Assembly: GCA_001771535.1 (NCBI GenBank)
Contig: MEUB01000036.1
Span: 842-64,841 of the forward strand
Length of the DNA: 64,000 bases
Direction of reading: 5' to 3'
Origin: a candidate division WOR-1 bacterium RIFOXYB2_FULL_37_13
GTDB taxonomy: Bacteria; Margulisbacteria; WOR-1; XYC2-FULL-46-14; XYC2-FULL-37-10
Shown here: positions 1 to 64,000 of the stretch, in pieces
Layout: every line of letters begins with the position of its first letter
Numbering within the stretch: the first letter of the stretch is position 1
Notes under the pieces: model-generated
Databases searched by the model: none
What the model saw: the letters and a program-made list of their open reading frames with translations, nothing else
What the model was told of the DNA's origin: nothing
Made by a program: the position numbers and the translations under genes

Positions 1-221
1 TTGCATTCGCACCAAACTCTACTTATTTAATTATCAAAGATCGTGAAGCAGACTCAAAAAAGACAAAAAAACCCTTTCTCCTACTTTTAGGATTTTCAGG
101 TGTTTTTCTTTTGAATCAACCTGAGGATTATTACCTCTTAAGCATGTTTAGTATATCATCACTATTCCTTTTGTCAAGAGGGATTTTTATCGCCTTCTAT
201 TTTCTAGGATTCTTTGACTAA
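1..221 (+). CDS. C-terminal fragment of a hydrophobic (membrane) protein; 5-prime end lies outside the window
   Basis: Frame 3 is open from the window edge to TAA at 219-221 (...KKPFLLLLGFSGVFLL...GIFIAFYFLGFFD). Not in the ORF track because there is no start in the window. No family recognised. Confidence 0.3.
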   Translation, partial: AFAPNSTYLIIKDREADSKKTKKPFLLLLGFSGVFLLNQPEDYYLLSMFSISSLFLLSRGIFIAFYFLGFFD

Positions 222-249
222 TTTTCGCCACCAGAGTATGATTTACTGT

Positions 250-822
250 ATGGAAACACTTTTAGTTGCTACTTTAAATAAACATAAGCTCTACGAAATC
301 GGAAAAATCTTGAAAGGTTTTAAGATTTACGGCAAAGGAATAGAGGTAAATGAAGATGGTAAAACTTTTGAGGAAAATGCCCTAAAGAAAGCTGCCGCGG
401 TTTTTAAAAAGTTTAAGAAGCTTACGATAGCAGATGATTCAGGGCTAGTTATTGATTGCTTAGACGGAAAACCAGGGATCAAATCCGCAAGGTTTGCAAC
501 TCCGCCAACACCGCAAAATCTTTGCAGGAAAGTTCTTGATAAAATGAAAAAATGCAAAAGCAGGCAAGCTCACTTTGTTTGCTCTATGGCAATAATTTTT
601 CATACAGGCAAAATCAAAATAATAAATGGGTTCGTATACGGAGAAATTGCAAATGAGATGAGAGGAGAAAATGGATTCGGTTATGATTCCATTTTTATTC
701 CGTCTGGTTTTACAAAGACATTCGGCGAGATGACCGATACAGAAAAAAACAAAGTAAGCCACAGAGCAAGAGCCCTCGCGAAAGTTAAAGAAATTTTCAG
801 TAAAGCAGATAAAACAAAATGA
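250..822 (+). CDS. rdgB: RdgB/HAM1 non-canonical purine NTP pyrophosphatase (dITP/XTP pyrophosphatase)
   Basis: METLLVATLNKHKLYEI N-terminus, FGYDSIFIP and EKNKVSHRARAL motifs typical of RdgB/HAM1. The track start 214 (TTG) overlaps the upstream partial ORF, so ATG 250 (or 238) is more likely. Confidence 0.85.
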   Translation: METLLVATLNKHKLYEIGKILKGFKIYGKGIEVNEDGKTFEENALKKAAAVFKKFKKLTIADDSGLVIDCLDGKPGIKSARFATPPTPQNLCRKVLDKMKKCKSRQAHFVCSMAIIFHTGKIKIINGFVYGEIANEMRGENGFGYDSIFIPSGFTKTFGEMTDTEKNKVSHRARALAKVKEIFSKADKTK

Positions 823-1391
823 ATCTTTTGCCATTTATTACATCGTTTTTTATAATATCAGCCGCAGAGCTTGGTGATAAAACCCAGCTTTTAATCCTTG
901 GACTCGCCACAAAATACAATCCGATAAAAGTAATTGCAGCAGTAAGTCTCGCTTCAGGAACCCTTATGGCAATAGCTGTTGTTTTTGGCGGAATCGTAAA
1001 TCAATTTATCCCTGACGTTTATTTGCAAATAATTGCGGGTCTTTTATTTATAGGCTTTGGTGTATGGACATTATATGAAAAAGGGAAAGAGGAAGAAGAG
1101 ATCCTTCTAGATAGAGGAAACAAAAATGAATTCCTAATAGTTTTCTCAGCTTTTTTTATTGCGGAACTTGGAGACAAAACACAAATCGCAACCCTTGCCT
1201 TATCAGCACAATACGGAGCTCCTTTTAAAGTCTGGCTTGGCGCAACGCTTGGGATGATCTTCATCAATGCATTAGCCCTTATTGTCGGAATTTATCTCAA
1301 AAAATTTATTCCTGAAGAGAAGATAAAAGTTTTTGGCGGTATAATTTTTGTTGTATTCGGGGTTTTAACTCTTATGCAATTATTGTTTTAA
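819..1391 (+). CDS. UPF0016 (GDT1/TMEM165) family cation transporter
   Basis: Two copies of the ELGDKTQ signature in a 190-aa polytopic protein. ATGA start/stop overlap with rdgB. Confidence 0.85.
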   Translation: MNLLPFITSFFIISAAELGDKTQLLILGLATKYNPIKVIAAVSLASGTLMAIAVVFGGIVNQFIPDVYLQIIAGLLFIGFGVWTLYEKGKEEEEILLDRGNKNEFLIVFSAFFIAELGDKTQIATLALSAQYGAPFKVWLGATLGMIFINALALIVGIYLKKFIPEEKIKVFGGIIFVVFGVLTLMQLLF

Positions 1392-1473
1392 TACTTTCAA
1401 AAAAATCAGCATATATTTCTCACGCTCTGATATTTTTGAAAAAGAAGTTCCCACATGTTATAATTTAAAAATA

Positions 1474-2211
1474 ATGCAAACCCGCATGGAAAAAATATTA
1501 TCCGGAATTATTGAAAATCAAAGGATCTCCAACGCATATCTCTTCTGCGGAGGGAACCACAGCCAAAAAGTTGAAGCAGCTGTGAATTTTGCCTCCAAAC
1601 TAAATTGCAAGGGAAATCCATCTCCCTGCCATGAATGTCTGCATTGTGAAAAAATCAAAAAGGGAAAACATCCAGATGTGATTTTCATTCAAAAAGAAAA
1701 TTCATCCATAAAAATAAATCAAATAAGATTTTTAAAAGAAATAACAAAATACGGTCCTTCCGAAGGAGCATGGCAAGTTGTAATTATAGATGAGGCGGAT
1801 ACAATTACAAATGAAGCGGCAAACAGTTTTTTAAAAATACTGGAAGAGCCTTCCTGCAATGTGGTTTTTATTCTAATCAGTGAACGCGAAGGCTCTTTAC
1901 CAAAAACAATTTTGTCAAGATGCCAAAAATTTATTTTTGAAGAGCTCCCTCCCCTGCCTCCATCAGAAATGGCCTGTAAAATACATAAAAAAATAGAAGA
2001 AAAACCTTTTAATTACATTGATATTTCACAAATGCTTTCAGACAAAAAAACAGCTAAAGAAATTTTGCAGGAAATATATAATATTTTCGCTATTGCGAAA
2101 AATGCCCAAAAAGCAAAAGTTGTCTTAGAAACATTAAAAGGAATAGAGAAAAATGCCAATCACAAGCTGGTAATAGATTTTCTCTGCTTTAATTTATGGA
2201 ACAAAAACTAG
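1474..2211 (+). CDS. holB: DNA polymerase III delta-prime subunit
   Basis: ISNAYLFCGG and VVIIDEADTITNEAANSFLKILEEP clamp-loader AAA+ motifs, Cys-rich zinc module CHECLHC, and SRCQ sensor motif. Confidence 0.8.
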   Translation: MQTRMEKILSGIIENQRISNAYLFCGGNHSQKVEAAVNFASKLNCKGNPSPCHECLHCEKIKKGKHPDVIFIQKENSSIKINQIRFLKEITKYGPSEGAWQVVIIDEADTITNEAANSFLKILEEPSCNVVFILISEREGSLPKTILSRCQKFIFEELPPLPPSEMACKIHKKIEEKPFNYIDISQMLSDKKTAKEILQEIYNIFAIAKNAQKAKVVLETLKGIEKNANHKLVIDFLCFNLWNKN

Positions 2212-2858
2212 CAGTTAAACTAAGAAAATTTAATAGGATATGTCCCATAAAGGGATATAAAGAAGACAGCATAAGAATTGGCGCCCCTGTTATTGTCAAA
2301 ACCGACAGAGGAGAAGAATTTGGCACTATTATTTCTTTTGTTAAAAATGTCCCTGAAGGGACTTCTGACGTCAGTCTAAAAAAAGTTCTTCGTTATGCGA
2401 CGGAAAATGATTTAAAAACCGCAAACTTTCTTCCGGAAAAAGAGGCAAAAGCATATCAATTAGCCAATGAGAAGATAAGAGAATATGAACTTCCAATAAA
2501 AATTGTTGAAGTTGAATATTTATTTGATAACAAAAAAATCAACCTCTATTATAAAATCGCTAAAGACAAAAAAATCTCGGATTTAAAGCCATTTAGAAAG
2601 GATTTATCCGGCATCTTAAAAGCTGAAGTCATAATGCGGTCTGTTACCCCCAGAGATGAGGCAAAAATAATCGGAGGGCTTGGCCCATGCGGAAAGACCT
2701 TATGCTGCTGCTCATGGCTGCAAAAGCCCAAACACATAACGGTAAAAATGGTCAAAGATCAAGGGGTTCAAATTTCCCCTACAAAAACATCCGGTATATG
2801 CGGACGCTTAATGTGTTGTTTTGAATATGAATTAGGGAAACAGGATAAAAATATATAA
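2196..2858 (+). CDS. PSP1 domain protein (YaaT/RicT-like)
   Basis: Conserved holB-yaaT synteny. C-terminal Cys-rich LGPCGKTLCCCSWL ... GICGRLMCC typical of the PSP1 C-terminal domain. Confidence 0.8.
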   Translation: MEQKLAVKLRKFNRICPIKGYKEDSIRIGAPVIVKTDRGEEFGTIISFVKNVPEGTSDVSLKKVLRYATENDLKTANFLPEKEAKAYQLANEKIREYELPIKIVEVEYLFDNKKINLYYKIAKDKKISDLKPFRKDLSGILKAEVIMRSVTPRDEAKIIGGLGPCGKTLCCCSWLQKPKHITVKMVKDQGVQISPTKTSGICGRLMCCFEYELGKQDKNI

Positions 2859-2877
2859 AGGGAAGAAGGCGCAAAAA

Positions 2878-3222
2878 GTGAATGAATGTATTTTTTGTAA
2901 GATGGTCGAAAAAAAAATTCCCGTAGAAATCGTAGATGAAGATGAAGACATTCTTGCTTTTAAAGATATTAAGCCGCAAGCTCCCATACATGTATTGGTT
3001 ATTCCGAAAATTCACATACCATCTATCACATCAATAACAAAAGAACATTCAAGAATTATGATGAAAATAATAAAAAGCATCCAGAATATTGCAAAAAAAA
3101 CTGATATAATAGATAGTGGTTTTAGAATTGTTGTAAACAATGGGGAAAATGCAGGGCAAGCCGTCGACCATTTGCATTTTCATATTCTCGGAGGAAGATC
3201 GTTAAAATGGCCTCCCGGATAA
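2878..3222 (+). CDS. HIT family (histidine triad) nucleotide-binding protein
   Basis: CIFCKM N-terminus and HLHFHILGG histidine triad. GTG start. Confidence 0.85.
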   Translation: MNECIFCKMVEKKIPVEIVDEDEDILAFKDIKPQAPIHVLVIPKIHIPSITSITKEHSRIMMKIIKSIQNIAKKTDIIDSGFRIVVNNGENAGQAVDHLHFHILGGRSLKWPPG

Positions 3223-3276
3223 CAAATAGCAATAATCATAAAAAATGATTTTCTAACAAAGGATGGTGAAATAAAA

Positions 3277-3471
3277 ATGACAAAGATCAATGTTTCAAAA
3301 GATGAATCTATTGATAAAGTTCTTAGAAAATTTAAAATGAAGATGCGGCGTGAAGGGGTTATTGATGAAATCAAGAGAAGAGAATTTTATGAAAAACCCA
3401 GCGATAGACGCCGTAAAAATAAGGCAAAAGCCATTAGAAGAGAACAAAAACGACAACGTGAAGAAGATTGA
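3277..3471 (+). CDS. rpsU: 30S ribosomal protein S21
   Basis: 64-aa basic protein with DKVLRKFKMKMRREGVIDEIKRREFYEKPS matching the S21 pattern. Confidence 0.9.
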   Translation: MTKINVSKDESIDKVLRKFKMKMRREGVIDEIKRREFYEKPSDRRRKNKAKAIRREQKRQREED

Positions 3472-4541
3472 AAATTCTTGACAGATATTTAATCAAAGAA
3501 ACTTTTGTCCCTTTCCTTTTGGGGATTGTCGGATTTGTTTTGGTAATGATTGTAGATCTGCTTTTTACGTTTGTTGATCTGATAATTAATAAAGGAATTG
3601 ATTTCTCTTCAGTTTTACAACTGATGCTTTATAAACTTCCATATATTATGGTAATGACTTTCCCTGTAGCAACCCTTTTTGGTGTTTCCATGGCAATGGG
3701 AAGAATGGGAAAAGACAATGAAATTACCGCGTTAAGAACGTCAGGAATATCTTTTAAAAGAATCGCAAGACCAATAATAATTTTATCAATTCTTGTATCA
3801 GCCTTGGCTTTTTTAATAAATGAAAAACTTGTTCCATATGCCAACCAACAATCTCAAACAATAATCAGAGAAATAGTAATGAAACAACCGCTTCCCGAAA
3901 TAAAAGAAGATGTTTTTTTTAAAGATGCTTACAACCGTTATTTTTATGTCAAAAAAATAAACAATAAGGATAAAATCCTTGAAAATATTATGGTCTATGA
4001 ATTAACAGGTGAAGATATCCCAAGGATTACAACTGCTCAAAAATCAAAAATTGAAGGGTTGAAAATAATTTTATATAACGGAAGTATCCATAATTTCGAT
4101 AAATCAGGCCGATTGGCTTATGAGGCTATATTTAAAGAAATAGAATTAAACTTAAATGAAGATCCTTTTGCCGTCTCAAATTATAAAACATCCGAACAAA
4201 TGGACTCAACGGAACTTGTAGACAAAATAAACACACTTGAAAAAAGCGGTGTCAGCACGCAAGCATTGAAAACCGATTATCTAATGAAATTTTCTATCCC
4301 ATTAGCTTCGTTTGTATTTGCAATTATCGGGATCCCCCTTTCTCTTCCGACATTAAAAAGCAATCGAGCATGGGGAATGATTGTGACAATTATTATAATG
4401 TTTACTTTTTATGTATTTGCTTCTGTTTTCAGGTCTTTTGGAAGAGGAGGAATTGTTTCTCCACTCTTTGCAGCATGGACACCACAATTTCTTTTTGGTA
4501 TATTAGGAGCAGCTTTGCTTTTTAGAGAGGCCAACAAATGA
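3468..4541 (+). CDS. LptF/LptG family LPS-export permease
   Basis: MKILDRYLIKE N-terminus, 3+3 TM topology with a large central periplasmic domain, as in the YjgP/YjgQ family. Confidence 0.8.
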   Translation: MKILDRYLIKETFVPFLLGIVGFVLVMIVDLLFTFVDLIINKGIDFSSVLQLMLYKLPYIMVMTFPVATLFGVSMAMGRMGKDNEITALRTSGISFKRIARPIIILSILVSALAFLINEKLVPYANQQSQTIIREIVMKQPLPEIKEDVFFKDAYNRYFYVKKINNKDKILENIMVYELTGEDIPRITTAQKSKIEGLKIILYNGSIHNFDKSGRLAYEAIFKEIELNLNEDPFAVSNYKTSEQMDSTELVDKINTLEKSGVSTQALKTDYLMKFSIPLASFVFAIIGIPLSLPTLKSNRAWGMIVTIIIMFTFYVFASVFRSFGRGGIVSPLFAAWTPQFLFGILGAALLFREANK

Positions 4542-6901
4542 ACGCGGAACAGGAAAATCTGACAAAACAACTGCAAAAACAGCCTCGCAACCCAATGCTT
4601 ATAAAAAACCTGGGCAGGCATTATCTTATAAACGGATATTTCAAGCAGGCCAGAGAAGAGTATAAGCTCGCGCGATTGTTTTCCCCTCATGTCGTATCGG
4701 CAATCATGCTTGACCATGAAGAGGCTATATTTAAAAACCCTTCAAATATACAGGCAAGGCTTTCTATGATAAGTTTTTGCATTGATAATCAGGATATAGA
4801 TGCCGCAATAATTGAAGCAGAAGAACTCCTAGAAATAGATCCGTTAAATTTACAGGCATATAACCTTTTGGGCCGAATTTTTATAAAACAGGAAAAAATA
4901 GACGAAACAATGGCTCTCCTTGAAAATGCCCTTAAGCTTGGAATAAAAGATATTGCTATTTCTGAAATGCTGGCTTCTGTTTATCTTGAAAAAGGCAGAC
5001 TGCATGATGCTATAAAATTTTATGAGGAGCTTCCTTCTGACAAAAAAACCTTAAGAATGCTGGGAGAACTGTATTTAAGAACTGAAGATTATGAAAAAGC
5101 CGCGGAGAAATATTCTTTAATGTATGAAGATGATCCAGAAGTTGCAAATGAAGTTATAACCAAATTAGAAGAGCTTCTTCTTAGAAAAATTGATTCTATC
5201 CGCATACGGGAATTACTCGCAAAAACTTACTGCAAATCCCTAAAACCTGAACCAGCCGTCAAAAAGCTTACCGAAATATTCAAAATTGATCCTCAAAAAA
5301 TAGATGATATTATACATAAATTAAAAGATATTCTGAAAAGCTATCCCACTCATCCTGAAGCAACGCTGGCGCTTGCGGAAGTTTTATCCCACAAAGGAAA
5401 CTATAGTGAAGCCGTTGAAGAATATTACAATTTGATTAAAAGCAAACCGGACTACACAGAAAAAGCAATGGAAGGGAGCAAAAATATAATAAAGAAGTTT
5501 CCCGGACAGTTTTTGGCAAGACAATTTCTTATTGAAAACTATTTGAAAGAAGAAAATTTTACTTTAGCCGCAAAAGAAATAAAAGCTCTTTTACAGTCTT
5601 ATCCCGATTCAGCAGAGTGGATAATAGGCAAATGCAAAAATCTTTCCAAAAAAAACATTGAATTACGCGAATGCCTGGGATATGTATATCTTTCAAAAGA
5701 TGACTTCTTCAATGCAAATATTGAAGTCGAAAAAATATTAAAACTTGATGGACAAAGCATCCAAGCATTGCTCCTTCAGGGAGAAATTTTCCTAAAACAA
5801 AAATTATGTCGTAAAGCAAGTGAAACATTTAATAAAGCGTTAAAAATGTCTCCTTTTAATAAAACCGTCCATGAAAAGCACAGACAAGCCCGCCTTAAAG
5901 AAATAGAATTGGAAGCCGAACAAATAAAAAAACGTATTACTGAAGATGAATGGAAAATATCGCTTCATTTAGAATTAGGCAAGATTTATATTGATCTTGG
6001 AGAAAAGGAAAATGCCATAAGAGAGCTCCAAACAGCAAGTAAAGACACGCAAAGAGCCTCTTATGTTTATTTCGTTTTAGGCGGATTTTATTTTGACGGC
6101 GGATTTTACGACCAGGCTTTGGAGTCTTTCCGAAAAAGCCTGCAATTTGCTTCCAATGATTCTGAAGATCAAAATAAAAAAACAAAATTTAAAACAGCTT
6201 TAACCTATGAAGCCCAGGGCAACGTACGTTCTGCCATAAAAATATTGGAAGAAATATTGCAGGAAGACATAGATTATCCAGACATTAAAGAAAAAATACA
6301 GCTTTTAAAAAGGACGAATTTGGGCTCTTTGCAAAATAAATGCCTTGTCCTCACAATAAAAGATTTGGACAATTGGGACAATAAAGAGCTTATAGGAATG
6401 TGGGGTCAAGAATTAAAGAAGAGTATGGAGAAACAGACCCTTTCAATGTCTTTTGGACAAAACTATAACAATAGCGGCCTGGAATTTTTTATCAAAGGGA
6501 TGCATGAAGCAGCCGAAGAAGAATTCAGCCTTGCTGTACAACTTGATCCGCAATATATAGCAGGGATTAACAATCTTGCAGTAGCGCAACTTTCAAACAA
6601 GAAAATTCCGGAAGCTTTAAGCAATCTTCGAAAAGCCTATGAGATAGAACCAGCCTCCCCTATTATACTTAATAACCTAGGATTAGCATTACTGTTAAAC
6701 GGAGCAACAAATGAAGCTAACCATACACTAAACAGGGCGATTGAACTTAATGAAATGCTTCCCGCAGTTAAAATAAATCTTGCTGATGTCTTTTATGCGT
6801 TAGGAAAAGTTAAAGAAGCTTTTGATATATACAAATCAATCGGCGCTTCAGAAATAACCTATGACATAGCAAAAAGACGCCTGCTTTATAAGTTGCCTTA
6901 A
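4538..6901 (+). CDS. TPR-repeat protein (787 aa)
   Basis: Many 34-aa A/Y/L-patterned helical repeats (for example AIKFYEEL, EAVEEYYNLIK, ALESFRKSLQ). Start overlaps the lptF/G stop. Confidence 0.7.
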   Translation: MNAEQENLTKQLQKQPRNPMLIKNLGRHYLINGYFKQAREEYKLARLFSPHVVSAIMLDHEEAIFKNPSNIQARLSMISFCIDNQDIDAAIIEAEELLEIDPLNLQAYNLLGRIFIKQEKIDETMALLENALKLGIKDIAISEMLASVYLEKGRLHDAIKFYEELPSDKKTLRMLGELYLRTEDYEKAAEKYSLMYEDDPEVANEVITKLEELLLRKIDSIRIRELLAKTYCKSLKPEPAVKKLTEIFKIDPQKIDDIIHKLKDILKSYPTHPEATLALAEVLSHKGNYSEAVEEYYNLIKSKPDYTEKAMEGSKNIIKKFPGQFLARQFLIENYLKEENFTLAAKEIKALLQSYPDSAEWIIGKCKNLSKKNIELRECLGYVYLSKDDFFNANIEVEKILKLDGQSIQALLLQGEIFLKQKLCRKASETFNKALKMSPFNKTVHEKHRQARLKEIELEAEQIKKRITEDEWKISLHLELGKIYIDLGEKENAIRELQTASKDTQRASYVYFVLGGFYFDGGFYDQALESFRKSLQFASNDSEDQNKKTKFKTALTYEAQGNVRSAIKILEEILQEDIDYPDIKEKIQLLKRTNLGSLQNKCLVLTIKDLDNWDNKELIGMWGQELKKSMEKQTLSMSFGQNYNNSGLEFFIKGMHEAAEEEFSLAVQLDPQYIAGINNLAVAQLSNKKIPEALSNLRKAYEIEPASPIILNNLGLALLLNGATNEANHTLNRAIELNEMLPAVKINLADVFYALGKVKEAFDIYKSIGASEITYDIAKRRLLYKLP

Positions 6902-6922
6902 TTTCTTGAGGTCTATAATTTT

Positions 6923-7996
6923 TTATTCTTCGAGTGAGTCGGAAATTTTCCCTTTTTTCAACAAACTAATACAAGCCTTGTAAAAATTAATTCCTTTATC
7001 AATTATTTTGTATAAAAGGGGATTATAAACAAGATCATAAGCTCCAATATATTTAACAAGTTCTCCGTTAAAACCTTTTTTGAAACGATATACACCCCAT
7101 AACGGATGCTTTTCGCTGGGATTTGATGGAATTCCAAATAAATCATAATCCTTTAAGCCCTTTTCTTTGGCCCATTGGATTATATGCCAATGCAGTGCAT
7201 GATTAGGCATAACATTTCGATGTTTTGAAAGTGACGCGCCGTACATATACCAGAGTCGGGAACCAAATTTGAAAGTATAAACACCTGCGATCGGCTCATC
7301 ATTTAAATAAGCTATAAAAATATTCGCGAGCCCGTGATCAACAAGAAGTTTTTTTATGTTTTGGTAATATTTCAACGGGTGAATTAAAAAATTATCTCGC
7401 TTGCATGTCTCCTGATATATTTTGTAGAAAACTTCAACCCCATCATCGGTGGAAAGCTCTTTTACAACAACCCCTTTTTTGGCAGCCAAGCGGATATTGT
7501 AGCGAGTTTTTTCTTCAAAACTTTTTAGCAATTCGGCAGGTGCTTTAGTAATATCCAAAATAAAAGTCGACCGCGGCTGAATCTGCTTCTTGCAAACCAC
7601 AAATCCCTTTTCTTTTAAAACATTCTGTACACTTTTCACTGTACACGGTTCACTCTCTTTGACTTGCGGATCAATTTTCAATAAAATAGCATTATGCTTT
7701 TTTGCAACTTTTTTAATTTCTGCCAAGAAAAAATCTAAAGCTTGAGTATTTTGAAAATCAACGATAGGCCCTCTGGGGGCATAAAATAAATTCAGTTTTA
7801 CATAAGGGAGTTTGCGTTTAAGAATTGAAATAGCTGCAACAACTTTATTGTCATCTTCGACTGCTAAACGTAAGGGTTCCCAACCATGAAGAGCTTTAAG
7901 TTCTCCCCATTCGTATGATTGGAGAATCGCGGGTTCATCTTGATTAGCAACAAATTCATTCCAAAATTCTTTTGATATGTTATTTATAAGTCGCAT
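6923..7996 (-). CDS. FemAB-family peptidoglycan interpeptide-bridge aminoacyltransferase
   Basis: N-terminal FWNEF...QSYEWGELK and central RYNIRLAAKKG motifs, size about 350 aa, typical of the FemAB family. Confidence 0.75.
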   Translation of the reverse strand: MRLINNISKEFWNEFVANQDEPAILQSYEWGELKALHGWEPLRLAVEDDNKVVAAISILKRKLPYVKLNLFYAPRGPIVDFQNTQALDFFLAEIKKVAKKHNAILLKIDPQVKESEPCTVKSVQNVLKEKGFVVCKKQIQPRSTFILDITKAPAELLKSFEEKTRYNIRLAAKKGVVVKELSTDDGVEVFYKIYQETCKRDNFLIHPLKYYQNIKKLLVDHGLANIFIAYLNDEPIAGVYTFKFGSRLWYMYGASLSKHRNVMPNHALHWHIIQWAKEKGLKDYDLFGIPSNPSEKHPLWGVYRFKKGFNGELVKYIGAYDLVYNPLLYKIIDKGINFYKACISLLKKGKISDSLEE

Positions 7997-8014
7997 TCAA
8001 TCCCTCTTTTGCAA

Positions 8015-8092
8015 TGTAGGACAACGGCTTGTCCGTTGCCGTTGCTGCCTATTTCTTCGCATTTGTAGCAAGGAATAAACCTTGCCCTACAT
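8015..8092. repeat. Compound imperfect palindrome (nested hairpins) in an intergenic region
   Basis: ATGTAGGACAA...TTGCCCTACAT outer arms enclose GGACAA-cggc-TTGTCC and CAAGG-aataaa-CCTTG hairpins. Confidence 0.3.
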
Positions 8093-8320
8093 CTATCTAG
8101 AAATATATCTATTTAAAAAATATTTGAATTACAATTAAAGAAATTTGCACAACAATCAGGCTATCATCACATAATTCAATATAAGTGAAGAATCACAATA
8201 CTGTTAGTCCAATGACTATTCCCATACTGTTTTATAACTTTTTCAAGTTTTTGTTTAGAATCACAAGAAAAAACTTCCTCAAGATTTATCGGTTCATCAT
8301 CCTTATCTTTTGACATTTTA

Positions 8321-8716
8321 CTAGAAAATAGTTTTTATTAAGCCAGATTTAATGATCTTTTCATCTTTTGTGACTAAACAAGCTTCTTCTTTGAGGAATT
8401 CTTTATAAACTAGGGCTGTAGCACAAATTATTCCATCATGAATATCTAAATTTAGGGGAAGTTTTTCTATAACCGACAAATCAAGAGGATAAATAGTACA
8501 TCTTGTATCAGACTCTAAAACATTTATAATCTTCTCAAGATTTACACTTATCCTTCCTGACTGGCATAAATATTTTATCTCTGCTAATACAATTGAAGGT
8601 ATAACCAACAAATTAACTTCATCTTCTAATATTTCTTTTACTCTTTGACTTAAACGTTTATTCCCCTCAAAAAACCATACAAGAACATGTGTATCAACAA
8701 CAAAATGCATTGTCAC
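8321..8716 (-). CDS. vapC: PIN-domain toxin VapC
   Basis: FVVDTHVLVW N-terminal acidic motif, 131 aa, 4-nt overlap with a small upstream partner gene. Confidence 0.8.
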   Translation of the reverse strand: MTMHFVVDTHVLVWFFEGNKRLSQRVKEILEDEVNLLVIPSIVLAEIKYLCQSGRISVNLEKIINVLESDTRCTIYPLDLSVIEKLPLNLDIHDGIICATALVYKEFLKEEACLVTKDEKIIKSGLIKTIF

Positions 8717-8937
8717 TCCTTAGTGAATTCATCTTTAATATTTATTTCTGAAGATTTGATTTCCTCAAATGACAAATCAGATTTATCCTTCCATATACCA
8801 TAAAGGCTAGAAAAAGCTTTATTCCCATTAGATGGTTCAATCAAAGCACTGCTCAAAGAAATTATTTGCATCTTGACTATTTTCATTTCATCTTCTAATC
8901 CCCGAATTTTCGCAAAAACAGAAGATTGATTATTCAT
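8713..8937 (-). CDS. Putative antitoxin of VapC (74 aa)
   Basis: Small ORF overlapping vapC. AGGTGGTG RBS lies 9 nt before ATG 8937 (the track start 8952 sits inside the RBS). Family not recognised. Confidence 0.5.
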
Positions 8938-8994
8938 CTTAATAAACACCACCTATTTGTTAGTAATTATAACATAGTATGTTATAATTTCCTT

Positions 8995-9561
8995 ATGATC
9001 CTGATGATCGATAACTATGATTCGTTTACCTACAATCTGGTTCAATATCTTATGGAGCTTGGGGCAGATATACAAACTTTTCGCAATGATAAGATTACTA
9101 TAGAAGAAATAGAAAAGCTAAAGCCGGAAAAAATCATAATATCCCCCGGCCCTAAAACTCCAAAAGAAGCAGGTGTTTCTGTTGATGTCATTAAACATTT
9201 TGCTGGGAAAATTCCTATTTTAGGAGTTTGTTTAGGGCTTCAATCCATAGGATATGCGTTTGGAGGAAAAATAGTACGGGCAAAAAATCTTATGCATGGA
9301 AAAACTTCCCAAATCTACCATGACGGCAAAACAATTTTCAAAGGGCTTAAAAATCCTTTCACTGCTACAAGATACCATTCTTTAGTTGTTGAAAAAGAAA
9401 GCCTTCCGAAAGTTTTAGAAATATCAGCCTATACAAAAGAAGATGATGAAATTATGGGTCTGCGGCATAAAGAATTAAAAGTTGAAGGGGTTCAGTTTCA
9501 TCCGGAATCTATTTTGACAAGTTCGGGGAAAGAGCTGTTGAAAAACTTTCTTACTGTTTAG
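8995..9561 (+). CDS. trpG: Anthranilate/aminodeoxychorismate synthase glutamine amidotransferase component II
   Basis: [26 protein letters not shown] catalytic Cys and GVQFHPES His motifs. The true start is the internal ATG 8995, not 8926. Confidence 0.85.
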
Positions 9562-9568
9562 AAGAAGA

Positions 9569-9832
9569 TTATTTTTTATTGCCTGATTTATTTCCAGAAT
9601 CTTTTTTGCCAGTCTCTTTTACTGGCGTATGATGATGATGCTCTCTTTTGTTTCTATAATCCGTTATATGAAATCCGTCACCTTTAAAAACAATACCGGA
9701 AGCGGAAATTAAACGTTGAACTTTGCCTCCTCCGCACTTTATGCAGCTTTTAAGCGGTTTCTCTGTTATCTTTTGATGGTGCTCGTAAACACCACACTCT
9801 TCACATCTATAATCATAAGCCGGCATATACAT
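9569..9832 (-). CDS. FmdB-family zinc-ribbon protein
   Basis: YDYRCEECG ... CIKCGG dual CxxC zinc ribbon at the N-terminus, with a basic His-rich tail. Confidence 0.7.
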   Translation of the reverse strand: MYMPAYDYRCEECGVYEHHQKITEKPLKSCIKCGGGKVQRLISASGIVFKGDGFHITDYRNKREHHHHTPVKETGKKDSGNKSGNKK

Positions 9833-9866
9833 TAGGATAGCAAAAAAGAGGATAGTTAGTCAAGGC

Positions 9867-10148
9867 TTATATAACATTATCAAAATGTCCAGGTGGCTGA
9901 AAAGTTTGAGTCTCTTTTGTTGAAATGTCAGGCGGATTGTAAAAAACATTATCAGCAACTTTAGTAATATTGGGCGATTGCAAGAAAGCCAAAGAAGCGT
10001 CAAATTGAGTTTGTAAGTCTTTCATTGTGCCAAGAAACGTCATGGGAGGCGCTTCTTCCCCGCCAACTTCATTATCAAGATTATTTGGAATTGTTTTCCC
10101 AACATAATCAATACTGTTAAAAGAAACATTATTAATTGCAGGAAACAT
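9867..10148 (-). CDS. Hypothetical protein (93 aa)
   Basis: ORF only; no recognisable motif. Confidence 0.35.
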   Translation of the reverse strand: MFPAINNVSFNSIDYVGKTIPNNLDNEVGGEEAPPMTFLGTMKDLQTQFDASLAFLQSPNITKVADNVFYNPPDISTKETQTFQPPGHFDNVI

Positions 10149-10220
10149 AATTTCCCTCTTTAGCAGATGGCAATCTATTGAACTATATATTTAATCGGAA
10201 TAAAGAATAATATTCTTGCA

Positions 10221-11498
10221 TCAATAAACAGCAGAAATTGCATCAATGCCAAGATAAGGCTTTAAAATTTGAGGGATAAGAACCGCACCATCTTCTCTTT
10301 GGCAGTTTTCCAAAATTGCCGCAAATGTCCTTCCAACGGCAAGACCTGAACCATTTAAAGTATGAACATATTCAGGCTTTGATCCCGCATCTTTCTTGAA
10401 TTTAATGCCAGCCCGGCGAGCCTGAAAATCCTCAAAATTTGAACAGGATGAAATCTCTCTATATCTTCCCTCAGACGGGAACCATACTTCTATGTCATAT
10501 GTCCTGGCAGAAGAAAAGCCCAAATCTCCCGTACAAAGTTCAACAACTCTGTATGGAAGGTTTAATTTTTGCAAGATCATTTCGGCATTTTTTGTCAAAG
10601 ATTCCAATTCATCGTAAGATTTCGCAGGATCGGTAAATTTCACCAGCTCCACTTTATTAAACTGATGCTGGCGGATTATTCCTTTTGTATCTTTGCCATA
10701 AGAACCGGCTTCTCTTCTGAAACATGGAGAATAAGAACAATATTTTATAGGTAACTTTTTGTAGTCAATAATTTCGTCTCTGTGTAAATTCGTAACAGAA
10801 ACCTCCGCGGTGGGAATAAGATAAAAATCATCGCTGCATTTAAAAAGATCTTCTTCAAATTTGGGTAATTGACCTGTCCCCAGCAAAGAATGCGCCTTGA
10901 CCAAAACCGGAGCCAAAACTTCTTCATAGCCATTTTCTTTGGTATGAACATCAATCATAAAACTAATTAAAGCCCTCTCTAGCGCAGCTCCCAATTTATG
11001 ATAAACAACAAAACGAGCTCCCGACAATTTAACTGCTTCTTTAAAATTAAGGATACCCAAAGCCACGCCTATTTCATCATGAGCTTTTGGTTTAAAAGAA
11101 AAGCTGGGAATATTTCCCCATTTACGAATTTCTTTGTTTGATGATTCATCTTTACCTACAGGCACAGAACTAAAAGGAATATTTGGAATTTGAAAAAGAA
11201 TTTGGTTTAATTCAACTTCAATAGCTCCTAAATCTTCTTCAATTTTCTTTATCTCATCACCTATCAACCTCGTCTTTTCAAGTAAATCATCCGCAGCTTT
11301 CCCCTCCTTCTTCAGTTTGCCTACTTCTTTTGAATTTTCGTTGCGTTGTTTTTTTAAGGTCTCTGCTTTAAAGACTGCTTCCCTCCATTTTTTATCAATA
11401 ACAGCAACCTTGTCTATTAAAGATGTGTCAAATTGGCGATTTTTAAGAGCAGACATTACCTTTTTCGGGTTTTCACGCAAAAGTTTTGAGTCAAGCAT
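10221..11498 (-). CDS. serS: Seryl-tRNA synthetase
   Basis: [11 protein letters not shown]-terminal coiled-coil arm and class II core motifs ([16 protein letters not shown]). Confidence 0.95.
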
Positions 11499-11540
11499 AA
11501 AAATAGTATACCTTATTGAAAATTCGAGGTCAAAGAAAAT

Positions 11541-12017
11541 TTAAACTTTTTTATGTATCAAGGCAACCGCATATGCGGCGATTCCTTCTTTTTGCCCCGT
11601 AAACCCCATCCCCTCTTCGGTCTTGCCTTTAATATTGATCCTGCTTGTTTCTATTTCAAGAATTCCTGATAAAATTTCACACATTTTAGAAACATAAAGC
11701 TTGAGCTTGGGTTCTTCACAAACAACAGTTGAATCAATGTTGCTTATCATATAACCATTATCACTAATTTTTCTCACAACTGTTGATAACAGCTCAAGGC
11801 TTGAGATATCTTTATACTTTGGATCGGTATCCGGGAAAAAGTCCCCAATACTACCCAAACCCATCGCACCAATTAAAGCATCGATAATAGCATGAGTTAA
11901 AACATCGGCATCGGAATGTCCAAGTAACCCTTTTTTATGAGGGATTTCAACCCCTCCCAAAATAAGTTTGCGGTCATTTACAAGCTTATGAGCATCGTAG
12001 CCTATCCCTATTCGCAT
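11541..12017 (-). CDS. ispF: 2-C-methyl-D-erythritol 2,4-cyclodiphosphate synthase
   Basis: [12 protein letters not shown] and [19 protein letters not shown] motifs. Confidence 0.95.
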
Positions 12018-13201
12018 TTAACCCTCACAAATTTTCTTTTACCCACTTGAATCACTTTTTCTGACGTTAAATCAATAACGGTTTTTTCATCGTTTAAAAC
12101 TTTTTCGGAAACTTTTACCCCACCTTGTTTTATAAGGCGCTTAGCTTCACCATTTGATTCAGCCAATCCCGATTCTACGATAATTTTCACAATATCAATA
12201 TTTTTCTCTTTAAACGTCTTCAAAACAATATCCGTCGGCAAATTTTTATTAGAAAATACTTTCTCAAATTCTTTTTGAGCTTTTGTCGCATCATTTTCAG
12301 AATAGAACCTTGCAACAATTATTTTCGCAAGACGTTTCTTTGCTTCCATGGGATGCATTGTTTTAACTTCATCCAAAGAGATATCTGTTAAAAGTTCATA
12401 ATATTTAAGCATTAGTGTATCCGATATAGAAAGCACCTTTCCAAAAATTTCGGAAGGCGGCTCTGTGACTCCAATGTAGTTACCTAGCGATTTGCTCATT
12501 TTCTGAACACCGTCTAATCCCTCAAGAATTGGCATTGTTAAAACAACTTGAGATTTTTTGCCATATTCTCTTTGAAGCTGCCTGCCAACAATCATATTAA
12601 ACTTTTGGTCAGTACCACCAACTTCAACATCAGCATCAAGGACAACGGAATCATATCCTTGCATAAGCGGGTAACTAAATTCATGAACAGCTATCGATTG
12701 TTCGTTTTTGAATCTTTTTTCAAAATCGTCCCTTTCAAGCATTCTCGCGACAGTATATTTGCTTGAAAGCTTGATTGAATCTTCAAAGCTCATTTTTTTG
12801 AACCATTCACTATTGTAAACAACTTTTGTTTTTGATTTGTCTAGTATTTTAAAAACTTGAGACTGATAAGTTTTCGCGTTTTTTTCTATATCTTCTTTTG
12901 ATAAAGGCTTTCTTGTCTCAGATTTTCCGGTAGGATCTCCTATCATCGCGGTAAAATCACCGATTAAAAAAACAACTTCATGACCTAAGTCTTGGAATTG
13001 TTTTAGTTTATTTAAAACAACTGTATGGCCCAAATGAATATCAGGAGCAGAAGGATCGGCACCAAACTTTATACGAAGCGGTCTGTTTTCTTTGAGCTTT
13101 TCTACAAGCGCATTTTCCGGGATAAGCTCAACAATCCCCTTTTTTATTATTTTTAATTGACTATCAATTGAATGTTTCATTAAACTTTTAAATTTTAACA
13201 T
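12008..13201 (-). CDS. tyrS: Tyrosyl-tRNA synthetase
   Basis: HLGH (HIGH) and KMSKS motifs, with a C-terminal S4-like domain. Confidence 0.95.
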
Positions 13202-13239
13202 ATTTAATGAAAGAAATAAAAGATATCATTTATTTATAA

Positions 13240-16200
13240 CTAAAGGTTAATTTCAACATTGCCGGATAATTCAGAAGTTTTATAGCTCGGAAAGGTACTG
13301 ATTTCCGATTCAGCGCGAACTGCTACATGCAAAAAACTGTAAAAATCATACTTCCCCCTCAAGCTTAAATTAGTCTTTTCGGAATTTGTTCCGACATAAG
13401 ATTTGGCATATGAATAGTTTCCATCCAACCTGAATTGCCCCGGCAAAGAAAAGGTAAATCCGGCACCTGGAGCAAGAGTATATGTGTCTCTATTATCCGC
13501 AAGCAGAAAATTTGTAAGTTGTGAATAAGAATAAGAAGCATTTAATGCCAAAAAACTATTAATATTTAATATCCCTTTAAGGGATATCGTTTGAGTTAAC
13601 AGATTTTGGGCATTATCGAAAGATTCTTCCGTCCCTGTTTTTGAAATCTGGTAAGAGTAATTGCTGTCAATAGCAAATTTTTCGGTAAGGGGGGTTTTGA
13701 TTACCGCGGTTAGTCCCCTGTTTTGGATATTATTTTTTTGATAAGCCGCCGCCTCTGAAGTGGAAGTTAGTATCAAGGAAACCCTATCTTCTTTTGTATA
13801 GTCAAATTCACAGGAAAGAAAATTAAGAGGGGCTGTTTTTATTGAATAAATCGCGGTAGTTGAGTCTTCCACGTTTTGGTTCCTTAAATAGGAAGGGAAA
13901 TCGGTCTTATCAATATTAAAACCGTTTACCGTTTGCAAAGAATAACCTAAAACAGTCGAATTAAATATAAACCAATTAGACTCAATTTGATTGGTCAAAT
14001 TGCTGTAAGCTGGCCTTTGTGTCCTAGTTAATAAAGTCATATTGGGTCTGTAATAATATCGCAGCCTCAAATTACTGAAAGGATTTATCTCAAAACGCAA
14101 AGAACCTTCTTCTTTGCGAACTCCTTCCTCTGTCACTCCAAATGTCTCTTTTAAAGAACTTACCGCATATTGTCCGTCTGTTTTTAAAAATCCAAACAAT
14201 TGCGCCTTATAAGAAAAATCACTGACTTGCGTTATTCCATCTTTTGTATCATCAATATAGTTCAAAGAACCCGCAAGCATGTATTCCCTCGTGGGGGAAG
14301 CCGATAATTTCAAGATATATGTCTTTTTATAGGAATCATTATCATTAAAGGTGCCATCTGTCTCTCTTAATTCCACATTACCGGAGGCCAAGAATTTTTC
14401 CTGAGGTGCTAAAGATATTCCCGCATTTAAAGTTTTGTAAACAATAGTTTCTTCAGTCGGAGTTCTGCTAAGCCTCTTTTCTTTATCTCCCGTTACAGCG
14501 GCTTGAAATATTCCCATATCATGCCTTATTTGCAAAGAATCTTTAATCGTTAAACGATCGATCGGGGTTCCTGAAACAGGATCATTGCTTTCCAGTATTT
14601 CCTTGTAAATATATTCAAAAGAAGGATATGCGGGTTGGGAAAGCCTTACCCTTCCCATCTTATCAACTGTCTTATACCTTGTTTCTTCCTGCAAATAATC
14701 TGAGTTGGAAAACGAGCCTTCCGCCAGCAACACAGAATTAGGCTGAAAACTGAGCAAAGTTAAATATTCCGTTAAATCCTGCCTTGGCTTAGCATCTCCA
14801 ACTGCGGCAAAATTCAATCCTACTCTTTTGAATTTTCCTCTAAGATTAAAAGGGCCAAAGGCAGACACAGCATCAAGTTTTGCGGCGCGCCCAATATCTT
14901 TTAAGTCCGGATCTGATAGTAATTTATTTTTCTTCTGAGAATATGCGACCTCTCCCTGCATATTAATTAAATCCTGATAAGCAAAAGCACCATCCGCCCC
15001 AATAATTAAATGGCTTTGAGGCTCTATGGACGCGCTTTGAGCAATATTTGCGGCATTATTTAAGCTATCCAGATCATTTATGTATGTTGCTCCGATTTTA
15101 AGGTTGGGCAAAGGATAAAGTTTTCCGCGAAGAGCATAAGTTGAATGCTGATAAATAGTCTCCCTAAAATCATAATGTATGCTTATGATCGACTCTTTCG
15201 GAATTGTTTTATTTTTAAAGGTTATAGTTCCTGCCTGATAATCTATATCATAATCATTTCCTCGTTTTTGTGAAATGCCGTTAACTTCAACTCTTTCCGA
15301 ATCTATAACAACAGGGAAAAAACCGAGATTATAAGGGCCTTGAGTTCCATTGCCATACATCTTTATAAATTTGGATTCACCTTTTGGAGCAGCGGCAAGC
15401 ATTTTAAATCCCCATTTGTCATATTCACCCTCAACCCTGACACCGGACAAAACATTATTAATAGAAGAAAATTCAAGATCATCCATTTTCGGAGTATAAT
15501 TGCCAAGGTATGCTTCTGTTGACCCATTCTTTAACAAAATACTGACATTTTCTTCTCTTGAAGAGACTTCGTTAATGCCTAAAACTGAAGAAGAAAAAAA
15601 GGTCGCATCTATATCGGTGTCCTGCAATTTGCCGGCGATGCTGACGCGCAAAGATTCTTCACGGCTAACTCCGGGCAAAAACCCTTCTTTTGTCCCTTCA
15701 ATGTTTTTTGACGAGAAAGAAAAAACACGGTCTCCGCTAATAAGTAATGGAGAAGAACCCTGTTGCGTCAAAGTCTCACTTTCTTTTTCCTTTAAAGTAA
15801 AAAGCGTTGGTTGCCCTTCTATTTGAGACTTTTTTGATAAAGTATCTGACAGAACAGATTCTTCCGGCCCAAAAACCGACATAACATCTTTTACTGTTAC
15901 CTCATCCTCCTTTTTTGCTCCCGATTTGAGAACCTCTTTTATTTCAGTATCAATAGGGAACGCACGATACCACATTTTTCCGACAAAAAGCTTTTCTGCC
16001 TTTTTAGAAGGAGATGGAATGCTAAAAAATTGAAGGAATTTATTATAAGCTGATATATTTTCGATTTCTGTCTTGTATTTGATATGGATAGATAAAAGCC
16101 TCCATCCATAAGGAGGTTTTTTGCTGGCAACAAACTTTCCAACCCATTTTTTGCCTTTTTCCTCGAGTTTTATTTTTTCTCCATTACTTAAGGATAGCCA

Positions 16201-16443
16201 AACTTCATTGGCAGCCAAATCGGTTGCAACCCTAACCTGTGTCTCCTGTCCAATAATAAGAGGATAAACAGGTTGAAAGTTTATTGAAAAGTGAGAAGAG
16301 GAATATTCTTCTTTAAAAGGAATATCCCTAAGGTCGGCAAAAGCAAATGAGCCGCATAAAAGGACAAAAAAACCCGTCAATAAGGCCTTTTTTAAAACTC
16401 TTATAATTACACAACTATTTATTGAAAATAAACTACTGGTCAT
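13240..16443 (-). CDS. Large secreted/outer-membrane beta-barrel-like protein (1067 aa)
   Basis: N-terminal signal-like segment (LLTGFFVLLCGSFAFA). The C-terminal about 600 aa is rich in alternating Y/S/N/G beta-strand patterns. No named family recognised. Confidence 0.55.
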   Translation of the reverse strand: MTSSLFSINSCVIIRVLKKALLTGFFVLLCGSFAFADLRDIPFKEEYSSSHFSINFQPVYPLIIGQETQVRVATDLAANEVWLSLSNGEKIKLEEKGKKWVGKFVASKKPPYGWRLLSIHIKYKTEIENISAYNKFLQFFSIPSPSKKAEKLFVGKMWYRAFPIDTEIKEVLKSGAKKEDEVTVKDVMSVFGPEESVLSDTLSKKSQIEGQPTLFTLKEKESETLTQQGSSPLLISGDRVFSFSSKNIEGTKEGFLPGVSREESLRVSIAGKLQDTDIDATFFSSSVLGINEVSSREENVSILLKNGSTEAYLGNYTPKMDDLEFSSINNVLSGVRVEGEYDKWGFKMLAAAPKGESKFIKMYGNGTQGPYNLGFFPVVIDSERVEVNGISQKRGNDYDIDYQAGTITFKNKTIPKESIISIHYDFRETIYQHSTYALRGKLYPLPNLKIGATYINDLDSLNNAANIAQSASIEPQSHLIIGADGAFAYQDLINMQGEVAYSQKKNKLLSDPDLKDIGRAAKLDAVSAFGPFNLRGKFKRVGLNFAAVGDAKPRQDLTEYLTLLSFQPNSVLLAEGSFSNSDYLQEETRYKTVDKMGRVRLSQPAYPSFEYIYKEILESNDPVSGTPIDRLTIKDSLQIRHDMGIFQAAVTGDKEKRLSRTPTEETIVYKTLNAGISLAPQEKFLASGNVELRETDGTFNDNDSYKKTYILKLSASPTREYMLAGSLNYIDDTKDGITQVSDFSYKAQLFGFLKTDGQYAVSSLKETFGVTEEGVRKEEGSLRFEINPFSNLRLRYYYRPNMTLLTRTQRPAYSNLTNQIESNWFIFNSTVLGYSLQTVNGFNIDKTDFPSYLRNQNVEDSTTAIYSIKTAPLNFLSCEFDYTKEDRVSLILTSTSEAAAYQKNNIQNRGLTAVIKTPLTEKFAIDSNYSYQISKTGTEESFDNAQNLLTQTISLKGILNINSFLALNASYSYSQLTNFLLADNRDTYTLAPGAGFTFSLPGQFRLDGNYSYAKSYVGTNSEKTNLSLRGKYDFYSFLHVAVRAESEISTFPSYKTSELSGNVEINL

Positions 16444-16475
16444 TTAAAACATGATGTGGTTTTTATTTGGATCAG

Positions 16476-17468
16476 TTAATTATCAGAAGAAAAAATCTTT
16501 AATTTCACTATTCTTTGGTTGTCTGTATCAGCAATATAAATTTCACCGTTTTTGGAAACAGTAATTCCTGTCGGGTTATTAAGCTCCCCTTTTTTATATC
16601 CACGCGCGCCAAAGGAATATAAAAATCTGCCCATTTTATCAAACATCTGCACGCGGTTATTTCTGGAATCAGCAACATAAATATATTTATTGTCTATTGC
16701 GATTCCCTTGGGAGCGTTAAATTCCCCCTTCTCTTTTCCAGCCTTTCCAAAAGAAAAAACGGGCTTCCCATATTCGTCAATTTTTTGGATCCTGTTATTC
16801 CCAGTATCTACAACATAGATTGATCCATCTTGGTCAACAACCACATCAAAGGGGGAATCAAAAAAACCATCACCCCGCCCAAAGCCTCCTATAACTTCTA
16901 CAAAATTCCCCATACTGTCAAATTTTTGGATCCTGTCATTGCCTGAATCAGCAACATAAACATGTCCTGAAGTATCAAGTGCCAACCCTTTTGGATAGAT
17001 AAATTGGCCGTTTTGCTTGCCATAATCGCCAAATTCAAGAACAGGGTTTCCCCTTATATCAAATTTTTGGATCCTGTTGTTTTCCTGATCTGCCACATAA
17101 ATGTAAAAATTGAAATCCACAACAATACCTGACGGGATATTAAATTGGCCGCTTGACGAGCCAAACTTGCCAAATTGATAAGAGAAAATGCCATTACGCT
17201 GCAGTCTTTGAATCCGATTATTGCCTGTGTCTGCGACAAAAAGATCCCCGAGCTGAGTCTCAATATCTCCAACAAAAGAGATATAAACATCCTGCGGAAA
17301 ATAGAATTGTCCGTCTCCTGATCCGGGAAAACCGATTTCATCCACATAAACAATCTCTACCTTATCAGTATGAGACAACGTTGCATTATCCAAAGTGGGT
17401 GCAATACCAAGAGAATATACAGGTAAAACCAAAAAACTCATGAAAATAAAAGCAAACAGATTTCTCAT
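16476..17468 (-). CDS. NHL-repeat beta-propeller protein, secreted
   Basis: Signal peptide plus six repeats of VADxxNNRIQKF(D) with GxxxGQFxxPxGI. Confidence 0.85.
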   Translation of the reverse strand: MRNLFAFIFMSFLVLPVYSLGIAPTLDNATLSHTDKVEIVYVDEIGFPGSGDGQFYFPQDVYISFVGDIETQLGDLFVADTGNNRIQRLQRNGIFSYQFGKFGSSSGQFNIPSGIVVDFNFYIYVADQENNRIQKFDIRGNPVLEFGDYGKQNGQFIYPKGLALDTSGHVYVADSGNDRIQKFDSMGNFVEVIGGFGRGDGFFDSPFDVVVDQDGSIYVVDTGNNRIQKIDEYGKPVFSFGKAGKEKGEFNAPKGIAIDNKYIYVADSRNNRVQMFDKMGRFLYSFGARGYKKGELNNPTGITVSKNGEIYIADTDNQRIVKLKIFSSDN

Positions 17469-17512
17469 TAACGTTATTTTACCTCTTATGACAGGAAGGT
17501 TGCAACAACATA

Positions 17513-17800
17513 TTATAGGCAGCAGAGGGCGGTAGAAACAGCGCCTTCAATTGAATTAAAAAAACTTTTCAATAAAGGTTTTATATGCGGTTCAGTTTTG
17601 AATTCAGAAAAAATGAAAATATGCTCTTTAAGTTCTAATATAACAGATCTGGCATCTTCCGCGGAATGAGTAATTGATATTTTTGATATTTCTGTAATAA
17701 CCCTATCTTCCAATTCAAACAAATGTTCGGGTTTACTTATTTTAAGCTCTTTTAAAAACTTTACAAACCCTTCTGTCAAACTCTTGTTTTTGGAATTCAT
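17513..17800 (-). CDS. Hypothetical protein (95 aa)
   Basis: ORF only. Confidence 0.35.
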   Translation of the reverse strand: MNSKNKSLTEGFVKFLKELKISKPEHLFELEDRVITEISKISITHSAEDARSVILELKEHIFIFSEFKTEPHIKPLLKSFFNSIEGAVSTALCCL

Positions 17801-17862
17801 AATTCTCTCCTTGTTTCCTACATATATATCGTAAAAAACAAGCGAGAATTTCGGTTTTTTTA

Positions 17863-19215
17863 TTACTCAATACACGGAAGATTTTTTAGTGCCTCTTCAA
17901 CGCTTTCTTTAGGATATTCGTAATCTGTTAGTTTCCCTGAAAGATAGGCTTCATAAGAAGCAAGGTCAAAGTTTCCATGACCTGATAAATTAAATACAAT
18001 AACCTTTTCGCCTCCGGTTTTTGCTTCCTCAATTGCCGCCTTAATAGCATGACTGCTTTCAGGCGCAGGGAGGATTCCTTCCGCTTTTGCAAAAAGCACG
18101 GCCGCTTCAAAACATTCTGTTTGATGATAAGCTTTTGCTTCAACTATTTTGTCTTTTACTAAATTTGCAAGAAGCGGAGCTGTTCCATGATAACGAAGTC
18201 CCCCTGCATGAATTCCAGGAGGCATAAAAGAATGTCCAAGAGTATACATTTTAACAAGAGGGGTCAGCCCTACCGTATCACCAAAATCATATCTAAAGTC
18301 TCCCTTTGTAAGACTTGGGCAGGACATCGGTTCTACTGCTATAAGTTTCATGTCAGGATTCGCATATTTATCTTTTAAAAAAGGAAGAGCAATCCCTGCA
18401 AAGTTAGAGCCTCCACCAACACAGGCAATTATAGCGTCCACTTTCTTTTCGCCTGCAAGCTTAAGTTGTTCTTTGGTTTCCAACCCAATTACGGTTTGAT
18501 GAAGCAATACATGATTTAAAACGCTTCCAAGAGTATATTTGGCGCTAGGATCAGAGACCGCGACTTCAACAGCTTCTGATATAGCAATGCCCAAACTTCC
18601 CAAAGAATTTGCGTCAGCTTCAAGGATTTTTCTTCCCGAATTTGTAAGATTTGAAGGAGATGCATGAACGGTAGCCCCCCACACTTGCATTAAATTCTTA
18701 CGATAAGGCTTTTGCTGATAGCTTACCTTTACCATAAAAACTTCGCAAACAAGTCCGAAAATATTACAGGCAAAAGATAACGCAGAACCCCACTGTCCTG
18801 CACCTGTTTCAGTTGTTAATTTTTTTACGCCTTCCTGCTTATTGTAATAGGCTTGAGGAATTGCCGTGTTAACTTTATGCGAACCCGCAGGAGAAAGACT
18901 TTCGTTTTTATAGTAAATGCGTGCTTTGGTCTTTAATGCCTTTTCCAAATTATATGCGCGATGAAGAGGAGACGGTCTCCATAGTTTATAAATTTCGAGA
19001 ACATCATTAGGAATTTCAATCCAAGGTTCGGGAGACATCTCCTGTTTTATAAGCTCCATGGGAAATAGCAGTGCCAAATCCGCAGGTCCTATTGGCTGAT
19101 GTGTCCCTGGATGAAGCGGAGGCGCAAGAGGAGTTTTTAAATCCGGCAGTGCGTTATACCATCTTTTTGGAATCTCATCCTCACGAAGCACTATTCTATA
19201 TTTATCTGACATCAT
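17863..19215 (-). CDS. trpB: Tryptophan synthase beta chain, TrpB2 (long) type
   Basis: [17 protein letters not shown]-terminus typical of TrpB2, PLP-lysine region [23 protein letters not shown] before ATG 19215; the track start 19278 lies in the heptamer repeat. Confidence 0.9.
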
Positions 19216-19237
19216 GTCCCCCTTTAAAAAAATACAT

Positions 19238-20038
19238 TCATTGGAAATTGGACATTGGAAATTGGAAATTGTTCCCAAACATCTCTCTCATCTTACCCAA
19301 TACATCTTCACTTTTCAACAAGCTCTCCCCTATTAGGACGGCAGAAAAGCCGGCAGACTTGAGTTCGTCTATTTGAGATTTCTCGCTTATACCGCTTTCA
19401 GAGACCAAAATCCTTGATTTGAGTTCTGGGAATTTATCCAGCAATTTTAAAGAATTATTAAAATCGACTTTTAGAGTATCAAGGTTCCTGTTGTTTATTC
19501 CTACAATATCACAATTTAAAGACAATGCTTTTTCAATATCATATTCATCGTGAGTTTCAAGAAGGACTTGGAGCCCAAGCTCTTTAGCTTTTTCAAGGAA
19601 TCTTGAAAGATCAGGCAATTCTAAAATCCTAGCAATAAGCAGAATTGCATCAGCCCCTGCAATGCGCGATTCTGTTATTTGAAGTTCATCTATTATAAAA
19701 TCTTTGCGGAAAACAGGAAGTTTTACCGCGGCTCTTACCTGTTTTAGAAAGCCTATTTCACCTTGAAAATATGTTTTGTCGGTAAGAACAGATATTGCAA
19801 AGGCACCTGAAGATTCGTACTGTTTGGCAATTGAAACGGGATCAAAGTTTTTGACAATAATACCAGCGGAAGGAGAGGCTTTTTTGATTTCGGCAATAAG
19901 GGAAATTTTATTTTCTTGATTGATGGAAGACTTAAAGTCCCGCAAGTTAGGATCAAACTCCGTCTTAGCTGTTGCCAATCTTTCTTTTAAAGCTTCGATC
20001 TCTTTTCTTTTAGTTAAAATTATTTCATCGAGGATCAT
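19238..20038 (-). CDS. trpC: Indole-3-glycerol-phosphate synthase
   Basis: [29 protein letters not shown] motifs. The last about 11 codons ([11 protein letters not shown]) are encoded by the heptamer repeat. Confidence 0.9.
19240..19271 (-). repeat. Heptanucleotide tandem repeat NTCCAAT (about 4.5 units, read on the minus strand)
   Basis: Plus strand reads ATTGGAA ATTGGAC ATTGGAA ATTGGAA ATTG. Same unit and coding-strand orientation as the array at 33935-33990. Confidence 0.85.
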
Positions 20039-20111
20039 TTAAGGCTATTATAATCAACTTCTTAGCTTGCGTCCATCTCTTATGAAGTTTATAATATATT
20101 AGAGGTGTTTT

Positions 20112-20477
20112 ATGTCAACTTTAGCAGATTATAAAAAGTTTTGGTCAAGAAAATTCAAAGAAGACGAAAAAGCAAAAAAGAAGAAAATAAAACTTTTTAA
20201 GCAGCTTGCATCTGATGCAGCAAATATTTTAATAAAAGATTTTAAAGCCAAAAAGGTTTATCTCTTTGGATCAACTTTGGATGAAAAAATCTTTCATGAA
20301 AAATCAGACATAGATTTGGCAGTTGAAGGATTAAATCCTAAAATACATTTTTCCGCATTATCTGAAATAAAAAAACTGCTTTTTAAAAAAGCAAATGTAG
20401 ATCTTGTCCCTATGGAAGATGCATCGGAAGCACTTAAAGCATTAATTTTCAAAAAGGGAGAAATCTTATATGGCTAA
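20112..20477 (+). CDS. MNT-type nucleotidyltransferase (antitoxin-like)
   Basis: LFGSTL...SDIDLAV minimal nucleotidyltransferase GS-x(n)-DxD motif, 121 aa, overlaps the downstream partner. Confidence 0.75.
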   Translation: MSTLADYKKFWSRKFKEDEKAKKKKIKLFKQLASDAANILIKDFKAKKVYLFGSTLDEKIFHEKSDIDLAVEGLNPKIHFSALSEIKKLLFKKANVDLVPMEDASEALKALIFKKGEILYG

Positions 20478-20943
20478 ATTTGAAGGACTGATTATAGATA
20501 TAGATTTAGAACTTCAAAATCTTGATCGATTAACTATGGAGCTTGGTCAAACAACACAAGAGATAAAAGAGATTCCGGATTATACGCAGATAAGAGCTAT
20601 TGGCAGTATTTTACATGATTTTTATACAGGACTTGAGAAAATTTTTGAAAGAATCGCGTTAACCATAGATGGAGGAGTTCCTGAAGGTGATGATTGGCAT
20701 ATTCAACTTTTACGCCGAATGCTTGCCAATATTCCAGACCGCAGACCTGCCTTATTTACAAAAAATGTTGGAGAGTCTTTAGGCGAATATCTTAGCTTTA
20801 GACATCTTTTTAGAAATATTTATGGTTTTGAATTAAAATGGGAGCGTATGAGTCCTCTTGTTGAAAAATTCCCTTCTGTTTTCAAAGAAGTTGAATCTCA
20901 ACTTATGAAGTTTATAAACTTCATATCAGAAATACAAAATTAA
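20470..20943 (+). CDS. HEPN/HepT-like partner of the MNT protein
   Basis: Genetic pairing with MNT. LSFRHLFRNIYGFELKWE resembles HepT-like FRHxxRHxYxF segments from memory, but the expected His reads Asn. Confidence 0.5.
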   Translation: MAKFEGLIIDIDLELQNLDRLTMELGQTTQEIKEIPDYTQIRAIGSILHDFYTGLEKIFERIALTIDGGVPEGDDWHIQLLRRMLANIPDRRPALFTKNVGESLGEYLSFRHLFRNIYGFELKWERMSPLVEKFPSVFKEVESQLMKFINFISEIQN

Positions 20944-20987
20944 GTATAAGAATCCTCATTCACTTAATACCTTTTTTAAAAAATAAC

Positions 20988-21073
20988 CTGAAATTTTTCA
21001 AAAACCATCATGATACTCTCACAAGTTAGGGAGGAAGGGGCCAAGAGGAAAAGAAATCAAGGAGGGAACAATG
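20988..21073 (+). repeat. Copy A of an about 80-nt repeated 5-prime leader (RBS plus ATGACA start)
   Basis: GAAATTTTTCAAAAACCATCATGATACTCTCACAAGTTAGGGAGGAAGGGGCCAAG...AAGGAGGGAACAATGACA aligns with 25953-26030. Confidence 0.8.
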
Positions 21074-21149
21074 ACAAAGCCTGTAACAAAAACATCAAGA
21101 CCTAACCAAAGAACTCAAAGATGGCACAAGGAAAACCATAAAATGTTTT

Positions 21150-21881
21150 AGGTTGGAGAATGTAGAAATATGGGGGATGAAGAGGACTGCCGTTATGTAT
21201 TTTAGCGAAGCATTATATGACGGGCAGGTAAGGGGATGGAAAAAGATTTAAAAAAAGCAATTGAAAATTTGGAAAGTTTCAAGCTATCAGGCATGAAAGG
21301 GAGTTTTTGGCACAAGAGAAAAAAATGTATGTGGACAAAAGAGCTTTTTGAAAGAGAGGCTGAAAAAATAGTTAATAAACAATTTATTAGAGATATCGTT
21401 GATATTAAGTGAAAAAAACAGGCAAGTAATTTATTTAGAATATGAGATTAACACACAAAAAAAGAATTTTTTGAAAAATACAGTTTTAGGGAAAAGAATC
21501 TTAATAACAAGCCGGCAGGACTGGAATAATGAGGAGATAGTTTTAGCTTATCAGGGGCAAAAGGATGTTGAGTTTGCGTTTAGGCAAATAAAAAATCCAT
21601 TTCATACCTGTATCAGACCTCAATATCATTGGACAGATCAAAAGATAAAAGTTCATGTGCTTTGTTCCATTATTGCATTTACTATTTGCGCTTTAATTGA
21701 AAAGACCGCAAGAGAGAATGATTGTCCTTTTATAATAAACGACATTTTGGATCGCTTATCTTCAATACGAAAAGTAAAATACATAATCCCCAAAACTAAA
21801 AATAAATTCAACATTGAATACGGTATGGAAGAAATCGAAGATGAAGCAACAAGAAAATTATTTGAAGTTTTGATGAAATAA
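21150..21881 (+). pseudogene. Decayed IS4/IS1634-like DDE transposase (C-terminal part, frameshifted upstream)
   Basis: ORF 21399-21881 carries QYHWTDQKIKVHVLCSIIAFTICALIE, typical of IS4-superfamily C-termini. Upstream fragments (RTAVMYFSEALYDGQ, KDLKKAIENLESFK) are in other frames. No intact N-terminus or inverted repeats seen. Confidence 0.6.
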
Positions 21882-22006
21882 TATATTTTTGGTGTATACA
21901 AGCTGTTCTTCTGAAAGTCAACAATGACAAGCCATGCAGGCTTTTTTATTTCTCCAGCAGTAAACTCACGCTAGCCCCGTTTCATAAAAAACAATTGGCT
22001 CTTTCT

Positions 22007-22474
22007 TTACTTAAAATTAAAAGCCACATTTTTTGTATTTTTAGGATCTATTTTAACAGGAAGAATAGCTCCAACCTGCATAAGATGTATAGCATTAAAA
22101 GGTATTACAAACCCATCTTCAACTATATAAGCAGGATACATAGGTGATGATATTTCTAATTTTATATCCATTACAGGCTGATAATTTAATTGGGTTTTTG
22201 ATGTTGCTATGCTTAATATTTCCCCCTTTCCATCAATCCCTTTTTTTAAAATATCTTTATCCCCAACAAAATTCCTCCAAATTACTTTTAATCCCTTGCT
22301 AAAAAACAACAGCAACAAAAGTATAGGCAGTAAAATTATTGCAATATTTATAATAGGAGTTATGCCAAAGTCTGTAATATTGCCAACATTGGAAAAATTC
22401 AAAATGAAAACTGAAGGAAGAACAAAAAAGATCCCAAAAATGACAAAAATAAGTACAAACTTTTCAGATCTCAT
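22007..22474 (-). CDS. Membrane protein, paralog family A (short, one C-terminal domain)
   Basis: Two N-terminal TM helices, then GKGEILSI...QPVMDIKLE...YIVEDGFVIP...VGAILPVKIDPKN. Paralogous to 32879-33739 and the disrupted 29223-32274. Confidence 0.65.
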   Translation of the reverse strand: MRSEKFVLIFVIFGIFFVLPSVFILNFSNVGNITDFGITPIINIAIILLPILLLLLFFSKGLKVIWRNFVGDKDILKKGIDGKGEILSIATSKTQLNYQPVMDIKLEISSPMYPAYIVEDGFVIPFNAIHLMQVGAILPVKIDPKNTKNVAFNFK

Positions 22475-22491
22475 TTTCCCACCTCAAGAAC

Positions 22492-22520
22492 AGCTTAAGC
22501 TAGTAGATATGCTTTGTCAA
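22492..22520 (-). promoter_or_regulatory. Sigma-70-like promoter of family-A paralog (module copy 1)
   Basis: Minus strand TTGACA-17 nt-TAAGCT, then GAGGTGG RBS and ATG. The module is conserved upstream of all three paralogs. Confidence 0.55.
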
Positions 22521-22679
22521 TAAGGGCTTAAGCCCCAAGAACCAATTTTTCCTCCAAAATAAATGAAATTTTTTAAAAATGATAATGATAAGGTACTATA
22601 GATATTGTCAGTTTTTGTTTGAAAAATAATTTTCAGGGAGGCATATTTATTATGGTTATAAGTTTAGGTACTATTGTAA

Positions 22680-23900
22680 ATGACTCAAAGTGGAGCAATT
22701 ATTATTCATAATCTCAAAAAAGCGGATGAAGCAGGAGATAATGACGGAGAGATTGATCAGTTGCCAGAAAATGATGAAGTTCAAGCCGCTTTTCGTCAGT
22801 TTCAATTGGAGCATTTAAATGATACAAATGCCTGGTTAGGGTTTTTGGGAATAATGAAAAGTGAAGATTACTCAGAACCAAAAGAGATTATTCCAGAAGT
22901 ATCAACAGAAGAGTTGTATACTATTTTATCTCAAGCAAGCTCTCCTATTGTTGTTGATACGGGAGCATTAGCTTGGTGCGCTGCGTGCAGAAAAGTGTCG
23001 AAAGCCTTAAATGAAATTATTCATAAAGTTACAATAACTGCGAAAAACAATCCATGTAATCCTATTTTGCTAATACAGCCCCCTTCTATAACAATAAAGC
23101 TTCCTCTAATTACAGGAAACAATGTTTTTGAAATTGCAGTAGAAGATATTTATGGGAATGTTCGCAGTCAAAGCTTCAATGCCAATGGAGGAAGATTGGT
23201 TGATGAAAGCAAACAATATATCGCAGAAGCGCTGCCTTCTGGAAACAATTTACCGCTATTACCTGTAATGATATTTGAATTTTCAGATGTAATAAAGTTC
23301 TCTTACTCAAAAGACTTTTCAGAAAAATTTCATTCTGATGCTGAGTTAAAGCAAAGGATGGATATGCTTAAAGCTTTAGTTTTACAATTAAATACAACTA
23401 TCCCGGGATGTAATATTTCTGGTGTAGAAATCGACCCTTCAAAAGAAAATTCTCTTTTTGCCGGAATTATTCCCGACATGAATGACCCAAATAAACAAGT
23501 AATTTTAATATCAGCCTCTAAGCTTGCCATCTATACAGGGGAAAATGAATTGTTGAGCCTGATGGTTGCTGTGGCTGTCGCAAAAAATTTATATGGCAAT
23601 TTAATTTCAGGGAAAGAAAGCGAATGGAATAACTTGGCAATAAAAGCAAGGCAAAACGAAGTGATCCCTTTTTTAGATTGGCCTATATGGGGATTTAAAA
23701 CCCTTGATAGAGCCTATTTCGTAGGAAGAAACACAGAAAAACTTTTTGTAAACGCTTTGAGCCTGATTTTAGTAATGGGAAAGAAATTCGGTGAAACAAT
23801 AGATGATCCAACAACGCTAATAAACAAAATCCCTCTTTCAGAAGAGCAAAAAAAAGTTTTAAGAGAAATAGAAAAATTTGTCAAAGAAATTTTAAAGTGA
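22680..23900 (+). CDS. Hypothetical protein with thioredoxin-like WCxxC segment (406 aa)
   Basis: PIVVDTGALAWCAACRKVSKALNEI (W at 22974-22976) resembles the thioredoxin active-site stretch VDFWAxWCGPCKxxxPxLxEI. The rest is unrecognised. No SD before ATG 22680. Confidence 0.5.
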   Translation: MTQSGAIIIHNLKKADEAGDNDGEIDQLPENDEVQAAFRQFQLEHLNDTNAWLGFLGIMKSEDYSEPKEIIPEVSTEELYTILSQASSPIVVDTGALAWCAACRKVSKALNEIIHKVTITAKNNPCNPILLIQPPSITIKLPLITGNNVFEIAVEDIYGNVRSQSFNANGGRLVDESKQYIAEALPSGNNLPLLPVMIFEFSDVIKFSYSKDFSEKFHSDAELKQRMDMLKALVLQLNTTIPGCNISGVEIDPSKENSLFAGIIPDMNDPNKQVILISASKLAIYTGENELLSLMVAVAVAKNLYGNLISGKESEWNNLAIKARQNEVIPFLDWPIWGFKTLDRAYFVGRNTEKLFVNALSLILVMGKKFGETIDDPTTLINKIPLSEEQKKVLREIEKFVKEILK

Positions 23901-25951
23901 TAAACATCTCTTTTGCAATCCCTCGTTCTCTTGCAAGCCTCGTCCACGAACCCAAGCAAGGAAAAAACGAAGAAGAAACAGCAATCAAAGCACTTATGCA
24001 AAATGGGTTTTCCAGAGAAGAGGCAATTGCGGTAATCAATGCTTTAGTAAAAATTCATTTTGGAGAGTTTGACACAGAAGGTGAAAAAAGATTTTTAAGA
24101 AATATGCCCGATTTTTTGAAAGTTTTAAAACGGCCCGCCCTCTTTAGAAGCACATTCCCTAATGGCGTGCACGATGAAAATCTAATAAATTCTTTTATTG
24201 ATTTCTTAATAGCTTTTGGAACAATAAAAAAGGGTTCTAAAGATTTAAAAAATTGCTTGAGCTGTCTAACAATGGACAATAATATTCCCCAAGAAATTAG
24301 CCTTGTTGCTGGTTATTTGTTAGACAGAAAAACTTCTTCTAATTTTGAGCTTATACGCCCTGTAAAAATAAATGGTAAGATTTACCTCCAAATTGAGGCT
24401 TCCTATATGAGAAAGGGAATTTCTCTTCCAGGCAACAATGTTTTAGAAGAGGGTTCTGTGCTATACAGAGATGGAAATTGGTTTTTTACTCCCCCGGTAA
24501 ACAACCAAAGAGACATAAGAACTCTTCCCACTATAAGTGGCGTTAGAATTCGTTCTCTTGCCCTTGCTGTTTCTGCCCCCAAACCAGGCAAATCGTTAGG
24601 TCATGAACTGCTCGCAAATCAACCGATGATCCCAATTTATTTCGATGGTCTGCCCAAAAATGCGCCGGAATATATCTCTTTAAGCCCAACAACAAAAGAA
24701 GTTGCCTTTAGTCTAAGCCAAGGGACTTATCTTGTTTTTGAAATAGGAAATCCATTCATAAAAAATTTTAGGGGTGCCGAAATAACTGTTCATTACACTC
24801 TTTTCCAAAAAGATGGAAATTTAGCCCTTAACCCAACCCTACTGCCCTCTTTTCATATAACAACTCCTGACCGCAAGCCTGTCTCATCCTTATCTATCAA
24901 TCCTCCATCTTTGTCTACGGGAGAACTGTTAAGGATCCAAATAGAGGATGAATTCTCAAGAATTTTTGTTGAATACGGAACTGGGAAAACCGGTTTTTAT
25001 GCAGAAGAAAATTTGGCATTAAATGAGCAAAACACAATCCCTCTTGAAATAAGATTGCAGAATGAAAGCTTTGTTATAAATGAATTTGGGGAATTTATTG
25101 TATTTAATGGGGGAGAAGAAAAAAGAAGAGGTTTCCCATATAACTCAAATTACAATCTGGATTTTACTTTGCCAGTAAGCCTCGAAAAAATCAGAAGTCC
25201 CTATGATCATCTTTCAAGATCAATTTTCGACAATAAAAAAGTAGCTGTTTTCTATGAGAGGGCGCCTATGACAAGAGGCCAAACCTTAGCTCATTTAGCC
25301 CATGCTTATTTATTGCTTCCCCCAATACTGCAAAGACAGATAAAAGTCATTAGATTTTCTTATAAAGAAGGACAAAGGAATAAGAGTGCAACATACAGCT
25401 TGCCAAATACAAGAGAAATAAGAATCAATGAAGGATTTTTCTTCCCCTCTCTTTCCTATCTGTCTGAAAAATTCGAAGCTTTTCGTAAAGAATGGGAAGA
25501 AGGGGTTCCTTCTTATGTAAAATCAGAAGCGCAAACTTTGGGGCTCGGATTTTGTGGCAGGCTTGAACTTATGCCTTTCGGTAACATGCCTAAAGGTTAT
25601 TCAGGAACAAAATCATCTGGCGAAAAAGGAGCTCCTTTCATCGTTACCACAAGACCCGCTTCTGGATTAGTAACTCGAGAACCGATAGATGTGGTAAATT
25701 TATATGCTGAAGCGGCTTACATTCTAGCAAGCAGAGAGCCAAATAGATTTTCTGGGTGGGAAAGAACAGATAAAAAAATAACAATTGCGGAAGATGTAAA
25801 AAACTTTCTTCTTGGGATAATAAGGCTCGAATTTGTATACAGCAAAAAACCTTCTCAAGCAACTTTTATCAAGAATCTGACAATCTTAAAAAGTAACGGC
25901 ATAATTACTGAAACTCAAGAAATACGAGCCAAGGCTTTGATGAAAAAATAA
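23897..25951 (+). CDS. Hypothetical protein (684 aa)
   Basis: GTGA start/stop overlap with the upstream gene. No recognisable motif. Confidence 0.5.
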   Translation: MINISFAIPRSLASLVHEPKQGKNEEETAIKALMQNGFSREEAIAVINALVKIHFGEFDTEGEKRFLRNMPDFLKVLKRPALFRSTFPNGVHDENLINSFIDFLIAFGTIKKGSKDLKNCLSCLTMDNNIPQEISLVAGYLLDRKTSSNFELIRPVKINGKIYLQIEASYMRKGISLPGNNVLEEGSVLYRDGNWFFTPPVNNQRDIRTLPTISGVRIRSLALAVSAPKPGKSLGHELLANQPMIPIYFDGLPKNAPEYISLSPTTKEVAFSLSQGTYLVFEIGNPFIKNFRGAEITVHYTLFQKDGNLALNPTLLPSFHITTPDRKPVSSLSINPPSLSTGELLRIQIEDEFSRIFVEYGTGKTGFYAEENLALNEQNTIPLEIRLQNESFVINEFGEFIVFNGGEEKRRGFPYNSNYNLDFTLPVSLEKIRSPYDHLSRSIFDNKKVAVFYERAPMTRGQTLAHLAHAYLLLPPILQRQIKVIRFSYKEGQRNKSATYSLPNTREIRINEGFFFPSLSYLSEKFEAFRKEWEEGVPSYVKSEAQTLGLGFCGRLELMPFGNMPKGYSGTKSSGEKGAPFIVTTRPASGLVTREPIDVVNLYAEAAYILASREPNRFSGWERTDKKITIAEDVKNFLLGIIRLEFVYSKKPSQATFIKNLTILKSNGIITETQEIRAKALMKK

Positions 25952-25952
25952 A

Positions 25953-26030
25953 GTGAAATTTTTCGAAAACCATTATGATACTCTTGCAAGTTAGGGAGAA
26001 AGAGGTCAAGCATTCAAGGAGAAAAAAATG
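25953..26030 (+). repeat. Copy B of the repeated 5-prime leader
   Basis: GAAATTTTTCGAAAACCATTATGATACTCTTGCAAGTTAGGGAGAAAGAGGTCAAG...AAGGAGAAAAAAATGACA; see 20988-21073. Confidence 0.8.
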
Positions 26031-26540
26031 ACACAAACTTCCAGCAAAAGCTGTTTACTTTTGGCAATGAGTCGTCACGCTTTTTATGAAATTAACAGGC
26101 ATATTCCCACCACACAAAAAGGTTTGCCAAAAATCTTGAAAAGAAAATTGTATGGCGATGTAATTCCAAGAATAGAAAGAACTCTTTCCACAGCCGACAC
26201 AATAAAAGCCAAAGAAATAATTTCTATCGTTATTGAAACTGTAATGGATTTTTGGAAAAAAGACCCTTCTTTAGAAACGGCAAAAAAATTATCAGAAGAG
26301 CTAGACAATGTTATGTTAATAATCGAAACAGCACACTTTTTTAATCAAGTTATAGGAGAAAATATAGTTAATTTTTCATCTTTGTCTCCCTGTTTAAAAA
26401 TGTTCTCAAATCTACCGATAATAAGGAGATTAAGTCGTATGGTGGAAGATATTAAAGCAACAGCCCAAAAAAGCCCACCTGATTTCGCAATAACACCTGC
26501 TCTTTGGACTGGTTTCAAATCTTCAGAATACGACAATTGA
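26028..26540 (+). CDS. Hypothetical protein (170 aa)
   Basis: AAGGAG RBS 7 nt upstream. No recognisable motif. Confidence 0.5.
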   Translation: MTQTSSKSCLLLAMSRHAFYEINRHIPTTQKGLPKILKRKLYGDVIPRIERTLSTADTIKAKEIISIVIETVMDFWKKDPSLETAKKLSEELDNVMLIIETAHFFNQVIGENIVNFSSLSPCLKMFSNLPIIRRLSRMVEDIKATAQKSPPDFAITPALWTGFKSSEYDN

Positions 26541-26558
26541 AAAAAGGGGGAATAAAAA

Positions 26559-28661
26559 ATGGCAATGGAAATGGCAGCCTCTGCAATAGCACATGCTAGA
26601 CAACTCGGACAAACAGCTTTAAAAACAGTTTCCCAAGGTCAACACACTGCATCTCTTCGACAACAAGAAGCTTTTTTCCAAGTAATGTTTGATGCAAGTT
26701 TCCCTGCTGCAAAAAGAGTAGCTTACCAACTATATCCAAACAAAACATTGGTTGACAGTCCAAAATATAGGGCAAACTTAGAATTTCAACTGAGAAGAAT
26801 CCCTCCTGCACTACGAACAGCAATTTTCGCTGTATTGCATGCTATGCAACATCCAGTTGTTTTTAATAATATAGTAAACCCTCCAACAAATATACCCCAA
26901 ATAGCAAATTTATTAGGTGTTATTGAATTGGCAGGAAGAATGACGCTTCCATCGCTACTAGATAATCCTCAAATAAGTCCTAATCACTTTTCTATAGTCC
27001 AAAGAAATACTAGCAGAGTTGATTTGACACAATTTGACACCTTTTTTAAAGATGGGAGAATCCCTCGTCAATTTAGAAAAAATGATTTTGTTATAGTCGG
27101 ATCAGGCCCAGGAGGGATAATGACAGCACATATTTTACATGAAAAATACCCAGATGCTCAAATTCTAATAATTGAAGAAGGAGATTATTATCCTGGTAAA
27201 ATTTTCGGCAATTCAACTCCTATAAGAGCTACAGGTGAGTTCTATTCAGAAGGAGGAGTAACTGCTGCTATTGATTTAAAAAATGCAAGTGGAACAGCTG
27301 CCCCTACTGGCAAAGCGGTTGGAGGAAGCATGGAAATTTTTAGTACAACTGCGGCAAGAGTCAGAACCAGCGAGGAGTTTGAGCTTTATGGTTTAAGTAA
27401 ATATATGACTTGGGAAAAATATCAGAAGACAGTTGCTTGGGTAGAAGAGATACATGATGTTGCTGAAAACCCACAGGAAATAATCAACACAATAACCAAG
27501 GAAATGATCAGAGCCGCACAAAATATGCCTAAAGAATCTGGGATTAGAAATGCTGGTCCTACAAAATCATTTAGTGCTCATAAGTGTGGTGGCCTAGGAA
27601 AATGTCCTGTTGGCTGTGATACGGGAGGAAAAGAGACAACAGCTATGGTTCTTTTGCCTGCGCTTTTGGCATCTGGAAAAGTAGGATTAGTTTCAGGAGC
27701 AAAAGTTACTCAAACTATTTTAAGATCAGACAACAGCCCTAAGGCTGTAAAAATATTTTCAATGGAAGGCGTCTCTACCATTGGAATAGAAGATGGTATT
27801 ATTTCAAGTGCCGGTACATTTGGTTCCCCAGTTATAGTACATAACGCAGGGATTCGACTCCCTATGTTAGGCAAAAAATATACTGGGCAAGCAGCATTTG
27901 AACTTTTTGCATTTAATCCAAACAAAAAAATTGATCCCCCTCAACATGTAGGAAAGCCTCAATCTGGTTATATTGAGGTTTACAACACAGATAATGCGTT
28001 AGCTGATCTTGTTGCCACAGTAGACGGATTTATCGGGCTTGGTGAAGGGGCACGTCCTGCTACAGGAATTCTTGCAATGGCAAGGAGACGCTTATATGGA
28101 ACAAATTTAAGAGATTCAATAGAAGGACTTCCTTACACTGGCGTTTTTGGAGGAGTTCTCACTGAAAACATGGAAGATGTTAGGGCCGGTCTTTCAGGAG
28201 GAAATGTATATCCTGGATTGAGTAATATTTTTGGACAAAAAGTGCTAACATACTCATTATCTGAAAGAGATAGAATGAGAAGAAAATTGCTTGCATTAGC
28301 CCTCTTAAAAGTAGCCGCAAATACTCCTCAAGGAGAATATTTAGGAATAGGCCTCAATCATTTTTTTCCAAGTAAAAGCAAGTATGCTAGTTGGGGATTA
28401 TTCCTTTCTTCAGAATTACCTGAATTCGAAAGATATTTATTGCCAAATAAAAAAGTCGACTTGAGTGAAGAAATATTTTTTCATCCTATGGGATCAATGG
28501 GAGATTGTGTCGATAACGAAGGGAAGGTAATAGGCTCAAAAGATTTTTATGTAATAGATGGATCTTTATTTAAGGGCCCTGGAGTAAATCCTACAATTTC
28601 AATATTAACAGTTGCTGCTGAATTAGCTTCAAAAATAAAAAGGAGAAAAAGAATACATTAA
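26559..28661 (+). CDS. GMC-family FAD-dependent oxidoreductase with an about 170-aa N-terminal extension
   Basis: DFVIVGSGPGG dinucleotide-binding motif at about aa 177. C-terminal HPMGSMGD...VIDGSLFKGPGVNPTISILTVAAELA matches the GMC C-terminal signature. CGGLGKCPVGCDTGGK Cys-rich segment. Confidence 0.8.
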   Translation: MAMEMAASAIAHARQLGQTALKTVSQGQHTASLRQQEAFFQVMFDASFPAAKRVAYQLYPNKTLVDSPKYRANLEFQLRRIPPALRTAIFAVLHAMQHPVVFNNIVNPPTNIPQIANLLGVIELAGRMTLPSLLDNPQISPNHFSIVQRNTSRVDLTQFDTFFKDGRIPRQFRKNDFVIVGSGPGGIMTAHILHEKYPDAQILIIEEGDYYPGKIFGNSTPIRATGEFYSEGGVTAAIDLKNASGTAAPTGKAVGGSMEIFSTTAARVRTSEEFELYGLSKYMTWEKYQKTVAWVEEIHDVAENPQEIINTITKEMIRAAQNMPKESGIRNAGPTKSFSAHKCGGLGKCPVGCDTGGKETTAMVLLPALLASGKVGLVSGAKVTQTILRSDNSPKAVKIFSMEGVSTIGIEDGIISSAGTFGSPVIVHNAGIRLPMLGKKYTGQAAFELFAFNPNKKIDPPQHVGKPQSGYIEVYNTDNALADLVATVDGFIGLGEGARPATGILAMARRRLYGTNLRDSIEGLPYTGVFGGVLTENMEDVRAGLSGGNVYPGLSNIFGQKVLTYSLSERDRMRRKLLALALLKVAANTPQGEYLGIGLNHFFPSKSKYASWGLFLSSELPEFERYLLPNKKVDLSEEIFFHPMGSMGDCVDNEGKVIGSKDFYVIDGSLFKGPGVNPTISILTVAAELASKIKRRKRIH

Positions 28662-28800
28662 TAAAATTTATTTCTATTCGATAAAAACATATGCGTATAG
28701 TTTTTATAAACACTCTTCCTCCGTATAGAGTTATATAAAACTCAATTGCCCTTCTATCCAAAATCCTATATAATCCCAAACAAGAAAAGGAGTAATTAAT

Positions 28801-29226
28801 ATGTCAGACAAATTATTGATAATTTCAGTTATAATCGCAGGTTTAATTGTTTCTTTATTTATCGTATTTAATAACAACCCTATAAGTAAAACTGTATCCA
28901 CTTTTATGACAGATATAAACAGAATAAAGATTCCAAACAGTTTCCCCAAAGATATTCCAATTTACCCAAATGCAAAAGTTGAAACCTTATCAATTAAAAA
29001 AAGCCAGACCCTTCTTGTCCTTATTTCCAAAGATAGCCCGACACAAATAAACAACTTCTATGCTTTAGAAATAAAAAAATACGGCTGGACATATACATCA
29101 AAAGACATTAATTTCTATGCGTCAACCAAAGAACATCGTGAATTATTTGTTTCTATATCCAAACTCCCTGAAGAGATAAACAAAAATGGACATTATATAG
29201 TAATCAATGAAACAACTAAAGATTAA
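28801..29226 (+). CDS. Small N-terminally anchored protein, paralog family B
   Basis: N-terminal TM helix, FPKDIPIYPNAK...NNFYALEIKKYGW; paralog of 32372-32872. Its stop overlaps the stop of the convergent family-A pseudogene (TTAA). Confidence 0.6.
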   Translation: MSDKLLIISVIIAGLIVSLFIVFNNNPISKTVSTFMTDINRIKIPNSFPKDIPIYPNAKVETLSIKKSQTLLVLISKDSPTQINNFYALEIKKYGWTYTSKDINFYASTKEHRELFVSISKLPEEINKNGHYIVINETTKD

Positions 29227-30001
29227 AGCGCAGTTTTTTCCCCTGAAGGATTAATATTCCAGGCATTTATAGCTACCCTTTTTGGGTTTTTTGGATCAAC
29301 CTTAACGGGGATAACGGCTCCCAACTGGATAAGAGAAAGCCCCATTAAAGGAATCAAAAATTTGTTTTCTATAATATAATATTCGAGCTTGTCCGTCAAC
29401 TCCCAGTCTTGTCTAATGCAAGATGTCCCTGAAGTAAAGACTGTTTCTAACGCAAAATGTCCCTGAAATGTCATTATCGAGCTTATGAATAAGCTAATAA
29501 TGATGGATCATAAAATAAAAACTGTTTCGAATCTTGAAAATCTTCTAAAAGCTGTGGTGAATTTAGATTTTCAACTAATTGACAAAAAAACTACCTACGA
29601 TTGGATTGATGATATTTTAAAAAGATTCAATTACATGTCTGCTTCAAAGAAACATAAAGGAATTTTAAAGCGTTACATTATGAAAATGACTGGTTATAGC
29701 GGTCGACAAGTTAAAAGGCTCATCAAAAAGCAATTTCAAACTGGAAAATTGACAATAAGTAAAAGTTCTAACCGTTGCAAATTCAAAAATATATACACCA
29801 AAAAAGATATCGCTTTGCTGGTTAAAACGGATAATCTTCACAATCGCTTAAATGGGTTAGCCACTAAAAAGATTTTTGAAACCGAGCATTTTACTTATGG
29901 AAAAAAGAAATATGAAAGGTTAAGTAAAATCTCTATAGCTCATATTTACAACTTGCGAAAAACTACGACATTGATCTTCCCCCCAAAAAGTAGACAGTAA
30001 A

Positions 30002-30862
30002 TTATGCATTCACGAACTTTTTTTCAAAGTTGTCTGGCGACAGAAACCCTATGGACGAGTGCCTTCTCTGTCGATTATAGAACACTTCGATGTAATTGAA
30101 AATGGACTGCCGCGCCTCCTTTCTTGTGGCATATCTTTCAAAATAGACTTGTTCAGTCTTCAATGAATGAAAGAAACTCTCGGTTATAGCATTATCGTAA
30201 CACCTCCCTTTGCGACTCATGCTTTGAATGAAACCATAATTGTTAAGCAATAGTCTCGTATCTCTGGCCGCATATTGAATACCTCGATCAGAATGAAATA
30301 TTATATTTTTGCCTGGCTGGCGGCTCAAGATAGCACCCTTTATGGCCTTGACCACCAATTGGCTTTCTAGGTGCTTTCCCATAGACCATCCGACAATCTT
30401 TCTGGAAAAGACATCAAGAACAACTGCAAGATAAAGCCAGCCCTCCAATGTCCAGATGTATGTAATATCTGATGTCCAGACTCGATTGGCTGATGCTGAA
30501 ACAAAGTTTTGCTTTAGAATATTTGGAGCTACTGGCAAAGTGTGCTGAGAATCAGTTGTCACTCTAAATTTTCTTCTTGTCTTAGCCACAAATTTGCCTT
30601 TCATAAGACGCTCAATCCTTTTTTTATTGTAATGATAACCTTGGCTCTTAAGTTCGGCACAAACTCTGGGCCGACCATAAAGCTCATGGTTTTCAAAAAA
30701 AATCTTCTTGATCTTATCCAGCAAAACCTCATTTTCTGTTTCTCTTTGGCTTTTCTCTCCCCTTAGCCATTTGTAATAGCCGCTTCGTGATACATCTAAC
30801 AACTGGCACATCTTCTCAACCGGAAAGTCGAAGCATTGCTCTCTTACAAACATAAATCTCAT
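30002..30862 (-). CDS. IS3 transposase OrfB (DDE integrase core)
   Basis: WTSDITYI, HSDRGIQY, CYDNAITESFF DDE motifs. Expressed as an OrfAB fusion by -1 frameshift. Confidence 0.9.
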   Translation of the reverse strand: MRFMFVREQCFDFPVEKMCQLLDVSRSGYYKWLRGEKSQRETENEVLLDKIKKIFFENHELYGRPRVCAELKSQGYHYNKKRIERLMKGKFVAKTRRKFRVTTDSQHTLPVAPNILKQNFVSASANRVWTSDITYIWTLEGWLYLAVVLDVFSRKIVGWSMGKHLESQLVVKAIKGAILSRQPGKNIIFHSDRGIQYAARDTRLLLNNYGFIQSMSRKGRCYDNAITESFFHSLKTEQVYFERYATRKEARQSIFNYIEVFYNRQRRHSSIGFLSPDNFEKKFVNA

Positions 30863-31158
30863 CTCGGTTGTTTGGAGAAGATGGCCACTGCTTTTTTTAA
30901 AATATCTCGCTCCAACCTGGCCTCTGCCAACTCTTTTCTTAAACGCCTGATTTTAAGAGATTCCTCAATCCCTCCGCTTGTTTCTCCGTCTTCTCCCTCT
31001 CTTCGATCACGTTTTTGCCATCCATACAGCGTACTCGATGACACTCCTAAATCTTTAGCAATTGAGGCTACAGGTCGCTTGCTGGTATTAATTAAATCCA
31101 GCGTTTCCCTAATGAAGTCCTTATCACACCGTTTATATGGTCCTTTCTTTTTCCCCAT
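30859..31158 (-). CDS. IS3 transposase OrfA (HTH)
   Basis: 99 aa, VASIAKDLGVSSSTLYGWQK helix-turn-helix and leucine-zipper-like C-terminus. Confidence 0.9.
   Translation of the reverse strand: MGKKKGPYKRCDKDFIRETLDLINTSKRPVASIAKDLGVSSSTLYGWQKRDRREGEDGETSGGIEESLKIRRLRKELAEARLERDILKKAVAIFSKQPR
30892..30899 (-). promoter_or_regulatory. Programmed -1 ribosomal frameshift site of the IS3 element
   Basis: Minus strand A AAA AAA G inside ...ILKKAV of OrfA. The -1 frame continues into OrfB (KKSSGHLLQTTEMRFMFVREQ...). Confidence 0.75.
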
Positions 31159-32291
31159 AAAATCCCCCCCCTCTAATATATTATCAAAATCTCTAATTAC
31201 TGTGTCTACTAAAAGGGGGGAGGGTCACATATCGTGACAGATCAATTACTTTCACCAAGACTAATCCAAGGAAAATTAATATCGGCGAAAGAAAACGCCC
31301 TGAACCTCAAGGCAAGCCAGGCTATATCCGCGTAGATACTGTGCATCAGGGCGATTCCGACAAACAAAAAGGGGTCTATTATATAAATACTGTCGACGAA
31401 GTTACCCAATGGCAGGCAATTGCCGCTGTAGAAAAAATATCTGAAACATATTTACTCGAGGCTCTCTTAGGCTTGCTCAATCAATTTCCATTTGAAATCA
31501 TTGAATTTCATAGCGACAATGGTTCAGAATACATCAACAGACAAGTCGCAGAACTTTTAAACAGACTTTTAATTAAACTTACGAAATCTCGAGCTAGACA
31601 CTGTAATGATAACGCTTTAGTAGAGTCAAAAAATGGGGCTGTAATTAGAAAATGGATGGGCTATGCTCATATTCCTCAGAAACATGCCCAAGACATCAAC
31701 AAATTCTTTAAAAAATATTTTAATTTATATTTAAACTACTACAGACCTTCTATTTTCCCTGAAATTGTATTTTCTGCAAAAAGAAAAGAGGTCAAAAAAT
31801 ACAGATATGAGAATACAATGACCCCTTTCGCAAAACTAAAATCCATTTTTGAATACAAAAAGTTCCTCAAAAAGAATACTTCCGTCGTTGACTTAGAATT
31901 GTTTTTAAGCAATGATAGTCCTAATGAGTTTGCTGAAAAGGTGGTGAAGGCTCAAGATTGTCTCTTTAATGGCATTTCTACCTAACCCTTTTTCAGGGAC
32001 ATTCTTGCATTAGAAAATACTCTCCCTTTTCACGAAGCTCCTGATCACTAACCAATGAAGTCCACAGAATCTTAAGAACAGAAATTATAAAAGGAAGAAA
32101 AATCAAGATCGACACAACAGGAATAGCTACGGGTAAAATATCACTCGGTCGCGAACCAAACCCCATAGCAACTCGGCTTCTATACATATCCAAAAAAACA
32201 GCTGGAATTATACCAAAAAAAGCAACGGTAAAAATAAAAATAGAAAAAATAATTATAAATTTTGCTGATCTCATCTCTCCACCTCAATAAC

Positions 32292-32341
32292 AGCTTAAAT
32301 TAGGAGAAATGCTTTGTCAATAAAGGTTTAAGTAGTATAAT
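32292..32341. promoter_or_regulatory. Bidirectional promoter module copy 2 (back-to-back, -35 boxes overlapping)
   Basis: Minus: TTGACA (32320-32315), 17 nt, TAAGCT (32297-32292) for the disrupted paralog. Plus: TTGTCA (32314-32319), 16 nt, TATAAT (32336-32341) for 32372. Confidence 0.55.
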
Positions 32342-32371
32342 GCCTATACATTTAGTAAAAGGAGTTGTCAT

Positions 32372-32872
32372 ATGAATAAAGGTTTATTGATTGGCGTCAT
32401 AGTTTTGGGATTGATCGCATCTCTGTTTGTAGTCTTTAATTACAACTCAATGTTCGGTCTAGTCGTAGGTTTTATGACAGGGGGAGAAACTACTTGGAAC
32501 AACAATGCTTTAGGAACTAACCAGGGAGGCATAATTCACTTAGCCGCAATGCCGGGGAAAGGAATAAATCCCCCAAAACAGTTTCCAAAAGATTTACCTG
32601 TATATTCAAACAGTAAAATTATTACTCTGCATATAGATACAACACAAACTCCAAACTTGATCAATATAATAATGGAATCTGACGATGATGCAAATACAGT
32701 ACACAATTTTTATAAATCTGAAATGCAAAAGAATGGATGGGCGTTGAAAAGTGAAAATGGTTCAGTTTTTATGACAGATTGGACAAAAGACATCCGCAAA
32801 TTGAGCATTATGATATCTCAAGGCAAACGGGGAAATCCAAATACGCCAGGATGTTCTATAATGATTAATTAA
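32372..32872 (+). CDS. Small N-terminally anchored protein, paralog family B
   Basis: TM helix, QFPKDLPVYSNSK...HNFYKSEMQKNGW; paralog of 28801-29226. AAAGGAG RBS. Confidence 0.6.
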   Translation: MNKGLLIGVIVLGLIASLFVVFNYNSMFGLVVGFMTGGETTWNNNALGTNQGGIIHLAAMPGKGINPPKQFPKDLPVYSNSKIITLHIDTTQTPNLINIIMESDDDANTVHNFYKSEMQKNGWALKSENGSVFMTDWTKDIRKLSIMISQGKRGNPNTPGCSIMIN

Positions 32873-32878
32873 GCCTTA

Positions 32879-33739
32879 TTATATAGGCTTTTGTATACTT
32901 CCAGTCATAGCTATCATGACATGTGTTGGATCATTGTTGTCTATTTCACAAGGATATACAGCTCCCACTCTAATAAGTTGTAAGGCAACATCCGGCAAAG
33001 GCATCTCTTTATCAAGAACATATGGAGTTATTCCTTCTCCGGTTACCTCATATTTAAGAGAATAAACTTTTTGACCATTTTTTGTCTTTTCCGCATCGGC
33101 AAAACCCATTATCCTAGCCTGGCCTTTTTTTCCATTAACCACAACGCCTCGCTCCACATTCCCAGCAACCCCTAAATTTTGAAAATTTACAGGCATCCCT
33201 TGCATTATGGGTTGTCCTTGAAAATTTTGCGCAGTTCTTTTTTCTGAAGGATTAATATTCCAGGCATTTATAGCTACCCTTTTTGGGTTTTTTGGATCAA
33301 CCTTAACGGGGATAACGGCTCCCAACCGGATAAGAGAAAGCCCCATTAAAGGAACCATAAATTTGTCTTCTACAATATAAGGAGGCTGGTTTGAGGTCGA
33401 CACTTCCAGTTTCAGTTTCATCATCGGTTGATTGTTTATTTGCGTTCCGGTCTGAATAACCTCCAAAATTCGCGCTTGCCCGTCAACTCCTTTTTCACGA
33501 AGTTCTTGATCACTAAATATCATTTTCCAGATTATTTTAATAGGGCCAATCAAAGAAGGAATAACAAAAAAAATAATCGCAATAATAAATACTATCGGCA
33601 AAAAATCTATCGGACGCAAACTAAGTCCCATATCGACTCTACTTCTATAAATATTCAGAAAAACGGCCGGAAGAACACCAAAACAAACAACAATAAAAAC
33701 AAAAACAGAAGAAATAATTGCAAATTTTACTGATCTCAT
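32879..33739 (-). CDS. Membrane protein, paralog family A (long, two C-terminal domains)
   Basis: 286 aa. The N-terminal TM pair is about 60 percent identical by eye to the 31993-32274 fragment. 33244-33389 is nearly identical in DNA to 29243-29388. The second domain repeats the pattern (GQARIMGF...LIRVGAVYPCEIDNNDP). Confidence 0.65.
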   Translation of the reverse strand: MRSVKFAIISSVFVFIVVCFGVLPAVFLNIYRSRVDMGLSLRPIDFLPIVFIIAIIFFVIPSLIGPIKIIWKMIFSDQELREKGVDGQARILEVIQTGTQINNQPMMKLKLEVSTSNQPPYIVEDKFMVPLMGLSLIRLGAVIPVKVDPKNPKRVAINAWNINPSEKRTAQNFQGQPIMQGMPVNFQNLGVAGNVERGVVVNGKKGQARIMGFADAEKTKNGQKVYSLKYEVTGEGITPYVLDKEMPLPDVALQLIRVGAVYPCEIDNNDPTHVMIAMTGSIQKPI

Positions 33740-33756
33740 TTTTTCACCTCAATGAC

Positions 33757-33806
33757 AGCTTAAAATAGTAGAACTGCTTTGTCAATAAGGGTTTAAGAAG
33801 TATAAT
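33757..33806. promoter_or_regulatory. Bidirectional promoter module copy 3 (drives 32879-33739 and rsmH)
   Basis: Minus: TTGACA (33785-33780), 17 nt, TAAGCT (33762-33757). Plus: TTGTCA (33779-33784), 16 nt, TATAAT (33801-33806), only 9 nt before the rsmH ATG 33816. Confidence 0.5.
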
Positions 33807-33815
33807 GTTTATTAT

Positions 33816-34715
33816 ATGGATACATTCCACCTGCCTGTAATGGCAAAAGAGATAGTTAATTTTCTCTCCCCTCTTAACGGAAAAACAATCGTCGATTGTA
33901 CGGTGGGTGGAGGGGGACACATCTCAAAACTAATATCCAATATCCAATTTCCAATTTCCAATGTCCAATGTCCAATGTCCAATTTCCACATCATAGCTAT
34001 CGACCAAGACCAGGAAGCTCTTGAGTTTGCTAAAAAACGATTGGCTAAATATGACAACATTGAATATATCCATGACAATTTTGGCAACTTGGCAAATATA
34101 ATAAAAGAGTCTGTTGATGCTTTTCTCTTTGATCTTGGCATTTCATCATACCAGATAGACCAGGCTTCCCGCGGTTTTAGCATACGATACGATGCGCCTC
34201 TTGATATGCGAATGGACAAAAGTAAACAGACATCCGCTCGCGAAATAATCCACAATTCAAGCGAGGATGAATTAGCGCAAATTTTCAAAGAGTATGGTGA
34301 AGAGCGGTTTTCAAGAAGAGTTGCCCGCGCGATTGTCTTGGAAAGAGACAAAAAAGAGATAAACACAACATTTGAGCTGAAAGATATAATAGAGAAAGCA
34401 ATCCCCACATGGAAAAAGAGAGAGTCTGTTACCCGCATATTCCAAGCACTCCGAATTGCTGTTAATTCAGAGCTTGATGTTTTAAAAAAAGCTCTGGAAT
34501 CAACAATCCCTTTACTTAAACCGGAAGGGAAAATAATCGTAATGTCGTATCATTCATTGGAAGATCGAATTGTTAAATGGTTTTTCAGAGATAAAGCTAA
34601 AAATGGTATACTTAATATACTTACAAAAAAGCCTGTTCTTGCGACAGAAGAAGAGACTGCAATTAATCCAAGGGCAAAAAGCGCTAAGTTGCGGTGCGCT
34701 GAAAAGAACAACTAA
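33816..34715 (+). CDS. rsmH: 16S rRNA (cytosine1402-N4)-methyltransferase RsmH/MraW
   Basis: HLPVM, DCTVGGGGH, AIDQDQEA, DLGISSYQID, SYHSLEDRIVK motifs. Contains the heptamer-encoded insert [18 protein letters not shown]. Confidence 0.9.
   Translation: MDTFHLPVMAKEIVNFLSPLNGKTIVDCTVGGGGHISKLISNIQFPISNVQCPMSNFHIIAIDQDQEALEFAKKRLAKYDNIEYIHDNFGNLANIIKESVDAFLFDLGISSYQIDQASRGFSIRYDAPLDMRMDKSKQTSAREIIHNSSEDELAQIFKEYGEERFSRRVARAIVLERDKKEINTTFELKDIIEKAIPTWKKRESVTRIFQALRIAVNSELDVLKKALESTIPLLKPEGKIIVMSYHSLEDRIVKWFFRDKAKNGILNILTKKPVLATEEETAINPRAKSAKLRCAEKNN
33935..33990 (+). repeat. Heptanucleotide tandem repeat NTCCAAT, about 8 units, in frame inside rsmH
   Basis: ATCCAAT ATCCAAT TTCCAAT TTCCAAT GTCCAAT GTCCAAT GTCCAAT TTCCACA. 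Confidence 0.9.
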
Positions 34716-34716
34716 A

Positions 34717-35004
34717 ATGAAAAAAATAAACGACAAATCAAAATATATAATACTTTTAATAGTAATTTTATTTTTGGTTCTGCTTCATTTATACATTCAA
34801 ACAAAAAGCATTACATTAAAATATGAGGGTACAAATTTAAAAATAAAACTTAAAGATATAAAAATTAAAAACAGAATCCTAGCAAGCATGCTGGCAAAGG
34901 AAGAATCCCTGTATAGAATCGAAAAAAGAGCAAAAGAAGAACTCGGCATGTCTTACCCAAAAGATATCAATTACATAATAATCAGGGAGGAAAATAAAAA
35001 ATGA
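34717..35004 (+). CDS. FtsL/septum-formation-initiator-like small bitopic protein
   Basis: Position directly after rsmH (mraZ-rsmH-ftsL synteny). MKKINDKSKYIILLIVILFLVLLHLY TM helix then coiled coil. The track start 34570 lies inside rsmH and is unlikely. Confidence 0.6.
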   Translation: MKKINDKSKYIILLIVILFLVLLHLYIQTKSITLKYEGTNLKIKLKDIKIKNRILASMLAKEESLYRIEKRAKEELGMSYPKDINYIIIREENKK

Positions 35005-36428
35005 CAGTCCGCACAAGATTTGCTCCAAGCCCCACAGGGGCGCTTCACGTGGGAGGAGCCCGCACCGCTTTGTTTAACTGGTTGTTCGCAAGAAGCCAGG
35101 GCGGAAAATTTATTTTAAGAGTTGAAGATACTGATCAACTCCGATCGACAGATGAAGCTGTAAAAGCAATATATGACGGGATGGACTTTTTAGGCCTTGA
35201 TTGGGACGAAGGACCAAAAGCAGACGGCAGTTTTGGACCATACATGCAAACCGAGCGGCTGCATATTTACAAAGAATATGCCGATAAGCTACTAAAAGAA
35301 GGAAAAGCTTACTATTGTTTTTGTACAACCGAAGAATTGAATAAACAACGAAAAGAAGCGGCAGAAAAAAAAGAAGCTCCAAAATACAACAAGACATGCA
35401 CTAAACTTACGCAGGAAGAAGTACAAAACAGAATAAAAAACGGCCTTCCTTATGTTATAAGATTTGCAATGCCCGAATCAGAAAAAATAGAAATAGACGA
35501 TTTAATAAGAGGAAAAGTTGTCTTTGAAAGCGACCTGCTTGATGATTTTGTCATTATGAAATCGGATGGTTTTCCAACTTACAACTTTGCGGCAGTAGTA
35601 GACGACCACCTGATGCAAATAACCCACATTATCCGTGGAGATGATCATCTGTCAAATACGCCAAGGCAGATTGCCCTTTATGAAGCATTTGCTTTTGAAC
35701 TTCCCAAATTTGCGCATATCCCTATGATTTTGGGAAATGATAAAAAAAGATTATCAAAACGCCATGGTGCAACATCAGTTATTGCTTACAAAGACATGGG
35801 GTATCTACCGGAAGCAATGATAAATTATTTAGCGCGGCTTGGATGGGGACACAAGGATGAAGAAATATTTTCAAGGGAAGAGCTTCTTAAAATGTTCTCA
35901 TTGGATGGAGTTACAAAAAATCCCGCAGTTTTTGATGTTGAAAAATTAAACTGGCTGAATGGGCAATATATAAGAAAAGCCATTCCTGAAAGGATTGTAG
36001 ATTTTTGCGAACCTCTTTTGATAAACGCATATGGAGATCACGACATAAAACACATTTCAAAAATAGTGAGCCTCTTTTTAGACAGGCTTGTTGTTATTCC
36101 CGACATTGTAGAATTGACAGAATATTTTTTTAAAGATAATTTCACATTTACAGAAAAGGCTTTAAATAATTTAAAAAAAGAAGGGGCGCTCCAAATTTTA
36201 AAAGAGCTAAAAGAGAAAATTTCAAATGCTGAATCTTTCAACAAAGAGGAACTTGAGAAGGCTTTTAAAGGTCTTGCGGCGGAAAAAGGGGTAAAACTCG
36301 GAGTAATTATTCACCCCTGCCGCGCCGCTATAACCGGCCGGACAGAATCTCCCGGAATTTACGATGTTATAGAGGTTCTAGGCAAAGAAAAAGTTTTGGA
36401 GAGGATTGATAAGGCGTTGGTTAGTTGA
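35001..36428 (+). CDS. gltX: Glutamyl-tRNA synthetase
   Basis: RFAPSPTGALHVGGART (HIGH) and KLSKRHG (KMSKS) motifs. Confidence 0.95.
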   Translation: MTVRTRFAPSPTGALHVGGARTALFNWLFARSQGGKFILRVEDTDQLRSTDEAVKAIYDGMDFLGLDWDEGPKADGSFGPYMQTERLHIYKEYADKLLKEGKAYYCFCTTEELNKQRKEAAEKKEAPKYNKTCTKLTQEEVQNRIKNGLPYVIRFAMPESEKIEIDDLIRGKVVFESDLLDDFVIMKSDGFPTYNFAAVVDDHLMQITHIIRGDDHLSNTPRQIALYEAFAFELPKFAHIPMILGNDKKRLSKRHGATSVIAYKDMGYLPEAMINYLARLGWGHKDEEIFSREELLKMFSLDGVTKNPAVFDVEKLNWLNGQYIRKAIPERIVDFCEPLLINAYGDHDIKHISKIVSLFLDRLVVIPDIVELTEYFFKDNFTFTEKALNNLKKEGALQILKELKEKISNAESFNKEELEKAFKGLAAEKGVKLGVIIHPCRAAITGRTESPGIYDVIEVLGKEKVLERIDKALVS

Positions 36429-36473
36429 TGATTAAATTGATAATTAGGTTGATGATTAGCAAAGCGTTTATTT

Positions 36474-38045
36474 TTAAACATGATAATCCTGCAACGCTTT
36501 CACACTAAAGCCTTTTTTCTTGAACGATTCAAGGCCGTTTACAGTCGCACGGGCTCCCGAGAGGGTCGTAACGATTGGGATCATGCGCATGATGACTTCT
36601 GACCTGATTTTTGATTCGTCTACTTTTGTCTTTTTGTCTCCGGGAGTGTTTATGACAAGCTTAATTTCGTTGTTTTTTATAAGATCCAAAATGTCGGGCC
36701 TGCCCTCCCCCAGTTTTTCAACAACTTCAACCTCCAAGCTGTTCTTTCGCAAAACATCGGCGGTTCCTGATGTTGAAACAATTTTGTAGCCCAAAGTATC
36801 TATCCGTTTTGCAAACCCCACTATCGAACGCTTGTGCTTATCATCAACAGAGATAAATATTTTCCCTTCCATTGGAAGCTTTTGCCCTGCCGCAATTTGA
36901 GCTTTCATATAAGCAAGCCCCAAATCAGGATCAATTCCCATAACCTCTCCGGTCGACTTCATTTCGGGACCAAGAACTGGATCAACCCCAGGAAAACGAC
37001 TAAATGGAAAAACAGCCTCTTTAACAGAAAAATAAGAAGGAATAACTTCTTTTTCAATGCCAAGCTCTTTTAAAGTTTTTCCGATCATAACTTTTGTAGC
37101 AATTTTTGCCCATGGGATCCCTGTCGCTTTGCTTACAAATGGAACAGTTCGAGAGGCTCTCGGATTTACCTCAAGAACATAGAGAATATCCCCTTTTACC
37201 GCATATTGTATGTTCATCAAGCCGACAACGTTTAATTCTTTAGCAAGAGCGTGTGTCGCTTTGCGGATTTTATCCAACATAGTTTTTGAAAGGGAAAAAG
37301 TGGGTAGTGCGCAAGCAGAATCGCCTGAATGGATTCCAGCTTCTTCTATATGCTCCATGACACCGCAAATCACAGTCTCTTTACCGTCTGATACGCTATC
37401 AACATCAACTTCTATTGCGTCTTCTACAAATTTATCGACTAATATAGGCCTTTCTGGAGAAGCTATCACCGCTTTATTCATGTATTCTTCAAGATCTGCG
37501 TCATCATAAACAATCATCATCGCCCGACCACCCAAAACATAAGAAGGCCTAACAATAATAGGGAATCCTATCTCTTCAGCCACTTTTTGAGCCTCAATAA
37601 AAGAGATAGCTGTCCCGTTTGGCGGCTGGGTAAGTTTTAATTTTTTAAGAAGGACTTGAAATAATTTTCGGTCTTCTGCCCTATCTATGGAATCTACAGA
37701 AGTTCCGAGAATAGGCACTCCCGCCTTGTCAAGCCGCCATGATAAGTTGAGCGGGGTTTGCCCTCCAAATTGGACAATAACGCCTGTGGGGTTTTCTTTT
37801 TGCACTACATGGAGAACGTCTTCATATGTTAAAGGCTCAAAATAAAGCCGGTCTGAAGTATCAAAATCGGTGGAAACCGTTTCGGGGTTTGAGTTTATCA
37901 TAATAGCTTCATACCCCTCTTCTTTTAAAGCAAAAGAAGCGTGGCAGCAACAGTAATCAAATTCAATCCCCTGCCCTATGCGATTGGGTCCTCCACCTAA
38001 AACGATAACCCTTTTTTGATTTTGCAGGGGGGAGTAATTGGACAT
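36474..38045 (-). CDS. carB: Carbamoyl-phosphate synthase large subunit, C-terminal half only (second ATP-grasp plus MGS-like allosteric domain)
   Basis: Starts KRVIVLGGGPNRIGQGIEFDYCCCHASFALKEEGYEAIMINSNPETVSTDFDTSDRLYFEPLT, which aligns with E. coli CarB from about residue 553. No N-terminal half adjacent. Confidence 0.9.
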   Translation of the reverse strand: MSNYSPLQNQKRVIVLGGGPNRIGQGIEFDYCCCHASFALKEEGYEAIMINSNPETVSTDFDTSDRLYFEPLTYEDVLHVVQKENPTGVIVQFGGQTPLNLSWRLDKAGVPILGTSVDSIDRAEDRKLFQVLLKKLKLTQPPNGTAISFIEAQKVAEEIGFPIIVRPSYVLGGRAMMIVYDDADLEEYMNKAVIASPERPILVDKFVEDAIEVDVDSVSDGKETVICGVMEHIEEAGIHSGDSACALPTFSLSKTMLDKIRKATHALAKELNVVGLMNIQYAVKGDILYVLEVNPRASRTVPFVSKATGIPWAKIATKVMIGKTLKELGIEKEVIPSYFSVKEAVFPFSRFPGVDPVLGPEMKSTGEVMGIDPDLGLAYMKAQIAAGQKLPMEGKIFISVDDKHKRSIVGFAKRIDTLGYKIVSTSGTADVLRKNSLEVEVVEKLGEGRPDILDLIKNNEIKLVINTPGDKKTKVDESKIRSEVIMRMIPIVTTLSGARATVNGLESFKKKGFSVKALQDYHV

Positions 38046-38147
38046 ATAAGCATCCTACCAGATTGCGCCATTGCCAGTCAAGATTCGCTTGACAACATAT
38101 AAGCTCAAACAATATACTTAAGGCAATTAAACAAGGAGGGAAAAAGA

Positions 38148-38633
38148 ATGAAAAAATTTGTTATGCTGCTATCTATTTTTGTCGCTGGGGTTATTGTTTT
38201 GGGTTTACCGGTATCTGCCGCATGGAGAGGCACTGAAGGAAGAGAAGCTACGAGGCGAACCGTTGGGAAAGCTGCTGTAAAAGAATCTGGAAAAACAACA
38301 GAAGATATCAGAGGAAGATCAGGGAGAACTGAAGGAAGAAGAGCTGTTGGAAAAGCAGCTGTAAAACAGTCCGGGAAAACAACAGAAGATATCAGAGGCG
38401 TTGAAGGAAGACAGGAGACAAGAAGAACCACCAGTAAAGCGATTCTTAAAGAATCTGGAAAAACAACAGAAGATATCAGAGGAAGATCAGGGAGAACTGA
38501 AGGAAGAAGAGCTGTTGGAAAAGCAGCTGTAAAACAGTCAGGGAAAACAACAGAAGAGATAAGAGGGGTTGAAGGAAGACAAGAATTCAGACAAGAGGTA
38601 GGCAAAGACGTCTACGAAGAGACAAAAGAATAA
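38148..38633 (+). CDS. Secreted basic tandem-repeat protein (161 aa)
   Basis: Signal peptide MKKFVMLLSIFVAGVIVLGLPVSAAW, then at least four 28-aa repeats K(E/Q)SGKTTEDIRG(R/V)xGRxExRRxxxKAxx, organised as a 168-nt higher-order repeat (38281 versus 38449). Confidence 0.7.
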   Translation: MKKFVMLLSIFVAGVIVLGLPVSAAWRGTEGREATRRTVGKAAVKESGKTTEDIRGRSGRTEGRRAVGKAAVKQSGKTTEDIRGVEGRQETRRTTSKAILKESGKTTEDIRGRSGRTEGRRAVGKAAVKQSGKTTEEIRGVEGRQEFRQEVGKDVYEETKE

Positions 38634-38660
38634 AAGAACTTAGCGTTATGATGATAAAAA

Positions 38661-38690
38661 AGGCCGGCTTAAAAGCTGGCCTTTTTATTT
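38661..38690 (+). terminator. Rho-independent terminator
   Basis: AGGCCGGC-ttaaaa-GCTGGCCT stem-loop followed by TTTTTATTT. Confidence 0.75.
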
Positions 38691-38715
38691 GATAAAATGG
38701 TATAATAGTATCGTT

Positions 38716-39342
38716 ATGAAAAAGCTGATTTTGTTTGTATTGCTATTTTGTTTTTCTTCCGCATGTATTGCTATTACTCCTGCTGACACGCAATATGCAA
38801 ATGAATTAAAATATAAGCGAAATAAGATAGAAATTCTCGTAAAAAAGAGATTTGTTAAAGAGGACTCAGGGTATTCGTCAACTAATTATTCCGCAACAAC
38901 CTACACGCAGGAAGCATATTCGACCACCTGGGGTTATGGGGCGACAACATCAAATCAACGGTCAGAAGTAAAAGAGATAGAAGACTGGATTATAGTTAAA
39001 GGAGGTATTCGAAATCTTTCAGACGATGAATTCCTCTCTATTATAGGAAAACCACGGGAAGCCATTGAAATAAAAGAAAAAGAAGAACACAAAGGAAGAA
39101 TCAGGCTGGCAGGCAATGTTATAAGCTTATTGGGCATAGGATATATGCTGATGGCCGCCGGAACCGGAAATTCTTCGGCATCAATTTCCGCAGGAGGAGT
39201 TGTTACAGCTATTGGTTTTTTAATCAGCGCGTTTAATTCTTCCCAAAAACATTATTTAAATCCTGACTATGCTCAGGAAGAAGCAGATAATTACAATATT
39301 AACCTTAAAAAAGAGCTCAATCTGCCTATCAACTTCGAATAG
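38716..39342 (+). CDS. Putative lipoprotein with a C-terminal hydrophobic region
   Basis: MKKLILFVLLFCFSSAC lipobox-like signal; C-terminal glycine-rich TM segments. Confidence 0.55.
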   Translation: MKKLILFVLLFCFSSACIAITPADTQYANELKYKRNKIEILVKKRFVKEDSGYSSTNYSATTYTQEAYSTTWGYGATTSNQRSEVKEIEDWIIVKGGIRNLSDDEFLSIIGKPREAIEIKEKEEHKGRIRLAGNVISLLGIGYMLMAAGTGNSSASISAGGVVTAIGFLISAFNSSQKHYLNPDYAQEEADNYNINLKKELNLPINFE

Positions 39343-39346
39343 TTAA

Positions 39347-39742
39347 CTATTTGCAAAAGGAACACCACGGTAAAAATTTGGGTTCTTCAAAATAATCCAA
39401 TAACGGATAATTCCTGCAAATAGGCGGCCTTAAAAAATAATTCTTACACTTTCCGTCTTCCCCTCTGTGACTGCAGGAAAATGCCAAATAGTTTCTTTCA
39501 TAATCAACATACAAGAGATAAAAACCGTAGAGCCAGGAAATCCAACGGATTGCGATATTTCTAAAAAACGGATTATTTATCTGCCTGTTTGTCCCGCGAA
39601 GAAGTATTTCTTCACAGCATTTGCCGCACTGTTTGCAATTTCCCCTTATTTTATAACGAGTCGGAAATAACCGCTTGAAACCTTGGACAATAAAATTATC
39701 CAAAAGCATAAATGAAATAATAATACGTTTTAGAATAACCAC
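39347..39742 (-). CDS. YkgJ-family (UPF0153) cysteine-cluster protein
   Basis: CKQCGKCCE motif plus a downstream C-rich segment (CSHRGEDGKCKNY...CRNYP). Confidence 0.7.
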   Translation of the reverse strand: MVILKRIIISFMLLDNFIVQGFKRLFPTRYKIRGNCKQCGKCCEEILLRGTNRQINNPFFRNIAIRWISWLYGFYLLYVDYERNYLAFSCSHRGEDGKCKNYFLRPPICRNYPLLDYFEEPKFLPWCSFCK

Positions 39743-39803
39743 AATTTATATGGTAGCAGGTACAAGCAGGAAAGTGCAAGAAATTCTGATATAATTATAA
39801 ATA

Positions 39804-40346
39804 ATGATAAATTTTTTAAAATCTTTATTCAGGAAAAAGCAAACTCCCAAAAGAATAGAAATTGACGATAGCGGGTCAGGAGCCCTTTATGGAGGGGTTA
39901 TAATTCTTGTTACAGACGGAAAAAATGATTTTTATCGGGAAATTCCTTTAAAAATCTTCAATATAAAAGATAAAAAGAAAAGGTCTGCCTCTGTCCAAAA
40001 AAATATATACAAAATCATCAGAAAAGGTATTAGAAAATTAAACGCGAAAAAAGAGGCAACTGAAATCTTTATCTGTCAGGGTAATGTATTTGATTTTGCT
40101 GAAAAAGAGCTGAAAAAACAAAAATACATTATCAAAAGAGGCCAAATAAAAGGAAGAACAAATGACCTTGCGGAAGAAATTTTCCATAAACTCCTCAAAG
40201 AAAAATACAACATAAAAACTTATAACCATAAAGATTATAAAGGTGAAAATTTGCGGCAGTACGCTACCTTAAAAAACCGAAGAGATTTTAAAAACGTCAA
40301 GCAAAGCGCTAGAGGCGTAAAAGAGATTGAGACCTTCGGGGAATAA
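39804..40346 (+). CDS. Hypothetical basic protein (180 aa)
   Basis: ORF. The IEIDDSGSGALYGGVII segment loosely resembles the RNase HII GIDEAGRGPLAGPVV motif (weak). Confidence 0.4.
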   Translation: MINFLKSLFRKKQTPKRIEIDDSGSGALYGGVIILVTDGKNDFYREIPLKIFNIKDKKKRSASVQKNIYKIIRKGIRKLNAKKEATEIFICQGNVFDFAEKELKKQKYIIKRGQIKGRTNDLAEEIFHKLLKEKYNIKTYNHKDYKGENLRQYATLKNRRDFKNVKQSARGVKEIETFGE

Positions 40347-40424
40347 TTTTCGAAATTTTAGGTGGCATAATAATTGTAGCTATTATATAATAGCTCAAAG
40401 TAAATTTATACTTTTTAAATTATA

Positions 40425-41642
40425 ATGAAAATTTTATTTATCTCAAATTATTTGTATTTAGACGGTCCTCCGATAGCCCTTTTCCGAATAGTGCGAGAAC
40501 TTGCTAAAATAAGCGGCCTTGAAATAGCCGTATTATCTTACCTTGATGGTTCCATAAAGAAATGGTATGAAAATATAGGGATAAGCCCAATAATTGCGAA
40601 CTGTTATGAGCCGATAATAGAGAATATAAACTCGCTTGTAAAAACAATAAAAGAAGAAAAGCCTGATCTTGTCGTTTCAAATATGCTGGACACGATTAAC
40701 GGATGCTTTGCAGCAAACATTTGCAATCTCCCTTCTGTTTTATATGTTCATGAAGATTGGCCGGCAATTAATTTTTCCACTCTGCATCTGTTTGCATATA
40801 AATTGTCAGACCTAATAGTTTTTCCGTCAAAATACCAGCTGGACGTATACAAACCACTTCTTGACGGGGTAAAAACAAAAGTAATAACAAACGGAATTCC
40901 ATTATCTGAGTTCAGTGCAGCTTCAATAAAACAATCGAAAGAAGAGATAAAAAATAAATACAAACTCCCACTTGATAAAAAAATCGTTTCAACAATAGGG
41001 CTTGTATGCAACCGCAAACGGCAGGATCTTTTTATTTTTGCCGCGCATGAAATCTTAAAATTACGGGATGACATCATCTTTCTTATTGTTGGCAGATACC
41101 ATGAAGATGATAATTATTACAAACTATTAAAAAAATACGTGCAAACAGGGGGGCTGGAAAATAAAATCATATTTGCAGGCGAAAAAGAAGCTATAGGAGA
41201 AATTTACCATATATCCGATTTAATTGCCCACCCTACAAGCAATGATGTCTCCCCTCTTGCAATATCAGAAGCACTTGCTTTCAAAAAGCCTGTCATTGCA
41301 ACTTCGATAGATGGGATTCCTGAACTCATAGAAAACGGACAAAACGGGCTTTTAATTGAACAAAACAATTCCCAACAATTAAAAGAAGGCATCATAAAAA
41401 TTATCGACAATTATCTTTTTTTTCAAAATAATCTGGAAAGAACGCATAAAGAAATACAAAACATAACAACAGCTTCTTCCGATTTTTTTGATGTGATTAA
41501 AAATCTGAAATTCAAAAAGAAAGAGTTTGATGTCAAAATGCTGAAAGATGAAATAGAATTTACAGTTAAAAAAGGCTTTTCATTAAAATTCAAAGAGATT
41601 ACCCCGCTGATAGTCAGAAAACCGGCTTCAAAATTCAAATAA
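40425..41642 (+). CDS. Glycosyltransferase, GT4 (GT-B, Glycos_transf_1) family
   Basis: MKILFISNY N-terminus and C-terminal E-x7-E-like region (SPLAISEALAFKKPVIATSIDGIPELIENGQNGLL). Confidence 0.8.
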   Translation: MKILFISNYLYLDGPPIALFRIVRELAKISGLEIAVLSYLDGSIKKWYENIGISPIIANCYEPIIENINSLVKTIKEEKPDLVVSNMLDTINGCFAANICNLPSVLYVHEDWPAINFSTLHLFAYKLSDLIVFPSKYQLDVYKPLLDGVKTKVITNGIPLSEFSAASIKQSKEEIKNKYKLPLDKKIVSTIGLVCNRKRQDLFIFAAHEILKLRDDIIFLIVGRYHEDDNYYKLLKKYVQTGGLENKIIFAGEKEAIGEIYHISDLIAHPTSNDVSPLAISEALAFKKPVIATSIDGIPELIENGQNGLLIEQNNSQQLKEGIIKIIDNYLFFQNNLERTHKEIQNITTASSDFFDVIKNLKFKKKEFDVKMLKDEIEFTVKKGFSLKFKEITPLIVRKPASKFK

Positions 41643-41654
41643 GCATACCCTGCT

Positions 41655-42749
41655 TTATTTTGAAAGCGCTTCAATTATCTTATCTATGCGATGCCCGCAT
41701 GTATGGCGCGAAAGGACTTTCTTTTGAGCGGCAGATGATATAGTTTGCCTTTCTTTATCGTGTTCCATATAAAAAGCTATCTTTTCTTTTAAATCCTGAG
41801 GTCCTGAAAAAGTAACAATCTCTTTTCCAATCTCAAATAAATCACCAAGATCAGGCCTTAAGTCATCAACCAATTGAAAAGCCCCCAAGCCTCCAAGGAT
41901 AAAAGTCCTGTCATTGGGTGATTTAGCCATAATTTTGTTATTATTGCGATCCATATTGTGGCTAAAGCTGTCACGATGTATATTAAGATTTATTTTTGAT
42001 GCCAATTGATACTTTACGCTTTCTTCATAAGGAACAAACTCTTCTTTTATAAAGCTTTTCAACGTTTCATAATTGCTTAAAGCCCCCTGCCAAGAATCAG
42101 AAAGAACATGCGACCCCAGAAGCTTAACTTTATAGTTTTTTAAAAAACCAGAAAGCTCATCAATTACTTTAACCCTGTAAGAATTTTTAAACGGTGTGCC
42201 GACAAAACAAATATCGCTTTCATAGCTTTTTTCTTTTTGAAAGTTCTCAAATTTTGAAGGAAACGCCAATGGCAAAAAGAAAACATTTTTACACCCATTT
42301 TCCTGATATATAGGAACTGCAGCAGAATCAACCGTAAAAATAAACTCACAAATAGGAGCCATCTCCACGCTCAAATCAGTCCAATATGGGTCGTCAATCT
42401 GCCACATAACCATTTTTCTGCCCAAATCTTTTATTATTTTCAAAACAACCCTGTTTAAATGATGCCCATTCATAAAAAATATAAAATTAGACTTTGAAGA
42501 ATATATCTTTTGAGGGATAAGGGCAGAAGCATATTCTCTTGCAATTTTTATTAACTGATTTAAAGGAGTATCCTTAAATGAGGATTGTAAAAGCTGCCTA
42601 AAAACCAGAGTCTGTTTTGCAAAATCAAAAACTTCAACTTTAATCCCTTTCTCCAAAAAGGCAGCATAAATTACTTCATCCCAAAACTTTTCAACAGGGG
42701 TAATGCCATGCTTTATATAAAAAATTTCCATTTGTGGAGATTCTATCAT
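41655..42749 (-). CDS. CgeB-like glycosyltransferase (Glyco_trans_1_2-type C-terminal domain)
   Basis: C-terminal NDRTFILGGLGAFQLVDD...FSGPQDLKEKIAFYMEHDKERQTISSAAQKKVLSRHTCGHRIDKI resembles CgeB-family proteins. Start uncertain (42758 TTG, 42749 or a downstream ATG). Confidence 0.5.
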   Translation of the reverse strand: MIESPQMEIFYIKHGITPVEKFWDEVIYAAFLEKGIKVEVFDFAKQTLVFRQLLQSSFKDTPLNQLIKIAREYASALIPQKIYSSKSNFIFFMNGHHLNRVVLKIIKDLGRKMVMWQIDDPYWTDLSVEMAPICEFIFTVDSAAVPIYQENGCKNVFFLPLAFPSKFENFQKEKSYESDICFVGTPFKNSYRVKVIDELSGFLKNYKVKLLGSHVLSDSWQGALSNYETLKSFIKEEFVPYEESVKYQLASKINLNIHRDSFSHNMDRNNNKIMAKSPNDRTFILGGLGAFQLVDDLRPDLGDLFEIGKEIVTFSGPQDLKEKIAFYMEHDKERQTISSAAQKKVLSRHTCGHRIDKIIEALSK

Positions 42750-42758
42750 AAGAATCAA

Positions 42759-43154
42759 TTAAACAACAACACCATTTCCTGATGTATCAGGATTAATCAA
42801 TTGACTGCGCATTTGTTTTGCCTTTGATGAAATATTTTCCAACGCGATTAACATTTTATCTATTTCTTTTTTAACAGCGGGATCCGACGAATCCTGTTTT
42901 ATTGTTCGAAGGACACAAATCGCATCTTCTAAATTATTTCCATCCTTAGAACCAGTTAAAAGAGCAACAGCATTTCTTATTTTTTTAGCAATTTCCTTTA
43001 ATTTTTGCTGATTTTCCAGTTTTGCTTCCCCTGTTTCTTTTAAAATCTGAGCCAAAATTTCGTGAAGATCGCGCAATATTTTATTTACCGCCTCGTTGGG
43101 GTCGTTTTTTTCAAAGGCAACCGCAATGTTATTAAGTGACGAAGGATTTATCAT
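42759..43154 (-). CDS. Cluster ORFan, all-helical 131 aa (N-terminus MINPSS)
   Basis: GGGAG RBS 9 nt before ATG 43154. No signal peptide. No family recognised. Confidence 0.55.
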   Translation of the reverse strand: MINPSSLNNIAVAFEKNDPNEAVNKILRDLHEILAQILKETGEAKLENQQKLKEIAKKIRNAVALLTGSKDGNNLEDAICVLRTIKQDSSDPAVKKEIDKMLIALENISSKAKQMRSQLINPDTSGNGVVV

Positions 43155-43187
43155 TTTACTCATCTCCCTTTGTAATCTCAAACATTA

Positions 43188-44807
43188 TTAAACCGCTTCT
43201 CTTATGTCCTGTGGTCCTCCCGGAATCTGAGAATCAAGATGCGATTCGACTTTCAAGCGTTTCATTAGTTTTAAAATTAAAGACAATCTCTTTTCCAAGT
43301 TTGGATTTTGTGCCCCTTTCACCCTATATTCCAAAGACAAAAACTCATCTTTTGCCGCGTCAAATACTTTAATATTGGCAGAGTCGCGCAAACTATTGAA
43401 TTCTGTTTCATCTATTTCCCAACCCAAACGTTTAAGGTTGCTTAAAATACCTTTAATTTTCTGTTCAACCAGCTTAAATGCCGGCCCGGCCAATTCGTAA
43501 AGAGTTCCTCTTTCTTCCAGCGCGGACGAAAGCATGTCAACCAATCTGAGCCTTGCGGCGGCTATCCCCTCTTTTTCTATATCTTTAAATTCATCGCTTG
43601 AAACACCAAGCTTAATTAATCCGTTCTTTAATTTTGTAACTTTAAAATAGGTCGAAAGAACAGTTGCCATATCTCCGGAAATAGCGCGATGCATGTAAAT
43701 GGCCCGTAATCTGTTTATAAAAAGATCTTTTTCGTCTTCTTTTGAAAACTCATAGGGATTCTTTTTGTTTTTTGACTGTGATCCTAAATCCATATCCCCG
43801 GTTCCTAATGGGATATTGGGCGCAAACATACCGATATCAAATTTCTTTACCTGCCAGTCCTGAGAAAATTCGTTTAAATTAACTCCTACCTTTGTAGCAA
43901 GCTTAAGAAGTTCTTTTAATTCATTTGTAATTTTCTTGTCTGTTTCGGCATCGGCAGCCAAATGTTTGCCAATTAACTTTTCTGCCATCTTCTCTTTGGT
44001 GAAATCTTTAAGGTCAGAAAGCATCTCTTTCTTAATTTCGTCCGCGACCCCTTGCAAAGATTCATTGTCATGCAAGCCGGAAAGCAAGGCAGAATCCAAT
44101 ACAGTGTTTAAAGTTTTGTCTCTGATTATAAGGCCAACACTCTTTTCTTTTGTCAATATCTTTTTAAAAAAAGCGTCCTTTATCTGTTCTCTGACATCCT
44201 GGCGCATGGAATTTTTTACAGTTGTTCTTATGGAAATAAGGTCTTTATTGGTAAATCCTTTTTCGCTGAGCAATTTCTCCAAAGTTTCAAGCTTCTTCTT
44301 AATATCCTGTGAATCATTTACGGCGTATTGGGAATAAAGGGCGGCATATTCTTTGACTGCTTCCTGTGTCTTTGCATCAACTGTAATTTTTAATGCCTGG
44401 TCCTGTCCTTTTTGTCCCTTGCCTCCCTGCTGTTTCTTTTGCTCCCCTGCCTTGCCGACAACATTATTTAATTCTACAAAATCATCAAACTTTTCATCTC
44501 CACGGAACAACTGGCTAAGTTCGTCCTCAAGCTCTCCTTTTGTCTTATCAGATAAACGGTCAGGCTTAAGAGAAACACCGGCTGTTGCCAGTTTTGTAGC
44601 CAATCCGGCCAAGATGTCGAGTCCGGCCTTGCTTGCCGTAACCCCGCTTTGAAGGAGTTTGTCGACATCTGATTTCGCCTCAACTTTTCGAGTTGGAAAA
44701 TCAGATGCCGTTTTTTTATCTATCTGTTTAAGTTCAACAGACAAACTATTGCTCAACGCGACAGCCATTTGCTGCGAAGACGCGTTATCTACAATGTTAA
44801 CTCCCAT
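43188..44807 (-). CDS. Cluster ORFan, 539 aa, K/E-rich helical with a Q/G/K low-complexity tract
   Basis: Long ORF with an RBS. No signal peptide or TM helix. GEQKKQQGGKGQKGQDQ tract. Confidence 0.6.
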   Translation of the reverse strand: MGVNIVDNASSQQMAVALSNSLSVELKQIDKKTASDFPTRKVEAKSDVDKLLQSGVTASKAGLDILAGLATKLATAGVSLKPDRLSDKTKGELEDELSQLFRGDEKFDDFVELNNVVGKAGEQKKQQGGKGQKGQDQALKITVDAKTQEAVKEYAALYSQYAVNDSQDIKKKLETLEKLLSEKGFTNKDLISIRTTVKNSMRQDVREQIKDAFFKKILTKEKSVGLIIRDKTLNTVLDSALLSGLHDNESLQGVADEIKKEMLSDLKDFTKEKMAEKLIGKHLAADAETDKKITNELKELLKLATKVGVNLNEFSQDWQVKKFDIGMFAPNIPLGTGDMDLGSQSKNKKNPYEFSKEDEKDLFINRLRAIYMHRAISGDMATVLSTYFKVTKLKNGLIKLGVSSDEFKDIEKEGIAAARLRLVDMLSSALEERGTLYELAGPAFKLVEQKIKGILSNLKRLGWEIDETEFNSLRDSANIKVFDAAKDEFLSLEYRVKGAQNPNLEKRLSLILKLMKRLKVESHLDSQIPGGPQDIREAV

Positions 44808-44819
44808 CTTATTTTCACC

Positions 44820-44996
44820 CTATCCTTTTTTCTTGCCTTCCTCTCCCCAAATGATTTTATTGACCGAGTTTGATTTTAGTTTTTCTGTAAGCCTTGCCAT
44901 CACCACGTTTGACCACTGATTCTGCTGGGCTTTGGAAAGTTTTTCATCAGTAGGTTTCACAGAATCCGAAAGTTTAGGATTATAAGTGCTCGCCAT
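44820..44996 (-). CDS. Cluster ORFan, 58 aa (MASTYNPKLSD...)
   Basis: AAGGAGG RBS 8 nt before ATG 44996. Overlaps the 3-prime end of the GT2-TPR gene by 17 nt. Confidence 0.5.
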   Translation of the reverse strand: MASTYNPKLSDSVKPTDEKLSKAQQNQWSNVVMARLTEKLKSNSVNKIIWGEEGKKKG

Positions 44997-46086
44997 TTGA
45001 ATCAACCTCCTTTTTTAATTGTTCAATCCTAGCCTTTAATTTTGGATCAGGATAAAAATCGTAAGCAATTGTAAATTCCCTCAATGCGTCTTGTTTTTTT
45101 TGACCCATTAAATATGCGCTACCAAGATAAAAATGCGGAAAATAAGTATAATCTTTGATATTAAAACCGTTTAAAGCATTTTTGGGCGGGGATAATTTAC
45201 TTGCGTGCTCAAAAACATGGATAGCATCTTTGGTCTGTTTTGTGAACAGGTAAATAACACCCATCATGTTATAAGCCTCGGCATTAAACGGCTCCAACGC
45301 GATAACTTCTTTTAAGGTTTCAAAAGCTTGCGCGTATTTGCTCTGTTCCATAAGCATCTTTGACATCCTCATCCTTGAGACAACCGAGATAGGATCTTTG
45401 GGCGCAATTGAGACAACCGTAGAATATTCAGAAAACGCGGTTGTCTTGTCTCCAACGTCAAAATAGTTATTTGCCAAAAGGAAGTGGCAATGAAAATCAT
45501 TTTGGTCTTTTTGCAAAGCCTCTTTTAGTATCCGGAAATTTCTCTCCTTCTTTTCCTTTGCCTTCTCCTCACCCAAATCCTTCCCCCAATGAAAAACTTT
45601 AATATCTTGCAAAAATTCCCCTTTGAGCAATTCTCCCGAGGCAGCATAAACCTGCTCATTAAAAGAACGCCCAAAATGAATTCCTTTATTATTTTTAAAA
45701 ACTTTCAGCCTTGAATAAAATCTGGAGCCTTCCTCTGTTCCGAATTGAGCCTGATATATAGGCAAATAATATGCCTCTTTGTCACTCTTCTCTAAAATCT
45801 GGCGAAGCGTATCAAGCGTTTTCTCATTTATAAACTCATCAGCGTCTACCCATATAATCCAATCACCCAAAGCGTGTTTGAGCGATTCATTTCTAGCCGC
45901 CGAAAAATCATCGATCCAAGAAAAAGTATGAATTTTCGCCCCCAGTTTTTTGGCGATTTCAATTGTATTGTCCGTTGATCCGGTATCAACCAAAACAATT
46001 TCATCAACTTTTTTTGCAAGAAGAGGCAAAGTTTTTTCAAGAACTTTTTCTTCGTTTTTTACTATCATACAAACTGAGAGTTTCAT
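44980..46086 (-). CDS. Family-2 glycosyltransferase fused to C-terminal TPR repeats
   Basis: LSVCMIVKNEEKVLEKTL, VDTGSTDNT, WVDADE (DxD) GT2 motifs. The C-terminal about 170 aa has TPR-like repeats. Confidence 0.8.
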   Translation of the reverse strand: MKLSVCMIVKNEEKVLEKTLPLLAKKVDEIVLVDTGSTDNTIEIAKKLGAKIHTFSWIDDFSAARNESLKHALGDWIIWVDADEFINEKTLDTLRQILEKSDKEAYYLPIYQAQFGTEEGSRFYSRLKVFKNNKGIHFGRSFNEQVYAASGELLKGEFLQDIKVFHWGKDLGEEKAKEKKERNFRILKEALQKDQNDFHCHFLLANNYFDVGDKTTAFSEYSTVVSIAPKDPISVVSRMRMSKMLMEQSKYAQAFETLKEVIALEPFNAEAYNMMGVIYLFTKQTKDAIHVFEHASKLSPPKNALNGFNIKDYTYFPHFYLGSAYLMGQKKQDALREFTIAYDFYPDPKLKARIEQLKKEVDSNGEHL

Positions 46087-46476
46087 TTAATTTTCTCCTA
46101 CAGAAACCGATATTCTACTCTTAGTCAAAAATTTTTCTATTTTCTCCTTTTCTTCATTCTGAGTCTTAAAAACTTTCCCAAAATATTTCTTGTACATATC
46201 AAGCAGCCTTTCAGCCCGCTTTATATATATTTCAAGTTTTTCAAGTTTTATCAAAACTTCTTTTTTATCTGTCCCCAATACTTGCATCTCATATTCAATA
46301 TTTGACCTTTCAGAATAAAAAGATAAAAGATGATTCTTTAACGCGTCATATTCCATCTCTTTTATTTTTATCGGATTATAATCATCTTTCACTCCCAGCT
46401 TGTCGGCTTGGATCAAAAGCTGATTTTCAAGCTCTTGAAAAACTCTCATTTGAGCTTTTATTTTTTTACTGCTCAT
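46087..46476 (-). CDS. Cluster ORFan, 129-aa coiled-coil protein
   Basis: Heptad-rich K/E sequence. The stop abuts the GT2-TPR start, and the start overlaps the upstream gene by 4 nt. Confidence 0.55.
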   Translation of the reverse strand: MSSKKIKAQMRVFQELENQLLIQADKLGVKDDYNPIKIKEMEYDALKNHLLSFYSERSNIEYEMQVLGTDKKEVLIKLEKLEIYIKRAERLLDMYKKYFGKVFKTQNEEKEKIEKFLTKSRISVSVGEN

Positions 46477-47024
46477 ACAATTTTTGCCCCCGTAACAATC
46501 CCAAACAATGCCTTTTCACTTGCGACCTGTGCCAGGCCATTTTTAACAGCAATATTTTTTTCTTCTCTTGCTTTTGACATTAATTTTTCTATTTCAGCAG
46601 GGCTTATGCCAAGCAATCCCATTTGAAAAGTAATTACCCCAACCCCCATTTTAGAAAGTTCGGCCACAAAAAAATTATGGCTGAAAGTATCCATTGCAAG
46701 CTTAACCATCTTATTTTTAAGAACCTGCAAAGTTTTATCCCTGAATCTCAAATTATTATTTTTTGATAACGATTCAACTTCATCTTCTGCCAAAGCCGAA
46801 GATGCGGCGGCAAGATAGACGGTATCCTGCATTCCGACTTTATAAGTTTTGCTTCCATCTTTTCCCTCAACTGTTTCCCACACTAAAGAGGACATTTGTT
46901 GTGTCCCTTCGTTCTGTTTTTCTTTGGGAACTTCTTCTTTTAATTTTTGGTATGCGGCTTTTTGCGCCGAGAACATTTTGTCCTGGCTTAAATTAGCCGC
47001 AATTGTTGGCGCTTCATATGCCAT
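46473..47024 (-). CDS. Cluster ORFan, 183 aa
   Basis: GGGGAAGG RBS. First gene after promoter P4. No family recognised. Confidence 0.55.
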   Translation of the reverse strand: MAYEAPTIAANLSQDKMFSAQKAAYQKLKEEVPKEKQNEGTQQMSSLVWETVEGKDGSKTYKVGMQDTVYLAAASSALAEDEVESLSKNNNLRFRDKTLQVLKNKMVKLAMDTFSHNFFVAELSKMGVGVITFQMGLLGISPAEIEKLMSKAREEKNIAVKNGLAQVASEKALFGIVTGAKIV

Positions 47025-47047
47025 AAATTATACCTTCCCCTATGTAT

Positions 47048-47075
47048 AAATCGTATTAAATAGGGAAAAACTTGC
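47048..47075 (-). promoter_or_regulatory. Sigma-28-like promoter P4
   Basis: Minus strand GCAAGTTT-TTCCCTATTTAA-TACGATTT. The -10 element ends 23 nt before ATG 47024. Confidence 0.55.
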
Positions 47076-47108
47076 ATTTAAACTAAGAAATAAAAAGAGG
47101 ATTAACCT

Positions 47109-49388
47109 TTACTTGTTTTTCTTTTTCTGGCCGCCCTTACGTTCTTCCATCCGTTTTCGCTGCACTTTAGAACTTGACTCCTTATTTCCCATTTTTTGTA
47201 ATTCTTCTCTTCGTTTTTGGGCTTTGGCCGCGGATTGAGCAATTCCGGCCCTGATCTCGGCATCCTTTTTTTGTTCTTGACCTTTATCAATGGCTTCCTG
47301 ATATCTCAACTCCATTTTTCTCTCATGGTAGGCTGCCATATCTTTTTTATAATCCAGGCGGTCTCTCCTATTGCGGACATTGTTAGCAATTGTTCTGCCG
47401 ACATCCTTGTCACCAAATCTTAAAAGCCCCATAACATCGTAAACCGCCCAGTTATTCATATTAACAGCTTCATTGCCATTTTCATCATAAGCAATTCCTG
47501 ACCTATTTCCTGAAAGATTTATTCCCATAAGCTGTGAAGGAAAATATTTTGGATGAGGCCCTCCGGAATCACTGGCTATTTTATTGTTGTTTGGGCCATC
47601 TTTAATCGTTGACGATGTTTCACTATCAGGATTCCAGATACTGCCTTTAGCGCTGTAAAAATCCCACCCCGCACGTTTTCCCAGTTCGTTGTCATCATTT
47701 TTCGTTCTTATGTAAGGCTGAGAATCATAAACACTACCATAACTATCGGTATTAGGGTTTGGATTGTCTATTCCAAAATATTCATACATCAGATTTTGAA
47801 CGTCACCTTGATATTCATCTATTCCGTAATAATCGTCATCATCTACTCCTTGATAATTTTCATCTTTCGCAAGCGACCCAAGATAATTTTTATATGTTTG
47901 CGTATTATTATATAGCCAGTCGTTAAATCTTATAAACGCCAGCTGATCTTTACCCGAAAAGAGCCATCCCGGAAGTCCTCCGCTTTTATCGGTCGGCTTA
48001 AAAAGAAATTCCGAGGGATTAAATCCATACGCGGGAAAAACTGATCTGAAAGAATGCTGCATAGAAATAAAAAGGTTAAGAAAAGCAAGATTATGCGAAT
48101 CTGCCATAAGCCCTCGCATAGGATCAGAACGCCATTTATCAAAAGAGCCGCGCAACGCGGCATCATCTGGAGTTGCTGTTACTGTTACCGTCCCATCGCT
48201 ATTGGTAACATATGTCAAACGGCCTATATCGCTATTGCTCCCAAAGATCTCTGTCATGGCGCTATAAATTCTACGGCGTGATTCGAGCATTCCAAGCATC
48301 AGCTTAAATGCCCCTTCCCCATGATCTCCAGCTTGCAGGTCATAATCAAATAGGCCGCTATTAAAAGAATCGCGTCCTGTGGTAAATGTTTCGCCATCTC
48401 CGCTTTTCCAGTTATTATTGTTATTCCAGTCACTGTCTCCCTTCCATCTTATGTTTTCCCCATCGGTAACCCCATCGCTCCCTGCCTCAATTTTTGCCCC
48501 TTTTTTAAATCCCGACATTATAATTTCATAGTAACTTTCGTCTCCATAATCTTCAAGATTTTTTAAAATACCGTCAGATAATGCTTTAATCGGAGTTCCT
48601 TTTTTTTCTTTATCTTCTTTATTGTAAAAATTGAGCCCTTCATCCCAAATATCAGAATAGGTTTCTGGATTAAAAATTCCCAGTGATAATGGGTTTAAAA
48701 AATGAAATAAATTATCGTAATTTATAGGGCCATTAAGAGATGAGCCCTGATACGTCTCAATAAGATCATGAGCTTTTTTTTCAATTCCATAATGTTTCTT
48801 GTCATTTTGATTAACATCGAAGTGGTTGAATTGGGATACTGACGGATGAAAATCTAGGTTTTCCGCCCTACTCCCTTCAAAAAATCCCCAAGGCAACCCA
48901 TCCCCCTGAGTTCTTGGAACTCTATGCCATGAGCCAAAGTTATCTCTTGTATATCCACGCCCTGCATCGCTATCCCAGACATCGTTAAAACGGGTATGCA
49001 CAGGATTTCCATCTTCATCCAACAGATAATACGGATTTTTATCGTCAGTCCCGTTCCATTGCGGAATATCCTCAGGATCTCCTTCCCATAAAGTCGGAAG
49101 TGGATCGTTGCCCTCCCAAAATGAAGAGCCTTCCGCATATCCGAATTCCGTCAAAGCATCGTAAAACTCTTCTGATGATTCTCCCGCGTAACCTACCTGT
49201 TCAAATCTTGGCAGAAATTTCATCATCTCCATAAGAAAATTAACGCGGCTGCCCAGCCATTGGAAAGAAGAGGGAGTTTCAACCCCATCATGGAGATAAA
49301 ATCTGGAATAATCAGGATTGTCTACTTTCAACGGCTTACGAGGTTTTGGCAGTGTCTCACTATTTCCAAAGGAGTTCATAAAAAACAT
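47109..49388 (-). CDS. Cluster ORFan, 759 aa, acidic W/Y/D/N/G-rich body with an about 90-aa K/R-rich C-terminal tail
   Basis: AGGAGG RBS. No signal peptide or TM helix. The tail ends ...KAQKRREELQKMGNKESSSKVQRKRMEERKGGQKKKNK. Confidence 0.65.
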   Translation of the reverse strand: MFFMNSFGNSETLPKPRKPLKVDNPDYSRFYLHDGVETPSSFQWLGSRVNFLMEMMKFLPRFEQVGYAGESSEEFYDALTEFGYAEGSSFWEGNDPLPTLWEGDPEDIPQWNGTDDKNPYYLLDEDGNPVHTRFNDVWDSDAGRGYTRDNFGSWHRVPRTQGDGLPWGFFEGSRAENLDFHPSVSQFNHFDVNQNDKKHYGIEKKAHDLIETYQGSSLNGPINYDNLFHFLNPLSLGIFNPETYSDIWDEGLNFYNKEDKEKKGTPIKALSDGILKNLEDYGDESYYEIIMSGFKKGAKIEAGSDGVTDGENIRWKGDSDWNNNNNWKSGDGETFTTGRDSFNSGLFDYDLQAGDHGEGAFKLMLGMLESRRRIYSAMTEIFGSNSDIGRLTYVTNSDGTVTVTATPDDAALRGSFDKWRSDPMRGLMADSHNLAFLNLFISMQHSFRSVFPAYGFNPSEFLFKPTDKSGGLPGWLFSGKDQLAFIRFNDWLYNNTQTYKNYLGSLAKDENYQGVDDDDYYGIDEYQGDVQNLMYEYFGIDNPNPNTDSYGSVYDSQPYIRTKNDDNELGKRAGWDFYSAKGSIWNPDSETSSTIKDGPNNNKIASDSGGPHPKYFPSQLMGINLSGNRSGIAYDENGNEAVNMNNWAVYDVMGLLRFGDKDVGRTIANNVRNRRDRLDYKKDMAAYHERKMELRYQEAIDKGQEQKKDAEIRAGIAQSAAKAQKRREELQKMGNKESSSKVQRKRMEERKGGQKKKNK

Positions 49389-49411
49389 AATCTGCCTTCC
49401 TCCTGATTTTT

Positions 49412-49735
49412 CTACATTGAACTTAAGCGATCTTCAAGTTTGCGCACATTATTCCAAATATCCAAAATCGCGGATTGCGCCTGATCTATTTTTGCCATGC
49501 GATCTTCAAGCAGCAATGATGTTGAAGAAGAATTTACATTTGCTCCGTTTACATAATTATTTCCTATTTTCAAAGTTTTAGTAGGATCCGGATTCACTGA
49601 TAATTCCGCGTAATTTTTTATAAGATCAGCCATTTCAGTATAAAAACTTTTAACAGTTTTTATAACGTCCACATCAGGTGAATGATTGATCTCCCCTCCC
49701 AACGGTGAAAAAAATTTAACATTAAAAAATGCCAT
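49412..49735 (-). CDS. Cluster ORFan, 107 aa, helix-loop-helix-like
   Basis: AAGGAGG RBS. Predicted N- and C-terminal helices flank an N/S-rich loop (VNPDPTKT...NVNSSSTS). Confidence 0.55.
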   Translation of the reverse strand: MAFFNVKFFSPLGGEINHSPDVDVIKTVKSFYTEMADLIKNYAELSVNPDPTKTLKIGNNYVNGANVNSSSTSLLLEDRMAKIDQAQSAILDIWNNVRKLEDRLSSM

Positions 49736-49758
49736 TTTTTTATTCCTCCTTTTATATC

Positions 49759-49817
49759 CTCTTCTAAAAAATCAATTATCTGTTTTTTTAGAAGAGCCCC
49801 CCGGCAAGCCGGGGGGC
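49759..49817 (-). other. Twin stem-loop element between the 102-aa and 107-aa genes
   Basis: 9-bp GC-only stem GCCCCCCGG-caag-CCGGGGGGC (49796-49817) plus a 13-bp arm pair CTCTTCTAAAAAA / TTTTTTAGAAGAG (49759-49771 and 49784-49796). No 3-prime U-tract on either strand. Confidence 0.7.
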
Positions 49818-49836
49818 TAGAAAAAAGTTTATAATA

Positions 49837-50145
49837 TTAGCTTCTAACAATTTGACGGGTCCTTTCCGCCATTTGATTCTTCTTGGATACAGCGCTTGCA
49901 GCTGTCTGCTCAATTGTCGATAGTTTACTAAGATAACTATCTAAAACAAGAGCCCCTCCACCACTTGATACGTCTATGTCTGTCCCTCCAACATTCACAT
50001 TTATTGTTGTGTCTTCAATCGTATCATTCTCCCCATCAACTGCAATAGCACTTTTGATATCTTCCATCAGTTGATCTATGCTATTATCACAAGAACTTGC
50101 CACATCATAAGCATTCTGTTCAATCGTATTAGGAGTATCTGCCAT
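49837..50145 (-). CDS. Cluster ORFan, 102 aa, acidic
   Basis: AGGAGGTG RBS. Helical N- and C-termini flank a G/D/T-rich middle (NVNVGGTDIDVSSGGGAL). Confidence 0.55.
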   Translation of the reverse strand: MADTPNTIEQNAYDVASSCDNSIDQLMEDIKSAIAVDGENDTIEDTTINVNVGGTDIDVSSGGGALVLDSYLSKLSTIEQTAASAVSKKNQMAERTRQIVRS

Positions 50146-50186
50146 ATATTCTCACCTCCTTTTACACACATATAGTCTTAAACCGT

Positions 50187-50444
50187 CTACACCAATGTAT
50201 TAACATTAAAGCCCCGCATACCAAGTTTATCTGCTATCGCGTGAAATCTGTTAACTGAGATATGTCCTTCCTGTACAAGGTTTTGCATAATTTCAAACTT
50301 ACCAGCCTTGCTGGTAGAAGAATCTTTGGCCAGATAGGAGGAAAGATCGGAAGTCACGCTTGAATTGGAATAAGTAGACCCGCCGGATTCTTCCATATCC
50401 ATCTGCGGCATAGTTACTGTTGAATTTGAAGCTGGGTTTATCAT
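50187..50444 (-). CDS. Possible FlgM-like anti-sigma-28 factor (85 aa)
   Basis: S/T-rich, probably disordered N-half. C-terminal KFEIMQNLVQEGHISVNRFHAIADKL parallels the FlgM C-terminal pattern (kVaalKaaIasGtYkvDaekIAdkL; compare B. subtilis [26 protein letters not shown]). Sits directly behind sigma-28-like promoter P3. Confidence 0.35.
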   Translation of the reverse strand: MINPASNSTVTMPQMDMEESGGSTYSNSSVTSDLSSYLAKDSSTSKAGKFEIMQNLVQEGHISVNRFHAIADKLGMRGFNVNTLV

Positions 50445-50454
50445 TGCATTACAT

Positions 50455-50482
50455 ATATCGTAGCGGGGTAAAAAAAACTTGC
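50455..50482 (-). promoter_or_regulatory. Sigma-28-like promoter P3
   Basis: Minus strand GCAAGTTT-TTTTTACCCCGC-TACGATAT. Only 10 nt lie between the -10 element and ATG 50444, with no SD (leaderless geometry). Confidence 0.55.
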
Positions 50483-50491
50483 ATGAAAAAA

Positions 50492-50785
50492 TTATTTGTA
50501 GGATTTATCATTTAAAATATTTTTTATTTTTGAAAGGCGCTTAAAAATATTTTTAAGACACTCTTCTTCTTCGTCTATTTTCGGCTCTTTTTCCCAATCA
50601 GCCTTTAATCTAGCCTTGCTCATGTCTGACGCGTAAATTTCGTTGCCGCGAACAACTTTATCGGCGCGCAAAATAAATCCGCGCAGACTTTGCAGAAAAT
50701 TTTGTCCGTTTATTTCCTGCGGCTGGCTTTGTTTTGTTTTTATATCATTTAAATTAAGTGCTGCGTTTATTTTATTTACTTCCAT
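50492..50785 (-). CDS. Cluster ORFan, 97 aa
   Basis: Start ATG overlaps the stop of the 1523-aa gene (TAATG), suggesting translational coupling. Confidence 0.55.
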   Translation of the reverse strand: MEVNKINAALNLNDIKTKQSQPQEINGQNFLQSLRGFILRADKVVRGNEIYASDMSKARLKADWEKEPKIDEEEECLKNIFKRLSKIKNILNDKSYK

Positions 50786-53700
50786 TATACTAGCCCTCCT
50801 CCGATTGTAGGCCTGTTTTTCTGCTCTAAAGATGAAAGAGCCGCCATTTCTCCTGTTTGCGCTAAATAGAGCTCATAAGGATTCTGCCTTCTTCTGTTGT
50901 TGTCCTGGCCTTTAGATGGAGATGGCGCTGAGTTTACAGATATCCCAGCATCTTGTGAGCCGCTTAAATCAACAGGGATTACTATTTTGTCTTTGTCATC
51001 ATCCCTCGCAACTTTAAGATGAATATCCCTTTGTTTGACAGAGTCCTTGATATAATCAGCCGAGCTTTTGGAGGTATCCCAAATATTGTTTAATATATCA
51101 TCATTTTGTTGAGAGGTAATCTCGCGAGCCTCCATTTCAAGATCAATAGCGCCGGATGTGAGCGCGCTTGCGAGAGAATTGCTTTCTGACTTATTAACTC
51201 CCGCGGCCCATCCCTTTTGGTTTGAGCCTGAAGTTTCTGATCTGATTTCAGATAAATAGGCCTCTCTTCTTTCTATCCTCTCTTCTCTTGCCTCTTTAAC
51301 ACTCTTGCGCTTTCCACCGCTTGCGAACCCTGAATCATAAATAATACCAGCCAGTAAAACCGCTATATTCTCCGTTAACCCTCCTATAAACTGGTATAGT
51401 CCTAAGTCCTCGTACTGCTTAATATGTTCATTATACGCAAACATTTTTTTATCATTTTCGGACTTAATGTTTTCTATATCAGCATTAATTTTTCTATACT
51501 CATTAGCAAGTTTTTTATATGAAGACTCATCCCCTCTCGAATAAGCCTCATCCGCGAATTTCCTTTTTTCTTCCGCCAAAATTTTCTTGTCTCGCGCGAC
51601 TTTTTCAGCTGTTTTCATGTTTTCTATATTCTCCCGATAGTCCTCTCTAAGCGCCGCTGTTTTATATACAAAAACCAGATTAACCAAAGAGATTGACGCG
51701 GCAATCAAGCTCTGTACCATTGCCCGCTTTGCAAAATTCATCTGGTTATGGCGCTCAACAATTGTCAAGACATTCTGATAAAGGGTACCTATATTTGCCA
51801 TAGCAGAAGCCTGTTCCGATGAAAAAGCGTCTGTCGCGTTTCCAACTCGCCCTCCCGCACCAGATAAAGTAGCGTGAATTGAGGCTCTCATTTCTGCCTT
51901 TGCTTCCTGCAATTTTGCCAACACGTCACGAATATTAAAAATCCTCTCCATTTTATGACGAAATAATTCTACTACTCCGCTATTTACACCCCATCTGCCC
52001 GCCCCCAAATCTTCTATAATATCCATTGACATATCTTTGTATAATTCCATTTCCATCAATTCAAGATCATCAAGTGTCGAATCTCCAGAATGTTCTTCTT
52101 TTAATCTTTCGGCAATTTTTTCAGGGTCGTATTTTTCTATTTCACGCCCTCGCCTGCTGCGGATTGAATTGATGATAAAATCATAACCGGCATTAGCAAT
52201 CCCCATCATAGGAGAAATAAAGGCAAAAGCTATTTGCGAGTAATTTATCCCAACACCGGCGCAAGCGGTAAGAATCGCAATATCAATTCCCAGTTTAAAT
52301 GAAGCATCAATTATATTTTTTCTTGAATCTAAGGCTCTCTTTTGAGTTTCAATTCTTTCTCCCAAGAACTGCACTAAATTATCAAAAACTTTCAGCTTCC
52401 CTTCAAATTCAGCTCTGTTAACATCGTGAGAAAGCTTCCCTTCTCTTCTTCCGGAAACGCCTGTCATTTCGAGATGGACAAGATTTCTCATTTCTGTTCT
52501 TGCTTCATTTAGAGTCGCCAAAATATTTTGGATGTTGGCAAGGCGGGTTAAAATATCTCTAAGCTTGGCAACATATCCTCCATTTAAACCCCAATATCCG
52601 TCACCAATATCTTTATTTATCCCGTTGGTAAATAACTCTTCATAAACTCGCGCTTCAAGGCTTGCCATACGGGCTTGCGTTGAATTCGGGTTATTTTTTC
52701 TAAGGGTTCTTAGATAGGCGGGAACGCCATCATCCCCATAACTTGAGCCAAAAGAGCCCATCGTCAATTCATATAACAGACTGGAAGTAAATCCGCCTAA
52801 AGCGCCACCGACCCCCCAGCCTATATAAAAAAGTCTTGTTGAAAGACTTGCCGTAGCTTCTGTAGCAGCCCTTGTCCCAGCTTCCAAACCTTCTTCAGCA
52901 AGTTTGCCGCCTTTATCTAAAAGTTTCCCTAATAACCCTCCAAAGGCAGCGCAGACCCCTTGAATAACAAGCGAAAGAGCAAAACTGTTTACGGCGCCTG
53001 CCATTTTTTTATCTTTTGCAATCGCCATATTTTCGGCGTTTTTATATTCATTTAACATAAAAGTCAAAGTATCAAATTTAAACTGAGCTAAGCGCGCATC
53101 AGATTCAACCGCGGCATCAACATAGGCAGAAGATTCCCTACCTCCAACTCCTGTCATTTCCATATGAACCAGATTTCGCATGGAATTTTTTTCTTTACTT
53201 AAGGCAACAATAACTCTTCTTATATTTTGAATTTTTACCAATTGGGTTTGCAGTCTTGCTATCTCCTCAAAGTCTATTTTCTTGAATTCTTCGGATGCCC
53301 TATCTGTAAACCAGTTGCCGGGGTTTGCATTAGACTGTGTCCACCACGATCTAACCCTGCCTTCATCGCTATCCTCATCCTGAATCATACTCTCATCATT
53401 TTGAACAATAATGCCATCTTCCATATTGGAAGTACTATTCATAATATCAAGCATGTCGTTTCCTGTATCTGTATCAGCTTGATCTCCCGTATCGTATGAA
53501 GGAATATCCGGCACATATCCCTCTGTCATAGAATTTGCGACAATTGCGCCTGCCAGTTTTACTCCCGCAGCCAATACGCCAAGTATCAAGCCCGCAACAG
53601 GAACAAAAAATCCGACTACTATCGCAGCTACAGAAAGAAAATTCGAAATAACATTAAAAACCCGCTGTACTTTGGCTTTTTCTATTTCTCCTTCCAGATA

Positions 53701-55356
53701 TTTGACATTGTTTTCAAGCTGCATCTTTTGCTGAGTAAGCCTGATATTTGTCTCAAAAAGTTGAGTTTTATGCTGGTCTTCCATTTCTTGAAGTCTTTGC
53801 GCGTTACTGTTGCTCTCTCTGCCTCCGACCCCTGTCATCTCTTTGTGAACCATGTTGCGCGTTTCCTGTTTCGCGCCTCTTAACATGTTTAACGCTTTTC
53901 TTATATTTTGCAAACCATAAAATTGTTTGCGTATTTTAACAAGTTCATCTTCATCAAGTTCCCAATAACCATTATCCCCTTTATAGACAATATTCGGGAT
54001 ATCAGCAAAGATAGCCATTTCTCCATTTTGCAACGCCTCATCAATTTTTGCGGGGTCACTTTCTATCTGCAAAGAGCCATCTTCCTCTTTATCAGTCGTT
54101 TTATTTAACAAGTCAAGAACTGTACTCATCGCTCTTAAATATTTTTCAACAGCTCTTTTTTGCATTTCAAGACTCATTTCCGTGTTGCTGCCGCCGGTTA
54201 TGGCATCTGTTGCCTGATTCCAGAGGCCATCCGTTGTTGCCTGCGCCGCGGCGACCTCCGCATCAACAATGGCCTGGTTATAATCCATCATCTCTTCAAG
54301 AAGTTTGCCAAACGCCACGCTGACTCTTGCCAGCCTGTTTTGTACTTCTTTGGCAATAATTGTTTTGGTATCCATTCCTTTCATGGGAGTAAGGCCAAGC
54401 AGCTCTTCCACCACAAGATTATACATATCATCTTTCGCTTCCGTCAGCATTTGGAACATAATAAGCAGCCCGCAAAGAAAGCTGACTTTTTCATACCAAT
54501 CAGCCAAACGATCCGTATCAACAACCATCATTCCATCATCGTTGTAATAATAAAAATCATCAGGATCATAATTATTTACCGCGTTATCCAGCTCGTTGCT
54601 GACAGCAACCACAGTCTCCGCTGTTGAACTATTTTCATCTAAGGCCGCAAGATACGAATATTCATAAACATAAGAGGTATCCCCATTTTCATATTGTTGC
54701 TGATGCAGCCATTGGTCAAAATTATATTGGGCGGAATGCTGAGTATTGGCATCCCATGATTCTTCAAATGTTTCGATCTCTTTGCCGTCCTGATAAACCA
54801 GTATTGCATCTTCTTCTCTAGTTGAGGCAGAGGTATCTTTTCTATAGTGGGAATTTACAACCATATAACCGTCATATTTTTTTGATTCTTCTTCCAGATA
54901 AGCCTGCGCCGCTTCTTCACTGTCAAACGTAACTGTAGTTCCATCAGGGTTTGTAATTGTTACCGTAGTCTCTCCTGTAGTATCCACATAAGTAGTCATA
55001 TCATATTCAGCTGAAACATCGGTACTGGCAGATTGGCTCTCAGTTGTAGAAGTTGACGAAGTTGTTGATGTCGTTGATGCAGTTGAAGCAGTCTCCGCAG
55101 ACTGAGAAGATGAAATATAATTAGGGTTATCTTCCGCAAGATTTAAAACTGGCTCACCAAAAACAACCTGACTTTGCGCACTGTTCAAGCTTGAACGAAT
55201 TGAAGAAACATCAACAGATATAGAAGAATCAACTTCAGGCACTTCTATCTTTTCATCAAGAAGGTATGGAGGAGTTACACCCGCGCCACCAATTTGGTCA
55301 GATTCAAGCTGGTCAGAAAACTTTTGTACTTCAACAATTTGATAGAGGTTTCCCAT
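50785..55356 (-). CDS. Giant modular membrane protein (1523 aa) with four to five repeated helical-plus-hydrophobic-hairpin modules
   Basis: Repeated motif NxVHxEMTGVGGRES at 53812-53856, 53131-53175, 52441-52485 and a degenerate SIHATLSGAGGRVG at 51841-51882. Each is preceded by GYW-x-LN...NIR/Q...L..EA and followed by a coiled coil and a 40-50-aa bilobed hydrophobic segment. S/T tract at 55021-55113. Confidence 0.75.
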   Translation of the reverse strand: MGNLYQIVEVQKFSDQLESDQIGGAGVTPPYLLDEKIEVPEVDSSISVDVSSIRSSLNSAQSQVVFGEPVLNLAEDNPNYISSSQSAETASTASTTSTTSSTSTTESQSASTDVSAEYDMTTYVDTTGETTVTITNPDGTTVTFDSEEAAQAYLEEESKKYDGYMVVNSHYRKDTSASTREEDAILVYQDGKEIETFEESWDANTQHSAQYNFDQWLHQQQYENGDTSYVYEYSYLAALDENSSTAETVVAVSNELDNAVNNYDPDDFYYYNDDGMMVVDTDRLADWYEKVSFLCGLLIMFQMLTEAKDDMYNLVVEELLGLTPMKGMDTKTIIAKEVQNRLARVSVAFGKLLEEMMDYNQAIVDAEVAAAQATTDGLWNQATDAITGGSNTEMSLEMQKRAVEKYLRAMSTVLDLLNKTTDKEEDGSLQIESDPAKIDEALQNGEMAIFADIPNIVYKGDNGYWELDEDELVKIRKQFYGLQNIRKALNMLRGAKQETRNMVHKEMTGVGGRESNSNAQRLQEMEDQHKTQLFETNIRLTQQKMQLENNVKYLEGEIEKAKVQRVFNVISNFLSVAAIVVGFFVPVAGLILGVLAAGVKLAGAIVANSMTEGYVPDIPSYDTGDQADTDTGNDMLDIMNSTSNMEDGIIVQNDESMIQDEDSDEGRVRSWWTQSNANPGNWFTDRASEEFKKIDFEEIARLQTQLVKIQNIRRVIVALSKEKNSMRNLVHMEMTGVGGRESSAYVDAAVESDARLAQFKFDTLTFMLNEYKNAENMAIAKDKKMAGAVNSFALSLVIQGVCAAFGGLLGKLLDKGGKLAEEGLEAGTRAATEATASLSTRLFYIGWGVGGALGGFTSSLLYELTMGSFGSSYGDDGVPAYLRTLRKNNPNSTQARMASLEARVYEELFTNGINKDIGDGYWGLNGGYVAKLRDILTRLANIQNILATLNEARTEMRNLVHLEMTGVSGRREGKLSHDVNRAEFEGKLKVFDNLVQFLGERIETQKRALDSRKNIIDASFKLGIDIAILTACAGVGINYSQIAFAFISPMMGIANAGYDFIINSIRSRRGREIEKYDPEKIAERLKEEHSGDSTLDDLELMEMELYKDMSMDIIEDLGAGRWGVNSGVVELFRHKMERIFNIRDVLAKLQEAKAEMRASIHATLSGAGGRVGNATDAFSSEQASAMANIGTLYQNVLTIVERHNQMNFAKRAMVQSLIAASISLVNLVFVYKTAALREDYRENIENMKTAEKVARDKKILAEEKRKFADEAYSRGDESSYKKLANEYRKINADIENIKSENDKKMFAYNEHIKQYEDLGLYQFIGGLTENIAVLLAGIIYDSGFASGGKRKSVKEAREERIERREAYLSEIRSETSGSNQKGWAAGVNKSESNSLASALTSGAIDLEMEAREITSQQNDDILNNIWDTSKSSADYIKDSVKQRDIHLKVARDDDKDKIVIPVDLSGSQDAGISVNSAPSPSKGQDNNRRRQNPYELYLAQTGEMAALSSLEQKNRPTIGGGLV
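51700..54430 (-). repeat. Intragenic protein-level repeat modules (201-230 aa period) of the 1523-aa gene
   Basis: Motif spacing is 681, 690 and about 603 nt. An earlier, more degenerate module lies near 54370-54425 (DMYNLVVEELLGLTPMKGMD). Confidence 0.7.
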
Positions 55357-55364
55357 TGATCATT

Positions 55365-55392
55365 ATATCGAAACAAAAAGGGGAAAACTTGT
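55365..55392 (-). promoter_or_regulatory. Sigma-28-like promoter P2
   Basis: Minus strand ACAAGTTT-TCCCCTTTTTGT-TTCGATAT. 8 nt lie between the -10 element and ATG 55356, with no SD (leaderless geometry). Confidence 0.55.
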
Positions 55393-55439
55393 ATGGTTTT
55401 TATTGATTTACAGGGGAAAACAAAACCTGTTTTAATTAG

Positions 55440-55658
55440 TTATTTTTGCAGGTTTTTCAACTGTTCCTGCAAGGTTTTTTTCGCATTTTCAAGCTCTTTG
55501 TTGACGGAGGCAATTTTATTGTCAAGTTTTTTGATATCTTCTTCGGCTTTTTTCTTTATGAGTGTATAGCGTATAATTTGAAAAGTATTATATATTATAA
55601 AGGCGACTCCCACCCCGACAAAAAATGTCACCCAATTTATAGTTGTTAAAAATTCCAT
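55440..55658 (-). CDS. Cluster small bitopic protein (72 aa): N-terminal TM helix plus coiled coil
   Basis: INWVTFFVGVGVAFIIYNTF TM helix, then a K/E heptad region. AGGAG RBS. Confidence 0.55.
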   Translation of the reverse strand: MEFLTTINWVTFFVGVGVAFIIYNTFQIIRYTLIKKKAEEDIKKLDNKIASVNKELENAKKTLQEQLKNLQK

Positions 55659-55680
55659 TTTGTTCTCCTATTTTACTCCA

Positions 55681-56037
55681 TCACACATTACTGTCAACTA
55701 CGGGATTATCCGCCGTAGGATTGCCGGCCATAGGGATAGAAAGGTCGCCGGATTCTTTTTCTTCTCTTTCAACTTTAACACGTGATTCATGCGCGCCAAA
55801 TAAAAATTCCGCCACAAGATCAAGAAGGCTTTTAGTCGCGGTCGCATGCATTTTAAATTCCAAGGTATCTATTTCTGCTCCTTCAGGAGTATACCTGTTA
55901 GTCACAGAAGTTTGTAACGGCTCATCAACAAGTTTCCGTTTAGCAGCCTTAATTTCACCGGCAAGGTCAGGCTCATATTTAATTGCTTTACTATTTCCAC
56001 TCTTCGGATTCATTGATATCGGCGATGTATAAGCCAT
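55681..56037 (-). CDS. Cluster ORFan, 118 aa (MAYTSPISMNPKSG...)
   Basis: AAGGAG RBS. No family recognised. Confidence 0.55.
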   Translation of the reverse strand: MAYTSPISMNPKSGNSKAIKYEPDLAGEIKAAKRKLVDEPLQTSVTNRYTPEGAEIDTLEFKMHATATKSLLDLVAEFLFGAHESRVKVEREEKESGDLSIPMAGNPTADNPVVDSNV

Positions 56038-56060
56038 TTCCCTTCACGCTCCTTTTTTCC

Positions 56061-57230
56061 CTAACTTCCTCCGCTAACAGGAACCGGAATATCCGCAGCA
56101 TATTTATTAAGTGTATCAATCACCCACTCTGTTCCTTGTTTTTCATAATTTTCAAATATCAGATCGGTAACATATTTCCCTTCAGGGGTTACTGTCTTTG
56201 CGTCAAAGTTAATCGCATCAATCCGTTCTGCAAGACTTTTCTCTTTTGCCCATTTTCTAAACCGTTCAAGATTCTTTTGATACCCTAACAATTGATCAAT
56301 ATCTCTTTTTAAGCTCTTGTAATCTTTCATGTAATCTTTATTCTGGTAATAACTCTGTAAAATAGGAGCAAAACGGTCTACGGCCCATTTATCGGCAAGC
56401 ATAAGTTTGTTTATTGTAGGATAACCAAATTTTTTGCCCGCGTCTTCAATAAACGAATTCGTAAGACCCATGGTAAACAATTTCCAGCCTTCAGAATTTA
56501 ACTTGTCAAAGCTTTGAGCAGGTTCGTCACTGCCAACAACAGAAGCAACAGCCGCATAGTGAAAAGCATTACTAACTGCGGTATTTCCCAAATCAGCATT
56601 GCTCCAACCCATTTCTTTTACTTTTGATGTCATAGTCCTTGCAGAAATAATTACAAGATATTTGGTTTCCGCAAGCTGCTTAAATGACCGCTCTCCTGTT
56701 AAATCCATTGAACTCAAAGTATCTTTCAAGATTATAAGAAGTTCATTTCTGTCCTTGATATTCCCTTTCCCAAGAGTAATATCATCCCAGAATTTTTTTG
56801 TAGTTTGAACCCCCAGCAATTTATCAAATTCTTTCTGATTCATGCCATCCGTTTTAAATGCCAAATCAAGAGAGGCAGAAACATTTGCTTCCTGAAATTT
56901 TTTATCAGGTCTTATCTGTCCAAGGAATGAATAAATTTGATGATCGAGAGTTGTAGGTATCGGGATATCTCCACTTGCTGCCGCGTCAACTCCACTTTGG
57001 GGAGTAACTATTCCTGGCGCTATATTTCCGCTGGCAGAAGAAGAGGTTCCGGTCGGTTCTATTTCGCCCGCAGAAGAAGTCGCTGAAGTTGACGGCAAAT
57101 AAGAAGAAAGAACCGAAGTATCAGTTCCCAATTCAACTCCGGGCATATTTCTGCCGCACCCGTCCACTACAAGATTTACATTTCTTGTCGGTTGTTTTGG
57201 CGCACTGGTTACAGGAATAAAAAGAGCCAA
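56061..57230 (-). CDS. Cluster ORFan, 389 aa with an S/T/G/P-rich N-terminal region
   Basis: TTG start with AGGAGG 7 nt upstream. S/T tract at about 56975-57119. No signal peptide. Confidence 0.6.
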   Translation of the reverse strand: MALFIPVTSAPKQPTRNVNLVVDGCGRNMPGVELGTDTSVLSSYLPSTSATSSAGEIEPTGTSSSASGNIAPGIVTPQSGVDAAASGDIPIPTTLDHQIYSFLGQIRPDKKFQEANVSASLDLAFKTDGMNQKEFDKLLGVQTTKKFWDDITLGKGNIKDRNELLIILKDTLSSMDLTGERSFKQLAETKYLVIISARTMTSKVKEMGWSNADLGNTAVSNAFHYAAVASVVGSDEPAQSFDKLNSEGWKLFTMGLTNSFIEDAGKKFGYPTINKLMLADKWAVDRFAPILQSYYQNKDYMKDYKSLKRDIDQLLGYQKNLERFRKWAKEKSLAERIDAINFDAKTVTPEGKYVTDLIFENYEKQGTEWVIDTLNKYAADIPVPVSGGS

Positions 57231-57279
57231 AGGAAATACCTCCTTTACCTTCTATAATATATAAATCATTACACCTCTA

Positions 57280-57307
57280 TAGTCGAATCAAGCTTTAAAA
57301 AACTTGC
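57280..57307 (-). promoter_or_regulatory. Sigma-28-like promoter P1
   Basis: Minus strand GCAAGTTT-TTTAAAGCTTGA-TTCGACTA, 49 nt upstream of start 57230. Confidence 0.5.
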
Positions 57308-57377
57308 ATTGATATATCAATTTTTTCTGAATCGCCAAGTTGCACAAATATTTGCCCTTTGCTACAATTGACAATGA

Positions 57378-58016
57378 ATGGATCTTTTTTTAAAACAAAG
57401 CGATTTTAGCGATCTTTCCTGCGATAAGGTCAAGGAAATTTGCCAATCCTGTACAAAATGCCAGTTATCACAAGGACGAACCAAAGTAGTTTTTGGCCAT
57501 GGCTCCATCCCCTGCGATTTGATGTTAATTGGTGAAGCGCCAGGGGCAGATGAAGATTTGCAAGGACTCCCTTTTGTAGGAAGGGCGGGAAAACTTTTAA
57601 CCCAAATTCTGGAATCTGTAGGGATTAACCGTCCTTATGATATTTATATCGCAAATACTGTAAAATGCAGACCTCCGGAAAACAGGGCGCCGCTCGCGCA
57701 GGAGCAGGAAGCCTGCTGGCCATATCTTCAGGCGCAAATATTTCAATTTGTAAAACCTAAAATAATTCTTCTGGCCGGCGCTCCCGCTGTAAAGGCTGTT
57801 TTAAAGATAGAGGAACCTATGACAAAAATAAGAGGCGAATGGAAAAAATTGCCGGGGACTGATATTGATGTCATGCCCATTTTTCATCCGGCCTACCTGC
57901 TGCGCAATCCCAGGAAAGATAAAGGCTCTCCAAAATGGTTAACATGGCAGGATATGCAAGAGGTAAAAAATGCCCTTAATTTCATACACAAAGTTCGTGA
58001 ATTAAATGCCTCCTGA
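57378..58016 (+). CDS. Uracil-DNA glycosylase, family 4
   Basis: CxxC...C cluster (CQSCTKCQL), GEAPGADED and PFVGRAGKLL motifs, HPAYLLR. Confidence 0.85.
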   Translation: MDLFLKQSDFSDLSCDKVKEICQSCTKCQLSQGRTKVVFGHGSIPCDLMLIGEAPGADEDLQGLPFVGRAGKLLTQILESVGINRPYDIYIANTVKCRPPENRAPLAQEQEACWPYLQAQIFQFVKPKIILLAGAPAVKAVLKIEEPMTKIRGEWKKLPGTDIDVMPIFHPAYLLRNPRKDKGSPKWLTWQDMQEVKNALNFIHKVRELNAS

Positions 58017-58698
58017 CATACGCCTTCAAAAATATATAGCACAATGCGGCATCTCCTCCCGCAGAAAAGCCGAAGAACTTATTTTAACGGGAAAGGTAAA
58101 AGTAAACGGACAAACAATTAACAAATTGGGTTCCAGGATTGATCCGGAAAAAGACAAAATATCGGTTAACGGAAAACTGCTGCAAAAAGATACAAAAAAA
58201 ATCTATATCAAACTTTATAAGCCAAAAGACTATATAAGTTCCTGCAAAAAATACCCCGGCGAAAAAAATATTTTTGATCTCATAAAAGATGTCCCATACA
58301 GGCTATACCCTGTCGGACGGCTTGATAAAGATTCCGAAGGACTGATGCTGTTAACAAACGACGGTGAATTGGCAAACAGATTGATGCATCCCAAATATCA
58401 GCACGAAAAAGAGTATGAGGTTGTTATTGAAAAGTATTTGCCTGTAAAAGACATAAAAAAACTGGAGACAGGGATTATTCTCGACGGAAAGAAAACTCTG
58501 CCCGTAAAAATAAGCATAATCGGCAGCAAAAAAATCAATATGATTTTAAAAGAAGGCAAAAAAAGACAAATCAGAAGAATGCTTGAATCCATAGGAAATA
58601 ATGTTTTACAGCTAAAAAGAACCAGAATAAAAAAAATAAAGCTGGATAATTTAACGCCCGGCACATGGGAATTTATCAATAACCCCAATTTACAGTAA
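58006..58698 (+). CDS. Pseudouridine synthase, RsuA/RluB family (S4 domain plus catalytic domain)
   Basis: RLQKYIAQCGISSRRKAEELI S4 motif and GRLDKDSEGLMLLTNDG catalytic Asp motif. Confidence 0.85.
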   Translation: MPPDIRLQKYIAQCGISSRRKAEELILTGKVKVNGQTINKLGSRIDPEKDKISVNGKLLQKDTKKIYIKLYKPKDYISSCKKYPGEKNIFDLIKDVPYRLYPVGRLDKDSEGLMLLTNDGELANRLMHPKYQHEKEYEVVIEKYLPVKDIKKLETGIILDGKKTLPVKISIIGSKKINMILKEGKKRQIRRMLESIGNNVLQLKRTRIKKIKLDNLTPGTWEFINNPNLQ

Positions 58699-58734
58699 AA
58701 CTGTTAATCTTGACAAGCAGTATATAATTGTTTT

Positions 58735-59367
58735 ATGCAGAATATCCTTCAAGACAAAGAATTCCAAAGGCTCGAAAAACTTTATCCCTTTTTATCCCGT
58801 GCCCGTGAACACATAGCCCAACTCGAAAAAGAAAAATATGTAATTGTAGATGTGGAAACAACGGGACTTGATCCCGTCCAAAACGAAATAATAGAAATCG
58901 GCGCGCTTAAGGTAGAAGAAGGCGAAGTAAAAGACGTCTTTAATACATTGATATGCCCGTCAGCAGAAATAAGCAGTCGGATAGAACAACTGACAGGCAT
59001 TAATAAAGAAATGGTGTCAGGCCATCCGACAATAAAAGATATCGCGCCGCAATTTTTATCTTTTATGGGAAATAATATTATTGTGGCACATAATACGGAT
59101 TTTGACATACCGTTCCTTAAACATCATCTTGGTAAAAAATTCGACAATATGCTTGTTTGCACGCTGAAATTATCAAAAAAATACCTGCCAAACCTTTCAA
59201 ACCACAAATTACATACTCTTGCGGCATATTATGGAATTAATGCCCAAAACCAGCACAGAGCACTGGGAGACGTTGAAACAACTTATCAAATATGGACAAA
59301 AATGATCCCTTTTTTAAGAGACAAAGGCATTTACAGTAAAGAAGATTTGCAGAAAGTTTTCCTATAA
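58735..59367 (+). CDS. DnaQ-like 3-prime to 5-prime exonuclease (DNA pol III epsilon family)
   Basis: VIVDVETTGLDP (ExoI), VAHNTDFDIPFL (ExoII), HRALGDVETT (ExoIII). Confidence 0.85.
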   Translation: MQNILQDKEFQRLEKLYPFLSRAREHIAQLEKEKYVIVDVETTGLDPVQNEIIEIGALKVEEGEVKDVFNTLICPSAEISSRIEQLTGINKEMVSGHPTIKDIAPQFLSFMGNNIIVAHNTDFDIPFLKHHLGKKFDNMLVCTLKLSKKYLPNLSNHKLHTLAAYYGINAQNQHRALGDVETTYQIWTKMIPFLRDKGIYSKEDLQKVFL

Positions 59368-59412
59368 GATACAATTAAGTACAGCTCAATCTTAAAAAAG
59401 GCAGACAGTAAA

Positions 59413-60408
59413 ATGGATTTTATTAAGGATATTTGGAATAGGGCGAAAAAATCACAAAAAAGAATAGTCCTTCCGGAAACAGAAGATATAAGAATTATAA
59501 AAGCGGCCGCGCTTATAACCCAGAGTAAGCTTGCAAATATAATATTAATCGGCGATGAAACTCAAATCAAGGAAAAAGCAGCTTCTTCGGATACAAGCCT
59601 TTCCGGCGTTTCAATAATCAATCCGCCAAATTATCCTAAAATAAAAGAGCTATCAAGAATGTACCAGTTAAAACTTGAAAAAAAAGGGATGACAGAAGAA
59701 AAGGCCTATCAGATTTTAACAACAGACTTCCCGTTTTTTGGAGCAATGCTTGTTAATGGAGGAGAAGCAGATGGAATGGTATCGGGCGCCAACCACCCTA
59801 CCGCAAACACTATTTTAGCCGCGATCCAATGCCTAGGCACAAAAGAAGGCTGTTCAATTATTTCCAGTTTTTTCGCGATGATACTGCCCAAAAAAGAATT
59901 TGGAGAAGAAGGCCTTATGTTTTATGCCGATTGCGGAGTAATCCCCAATCCGAATTCAGAAGAATTAGCTCAAATTGCATTACAAACAGCAGATTCTTTT
60001 GTAAAATGCACGGGGATTACCCCTCAAATCGCGATGCTGTCTTTTTCAACCAAAAATTCGGCAAAGCATCCGGATGTTGACAAGGTTTTAAAAGCAACAG
60101 AAATTGCCCAGGCCAAAAGAAGCAGCCTTTTAATTGACGGGCCGCTACAGGTTGATGCTGCAATTGTTCAATCTATCGGCAGGAAAAAAGCTCCTGGAAG
60201 CCCTGTGGCAGGTTCGGCCAATATATTAATTTTCCCTGACCTTGACGCGGGAAATATCGGTTATAAGCTTACAGAGAGGCTTGGAGGAGCAATTGCGCTT
60301 GGCCCGATTTTTCAAGGAGTTAAAAAACCCGTAAACGATTTATCTCGCGGTTGTTCTGTTGAAGATATTGTCAATGTGGTCGCCATCACGGCAGTGCAAG
60401 CCGAGTAG
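59413..60408 (+). CDS. pta: Phosphate acetyltransferase
   Basis: RIVLPETEDIRIIKAA, ADGMVSGA and LIFPDLDAGNIGYKL motifs; short (about 330 aa) Pta form. Confidence 0.9.
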   Translation: MDFIKDIWNRAKKSQKRIVLPETEDIRIIKAAALITQSKLANIILIGDETQIKEKAASSDTSLSGVSIINPPNYPKIKELSRMYQLKLEKKGMTEEKAYQILTTDFPFFGAMLVNGGEADGMVSGANHPTANTILAAIQCLGTKEGCSIISSFFAMILPKKEFGEEGLMFYADCGVIPNPNSEELAQIALQTADSFVKCTGITPQIAMLSFSTKNSAKHPDVDKVLKATEIAQAKRSSLLIDGPLQVDAAIVQSIGRKKAPGSPVAGSANILIFPDLDAGNIGYKLTERLGGAIALGPIFQGVKKPVNDLSRGCSVEDIVNVVAITAVQAE

Positions 60409-60415
60409 CAAATAA

Positions 60416-61741
60416 ATGAATATGCAAAATCTGCTTAATCTGGCAAAATCAAAAGACGTAGAAATAGAAATTTATAAAACGACGACAAGTGCAACTTCAA
60501 TTGATGTTCTTGACAACAAGGTTGAATCTATAGACTCATCACAGGAACACGGGCTGTCAATTAAAGTGATTAAAAATCATCAATTGGGATTTGCATATAC
60601 AACTGATTTTGAAGAAGAAATATTGGAAGAAACTCTGGAAAAAGCTGTTTTGAATTCCAGATATAACAGTATAGATGACAATTGGGAACTGGCAGCTTCA
60701 AAAGAAATTTTGCCGATCATAACATACAACAGGGAATTAGACGCGCTCTCAATCGAAGATAAAATCGCGCTTGCGTTAAAAACAGAAGAATTCGCGTATA
60801 AAACAGACAAAAGAATAAAAAAAACAGAAAAAGTCTCTTACATGGATTTCCAAGCCAAAATAGAGATATTCAACTCAAATGGAGTTAATCTTTCTTACAA
60901 CACAAATAGCTACGGTCTTATGTGTGACGTTATAGCAGAAGAAAAAGGGAGCAGAGAAAGCGGCTCTTCTATAAAATTCCTCAAAAATCTTGATGCAAAT
61001 TTAAGCGAAAAGACAGGAACCGAAGCCGCCAAAAAAGCATGTGAACTTCTTTGCGCGGAAGGTATTGGTCCGCAAAAATTGCCGCTGATACTTGATCCAA
61101 TGGTTGGCGCGCAAATTGTCGGCGCGATGGCAGCTTTATTTTCTGCGGATTCCAAACAAAAAGGCAAATCTCTCCTGGCAGGCAAGTTAAATCAAACCAT
61201 CGGATCAAAAATTTTATCTATTATTGATAACGGAAGATTACAAAATGGACTAATGAGCAGTCCTTTTGATGATGAAGGCATAAAAACGCAGGAAACAATT
61301 CTTGTAGAAAACGGACAATTAATAAATTTTCTTTGTAACATATACACCGCCAAAAAAGAAAAAAAAGAATCAACAGGGAACGGAAGAAGCGCTTCATATA
61401 AATTTCTGCCCGATGTCGCGCCAAGCAATCTTTATATAAAAGAAGGGAAAAAAGATCCAAAAGATATAATATCAAATACAAAAAAAGGAATTTATATTAC
61501 GCGAGTAATGGGAATGCACACTATTAATCCGGTATCCGGGGATTTTTCAATCGGCGCCGCCGGTATTGTGATTGAAAACGGAGAAAAAACATATCCTGTC
61601 AGAGGAATAACAATTGCAGGGAATTTAATTGAGCTGCTTGAATCAATCGAAGAAATAGGAACCGATTTAACCTTTTTCCCTTTTTCCGCAAACTTTGGAA
61701 GCCCTACCCTTTTAATCAACAACATATCAGTAAGCGGCTGA
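60416..61741 (+). CDS. TldD/PmbA-family metalloprotease
   Basis: Size and C-terminal GDFSIGAAGIVIENGE...VRGITIAGNLIELL pattern typical of PmbA/TldD. Confidence 0.8.
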   Translation: MNMQNLLNLAKSKDVEIEIYKTTTSATSIDVLDNKVESIDSSQEHGLSIKVIKNHQLGFAYTTDFEEEILEETLEKAVLNSRYNSIDDNWELAASKEILPIITYNRELDALSIEDKIALALKTEEFAYKTDKRIKKTEKVSYMDFQAKIEIFNSNGVNLSYNTNSYGLMCDVIAEEKGSRESGSSIKFLKNLDANLSEKTGTEAAKKACELLCAEGIGPQKLPLILDPMVGAQIVGAMAALFSADSKQKGKSLLAGKLNQTIGSKILSIIDNGRLQNGLMSSPFDDEGIKTQETILVENGQLINFLCNIYTAKKEKKESTGNGRSASYKFLPDVAPSNLYIKEGKKDPKDIISNTKKGIYITRVMGMHTINPVSGDFSIGAAGIVIENGEKTYPVRGITIAGNLIELLESIEEIGTDLTFFPFSANFGSPTLLINNISVSG

Positions 61742-61858
61742 ATAAAAACTTAAAAAAACAATAGACTGAAATTTCCTGAAAGTTTCTTCGAAAAACATTA
61801 AATATCAAGAATTATTGTTGTAAAACAAATATTTGAATATTATGAAAGGAGAAGGGAG

Positions 61859-62515
61859 ATGTTAGGCAGTGCAAGTGAAGTTCAATCTCAGGCTCACTAT
61901 TATAGCCGGCCTATTAGAACAGCTAGAAAAACAACTTCTCATCGGAGCTTAGCCAAATTTTGGCATCTTGGACAAGAATTAAGAGATATAGGAATAAATA
62001 ACCCTCCAACCTTCTTTTTTAGAAAAGTATATCTTAAAAGCCCCGAGCAATATGAAGGGTTTTGTAGGTTTTATGAATATTTTATGGGAAGATTTAGAGG
62101 CGTGCTAAAAGAAAGCGGGAGCGGAAATGAAGAACGTTTAAGTTTTAATATAATACCCCCTACAATGTATATTATGATGAGATTGGATTTCGATCGTTTA
62201 ATTATGGAACTTAATGTGAATAAAGATAAATGGTTCCAATTCTATAATGAACACATTAGGAATATAGACGTAGGAGTATCTATACAGGGACAACACAGAG
62301 AGGGCAGAGGTTTAAGATTTTTCCAATTTAAAATAATAGAAGAAATAATCACTCAAAACAATATAGAAGCTTATAATCTCGGAAGAAAAGAACGCCTTAT
62401 AGGGCTTAAGTTAATTAGTGACAAATTTATTCTTTCTCTTTTAGATGTTCATATTTTTCTAAGAACCTCTTCACCATGCATTTTGAATCTTTGTGATGGC
62501 ACAACTTTTAAGTAA
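61859..62515 (+). CDS. Hypothetical protein (218 aa)
   Basis: GGAGAAGGGAG purine run before the ATG. No family recognised. Confidence 0.45.
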   Translation: MLGSASEVQSQAHYYSRPIRTARKTTSHRSLAKFWHLGQELRDIGINNPPTFFFRKVYLKSPEQYEGFCRFYEYFMGRFRGVLKESGSGNEERLSFNIIPPTMYIMMRLDFDRLIMELNVNKDKWFQFYNEHIRNIDVGVSIQGQHREGRGLRFFQFKIIEEIITQNNIEAYNLGRKERLIGLKLISDKFILSLLDVHIFLRTSSPCILNLCDGTTFK

Positions 62516-62530
62516 ATTTTGGAAATAGCA

Positions 62531-64000
62531 ATGAAGACTGAACCATTACAACATCAACATCGTTTTGAAAGTAGTCAGCCGCGGCTCTTCCCTGATTATT
62601 CGGGAAAGTTTGCTTCTAATGCCCTGATAAATATTAATACCTATAAATCAGAAATGGCGGCCACTCACAGGAAACAACTGCAAAGATTATTAACCCTTGC
62701 TCAAGAAAAGCACAGAATTACAAATATTGACGGACTAGCCCCTTTCCAAATAATAAGGACATACAGGCTGTATCAAATAGACGAAACAGATATAGACTTT
62801 TTTATTATAGGAGAAAAGAGAACAACTCTTGACTTAAGCGCGGGAAGATTAGAAGCTTTTTTTAGAACGAAAAGTTTTACTTCTCTTTTAGGTGCTCTGC
62901 CAAAAAAATCATCTCCAACATTAAAACCTCAAATTCAAGCTCAAGTTGAGGAATTGGAAAATTTCCTGCATCAAGATTCTAAGAGGCTCGAAACAATTTT
63001 AACAGACAAAAGCAAAGGGGTCGCATTTATTGAAGCAGAGCTAACAGCAGTCTGTAGAAAACTCTATGCGGACTACGGGTTTTGCCCTACAATTTATCGT
63101 GATATTGATATTGAGCACCATAAAGCAAGAATTCTTTTTAAAATAGACCCCGAGACAAAAGATGAAATTATAAACGTAATAGCCAACTTTGATCCGGAAA
63201 GCACCTCTTTCGTTGCTGTAAAAGAAGTAAAAACTTTAACCAAATTTGAACACTTTATACTTGATCTTAGGGATCGGGCTACTTTTGAGAAACATGATAT
63301 TCCTATTGACGAAAAAAGAGCCGCATCGGATGTAGAGCATGGAACAACTTTTTTGGTAGTATTCAGAGGAAAGTTTGACGAAGTAGAACCATTGGTTATG
63401 ACTATACATTCTGACAAAGAGAGTTGCTTTGCGGATAAAGAAACAGGAGAAAAAGCTGCTGAAGCGATAGAAGCCTATTTAACTAAAGCCTTATTGGCGC
63501 TTAAAGGTGTAGAGAAGCTGTCATCAATCAAGCATCCGGCTGAGGCAATGCCTTCAATTGCAGGAATGAATGGGTCAACGGAAGGAAGTGGAATAAAAAA
63601 TAGTTCTTCCGAAGGAACGCCTTTAGTCTTACTTAATCAACAAGAACAAGTAGGATTGGCATTGAGGGAGGCAAAAACATGGAATATTGCAACTTCTTAT
63701 AGAATAACAAGTACTATTGAAAGACTTGAAAAAGATTTTGTTCTAAGGACTCCTCAATTTGGAGTTGTTTTATCTCGAGATTTGTACCTAAATCCTAAAA
63801 ATAGTTTAAGAGATGAGGACATAGAAACATTAATAGAAGAGCTTTATCCTTTATTTGTCGATGATTGGAGCAAAGTTTTGACTAATAATTCACTGCCTGT
63901 CTTTAAAGGTATGGCTCGAGAACTTCTTCATCATTGGTTGATAGAAGATAACCCGTTTGCATTTTTTATATGGAGAATTAAGAAAATTTTATATGGATTA
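62531..64000 (+). CDS. Hypothetical protein, at least 490 aa, 3-prime end outside the window (absent from the ORF track)
   Basis: Manual translation from ATG 62531 (MKTEPLQHQHRFESSQPRLFPDYSGKF...) gives 490 codons without a stop up to position 64000. The track ORF 63094-63417 is antisense to it. Confidence 0.65.
   Translation, partial: MKTEPLQHQHRFESSQPRLFPDYSGKFASNALININTYKSEMAATHRKQLQRLLTLAQEKHRITNIDGLAPFQIIRTYRLYQIDETDIDFFIIGEKRTTLDLSAGRLEAFFRTKSFTSLLGALPKKSSPTLKPQIQAQVEELENFLHQDSKRLETILTDKSKGVAFIEAELTAVCRKLYADYGFCPTIYRDIDIEHHKARILFKIDPETKDEIINVIANFDPESTSFVAVKEVKTLTKFEHFILDLRDRATFEKHDIPIDEKRAASDVEHGTTFLVVFRGKFDEVEPLVMTIHSDKESCFADKETGEKAAEAIEAYLTKALLALKGVEKLSSIKHPAEAMPSIAGMNGSTEGSGIKNSSSEGTPLVLLNQQEQVGLALREAKTWNIATSYRITSTIERLEKDFVLRTPQFGVVLSRDLYLNPKNSLRDEDIETLIEELYPLFVDDWSKVLTNNSLPVFKGMARELLHHWLIEDNPFAFFIWRIKKILYGL

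Follow-up and report, generated by a model that had tools for sequence, protein, structure and literature searches.

A candidate iron-sulfur-type GMC flavoprotein and three orphan genes on an insertion island of a Saganbacteria (WOR-1) genome

In a 64-kb stretch of DNA (the window) from a groundwater Saganbacteria (WOR-1) genome of the Rifle aquifer, a block of four genes, P1 to P4, is carried on an IS-rich 13.8-kb insertion, and the last gene probably encodes a GMC flavoprotein of the iron-sulfur-bearing branch, very divergent in sequence and with a putative iron-sulfur cofactor. We read the block as lineage-specific cargo of the insertion, composed of two gene pairs rather than a proven four-part machine, and give this explanation as a whole a probability of about 0.5, judged from sequence. 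To the iron-sulfur GMC branch belong the catalytic subunits of FAD-dependent bacterial complexes that dehydrogenate glucose, fructose or sorbitol. ORF calling bore out the four co-directional frames of 406, 684, 170 and 700 aa described in a first-pass annotation of this DNA, all on the + strand, and the GTGA overlap of the P1 stop and P2 start at 23897-23900. The P1 start that had been proposed, 22652, was wrong. That ATG lies in a different frame and opens a short upstream ORF preceded by GGGAGG (22636-22641), a strong Shine-Dalgarno sequence, and the true start codon at 22680 stands immediately 3' of an in-frame TAA. The reading frames are as follows.

22652..22711, + strand: upstream ORF of 19 codons, MVISLGTIVNDSKWSNYYS, overlapping the P1 start in another frame
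22680..23900, + strand: P1, 406 aa
23897..25951, + strand: P2, 684 aa, GTG start
26028..26540, + strand: P3, 170 aa, its stop 18 nt ahead of P4
26559..28661, + strand: P4, 700 aa

GMC membership was scored as the presence of PF00732 and PF05199 at the Pfam gathering thresholds. P4 matched GMC_oxred_N at 42.1 bits (cut-off 23, E 1.2e-10) and GMC_oxred_C (PF05199) at 25.3 bits (cut-off 24.6), in agreement with the identity first proposed for it, and the signature motifs reported with that proposal were found at residues 181-186 (GSGPGG), 642-647 (HPMGSM), 665-671 (VIDGSLF) and 675-679 (GVNPT). The features of P4 that carry the argument are these.

27081..28661, + strand: GMC domain, with Pfam matches above gathering scores
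27099-27116, + strand: GSGPGG, the FAD Rossmann motif
27585-27617, + strand: Fe-S-type loop CGGLGKCPVGC
28482-28484, + strand: catalytic His642
28587-28589, + strand: Asn677

Three of the four cysteines in the 700 residues of P4 fall in the loop C343-x5-C349-x3-C353, and these, together with His642 and Asn677, are invariant in an alignment (A1) of P4 with its relatives P0004 and P0005. With a profile built from the three sequences, the Fe-S dehydrogenases 6a2u_B and 7w2j_A appeared in the top group, and the best stretch spanned the cysteine loop. Profile alignment on 6a2u_B placed C343, C349 and C353 column for column on Cys212, Cys218 and Cys222, and His642/Asn677 on His476/Asn519; the non-Fe-S GMC oxidases in the same alignment were without the three cysteines. 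In the Burkholderia cepacia enzyme (BcGDH), Cys212, Cys218 and Cys222 are the 3Fe-4S ligands and His476/Asn519 is the catalytic pair (PMC6719666). The loop was also seen in most of 72 metagenomic relatives of P4, a biased sample gathered with patterns derived from A1, and because the identity of P4 to anything found is at most 25%, it is motifs and this sample that place it in the clade. The match of the loop to the 3Fe-4S ligand positions of BcGDH makes it likelier that P4 is a dehydrogenase relaying electrons than that it is an oxidase, and the earlier description of a flavin oxidase is therefore probably wrong.

P4 thus resembles the alpha subunit of B. cepacia FAD-GDH (6A2U chain B) in its GMC signatures, His/Asn pair and C-x5-C-x3-C loop, and it can be likened to the large subunit of Gluconobacter fructose dehydrogenase (7W2J chain A), which belongs to the same catalytic-subunit class. 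A further likeness to this class is a unit of ~170 aa directly N-terminal to or upstream of P4. However, P4 differs from the class in its identity of ~25% or less, in having no Tat-signal partner and in the absence of a multihaem cytochrome c (beta) subunit encoded in the 64-kb window. At the position of His105, the covalent-FAD residue of BcGDH, P4 has Ile260, and at that of Cys213, which forms the disulfide to gamma, it has glycine. None of the window's ORFs of 80 aa or more contains CxxCH, so there is no cytochrome c candidate among them, and P3 and P4 begin with neither a twin-arginine motif nor a hydrophobic signal. Given the lack of a Tat-signal partner and of a cytochrome c subunit in the window, P4 is presumably cytoplasmic.

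The N-terminal extension of P4, first noted as about 170 aa and unexplained, is real, since the Rossmann strand starts at about residue 175.

26559..27080, + strand: N-terminal extension of P4, residues 1-174, with no aligned relative for residues 1-140

A model of low confidence shows it as helical; the two AlphaFold models in this analysis had pLDDT values of 35 and 33, too low for a fold-level check. The extension occupies the position of the gamma subunit in the relatives of P4. A PF13618-type domain (gluconate 2-dehydrogenase subunit 3, gamma or "hitchhiker") was present in 50 of the 54 relatives with upstream DNA, either as an N-terminal fusion of 140-215 residues (15 relatives) or as an adjacent upstream gene of about 165-215 aa (35 relatives), and the GxGxxG motif of the fused relatives lies at residue about 160-215, compared to 181 in P4. 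The gene upstream of P0005 is gamma-like (E 2e-16); P0004, the closest relative, lacks such a gene next to it. Against the gamma profile, the extension of P4 scored 4.0 bits (HMM; 9/500 shuffles as high) with an hhalign E of 0.15, and P3 showed no similarity to that profile or to the extension. As neither has a significant match, the gamma assignment is positional only: position and size agree with PF13618, whereas sequence does not and the twin-arginine signal is missing. The combination of an extension with a separate small upstream protein departs from the arrangement in the relatives. The extension that was first called unexplained thus finds an explanation in its position, which is that of a known small subunit.

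The first gene of the block encodes an acidic (pI 4.95), soluble protein with four cysteines, two of them in WCAAC, and the stretch VVDTGALAWCAACRKVSKALNEI around this motif was confirmed as residues 91-113. A search of 5.8 billion word-indexed sequences and a full HMMER search against 1.84 billion representatives returned only P1 itself.

22887..23063, + strand: thioredoxin-like half-motif of P1, residues 70-128, from Pfam, PDB and a shuffle test
22974-22988, + strand: WCAAC codons of P1

Residues 70-128 align with the beta1-alpha1-beta2-CxxC-alpha2-beta3 part of thioredoxin, and the CxxC follows a beta-strand and opens a helix in the thioredoxin register (PIVVD-TGALA-WCAAC-RKVSKALNEI). The Smith-Waterman score with E. 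coli thioredoxin was 61, compared to 30.5 +/- 4.4 for shuffled sequences, none of 1000 reaching it, and 10 of the 11 PDB matches at E up to 10 were thioredoxins in a single register (best E 0.033, sub-threshold). However, P1 scored below the PF00085 cut-off of 23.5 bits both as a whole protein (13.4 bits, E 0.08) and as a fragment (15.8 bits, E 0.014), with the match limited to profile positions 5-48 of 103, and below that of TIGR01068 (13.3 vs 96.8). The C-terminal half of thioredoxin (cis-Pro loop, beta4-beta5, C-terminal helix) gave no sequence signal in P1, its score lying under the shuffle mean, and the AlphaFold2 model of P1 (pLDDT 34.9) was uninformative on the fold. The proposed likeness to thioredoxin thus holds for the N-terminal half, in register and above shuffles, and falls short of the Pfam threshold. 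P1 also differs from thioredoxin (PF00085) in having CAAC in place of CGPC and in embedding the stretch in a 406-aa protein without relatives.

P2 is basic (pI 9.2) and soluble and has a CxxC of its own, CLSC, at residues 120-123 (24254-24265). No relatives were found by word-indexed protein search, and tblastn gave no match among phages, plasmids, viral or metagenome contigs; residues 25-60 weakly resemble a UBA/YoaH-like helix bundle, the UBA/UPF0181 matches reaching E 0.017-0.14 only. P3, a basic protein of 170 aa, had no match in family libraries, the PDB, plasmids or viral contigs, so that the two genes described at first as ORFans remain so in these collections. The CxxC spacing (i, i+3) takes up two of the four cysteines in P1 and two of the three in P2, and CxxC occurs in 4 of the 51 long ORFs of the window. 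Its presence in P1 and in P2 is statistically non-random, and both proteins may be thiol-redox or metal-binding proteins.

The setting of the block is defined by the following features.

20039..33815, no strand: insertion island, the interval trpC-rsmH
19238-20038, - strand: trpC, left border of the island
33816-34715, + strand: rsmH, right border of the island
22556..22579, + strand: promoter-like 24-nt motif AAATAAANTGAAATTTTTYRAAAA upstream of P1
25943..26033, + strand: P2-P3 spacer, a copy of the IS1634 leader by alignment to 20978-21076

The proposed island was corroborated by two Saganbacteria MAGs without it (L017 and L018), in which trpC abuts rsmH-ftsL-gltX with a gap of ~17 bp. Besides P1-P4, it contains an MNT/HepT pair, paralogous small membrane proteins, an IS3 sitting inside another rve-type transposase gene and the IS remnant previously seen upstream of the block, which matches positions 345-471 of the 483 of an IS1634 transposase (21399-21881, E 9e-22). 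In database comparison, the four-gene block occurs in one population only, and conservation in other genomes, proposed at first as a check, was thus not found; its sequence is identical in more than 10 assemblies. The sole frameshifted copy of P4, in assembly L003, is located at a scaffold gap with Ns.

It is unlikely that the four genes form a single self-contained redox or modification system, in which a CxxC protein, two partners and a flavin oxidase act on a common substrate, as was first suggested. In its favour, all four genes run in one direction at short intervals (-4, 76 and 18 nt), no terminator-like site was found on the + strand inside the block, cysteine-based motifs recur in P1, P2 and P4, and the thioredoxin-like match of P1 beats chance in the pairwise test. 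The 24-nt motif, present in three copies in the window (20981, 22556 and 25946) against 0.12 expected by chance, stands ahead of both P1 and P3 and could equally signal co-regulation of one functional unit. However, the P2-P3 junction is derived from an IS. The spacer copies the ~90-nt leader of the degraded IS1634 (repeats D4, 87% over 68 nt, and D6), a sequence with only two copies in the window, and takes in the promoter-like motif, the Shine-Dalgarno sequence AAGGAG and the first codons of P3 (ATGACA). IS activity may therefore have joined the two gene pairs. The restriction of the block to one population, the absence of P1-, P2- or P3-like neighbours from all 72 GMC relatives, the sub-threshold match of P1 to half of a fold and the Fe-S loop of P4, which counts against an O2-using oxidase, also argue against a single system.

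Very unlikely, too, is the reading of P4 as an ordinary GMC oxidase of cholesterol-oxidase type that depends on O2 and whose three cysteines are structural or incidental. Searched alone, P4 finds cholesterol oxidases as its best PDB matches (E 4e-5) and shares with them the GVNP motif as well as the His/Asn pair, and cholesterol oxidase is among the weak NCBIfam matches. These PDB matches cover only the C-terminal 57 residues, however, whereas the cysteine loop is kept across relatives and the three-sequence profile ranks Fe-S dehydrogenases in its top group.

The view of the block as inert cargo, that is, relic or fast-drifting genes moved by IS activity with no coherent present function, would fit an IS-rich island missing from relatives, the orphan status of P1 and P2, and the lack of a recognisable Shine-Dalgarno sequence for these two genes, compared to strong ones for P3, P4 and the next gene. 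We regard it as highly improbable. All four ORFs are intact and long (up to 700 open codons) at a genome G+C of 36%, 406 open codons having a chance probability of ~9e-14 at a stop frequency of 0.071 per codon; codon usage is core-like with a clear frame-0 preference, every catalytic and cofactor motif is kept in P4, and the assemblies agree in sequence, the L003 frameshift coinciding with the gap. A yet unrecognised anti-phage defence or toxin module is scarcely credible, for although such modules are often found on islands rich in IS and toxin-antitoxin genes, and this variable island has IS elements and the MNT/HepT pair adjoining the block, P1-P4 had no PADLOC or PHROG family match and no match in phage, plasmid and viral collections, and GMC dehydrogenases are not known to take part in defence.

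In the preferred reading, with P4 an iron-sulfur-type dehydrogenase, the enzyme would oxidise the CH-OH group of a sugar or alcohol and pass the hydride to FAD. Single electrons would then leave by way of a putative 3Fe-4S cluster at the protein surface, and their acceptor would be a protein or a quinone-like compound instead of O2. The extension of P4, P3 or both may be the counterpart of the gamma (PF13618) subunit, diverged past recognition and without a Tat signal. P3 and P4 would form one pair, and P1 and P2, translationally coupled orphans, would be a second. It is a long shot that P1 (CAAC) and P2 (CLSC) replace cytochrome c as acceptors from the putative surface cluster of P4. Such a cytoplasmic relay would take electrons from a sugar or alcohol to FAD, on to the 3Fe-4S cluster and finally to a dithiol, following the logic of ferredoxin:thioredoxin reductase with a GMC dehydrogenase as driver.

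As the analysis neither opens nor closes a long-standing question and yields no function transferable to the orphans, its practical importance is modest. The three orphans illustrate that island cargo of uncultured lineages is often unassignable even against billions of sequences, and the search brings to notice a large uncharacterised set of GMC proteins with a fused gamma-like domain. Dithiol acceptors in P1 and P2, if true, would be a partner type new to this enzyme class, drawn from proteins without relatives. Iron-sulfur GMC dehydrogenases are best known as periplasmic, cytochrome-linked sugar enzymes of Proteobacteria, used in direct-electron-transfer biosensors, and the candidate phylum of the host is a sister of Cyanobacteria. 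If the assignment of P4 is true, it would take these dehydrogenases into that candidate phylum, in a form that is cytoplasmic, Tat-less and cytochrome-less.

The four open reading frames proposed by the first-pass annotation were all recovered by ORF calling, the stop codon of P1 and the start codon of P2 share the described GTGA overlap, and every quoted peptide motif was located in the sequence.

Genes under study
22680-23900, + strand, P1: ORF of 406 aa
23897-25951, + strand, P2: ORF of 684 aa, GTG start
26028-26540, + strand, P3: ORF of 170 aa
26559-28661, + strand, P4: ORF of 700 aa

Chance does not account for these frames, since 406-700 open codons at 36% G+C have a probability of about 1e-13 or less. 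In codon usage and frame preference, they cannot be told apart from the core genes of the window. The start at 22652 previously given for the first gene had to be corrected: the ATG there lies in another frame and opens an upstream ORF of 19 codons, and P1 starts at 22680, immediately 3' of an in-frame TAA. Including its strong Shine-Dalgarno sequence (GGGAGG), this upstream ORF spans 22636-22711 and runs across the P1 start in a different frame. Recognisable Shine-Dalgarno sequences are missing from P1 and P2; P3, P4, and the next gene carry AAGGAG or AGGGGGA 7-8 nt upstream of their starts. Transmembrane or signal segments are absent from all four proteins, and no paralogues of them were found elsewhere in the window.

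P4 is a GMC-type FAD enzyme, with both Pfam GMC domains above their thresholds, as had been suggested. A search of a 5.8-billion-protein index identified just two relatives, both GMC proteins with 24-25% identity (P0004 and P0005), and a metagenome scan identified 72 relatives with no more than 28% identity. P4 contains four cysteines, three of which make up a C343-x5-C349-x3-C353 loop; aligned with the two index relatives, these three do not vary. When PDB sequences were searched with a profile, these residues match column for column Cys212, Cys218, and Cys222 of 6a2u_B, the subunit that carries out catalysis in Burkholderia cepacia FAD-glucose dehydrogenase, and His642/Asn677 of P4 align on its catalytic His476/Asn519. 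In the crystal structure, the three cysteines coordinate a 3Fe-4S cluster at the surface, which relays electrons from the FAD to the cytochrome subunit (PMC6719666). The GMC oxidases retrieved in the same search had no cysteines at the corresponding columns. In some relatives of P4, the loop takes the full ferredoxin-type CxxCxxCxxxCP form. As the loop falls on 3Fe-4S ligand columns and is absent from the aligned GMC oxidases, P4 is better termed a dehydrogenase than the flavin oxidase initially named, and an iron-sulfur-type GMC dehydrogenase with a predicted cluster would be the better description. Apparent frameshifts of P4 in one assembly of the source population (L003) are located at a scaffold gap.

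The N-terminal extension of P4 had been considered unexplained, and no relative aligns with residues 1-140. The N-terminal extensions of many P4 relatives match the Pfam family PF13618 (Gluconate_2-dh3; E 6e-8 and 8e-8), a gamma or "hitchhiker" small-subunit family. A profile built from these extensions was scored on the 54 full-length relatives with upstream DNA on the contig, and a gamma-like domain was found in 50 of them. It is fused to the enzyme in 15/54, which have their Rossmann motif around residues 160-215 (P4: 181), and is the product of the immediately upstream same-strand gene in 35/54. The gene upstream of P0005 is gamma-like; the closest relative of P4, P0004, has no gamma-like neighbour. 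The P4 extension therefore takes up a slot that this clade normally fills, and P3 lies where the unfused small-subunit gene is usually found. The position of the extension is thus accounted for, but its homology to gamma was not demonstrable: against a 52-sequence gamma profile it reached 4.0 bits, a score attained by 9 of 500 shuffles, with an hhalign E of 0.15. P3 had no score against the same profile, and neither P3 nor the extension matched any PDB sequence. P3 was also considered as a paralogue of the extension and rejected (E 1.4). No Tat signal was found within the window, nor was a c-type cytochrome anywhere within it. If P4 is a gamma/alpha-type enzyme, it would be a cytoplasmic variant without a window-encoded c-type cytochrome.

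The metagenomic relatives (L022-L093) include a large set of GMC enzymes that combine the Fe-S cysteine loop with an N-terminally fused PF13618 gamma-like domain and that are apparently not yet characterised. The fused proteins inspected showed no twin-arginine start, and the single separate gamma protein inspected (from L058) showed a Tat-type N terminus (SRRGLITGA). An aldehyde dehydrogenase is among the neighbours of the metagenomic relatives in seven loci.

P1 and P2 are ORFans, with no match beyond themselves in the searches made. P1 retrieved only itself from both the word-indexed search of 5.8 billion proteins and a full HMMER search of 1.84 billion representatives; P2 retrieved only itself from the 5.8-billion-protein index and nothing from phage, plasmid, viral, or metagenome DNA. 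Scans by tblastn and by pattern with P1, P2, P3, and the P4 extension, in various combinations, gave no match in phages, plasmids, viral contigs, or metagenome contigs. The PADLOC family library gave no match and PHROGs gave noise only. A relationship between P1 and P2 was rejected (E 1.2).

The thioredoxin-like character assigned to P1 was retained in part. Its Pfam thioredoxin matches (13.4-15.8 bits, E 0.08 and 0.014) are below the threshold of 23.5 and cover only positions 5-48 of the profile. Of its 11 PDB matches with E values up to 10, ten are thioredoxins aligned in a single register, and the pairwise score against Escherichia coli thioredoxin is 61, compared to 30.5 ± 4.4 for shuffles. 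No signal was found in P1 for the half of the fold comprising the cis-proline and β4-β5-α4. Judged from sequence comparison, the resemblance is genuine but partial, and the thioredoxin-like claim is marginal. AlphaFold2 models of P1 (single sequence, mean pLDDT 34.9) and P4 (three-sequence alignment, mean pLDDT 32.9) were unusable, and structure-based tests of both proteins were uninformative because of too few homologues.

P2 also contains a CxxC motif (CLSC, residues 120-123). By our own estimate, the i, i+3 spacing arises by chance in roughly 0.01-0.03 per protein with three to four cysteines, so a chance origin of the motif is unlikely in P1 and in P2 taken singly, each with 3-4 cysteines; CxxC is present in 4/51 long ORFs of the window. 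Residues 25-60 of P2 weakly resemble UBA/YoaH, and Pfam searches with six sub-fragments of P1 and P2 returned the same weak thioredoxin and UBA/YoaH hints and nothing further. Two assemblies of the source population (L003 and L006) differ from the window at 10 single nucleotides, all within P2 (24221-24476, residues 109-194) and clustered in two short patches (residues 109-131 and 186-194). Six of the 10 are non-synonymous, including S122G within CLSC, and both cysteines of the motif are retained.

All four genes lie in an insertion, as the term "island" had implied. In two related Saganbacteria MAGs (L017 and L018; TrpC identity 55-58%), trpC abuts rsmH-ftsL-gltX with a gap of about 17 bp, whereas trpC and rsmH are 13.8 kb apart in the window; 20039-33815 is therefore an insertion island. 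No compositional sign of foreign origin was found, as G+C content and codon usage are those of core genes. The described IS remnant is a degraded IS1634.

Content of the island
left edge: MNT/HepT gene pair (NTP_transf_2 / HepT-like)
upstream of P1: degraded IS1634, matching transposase positions 345-471 of 483 (E 9e-22)
P1-P4
29485-31985: intact IS3 apparently inside another rve-type transposase gene
22007-22474, 29223-29474, 31993-32274, 32879-33739, also 28801-29226 and 32372-32872: several paralogous small membrane proteins

The MNT/HepT pair is bracketed by 19-nt inverted repeats (20076-20094 and 20912-20930, 89% complementary). The IS3 is encoded on the minus strand with intact orfA (30859-31158) and orfB (30002-30862), and it appears inserted between two parts of the rve-type gene (29485-30000 and 31341-31985). 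The small membrane or secreted proteins form two families scattered across the island, with DNA repeats 75-94% identical between copies, some of them truncated, and no matches except faint ones to DUF3592. Outside the island, heptanucleotide arrays at the trpC/trpB junction ((ATTGGAA)x4.6, 19240-19271) and within the 5' part of rsmH ((AATNTCC)x8.1, 33932-33988) are mutual reverse complements that flank trpC plus the island. Such tandem arrays are absent from L017 and L018. In another assembly of the source population (L011), the rsmH array has one unit fewer, a frame-shifting 7-nt change, and rsmH is called as 246 aa rather than 299. The arrays could point to phase variation or serve as a substrate for recombination. 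Upstream of trpB (13240-17468), proteins of 1067 and 330 aa had no Pfam match and share 44% and 60% identity, respectively, with counterparts in L018; unlike the island orphans, these are lineage-wide unknowns.

The first-pass annotation treated P1-P4 as one operon. Two directly repeated stretches, each about 90 nt long (20978-21076 and 25943-26033, 87% identity over 68 nt), bear on this. The first forms the leader of the degraded IS1634, and at its end a basic ORF of 26 codons begins (21071-21151); the second makes up the P2-P3 spacer in full, taking in the Shine-Dalgarno sequence of P3 and its ATGACA start. As the spacer copies the IS1634 leader, IS activity may have placed the P1-P2 and P3-P4 pairs side by side, and a promoter of its own is likely for P3-P4. 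A 24-nt motif, AAATAAANTGAAATTTTTYRAAAA, occurs just three times in 64 kb (0.12 expected), at 20981-21004, 22556-22579, and 25946-25969, all within the island. All three copies precede a start codon by 80-125 nt, and after each comes ATGATA, possibly an extended -10 element. Rfam searches (E up to 1) of the regions preceding P1 and P3 gave no credible riboswitch or structured leader; a single microRNA-family match fell within P3 (E 0.61, 22 bits vs 54), and the leaders upstream of P1 and P3 had folding z-scores of 0 to +1.7.

A single four-protein system is unproven. Tight spacing, the lack of any terminator-like site found inside the block, and the 24-nt motif preceding both P1 and P3, as well as heading the IS1634 remnant, argue for it. 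However, the whole P2-P3 spacer is the copied IS1634 leader, neighbours resembling P1, P2, or P3 are lacking in all GMC relatives, whose other neighbours are heterogeneous, and every contig encoding P1 or P4 comes from one near-identical Rifle-aquifer population, to which the block is limited. Electron transfer from the predicted Fe-S cluster of P4 to the CxxC orphans is very improbable. P4 itself is a new and very divergent protein, predicted to be a cytoplasmic variant of the Fe-S GMC dehydrogenases that have a slot for a small subunit.

Follow-up and report, generated by a model that had tools for sequence, protein, structure and literature searches.

To our knowledge, almost all known cases of phase variation come from host-adapted pathogens, and repeats that shift the reading frame are normally purged from housekeeping genes. 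In cyanobacteria, dispersed heptamer arrays are known as STRR sequences, with the units CCCCAGT, TTGGTCA and CAACAGT. Simple sequence repeat (SSR) contingency loci undergo slipped-strand phase variation, as in the tetranucleotide tracts of the lic and mod genes of Haemophilus influenzae (PMC2651432, PMC11868660). Heptamers are the commonest long simple sequence repeats in bacteria (PMC4679880, PMC4692102), and the families described include TAACTGA in Beggiatoaceae, Cyanobacteria and Bacteroidetes (PMC4679880) and GGGAATC in Xanthomonas (PMC4692102). Rickettsia palindromic elements (RPE) and MITE-like repeats insert in frame into protein-coding genes (PMC10969869). Here we describe a heptanucleotide array that is translated within the rsmH gene of a candidate division WOR-1 bacterium. 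The window, i.e. the whole stretch of DNA that was analysed, comprises 64,000 nucleotides with a G+C content of about 36%, and the features at and around rsmH are the following (window positions):

33779..33806, plus strand: promoter-like site TTGTCA-16-TATAAT, 11/12 consensus matches (consensus match only)
33816..34715, plus strand: rsmH, 16S rRNA m4C1402 methyltransferase, 299 aa, PF01795 (MraW/RsmH), intact with 8 repeat units
33935..33990, plus strand: NTCCAAT heptamer array of 8 units, encoding RsmH residues 40-58
33963..33983, plus strand: longest perfect run, 3 x GTCCAAT, one unit of which is absent from the 7-unit allele
34584..34612, plus strand: weaker promoter-like site with a TG-extended -10 (consensus match only), within the 3' end of rsmH
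34717..35004, plus strand: DivIC/FtsL-like gene, 95 aa, PF04977 (weak)
35001-36428: gltX, PF00749, following the DivIC/FtsL-like gene, with unrelated genes beyond

The rsmH product belongs to the RsmH family, as it matches the MraW methylase family over its full length (Pfam PF01795, E = 6e-98, residues 3-297) as well as solved RsmH structures, i.e. T. maritima MraW (1M6Y, E = 1e-62), 1WG8 (E = 4e-56) and the E. coli enzyme (3TKA, E = 1.5e-49). The SAM-binding motif I, GGGGH, comprises residues 31-35, and the IDQD motif, with the acidic residue at the end of strand b2, residues 61-65; neither D63 nor D65 varies among 34 orthologues. The protein is identical to OGC21744.1 and OGC32605.1 from aquifer MAGs of candidate division WOR-1, and the next named relatives, from Saganbacteria and Margulisbacteria, share 57-60% identity with it.

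The preliminary description of this DNA regarded rsmH as an essential-type gene at the head of a division/cell-wall cluster, and neither part of that description could be maintained. Only the DivIC/FtsL-like gene, which starts 2 nt past the rsmH stop codon, and gltX lie behind rsmH; a divergent gene precedes it, and no mraZ is present in the gene neighbourhood. E. coli without rsmH grows, with a doubling time that is 15% longer, more initiation at non-AUG codons and a 50% decrease in UGA read-through (PMC2831307). The first promoter-like site ends 10 nt before the ATG of rsmH, and since no Shine-Dalgarno sequence is visible ahead of this ATG, the rsmH mRNA may be leaderless. The second is located about 105 nt upstream of the ftsL-like start, and from this predicted promoter ftsL-gltX could still be expressed in cells with a frameshifted rsmH.

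The array is composed of two ATCCAAT, two TTCCAAT and three GTCCAAT units and a last unit TTCCACA, giving the order A,A,T,T,G,G,G,T for N across the 8 units. Tandem Repeats Finder reports a period of 7, 8.1 copies and 94% matches at 33932-33988. In the ORF at 33816-34715 (plus strand) the array is translated in frame, between GGGGH and IIAIDQD, and the letters, the repeat finder and the ORF translation thus agree with the eight in-frame units, located between the GGGGH and IDQD motifs, that had been described from the sequence. Two consecutive units (TCCAATNTCCAAT, with at most one mismatch) occur 10 times in the window versus 0.97 expected, a count that none of 100 shuffles reached. Single TCCAAT hexamers, with 52 occurrences versus 65 expected, are not enriched, and the signal therefore lies in the tandem arrangement. 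Only one other clean heptamer array is found in the window, at 19240-19271 on the minus strand, and it is also of the NTCCAAT type. In a simulation of alleles, the frame of rsmH was kept only with 5, 8 or 11 units, and 7 units led to a stop after 57 codons, in line with the earlier statement that the gain or loss of a single unit shifts the frame.

The array is located in a part of RsmH that varies widely in length. Among 34 orthologues the aA-b2 loop (after GGGGH and before IIAIDQD) ranges from about 12 to about 50 residues, with a mode of about 12, and in some of them it carries repeat-like peptides of other kinds, e.g. PSPSGRGGRGVR. The loop has 23 residues in the window RsmH and 20 in a related, co-occurring species. 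Compared with T. maritima MraW and human and mouse METTL15 the segment is longer by 11 residues, and compared with the T. thermophilus homologue by 13, so that its interpretation as an insertion relative to homologues holds for the solved structures. The AlphaFold2 model of the window RsmH, built on the orthologue alignment (mean pLDDT 91, pTM 0.88), has a helix at residues 34-43, coil at 44-57 and a strand at 58-63, with a pLDDT of 59 for residues 41-50 and of 72 for residues 51-60. A surface loop had been suggested as a point to check in such a model, and residues 44-57 appear in it as a low-confidence coil. The array thus codes for a flexible loop at the protein surface together with the end of helix aA, and this is a permissive site. 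An orthologue without the repeat but with a similar loop of the same length had been named as evidence that would speak against the preliminary description; the loop of the related species comes near in length (20 versus 23 residues), but its sequence is unrelated. Since this 20-residue loop has no array, the extra length in the window RsmH does not derive wholly from the array.

The number of units differs between otherwise identical genomes, as had been proposed for inspection among metagenome strain variants. Seven units are found in three metagenome assemblies, i.e. ERZ27254852 (contig L001), ERZ27254748 (L002/L136) and ERZ27254812 (L003/L134), which have GG in place of GGG in the order of N (one GTCCAAT gone) and identical flanks. 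The first of these contigs differs from the window over 20.7 kb by 1 SNP and the 7-nt deletion, and L002 over 11.3 kb by the 7-nt deletion with 0 SNPs. Eight units are found in the window, in ERZ27254750 (L137), ERZ28563808 and ERZ4902888, and in JGI 3300025095 and JGI 3300002096; ERZ27254750 is apparently from the sample series shared with the three 7-unit assemblies. Apart from the array, the window and near-identical genomes show no differences in length; the deleted unit is located in the longest perfect run, and no compensating frameshift was seen in 20 kb of the 7-unit genomes. The 7-unit ORF stops after 57 codons (...SNVQCPISTS*), with motif I retained and the remaining enzyme absent. 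A homologue search returned a protein of 246 aa (P0003) that is 100% identical to the window RsmH but was called from Met54 inside the array; MAG annotation is thus affected, with a gene of 246 aa predicted for the 7-unit allele.

All allele calls are from assembly consensus sequences, and among these no alleles with 5, 6, 9 or 11 units were found. One indel event is documented, with only 7- and 8-unit alleles, and the three 7-unit assemblies may all go back to a single clone. A search among proteins for short ORFs of 6-, 7-, 9- or 10-unit alleles, made with the 71 N-terminal residues, gave only unrelated RsmH fragments of other organisms, and the 30-nt 5' array junction had no match in a collection of metagenome contigs that evidently does not include the short JGI contigs bearing the sequence. 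A protein of 262 aa from the related species (P0125), considered as a second rsmH frameshift, was rejected, as it is explained by a stretch of undetermined bases (N) in one scaffold and by a contig end in the other. The strain represented by L004 (ERZ4902888), which is 0.56% divergent, has kept 8 units with an unchanged N pattern, indicating that the array is not wildly unstable, and the ON state of RsmH may be maintained by selection. The 4-unit arrays of the same family in trpC (22 contigs) and thiL (4 contigs) are invariant, and next to the variable 8-unit array this agrees with a dependence of slippage on array length.

In structure and in polymorphism, the rsmH locus has the properties by which an SSR contingency locus is recognized: a tandem tract within an ORF that shifts the frame (8 x 7 nt), and tract-length polymorphism between close relatives (7 versus 8 units, with 0-1 SNP over 11-20 kb). 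The phase-variation-like switch that the preliminary description considered potential is supported to the extent that 7- and 8-unit alleles occur naturally, but a single indel event does not extend this support to adaptive or reversible switching.

The second array of the window is found in trpC:

19238..20038, minus strand: trpC, indole-3-glycerol-phosphate synthase, 266 aa (PF00218, E = 9e-82)
19240..19271, minus strand: NTCCAAT array with units T,T,G,T, then GAATGTAT, at the C-terminus of TrpC

The final 11 codons of TrpC lie in this array, as does the T that opens the TGA stop codon, the GA being part of the flank, and the array lies 25 nt upstream of the start of a trpB-like gene. The PF00218 domain ends at residue 252, and the array encodes the C-terminal tail beyond it. 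The TrpC of the related species stops 12 residues sooner (...KELF*) and has no array, so that the trpC array was inserted in place of the stop codon.

Both arrays appear to be members of a dispersed family. Their common sequence, TTCCAATTTCCAATGTCCAAT, was found at 50 loci in a metagenome scan, about a dozen of which are low-GC contigs from the aquifer data sets shared with the window that carry the canonical tTCCAATtTCCAATgTCCAATtTCCAAT array. Of about 19 arrays, 11 are followed by a flank of the form G-N-N-[G/T]-GTA-[T/G/C]. The contigs L149, L159, L172, L178, L183, L193 and L196 carry the canonical T,T,G,T array, with G-N-N-K-GTAT as its flank, or palindromic copies. Inverted array pairs around a short core were identified on three contigs (L183, L159 and L150); on the first two they form a palindrome of about 100 nt with a 44-nt core, and on L150 a shorter one, and the palindrome of L183 folds at -55 kcal/mol (z = -10.7). 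The window does not contain the 44-nt core, and its rsmH and trpC copies are single arrays and do not have the palindromic structure of RPE and MITE-like elements. A comparison with Rfam gave nothing above the gathering score in the window, and for the palindromic element only sub-threshold matches to generic miRNA-hairpin models.

Translated arrays were found in frame in ThiL (at two sites), MnmA, the linker of MutL and a chorismate-binding enzyme. An in-frame dispersed repeat at permissive sites of conserved genes is thereby represented by RsmH, TrpC, ThiL (twice), MnmA and MutL. Other arrays are located just upstream of start codons (L178, L172, L190 and the trpC-trpB junction). In one of the ThiL loops the array is forward in the window species and reversed in L149; the closest named protein to the L149 ThiL, that of a WOR-1 MAG, shares only 59% identity with it, so the repeat family spans diverged species. 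Five arrays of at least two units occur in the approximately 91 kb ascribed to the window species, a total in which L198-L201 were placed by inference. Whatever the base N, all six reading frames of an NTCCAAT array lack stop codons, as is the case for 30% of heptamers of similar G+C content, and the arrays can therefore survive within genes in either orientation. Viewing the flanks by eye, we identified no terminal inverted repeats, target-site duplications or transposition mechanism.

The suggestion that the unit is a lineage-specific genomic repeat resembling cyanobacterial STRR was confirmed in its first part, since the unit recurs in the window and in related genomes; as to the second, the arrays are dispersed heptamers like STRR, but the host belongs to WOR-1, not to the cyanobacteria, and the unit is not an STRR unit. 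In a collection of genomes, (TCCAATN)x4 was found at more than 119 loci in many phyla; among the matches listed, these cross-phylum arrays are mostly built from one type of unit, and their flanks are lineage-specific. NTCCAAT stretches numbered 9 in viral contigs, versus 14, 22 and 12 for three heptamers of equal base composition. One shared cross-phylum element was rejected on the basis of the lineage-specific flanks and the lack of an excess over the control heptamers. We read the cross-phylum matches as reflecting a general tendency of heptamers to form arrays, a pattern that fits their being the commonest long simple sequence repeats of bacteria.

Two observations bear on the origin of the rsmH copy. 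It contains the T,T,G...G,T order of the family but not the G-N-N-K-GTAT flank. Many RsmH orthologues close the loop with SN[ILVF]K/H, in which Ser-Asn can be encoded by TCCAAT, and the related species reads ...GGCAATATCCATATCATAGCT where the window reads ...TCCAATTTCCACATCATAGCT. Judged from these sequences, growth in place from a native TCCAATNTCCA seed would be as plausible as insertion from the family.

We consider it likely that the rsmH array is a slippage-prone repeat of a dispersed family, located in a permissive loop of RsmH, and that the switch is only a by-product, created by accident when a repeat that is itself selfish or neutral expanded. The array would then be a heptanucleotide SSR of the (N)TCCAAT family as found in WOR-1/Saganbacteria, in a loop that varies in length and tolerates insertions; arrays of this family would persist inside genes when the inserted length is a multiple of three. 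Replication slippage would presumably add or drop 7-nt units, most easily in the run of 3 x GTCCAAT, with 8 (or 5, or 11) units giving full-length RsmH and 7 units a stub of 57 residues. By analogy with E. coli, cells with 7 units would presumably lack m4C1402, and since rsmH is dispensable in that organism, a null allele could likewise drift or be selected to high frequency here. The locus would behave as a mutational ON/OFF switch of a modification that tunes the ribosome, and this switch may be reversible.

The alternative that the array is a contingency locus maintained by selection appears rather unlikely to us, even though several properties agree with it. The tract is near the 5' end of rsmH (codons 40-58 of 299), like those of classical phase-variable genes, and with 8 units it is the longest found in the contigs of this lineage; both alleles are seen on identical backgrounds, in separate samples from a single project, and the OFF allele is the assembled consensus, and presumably the majority, in three samples. 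Against this, the assemblies hold only one event, with no third allele and no reversion, and the copies in trpC, thiL and intergenic regions cannot switch, while the family accounts for the presence of the array without selection. The occurrence of the repeat at sites that are not switches favours a by-product over a contingency locus. A more far-reaching interpretation, which we regard as quite improbable, is that a mobile family of heptamer arrays, open in six frames, colonises loops and termini of housekeeping genes in both orientations and, past a length threshold, has made rsmH a heritable, reversible switch. If true, it would imply phase-variable ribosome heterogeneity in the universally conserved methylation of the decoding centre, in a free-living environmental bacterium.

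Two further explanations question the 7-unit allele itself. There is very little chance that it is an assembly or sequencing artefact and that the array is an in-frame insertion that is stable and silent. The 7-unit contigs all belong to one k141 assembly series, and assembly errors are known for tandem repeats, but the array of 56 nt is far below the 141-nt k-mer implied by the contig names, which would span it and make a collapse unlikely. Moreover, the identical deletion is present in three separate assemblies, a fourth assembly of the series (ERZ27254750, L137) shows 8 units, and the flanks are 100% identical without a further indel in 20 kb. We find it no more credible that the 7-unit allele is functional through ribosomal frameshifting, through re-initiation at Met54 or through a second copy of rsmH. 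The GTCCAAT units do provide an ATG every 7 nt, one of which is always in the downstream frame, and gene callers have used such an ATG for P0003; however, a product starting at Met54 would be without the GGGGH motif and strand b1, no Shine-Dalgarno sequence precedes its ATG, and the unit contains no slippery sequence. The accession numbers OGC21088 and OGC21744 suggest that both types of rsmH are present in one MAG, but the second type is located on contigs with their own trpC, only 71% identical at the nucleotide level, and in JGI 3300025095 it is assembled in 207 kb versus 2 kb for the window type. The diverged trpC and the difference in assembly point to two organisms in a mixed bin, and two rsmH paralogues in one genome were judged less likely for the same reasons. 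The slippage-prone family repeat with its by-product switch thus remains the reading that we prefer.

In a natural groundwater population, a conserved enzyme of ribosome modification thus has both an intact and a truncated allele, one repeat unit apart, which poses the question of repeat-driven switching of translation fidelity outside pathogens and bears on the influence of selfish repeats on protein loops. A search of full texts brought up no literature linking Saganbacteria with tandem repeats, and a search on rsmH with phase variation and simple sequence repeats gave no mention of rsmH among the 15 top matches. A heptamer-array family inside protein-coding genes is apparently recorded here for the first time in the phylum.

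Compared with the described systems, the rsmH array shares with SSR contingency loci its position in the 5' part of an ORF, a unit that is not a multiple of three, the toggling of the frame by a one-unit change, and a length polymorphism between otherwise identical genomes. It differs from them in its host, a free-living uncultured groundwater bacterium and not a host-adapted pathogen, in its target, a housekeeping rRNA methyltransferase and not a surface or restriction-modification gene, in its 7-nt unit, and in that NTCCAAT is found also at sites unable to switch. With cyanobacterial STRR and the TAACTGA and GGGAATC families it has in common a lineage-specific 7-nt unit in many short dispersed arrays, and with GGGAATC of Xanthomonas also the occasional arrangement in inverted pairs. 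A further resemblance to these heptamer families is the location of several arrays directly ahead of start codons, at the trpC-trpB junction and in L178 and L172. The unit and the host phylum (WOR-1/Saganbacteria) are different, however, and whereas those families are mainly intergenic, NTCCAAT is repeatedly translated inside housekeeping genes; TAACTGA contains stop codons, while NTCCAAT is stop-free in six frames. As with RPE, copies lie in frame at surface loops or termini of proteins, i.e. RsmH, TrpC, ThiL, MnmA and MutL, and some are palindromes of about 100 nt that fold into a long hairpin. In contrast to RPE, the rsmH copy is an array alone, without palindromic partner or core, and the arms of the NTCCAAT palindromes are not unique sequence but tandem heptamer arrays, so that copies of this family can slip in length and shift the reading frame.

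A second NTCCAAT array in the window lies at the 3' end of trpC, and further repeats are found around rsmH and elsewhere:

19240-19271, minus strand: second array, with T, T, G and T as base N of successive units, followed by GAATGTAT
20112-20943: nucleotidyltransferase/HepT-like toxin-antitoxin pair (PF18765, PF20797)
33779-33806: near-consensus promoter-like site TTGTCA-16-TATAAT (consensus match only)
33526-33812: repeat of 112-287 nt directly 5' of rsmH, with other copies at 32061-32347 and 22421-22532
29228-29379 and 33229-33380: 152-nt repeat of 94% identity, near the rsmH-upstream repeat
30002-31985: IS3-type transposase ORFs, also near the rsmH-upstream repeat
38262-38566: tandem repeat of 84-nt period, with 72% matches among its 3.6 copies, within ORF 38148-38633
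16620-17240: repeats of 141-nt period, within ORF 16476-17468

The final 11 codons of trpC come from the array, and so does the T that opens its TGA stop; a trpB-like start follows 25 nt downstream. The TrpC protein of the related, co-occurring WOR-1 species lacks the array and is 12 residues shorter at this end. The toxin-antitoxin pair adjoins trpC and belongs to a roughly 10-kb segment missing from the trpC-rsmH interval of the related species.

Nucleotide identity between the two species (contig L259 compared with the window) is about 71% for trpC but higher, at 84-90%, for rsmH and a neighbouring gene that encodes 141 residues. One RsmH record (P0123) is chimeric, with an N-terminus of the window type and a C-terminus of the type found in the other species. 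Both this chimera and the contrast in identity may reflect either interspecies recombination or chimeric assembly. One MAG apparently holds both rsmH types, which suggests that it is a mixed bin. The repeat directly upstream of rsmH has two further sites in the window, at 75-78% identity; several metagenome contigs end at this and the nearby repeats. The promoter-like site ends 10 nt 5' of the rsmH ATG (33816), ahead of which no Shine-Dalgarno sequence was found; judging from this arrangement, translation of rsmH may begin on a leaderless transcript.

In-frame heptamer arrays also occur in further housekeeping genes of WOR-1-type contigs, and some arrays form part of palindromic elements:

L149 1102-2085 and L198 6212-7189: ThiL with array
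L164 374-1471: MnmA with array
L174 485-2212: MutL with array
L154: chorismate-binding enzyme with array
L183 887-991, L159 2857-2948 and L150 727-783: palindromic heptamer-array elements

Two species have the array in the same ThiL loop but differ in its orientation, which is forward in one of them and reversed in the other. The palindromes consist of a core flanked by two mutually inverted heptamer arrays; those of L183 (folding energy -55 kcal/mol) and L159 are about 100 nt long with a 44-nt core, oppositely oriented in the two, while the L150 copy is shorter. In both L183 and L159 the element lies in frame within a signal peptide, where it separates the hydrophobic core from the charged N-terminus. 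Other long insertions, some of them repeat-like (e.g. PSPSGRGGRGVR) and one of 50 residues, are seen at the same RsmH loop in other Margulisbacteria (orthologue alignment A3: P0008, P0069, P0105, P0102 and P0016), and in this alignment the loop has the look of a site where insertions have repeatedly landed or expanded.

Separate families of TCCAAT-type arrays are present in other lineages as well. Those of Bacteroidota have (A/G)TCCAAT units and a conserved GTCCAAGTGGTGCGG after the array (L029, L032, L056, L078, L079 and L085, from Saprospiraceae and Chitinophagales MAGs), and the spirochaete Ca. Haliotispira prima possesses a repeated gene family with ATCCAAT arrays spaced at about 1.3 kb (L015, L041, L074, L075 and L119).

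Follow-up and report, generated by a model that had tools for sequence, protein, structure and literature searches.

Gene content and conservation of the cluster

What kind of system is encoded by fifteen closely packed genes, of which only one can be assigned to a known family? The question is raised by a minus-strand block of about 15 kb (42759-57230) in the window, i.e. the whole 64-kb stretch of DNA analysed here, from an uncultivated groundwater bacterium of the WOR-1 (Saganbacteria) group of Margulisbacteria, a sister lineage of Cyanobacteria. The initial annotation had described 15 tightly packed, overlapping genes, and the ORF coordinates bear this out: base 50785 is common to the stop codon of a giant gene and the start codon of the 97-aa gene (TAATG), the genes of the 183-aa and 129-aa proteins have 4 nt in common (46473-46476), and a small 58/61-aa ORF overlaps the gene of a GT2-TPR glycosyltransferase (44980-44996/45005). 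Some points of that annotation had to be corrected. Instead of 13 ORFans, 14 non-glycosyltransferase ORFs were counted, the 58/61-aa ORF being considered real because it is conserved in four other genomes. A CgeB-like glycosyltransferase gene that had been included in the cluster (41655-42758, minus strand; Pfam DUF3880 and Glyco_trans_1_2) lies outside the block and has no counterpart in any related locus; it is an accessory gene of this genome alone.

Searches of Pfam, NCBIfam, PHROGs and PADLOC gave nothing significant for any protein except these two glycosyltransferases, the same two that had been recognised earlier; in the block itself, the 14 genes other than that of the GT2-TPR protein were also without a match in PDB, which supports the description of the system as undescribed. 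No informative fold was obtained by structure prediction on the cluster proteins. Also in agreement with earlier claims, neither a Sec/Tat-like N-terminus nor a Walker A motif was found in any cluster protein; the only N-terminal hydrophobic segment, that of the 72-aa protein, is a membrane anchor, and the hydrophobic hairpins of the giant protein are internal.

At least five related genomes share the block in collinear order, with amino acid identities of 27-66%. Collinear orthologues of the 15 genes are present in loci L003 (where the 58/61-aa gene is absent), L086, L088 and L089 and, in part, in L085. The distant locus L090 keeps six families (giant, 102, 107, 129, 183 and 539 aa) together with positional analogues, and similarly laid-out clusters with homologues of the giant protein are found in L091, L093 and L094. 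A diverged version of the cluster occurs in other Margulisbacteria with a GC content of 50-54%. The ORFans were not matched by known unrelated families and synteny was kept, and the sequence comparison supports the proposal that the cluster genes form one conserved functional unit.

These data bear on whether the block could be a domesticated or remnant mobile element, such as a prophage tail or ejection module with the giant protein as a tape-measure-like component, a polymorphic toxin or an anti-phage island. Giant helical proteins that carry Gly-rich hydrophobic stretches and are flanked by small ORFs do resemble tape-measure or ejection proteins, some homologues have variable enzymatic head domains, and 23S_rRNA_IVP genes are inserted in some versions of the cluster. 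However, PHROGs matches were not significant (the best two were marginal, E ~0.005), there were zero PADLOC matches, and capsid, portal, terminase and integrase genes are absent. Moreover, the GC content of the block equals that of the surrounding DNA, its place between housekeeping genes is fixed in genomes that are only 45-58% identical, and its host-type promoters are conserved phylum-wide. A mobile origin is hence considered very unlikely.

Sigma-28-like promoters

The motif CAAGTTTT-N13-CGA has four exact matches in the 64 kb, all of them intergenic and on the minus strand, heading genes that start at 57230, 55356, 50444 and 47024. Shuffling gave an expectation of 0.08 exact matches, and four were reached in 0 of 100 shuffles. 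In its extended form, ATGCAAGTTTT-N11-nCGATAwATA, the motif resembles the sigma-28 consensus (GCCGATAA). Forty sense-strand sites were found over nine cluster-bearing genomes with a GC content of 36-54%, compared with zero in 80 unrelated control loci; the stricter CAAGTTTT-N13-CGAT is present in 12 of 14 cluster-bearing loci (missing in L085 and L092) and in none of the 80 controls. This phylogenetic footprint in nine genomes lends weight to the suggestion that the genes are co-regulated by a sigma-28-like promoter. The -10 element, (C)CGATAA/T, is like that of the sigma-28 consensus, whereas the -35 element ATGCAAGTTTT is longer than, and different from, the canonical TAAAGTTT; a different sigma factor or an additional regulator is possible at these promoters.

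The first site, P1 (57283-57306), precedes the 389-, 118- and 72-aa genes and has counterparts ahead of the gene that opens the cluster in L003, L088 and L089. P2 (55368-55391) lies directly 5' of the giant gene, its -10 element ending ~8 nt ahead of the ATG, and is also seen in L003, L089, L090, L093 and L094. P3 (50458-50481) heads the 85- and 102-aa genes, and P4 (47051-47074) the 183-, 129-aa, GT2-TPR, 61-, 539- and 140-aa genes; both sites recur in L003, L086, L088 and L089, and P4 (..TTAATCCGATAT) is the best conserved of all. The cluster had been divided into four units, each with such a motif. The four motif-headed starts stand, but a fifth break without the motif exists before the 107/759-aa gene pair, where a GC-rich hairpin, AGCCCCCCGG-CTTG-CCGGGGGGCT (49795-49818, minus strand), was read from the sequence that separates the 102-aa from the 107-aa gene. 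A consensus terminator scan did not list it; it is possibly a terminator or an RNA-stability element.

Promoters of this type raise the question of whether the cluster could be a set of strongly diverged late flagellar genes (FlgM, FlgN, FlgK, FlgL, FliD, FliS, FliT, FlaG and flagellin) with a flagellin glycosylation island. The product sizes (389, 539 and 759 aa, and several between 85 and 140 aa) would suit such a set, flagellin glycosylation islands often include GT-TPR and CgeB-like glycosyltransferases, and the C-terminal part of the 85-aa protein appears faintly FlgM-like by eye. As a rule, flagellins and the axial proteins of the flagellum are readily recognised, yet no Pfam or NCBIfam flagellar model matched any member even at E 0.1, and the FlgM-like stretch is not kept in the orthologue. 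In addition, nothing in the flagellum corresponds to a giant protein with multiple membrane hairpins. The flagellar reading is largely refuted by these results and is held to be very unlikely. No T3SS, flagellar or other export genes were found within the 64-kb window, and the related 20-30-kb loci examined were, like the window, free of genes for an export apparatus, ATPase, secretin, flagellar component or sigma factor, except for motA/motB in L092. These lie 4 kb from the giant gene, which may be a coincidence. Some Margulisbacteria are reported to have flagellar superoperons that include sigma-28 (PMC11607428).

The giant protein and the other cluster proteins

The giant protein (50785-55356, minus strand, as are all genes of the block) comprises 1523 amino acids and consists of a conserved N-terminal motif, an S/T-rich tract, a series of modules, a coiled coil and the C-terminal tail GGGLV. 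The module of ~200 aa is present in four clear copies and one degenerate copy, each with the order helix, RNLVHxEMTGVGGR, long helix and Gly/Ala-rich hydrophobic hairpin. An exhaustive profile search gave 154 representative relatives, nearly all of 1100-5150 aa, and all those with an organism name are from Margulisbacteria. The N-terminal motif is conserved, and of 111 representatives 82 end in A, V, S, C or G. Some distant homologues contain transglutaminase-like domains which, together with the Gly/Ala-rich hairpins and conserved termini, may point to an effector or a translocon. The basic helical 97-aa protein (50492-50785) is translationally coupled to the giant gene, and a 95-100-aa gene is found 3' of it in L003, L086, L088 and L089, making this protein a candidate partner or chaperone.

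Upstream of the giant gene, the 389-aa protein (56061-57230), encoded by the first cluster gene, has an S/T-rich disordered N-terminal part of ~90 aa followed by a conserved globular domain; orthologues exist in L003, L088 and L089. It is followed by an acidic 118-aa protein (55681-56037; orthologues in L003 and L089) and by the single-pass 72-aa protein (55440-55658), in which an N-terminal TM helix (hydrophobic residues 3-29) is joined to a coiled coil; the latter is 62% identical in L003 and has a positional analogue in L090.

Downstream are encoded an S/T-rich 85-aa protein (50187-50444; 24% S/T, the highest content in the cluster) with the conserved tail ..VNTLV, a very acidic 102-aa protein (49837-50145; pI 4.1) and a 107-aa protein (49412-49735). 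Orthologues of the last two reach L090, and the 107-aa gene is located 23 nt upstream of the 759-aa gene, whose product is its candidate partner. The 759-aa protein (47109-49388; seven homologues, 38-47% identity) was described as acidic and aromatic with a basic tail, and the residue counts agree: residues 1-670 include 104 D/E and 96 F/W/Y, and the coiled-coil tail has 29 K/R in 89 residues. It has no Pfam or PDB match and its AlphaFold2 model reached a pLDDT of only 40; with the invariant motifs LPKPRKP, GYAGE, GRGYTRD, WHR, LPWGF, NHF, LESRRRI, ADPHN, QHS and GW.FSG.DQLAF, it is possibly an enzyme.

The 183-aa protein (46473-47024) has a mildly hydrophobic segment and the invariant tail FG(I/V)VTGA(K/R)(I/V)V. 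The basic coiled-coil 129-aa protein (46087-46476), whose gene overlaps that of the 183-aa protein and abuts that of the GT2-TPR protein, shows the strongest conservation in the cluster (56-66% identity, 36% in L090). PDB searches with these two proteins, and a profile search with the 389-aa protein, were without match. The basic 58/61-aa protein (44820-45005) is 43-51% identical in L084/L088, L085, L086 and L089. The all-helical 539-aa protein (43188-44807) has a conserved C-terminal domain with FKMRKLKNGLIKLG and ATLYELAGPAFKL and the end (R/K)EA(V/A), and the helical 131/140-aa protein (42759-43181) ends in ..GNGVVV and has orthologues in six loci; in L088 its orthologue is followed by a related 272-aa gene. 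The 85-, 140-, 183- and 539-aa families have conserved C-terminal tails that are alike.

Glycosyltransferases and sugar context

The GT2-TPR protein (44980-46086; Pfam Glycos_transf_2, 4e-23, and TPR) has orthologues at the same position in five genomes. Its best NCBIfam match is the SunS family of peptide S-glycosyltransferases (1.6e-22), but its score of 80 bits does not reach the cut-off of 350 bits. A convergent GT4 glycosyltransferase gene that borders the cluster downstream (40425-41642, plus strand; NCBIfam GT4 matches) has counterparts of 46-50% identity, equally placed and oriented, in L003, L085, L086, L088 and L089, and in relatives the cluster is flanked by HisF/HisH-like, ROK and NTP-transferase genes. 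The SunS-like match, the GT4 neighbour and these sugar-pathway genes support a tie of the cluster to protein glycosylation, and the GT2-TPR protein is a candidate O-glycosyltransferase for the S/T-rich cluster proteins. Its gene is absent from the diverged L090 cluster; therefore, glycosylation is not universal.

The SunS match, and the several small ORFs adjoining the GT2-TPR gene, would also suit a glycocin or bacteriocin-like locus in which a SunS-like enzyme glycosylates small precursor peptides. This is extremely unlikely, as the score is far below the family cut-off, an ABC/C39 exporter, an immunity gene and a thiol-disulfide oxidoreductase are absent, and proteins of 389-1523 aa dominate the cluster; nor do the translated small ORFs show a double-glycine leader or a Cys-rich core peptide.

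A possible membrane scaffold or surface structure

In a reading that is somewhat less favoured, the products would form a cytoplasmic assembly anchored in the inner membrane, where the giant protein is fixed by its hairpins and all soluble modules remain cytoplasmic. The giant protein would gather the small coiled-coil, 539-aa and 759-aa proteins into a sigma-28-timed structure, for instance a platform for motility, polarity or division, and the shared nonpolar C-terminal tails would be ClpXP/Lon-type degrons or docking peptides and not export signals. Signal peptides are absent, the hydrophobic segments are of the hairpin type, which leaves the two flanks on the same side of the membrane, and predicted helices and coiled coils are abundant. 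The 72-aa partner combines a TM segment with a coiled coil, secretion genes occur in none of the loci, and most C-termini, with A, V, S or C as the last residue, are similar to nonpolar tails of the ssrA type. Proteins that are not exported, among them stators, chemotaxis proteins and chaperones, are also a normal part of sigma-28 regulons. On the other hand, it is unusual for proteins confined to the cytoplasm to come with S/T-rich tracts, flanking sugar genes and a protein-type glycosyltransferase of their own, and the variable transglutaminase-like 'cargo' domains of distant homologues are more effector-like. Judged by sequence data, which it fits almost as well, such a non-exported scaffold is nearly as likely as the export or surface reading.

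The explanation that is tentatively preferred is a phylum-specific set of sigma-28-timed, cytoplasmically O-glycosylated proteins that would either be exported independently of Sec or form an assembly around the giant hairpin protein. The 'late' regulon would be transcribed from four or five sigma-28 (FliA/SigD/WhiG)-type promoters, the conserved ATGCAAGTTTT-N11-nCGATAwATA sites presumably being fired by a sigma-28-family factor encoded elsewhere. The GT2-TPR enzyme, aided by its GT4 neighbour, may then glycosylate S/T-rich tracts in the cytoplasm, with the giant, 389-aa and 85-aa proteins as candidate substrates, and the small-hydrophobic C-terminal tails common to several members may serve as recognition signals for its TPR half. 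The Gly/Ala-rich hairpins of the giant protein would enter the membrane to give the platform of a surface structure, or a translocon or effector; putative chaperones or adaptors are the 97-aa protein for the giant, the 107-aa protein for the 759-aa, and the 61-aa and 140-aa proteins for the 539-aa protein. The cluster proteins may be export substrates, and since no member has a Sec/Tat signal, any export would follow a non-Sec route, most likely a flagellar-type T3SS because of the promoter type. Given the ORFans with their glycosyltransferase, the phylum-wide gene order and the sigma-28-like promoter, the cluster therefore probably builds a glycosylated surface or membrane structure of an undescribed kind.

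Gene organization and database searches

The cluster comprises 15 ORFs that lie back to back with short gaps on the minus strand (42759-57230), with products of 389, 118, 72, 1523, 97, 85, 102, 107, 759, 183, 129, 368, 58/61, 539 and 131/140 aa, in that order. Three junctions overlap, namely those between the genes of the 1523-aa protein (the giant, 50785-55356) and the 97-aa protein at 50785, of the 183-aa and 129-aa proteins at 46473-46476, and of the 368-aa and 61-aa proteins at 44980-45005. Only the 368-aa product (44980-46086) belongs to a known family in Pfam, where it matches Glycos_transf_2 and TPR; it is referred to here as GT2-TPR. Profile searches of the remaining 14 proteins, a check proposed in the initial annotation, gave no significant match in Pfam, NCBIfam or PHROGs. 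That annotation had described 13 orphan ORFs together with two glycosyltransferases. The 15 tightly packed minus-strand genes and the GT2-TPR gene were confirmed, but the ORFs that do not encode glycosyltransferases number 14, and the CgeB-like glycosyltransferase gene (41655-42758; DUF3880 and Glyco_trans_1_2 in Pfam) is the gene after the cluster, which it merely adjoins, and is unique to this genome.

Sequence and profile searches of the PDB with the 539, 759, giant-module, 389, 183 and 129 families found nothing, nor did a scan of the genome collection with the giant protein. As had been stated from the sequence alone, a Sec/Tat-like N-terminus is absent from all cluster proteins and no Walker motif occurs in the cluster; an FtsK-like ATPase is also absent from it. 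An N-terminal transmembrane helix is confined to the 72-aa protein and internal hydrophobic hairpins to the giant. The idea that the small proteins form one expanded subunit family was rejected, since an all-against-all comparison with hhalign gave no probability >14%, and the small families are unrelated to one another.

The GC content of the cluster equals that of its flanks, which consist of housekeeping genes: UDG, pseudouridine synthase, DnaQ-like exonuclease, Pta and PmbA on one side, and GT4, the C-terminal half of CarB and GltX on the other. That the cluster is a mobile-element, phage or defence module is considered highly improbable. No significant PHROGs match to phage structural families was found (the best, for the 102-aa protein, had an E of 0.005), and the prophage or tape-measure reading was therefore dropped; the defence-island reading was given up likewise, as PADLOC models returned zero matches with the 10 cluster proteins searched.

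Elsewhere in the window, the presence of LptF/G implies that the organism is diderm, and a scan with Rfam detected no RNA family. The carbamoyl-phosphate synthase large subunit gene (36474-38045, minus strand) encodes the C-terminal half only (CarB residues 549-1058), which implies a split carB gene. Two transposase genes with an rve integrase core, one full-length and one partial (30002-30862, minus strand; 31341-31985, plus strand), indicate IS elements ~10 kb from the cluster. A PIN-domain protein (8321-8716, minus strand) and a nucleotidyltransferase/HepT-like (MNT-HEPN) pair (20112-20943, plus strand) are likely toxin-antitoxin genes. Further orphans of 406, 684, 170, 700 and 141 aa are encoded at 22680-29226 on the plus strand, with a weak GMC_oxred_N match in the 700-aa protein only.

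Conservation in WOR-1 and Margulisbacteria

WOR-1 (Candidatus Saganbacteria) and Margulisbacteria have been placed together, as a sibling of Cyanobacteria (PMC6349859). Candidate division WOR-1 bacterium RIFOXYC2_FULL_37_10 encodes a hypothetical protein, A3J90_05110, identical in sequence to the 759-aa product, and the contig of the window is also present in one JGI metagenome and one ENA metagenome. SerRS gave no taxonomic indication, its best match (64% identity) coming from an unclassified MAG, and the assignment follows the NCBI names carried by the 759-aa protein and the giant homologues. The occurrence of the gene set as a syntenic block in related genomes, a point raised in the initial annotation, was established in several loci. 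In a second WOR-1 genome, RIFOXYD2_FULL_36_8 (locus L003), all genes but the 61-aa ORF were found in the same order with 27-66% identity, between housekeeping flanks as in the window. The block spans the 389-aa through the 140-aa families in L084/L088 (GCA_040961595.1) and is complete in L089; in L086 it is truncated at the locus boundary upstream of the first giant gene, and the short contig L085 holds its downstream third only. The 58/61-aa ORF is kept in four of the genomes to which these further loci belong. L086 (1-8857) encodes two paralogues of the giant (1734 and 1549 aa), which indicates duplication of the giant gene; a 95-aa partner gene follows the first of them.

Downstream, the GT4 gene (40425-41642) is a conserved convergent neighbour with 46-50% identity in the relatives. 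The place of the CgeB-like gene is taken by a 272-310-aa gene in L088, L085 and L089, and the 272-aa gene that follows the 140-aa gene in L088 is related to the 140-aa family.

More distant giants (L090, L091, L093 and L094) lie in a similar all-orphan cluster beside tyrS-ispF-pdxJ/SLH genes; a GC content of 50-54% was measured for L090 and L091. Searches of L090 with phmmer and jackhmmer recovered homologues of the 102, 107, 129, 183 and 539 families, and no GT2-TPR gene was found in the cluster of that locus. In several relatives, but not in the window, a small gene of the 23S_rRNA_IVP family, encoding a four-helix bundle, is inserted within the cluster or next to it, at a position that varies between loci (L089 7887-8252; L090 6707-7039; L091 19684-20118; L093 20217-20573; L094 19940-20299). 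The window also encodes a 1067-aa protein with no Pfam match (13240-16443, minus strand), adjoining an NHL-repeat protein and tyrS-ispF-serS; tyrS-ispF is the neighbour of the sigma-28-like cluster itself in distant Margulisbacteria.

The giant modular hairpin protein

The giant contains tandem modules of ~200 aa each, four of them clear and one degenerate. Every module runs from G-x-W through a helix with ..IQNIR..L..L.EAK.EMRNLVHxEMTGVGGR and a long helix to a Gly/Ala-rich hydrophobic hairpin. A module profile was built from eight modules and used in an exhaustive search of 1.84 billion representative proteins, which yielded 154 matches at E <= 1e-3 (123 at E <= 1e-10 and 50 at E <= 1e-30). 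Nearly all of the 154 are 1100-5152 aa long with 4-5 module copies, and the homologues with a named organism all come from Candidatus Margulisbacteria/Margulisiibacteriota or WOR-1, one other entry being labelled '[bacterium]'.

Both ends of the family are conserved. The first ~45 residues carry the motif ..[DE]..[IL]AG.GA.P.Y[LI].., followed by D-S-x-S-[IV]-S. The C-terminal tail is small and nonpolar, often G-[AG]-G-V-[SA]-[AC], and of 111 representatives, 43 end in A, 14 in V, 12 in S and 8 in C. A hydrophobic-x-V/A ending is kept in all orthologues of five families (giant, 85, 140, 183 and 539), and it may be speculated that this shared tail serves as a peptide that is recognized by a TPR domain, export chaperone or protease. 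Such biased tails may represent an export signal, a TPR ligand or a degron.

Distant homologues have added putative N-terminal transglutaminase-like domains in which a GGGDCEDL motif is visible. The Transglut_core match is marginal in homologues P0033 and P0039 (E of 3.5e-4 and 7e-5; 21-23 bits against a cut-off of 23), and the JGI name of P0047 is transglutaminase-like. According to Pfam, such a domain is absent from the 1523-aa protein of the window. The precomputed Pfam annotation of the 2965-aa homologue P0176 (L094 10001-18898) includes a weak match to HmpF (PF28019), a cyanobacterial hormogonium-motility coiled-coil protein; the match is probably an effect of coiled-coil composition.

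A sigma-28-like promoter

The strongest new evidence is a promoter motif. The form CAAGTTTT-N13-CGA has 4 exact matches in the window against 0.08 expected, at 57306, 55391, 50481 and 47074, all intergenic and on the minus strand; the proposal that the cluster divides into four units headed by a sigma-28-like motif is thereby upheld. These same sites constitute the extended form CAAGTTTT-N11-nnCGATAT. The motif stands at orthologous positions in L003, L084, L086, L088 and L089, and the GC-rich relatives L090, L091, L093 and L094 also carry it. In all, 40 sites were collected from nine genomes, every one on the sense strand, with the consensus ATGCAAGTTTT-N11-nCGATAwATA, also written cATGCAAGTTTT-N11-(c/a)CGATAwATA. 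A stricter form, CAAGTTTT-N13-CGAT, was found in 12 of the 14 cluster-bearing loci (L085 and L092 had no match) and in none of 80 unrelated bacterial SerRS control loci. Across the 40 sites, (A)GTG is conserved ~12 nt downstream of CGAT.

The sigma-28/SigD/WhiG consensus is TAAAGTTT-N11-GCCGATAA. It is matched upstream of the operons by the -10 element (C)CGATAA/T, the -35 element AAGTTT and the spacing of ~11-12 nt, with 2-3 departures in the -35 element. The latter is an 11-nt block, ATGCAAGTTTT, and because such a block is unusually long, an additional factor is possible. Before the giant and 85-aa genes (55356-55391 and 50444-50481), the -10 element ends 8-10 nt ahead of the ATG and no Shine-Dalgarno sequence is present, which suggests leaderless or near-leaderless transcripts. 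A looser sigma-28-like site that is not of the ATGCAAGTTTT type, GAAGATTT-N..-CCCGATAA, lies at 39932-39959 on the minus strand, ~190 nt upstream of the gene of a 131-aa protein (39347-39742, minus strand) with a marginal CxxCxxCC match (PF03692, YkgJ family), a family to which the flagellin methylase FliB belongs.

No gene for a FliA/SigD/WhiG-type sigma factor was found in the 64-kb window; sigma-28-containing flagellar superoperons have been reported in some Margulisbacteria (PMC11607428). The cluster resembles the sigma-28 (FliA/SigD) class III flagellar regulon in having a bipartite AAGTTT-type -35/CCGATAA/T -10 promoter before several small operons, products without Sec signals, small helical proteins beside larger ones and linked protein glycosylation genes. 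It differs from that regulon in its 11-nt -35 block, in the lack of flagellar genes nearby and in a central component that is a giant with several membrane hairpins, and no product matches flagellar, chemotaxis or Fed/Cia families. Pfam and NCBIfam models of flagellar filament, hook-associated, chaperone, motor and chemotaxis proteins gave no cluster match at E <= 0.1. An FlgM-like stretch seen by eye in the 85-aa protein is not kept in the L003 orthologue and has no NCBIfam FlgM match, and the FlgM reading was rejected. The sole flagellum-related gene pair near any cluster examined is motA and motB (with a MotB_plug domain), located at 26594-28089 on the minus strand of L092 (GCA_028715625.1, Candidatus Margulisbacteria), ~4 kb downstream of a 4258-aa giant homologue and on the opposite strand. 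It is most improbable that the genes are diverged canonical flagellar late genes. Sigma-28 also controls late genes in Chlamydia and non-flagellar proteins such as Campylobacter jejuni FedA-D, CiaI and FspA, which are made along with flagella and leave through the flagellar T3SS.

Glycosyltransferases and other cluster proteins

The best NCBIfam match of GT2-TPR is the SunS peptide S-glycosyltransferase family (TIGR04195; E 1.6e-22), and with 80 bits, well under the family cut-off of 350, the protein is SunS-like and not a member. As in SunS-type GT2 enzymes and the TPR-bearing glycosyltransferases Caulobacter FlmG and Listeria GmaR, a cytoplasmic GT2 domain is fused to a TPR/helical substrate-binding domain, though domain order and family differ from those of FlmG, GmaR and Maf. 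As in flagellin and other protein O-glycosylation systems, the gene sits within an operon of presumed substrates, and more glycosyltransferase and sugar-synthesis genes adjoin. Unlike in flagellin and glycocin systems, there is no flagellin or glycocin precursor, and the presumed substrates are novel S/T-rich proteins; no flagellin was found anywhere in the window or in the related loci examined. A glycocin locus, which the SunS likeness might suggest, has very little probability, the cluster and its flanks containing neither an ABC exporter with a C39 peptidase domain nor a double-glycine precursor.

HisF/HisH-like, ROK and NTP-transferase genes flank the cluster in relatives, and S/T-rich tracts occur in the giant, 389-aa and 85-aa proteins. 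Three features are indicative of cytoplasmic protein glycosylation: the conserved GT4 neighbour, these sugar-type genes and the S/T-rich tracts.

In the alignment of the 759-aa family, dozens of polar and aromatic positions never vary, and the family looks enzyme-like. Profile searches gave no fold, an AlphaFold2 model with a pLDDT of 40 revealed none either, and no consistent Pfam family emerged for all seven members at E <= 10. For the 539-aa family, which is all-helical, a C-terminal bundle was modelled with confidence, and no specific structural neighbour was found for it.

Comparison with secretion and surface systems

The cluster resembles injectisome translocators, Chlamydia-type Inc proteins and effectors that have dedicated small chaperones in its hydrophobic helical hairpins between coiled coils, its lack of cleavable signal peptides, its polar S/T/N-rich N-termini and its lineage-restricted orphan sequences. 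As in those systems, small acidic or basic helical genes adjoin, some of them translationally coupled. In contrast to them, four or five tandem hairpin modules are contained in one protein of 1500-5000 aa, and unlike T3SS signals, the N- and C-terminal motifs are conserved in sequence. No similarity to Sct, translocator (IpaB/YopB, SipC), needle/tip or CesT/LcrH-type chaperone families was found for the orphan proteins in Pfam, NCBIfam or the PDB; a weak LcrH_SycD match (4.5e-8, 33 bits against a cut-off of 105) falls only on the TPR region of GT2-TPR.

In the Bacillus subtilis spore-crust cge locus (CgeB and the GT2 enzyme CgeD), too, CgeB-like and GT2 enzymes are found together beside small helical proteins. 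Here, however, the CgeB-like gene is peculiar to one genome of a diderm organism and crust or coat protein homologues are lacking. A search of the cluster for Type VII WXG100/LXG domains gave no Pfam match. In its regulation the cluster comes nearest to a sigma-28 late regulon; in its architecture it comes nearest to T3SS translocator/Inc hairpins with their small chaperones and to protein glycosylation by a TPR-glycosyltransferase. Beyond the promoter it lacks every testable membership feature of these families.

Interpretation and significance

The ~15 genes make up a conserved and co-regulated system that is specific to Margulisbacteria/Saganbacteria. It is built around the giant hairpin protein, coupled to glycosyltransferases and driven by a sigma-28-like promoter. 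The system is real and previously undescribed, and apart from the glycosyltransferases none of its components falls in any described family. Tentatively, the cluster proteins would be glycosylated and some of them exported by a non-Sec route, probably through a flagellar-type T3SS, with the small proteins acting as chaperones or adaptors and the giant as a membrane platform, translocon or effector. The products could instead form a cytoplasmic, inner-membrane-anchored scaffold that is never exported. Such a scaffold explains the absence of signals and machinery as well as export does, but it is a poorer fit to the glycosylation link and the effector-like variable heads, and we consider it somewhat less likely.

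The export reading can be extended to a phylum-wide surface or contact apparatus, in which glycosylated signal-less proteins would leave by T3SS-type (flagellar-derived) export under sigma-28 control, and the giant, with transglutaminase-like heads in some lineages, would insert as translocon and effector into a membrane, which might belong to a partner or prey cell. This fuller picture is doubtful. If it is true, the sister lineage of Cyanobacteria would possess a secretion substrate or an attachment organelle of a new class.

The key paper on these lineages makes no mention of motility, secretion or cell-surface structures (PMC6349859), and a search of a literature library for the cluster, its accessions, or motility or secretion in Saganbacteria found nothing. 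The uncultivated Margulisbacteria/Saganbacteria have so far been described in metabolic terms only. Some Margulisbacteria are ecto- or endosymbionts. The present analysis defines ~14 new protein families and ~150 divergent representatives of the giant protein, in a system that is kept together phylum-wide and tied to a single alternative-sigma promoter of deep conservation. The promoter motif is of use for mapping the full regulon in MAGs and metatranscriptomes even in the case of a cytoplasmic assembly. An export-substrate or surface-organelle system, should the cluster be one, would show how Margulisbacteria/Saganbacteria attach, move or interact with partners and would enlarge the known membrane proteins by a new hairpin-module family.
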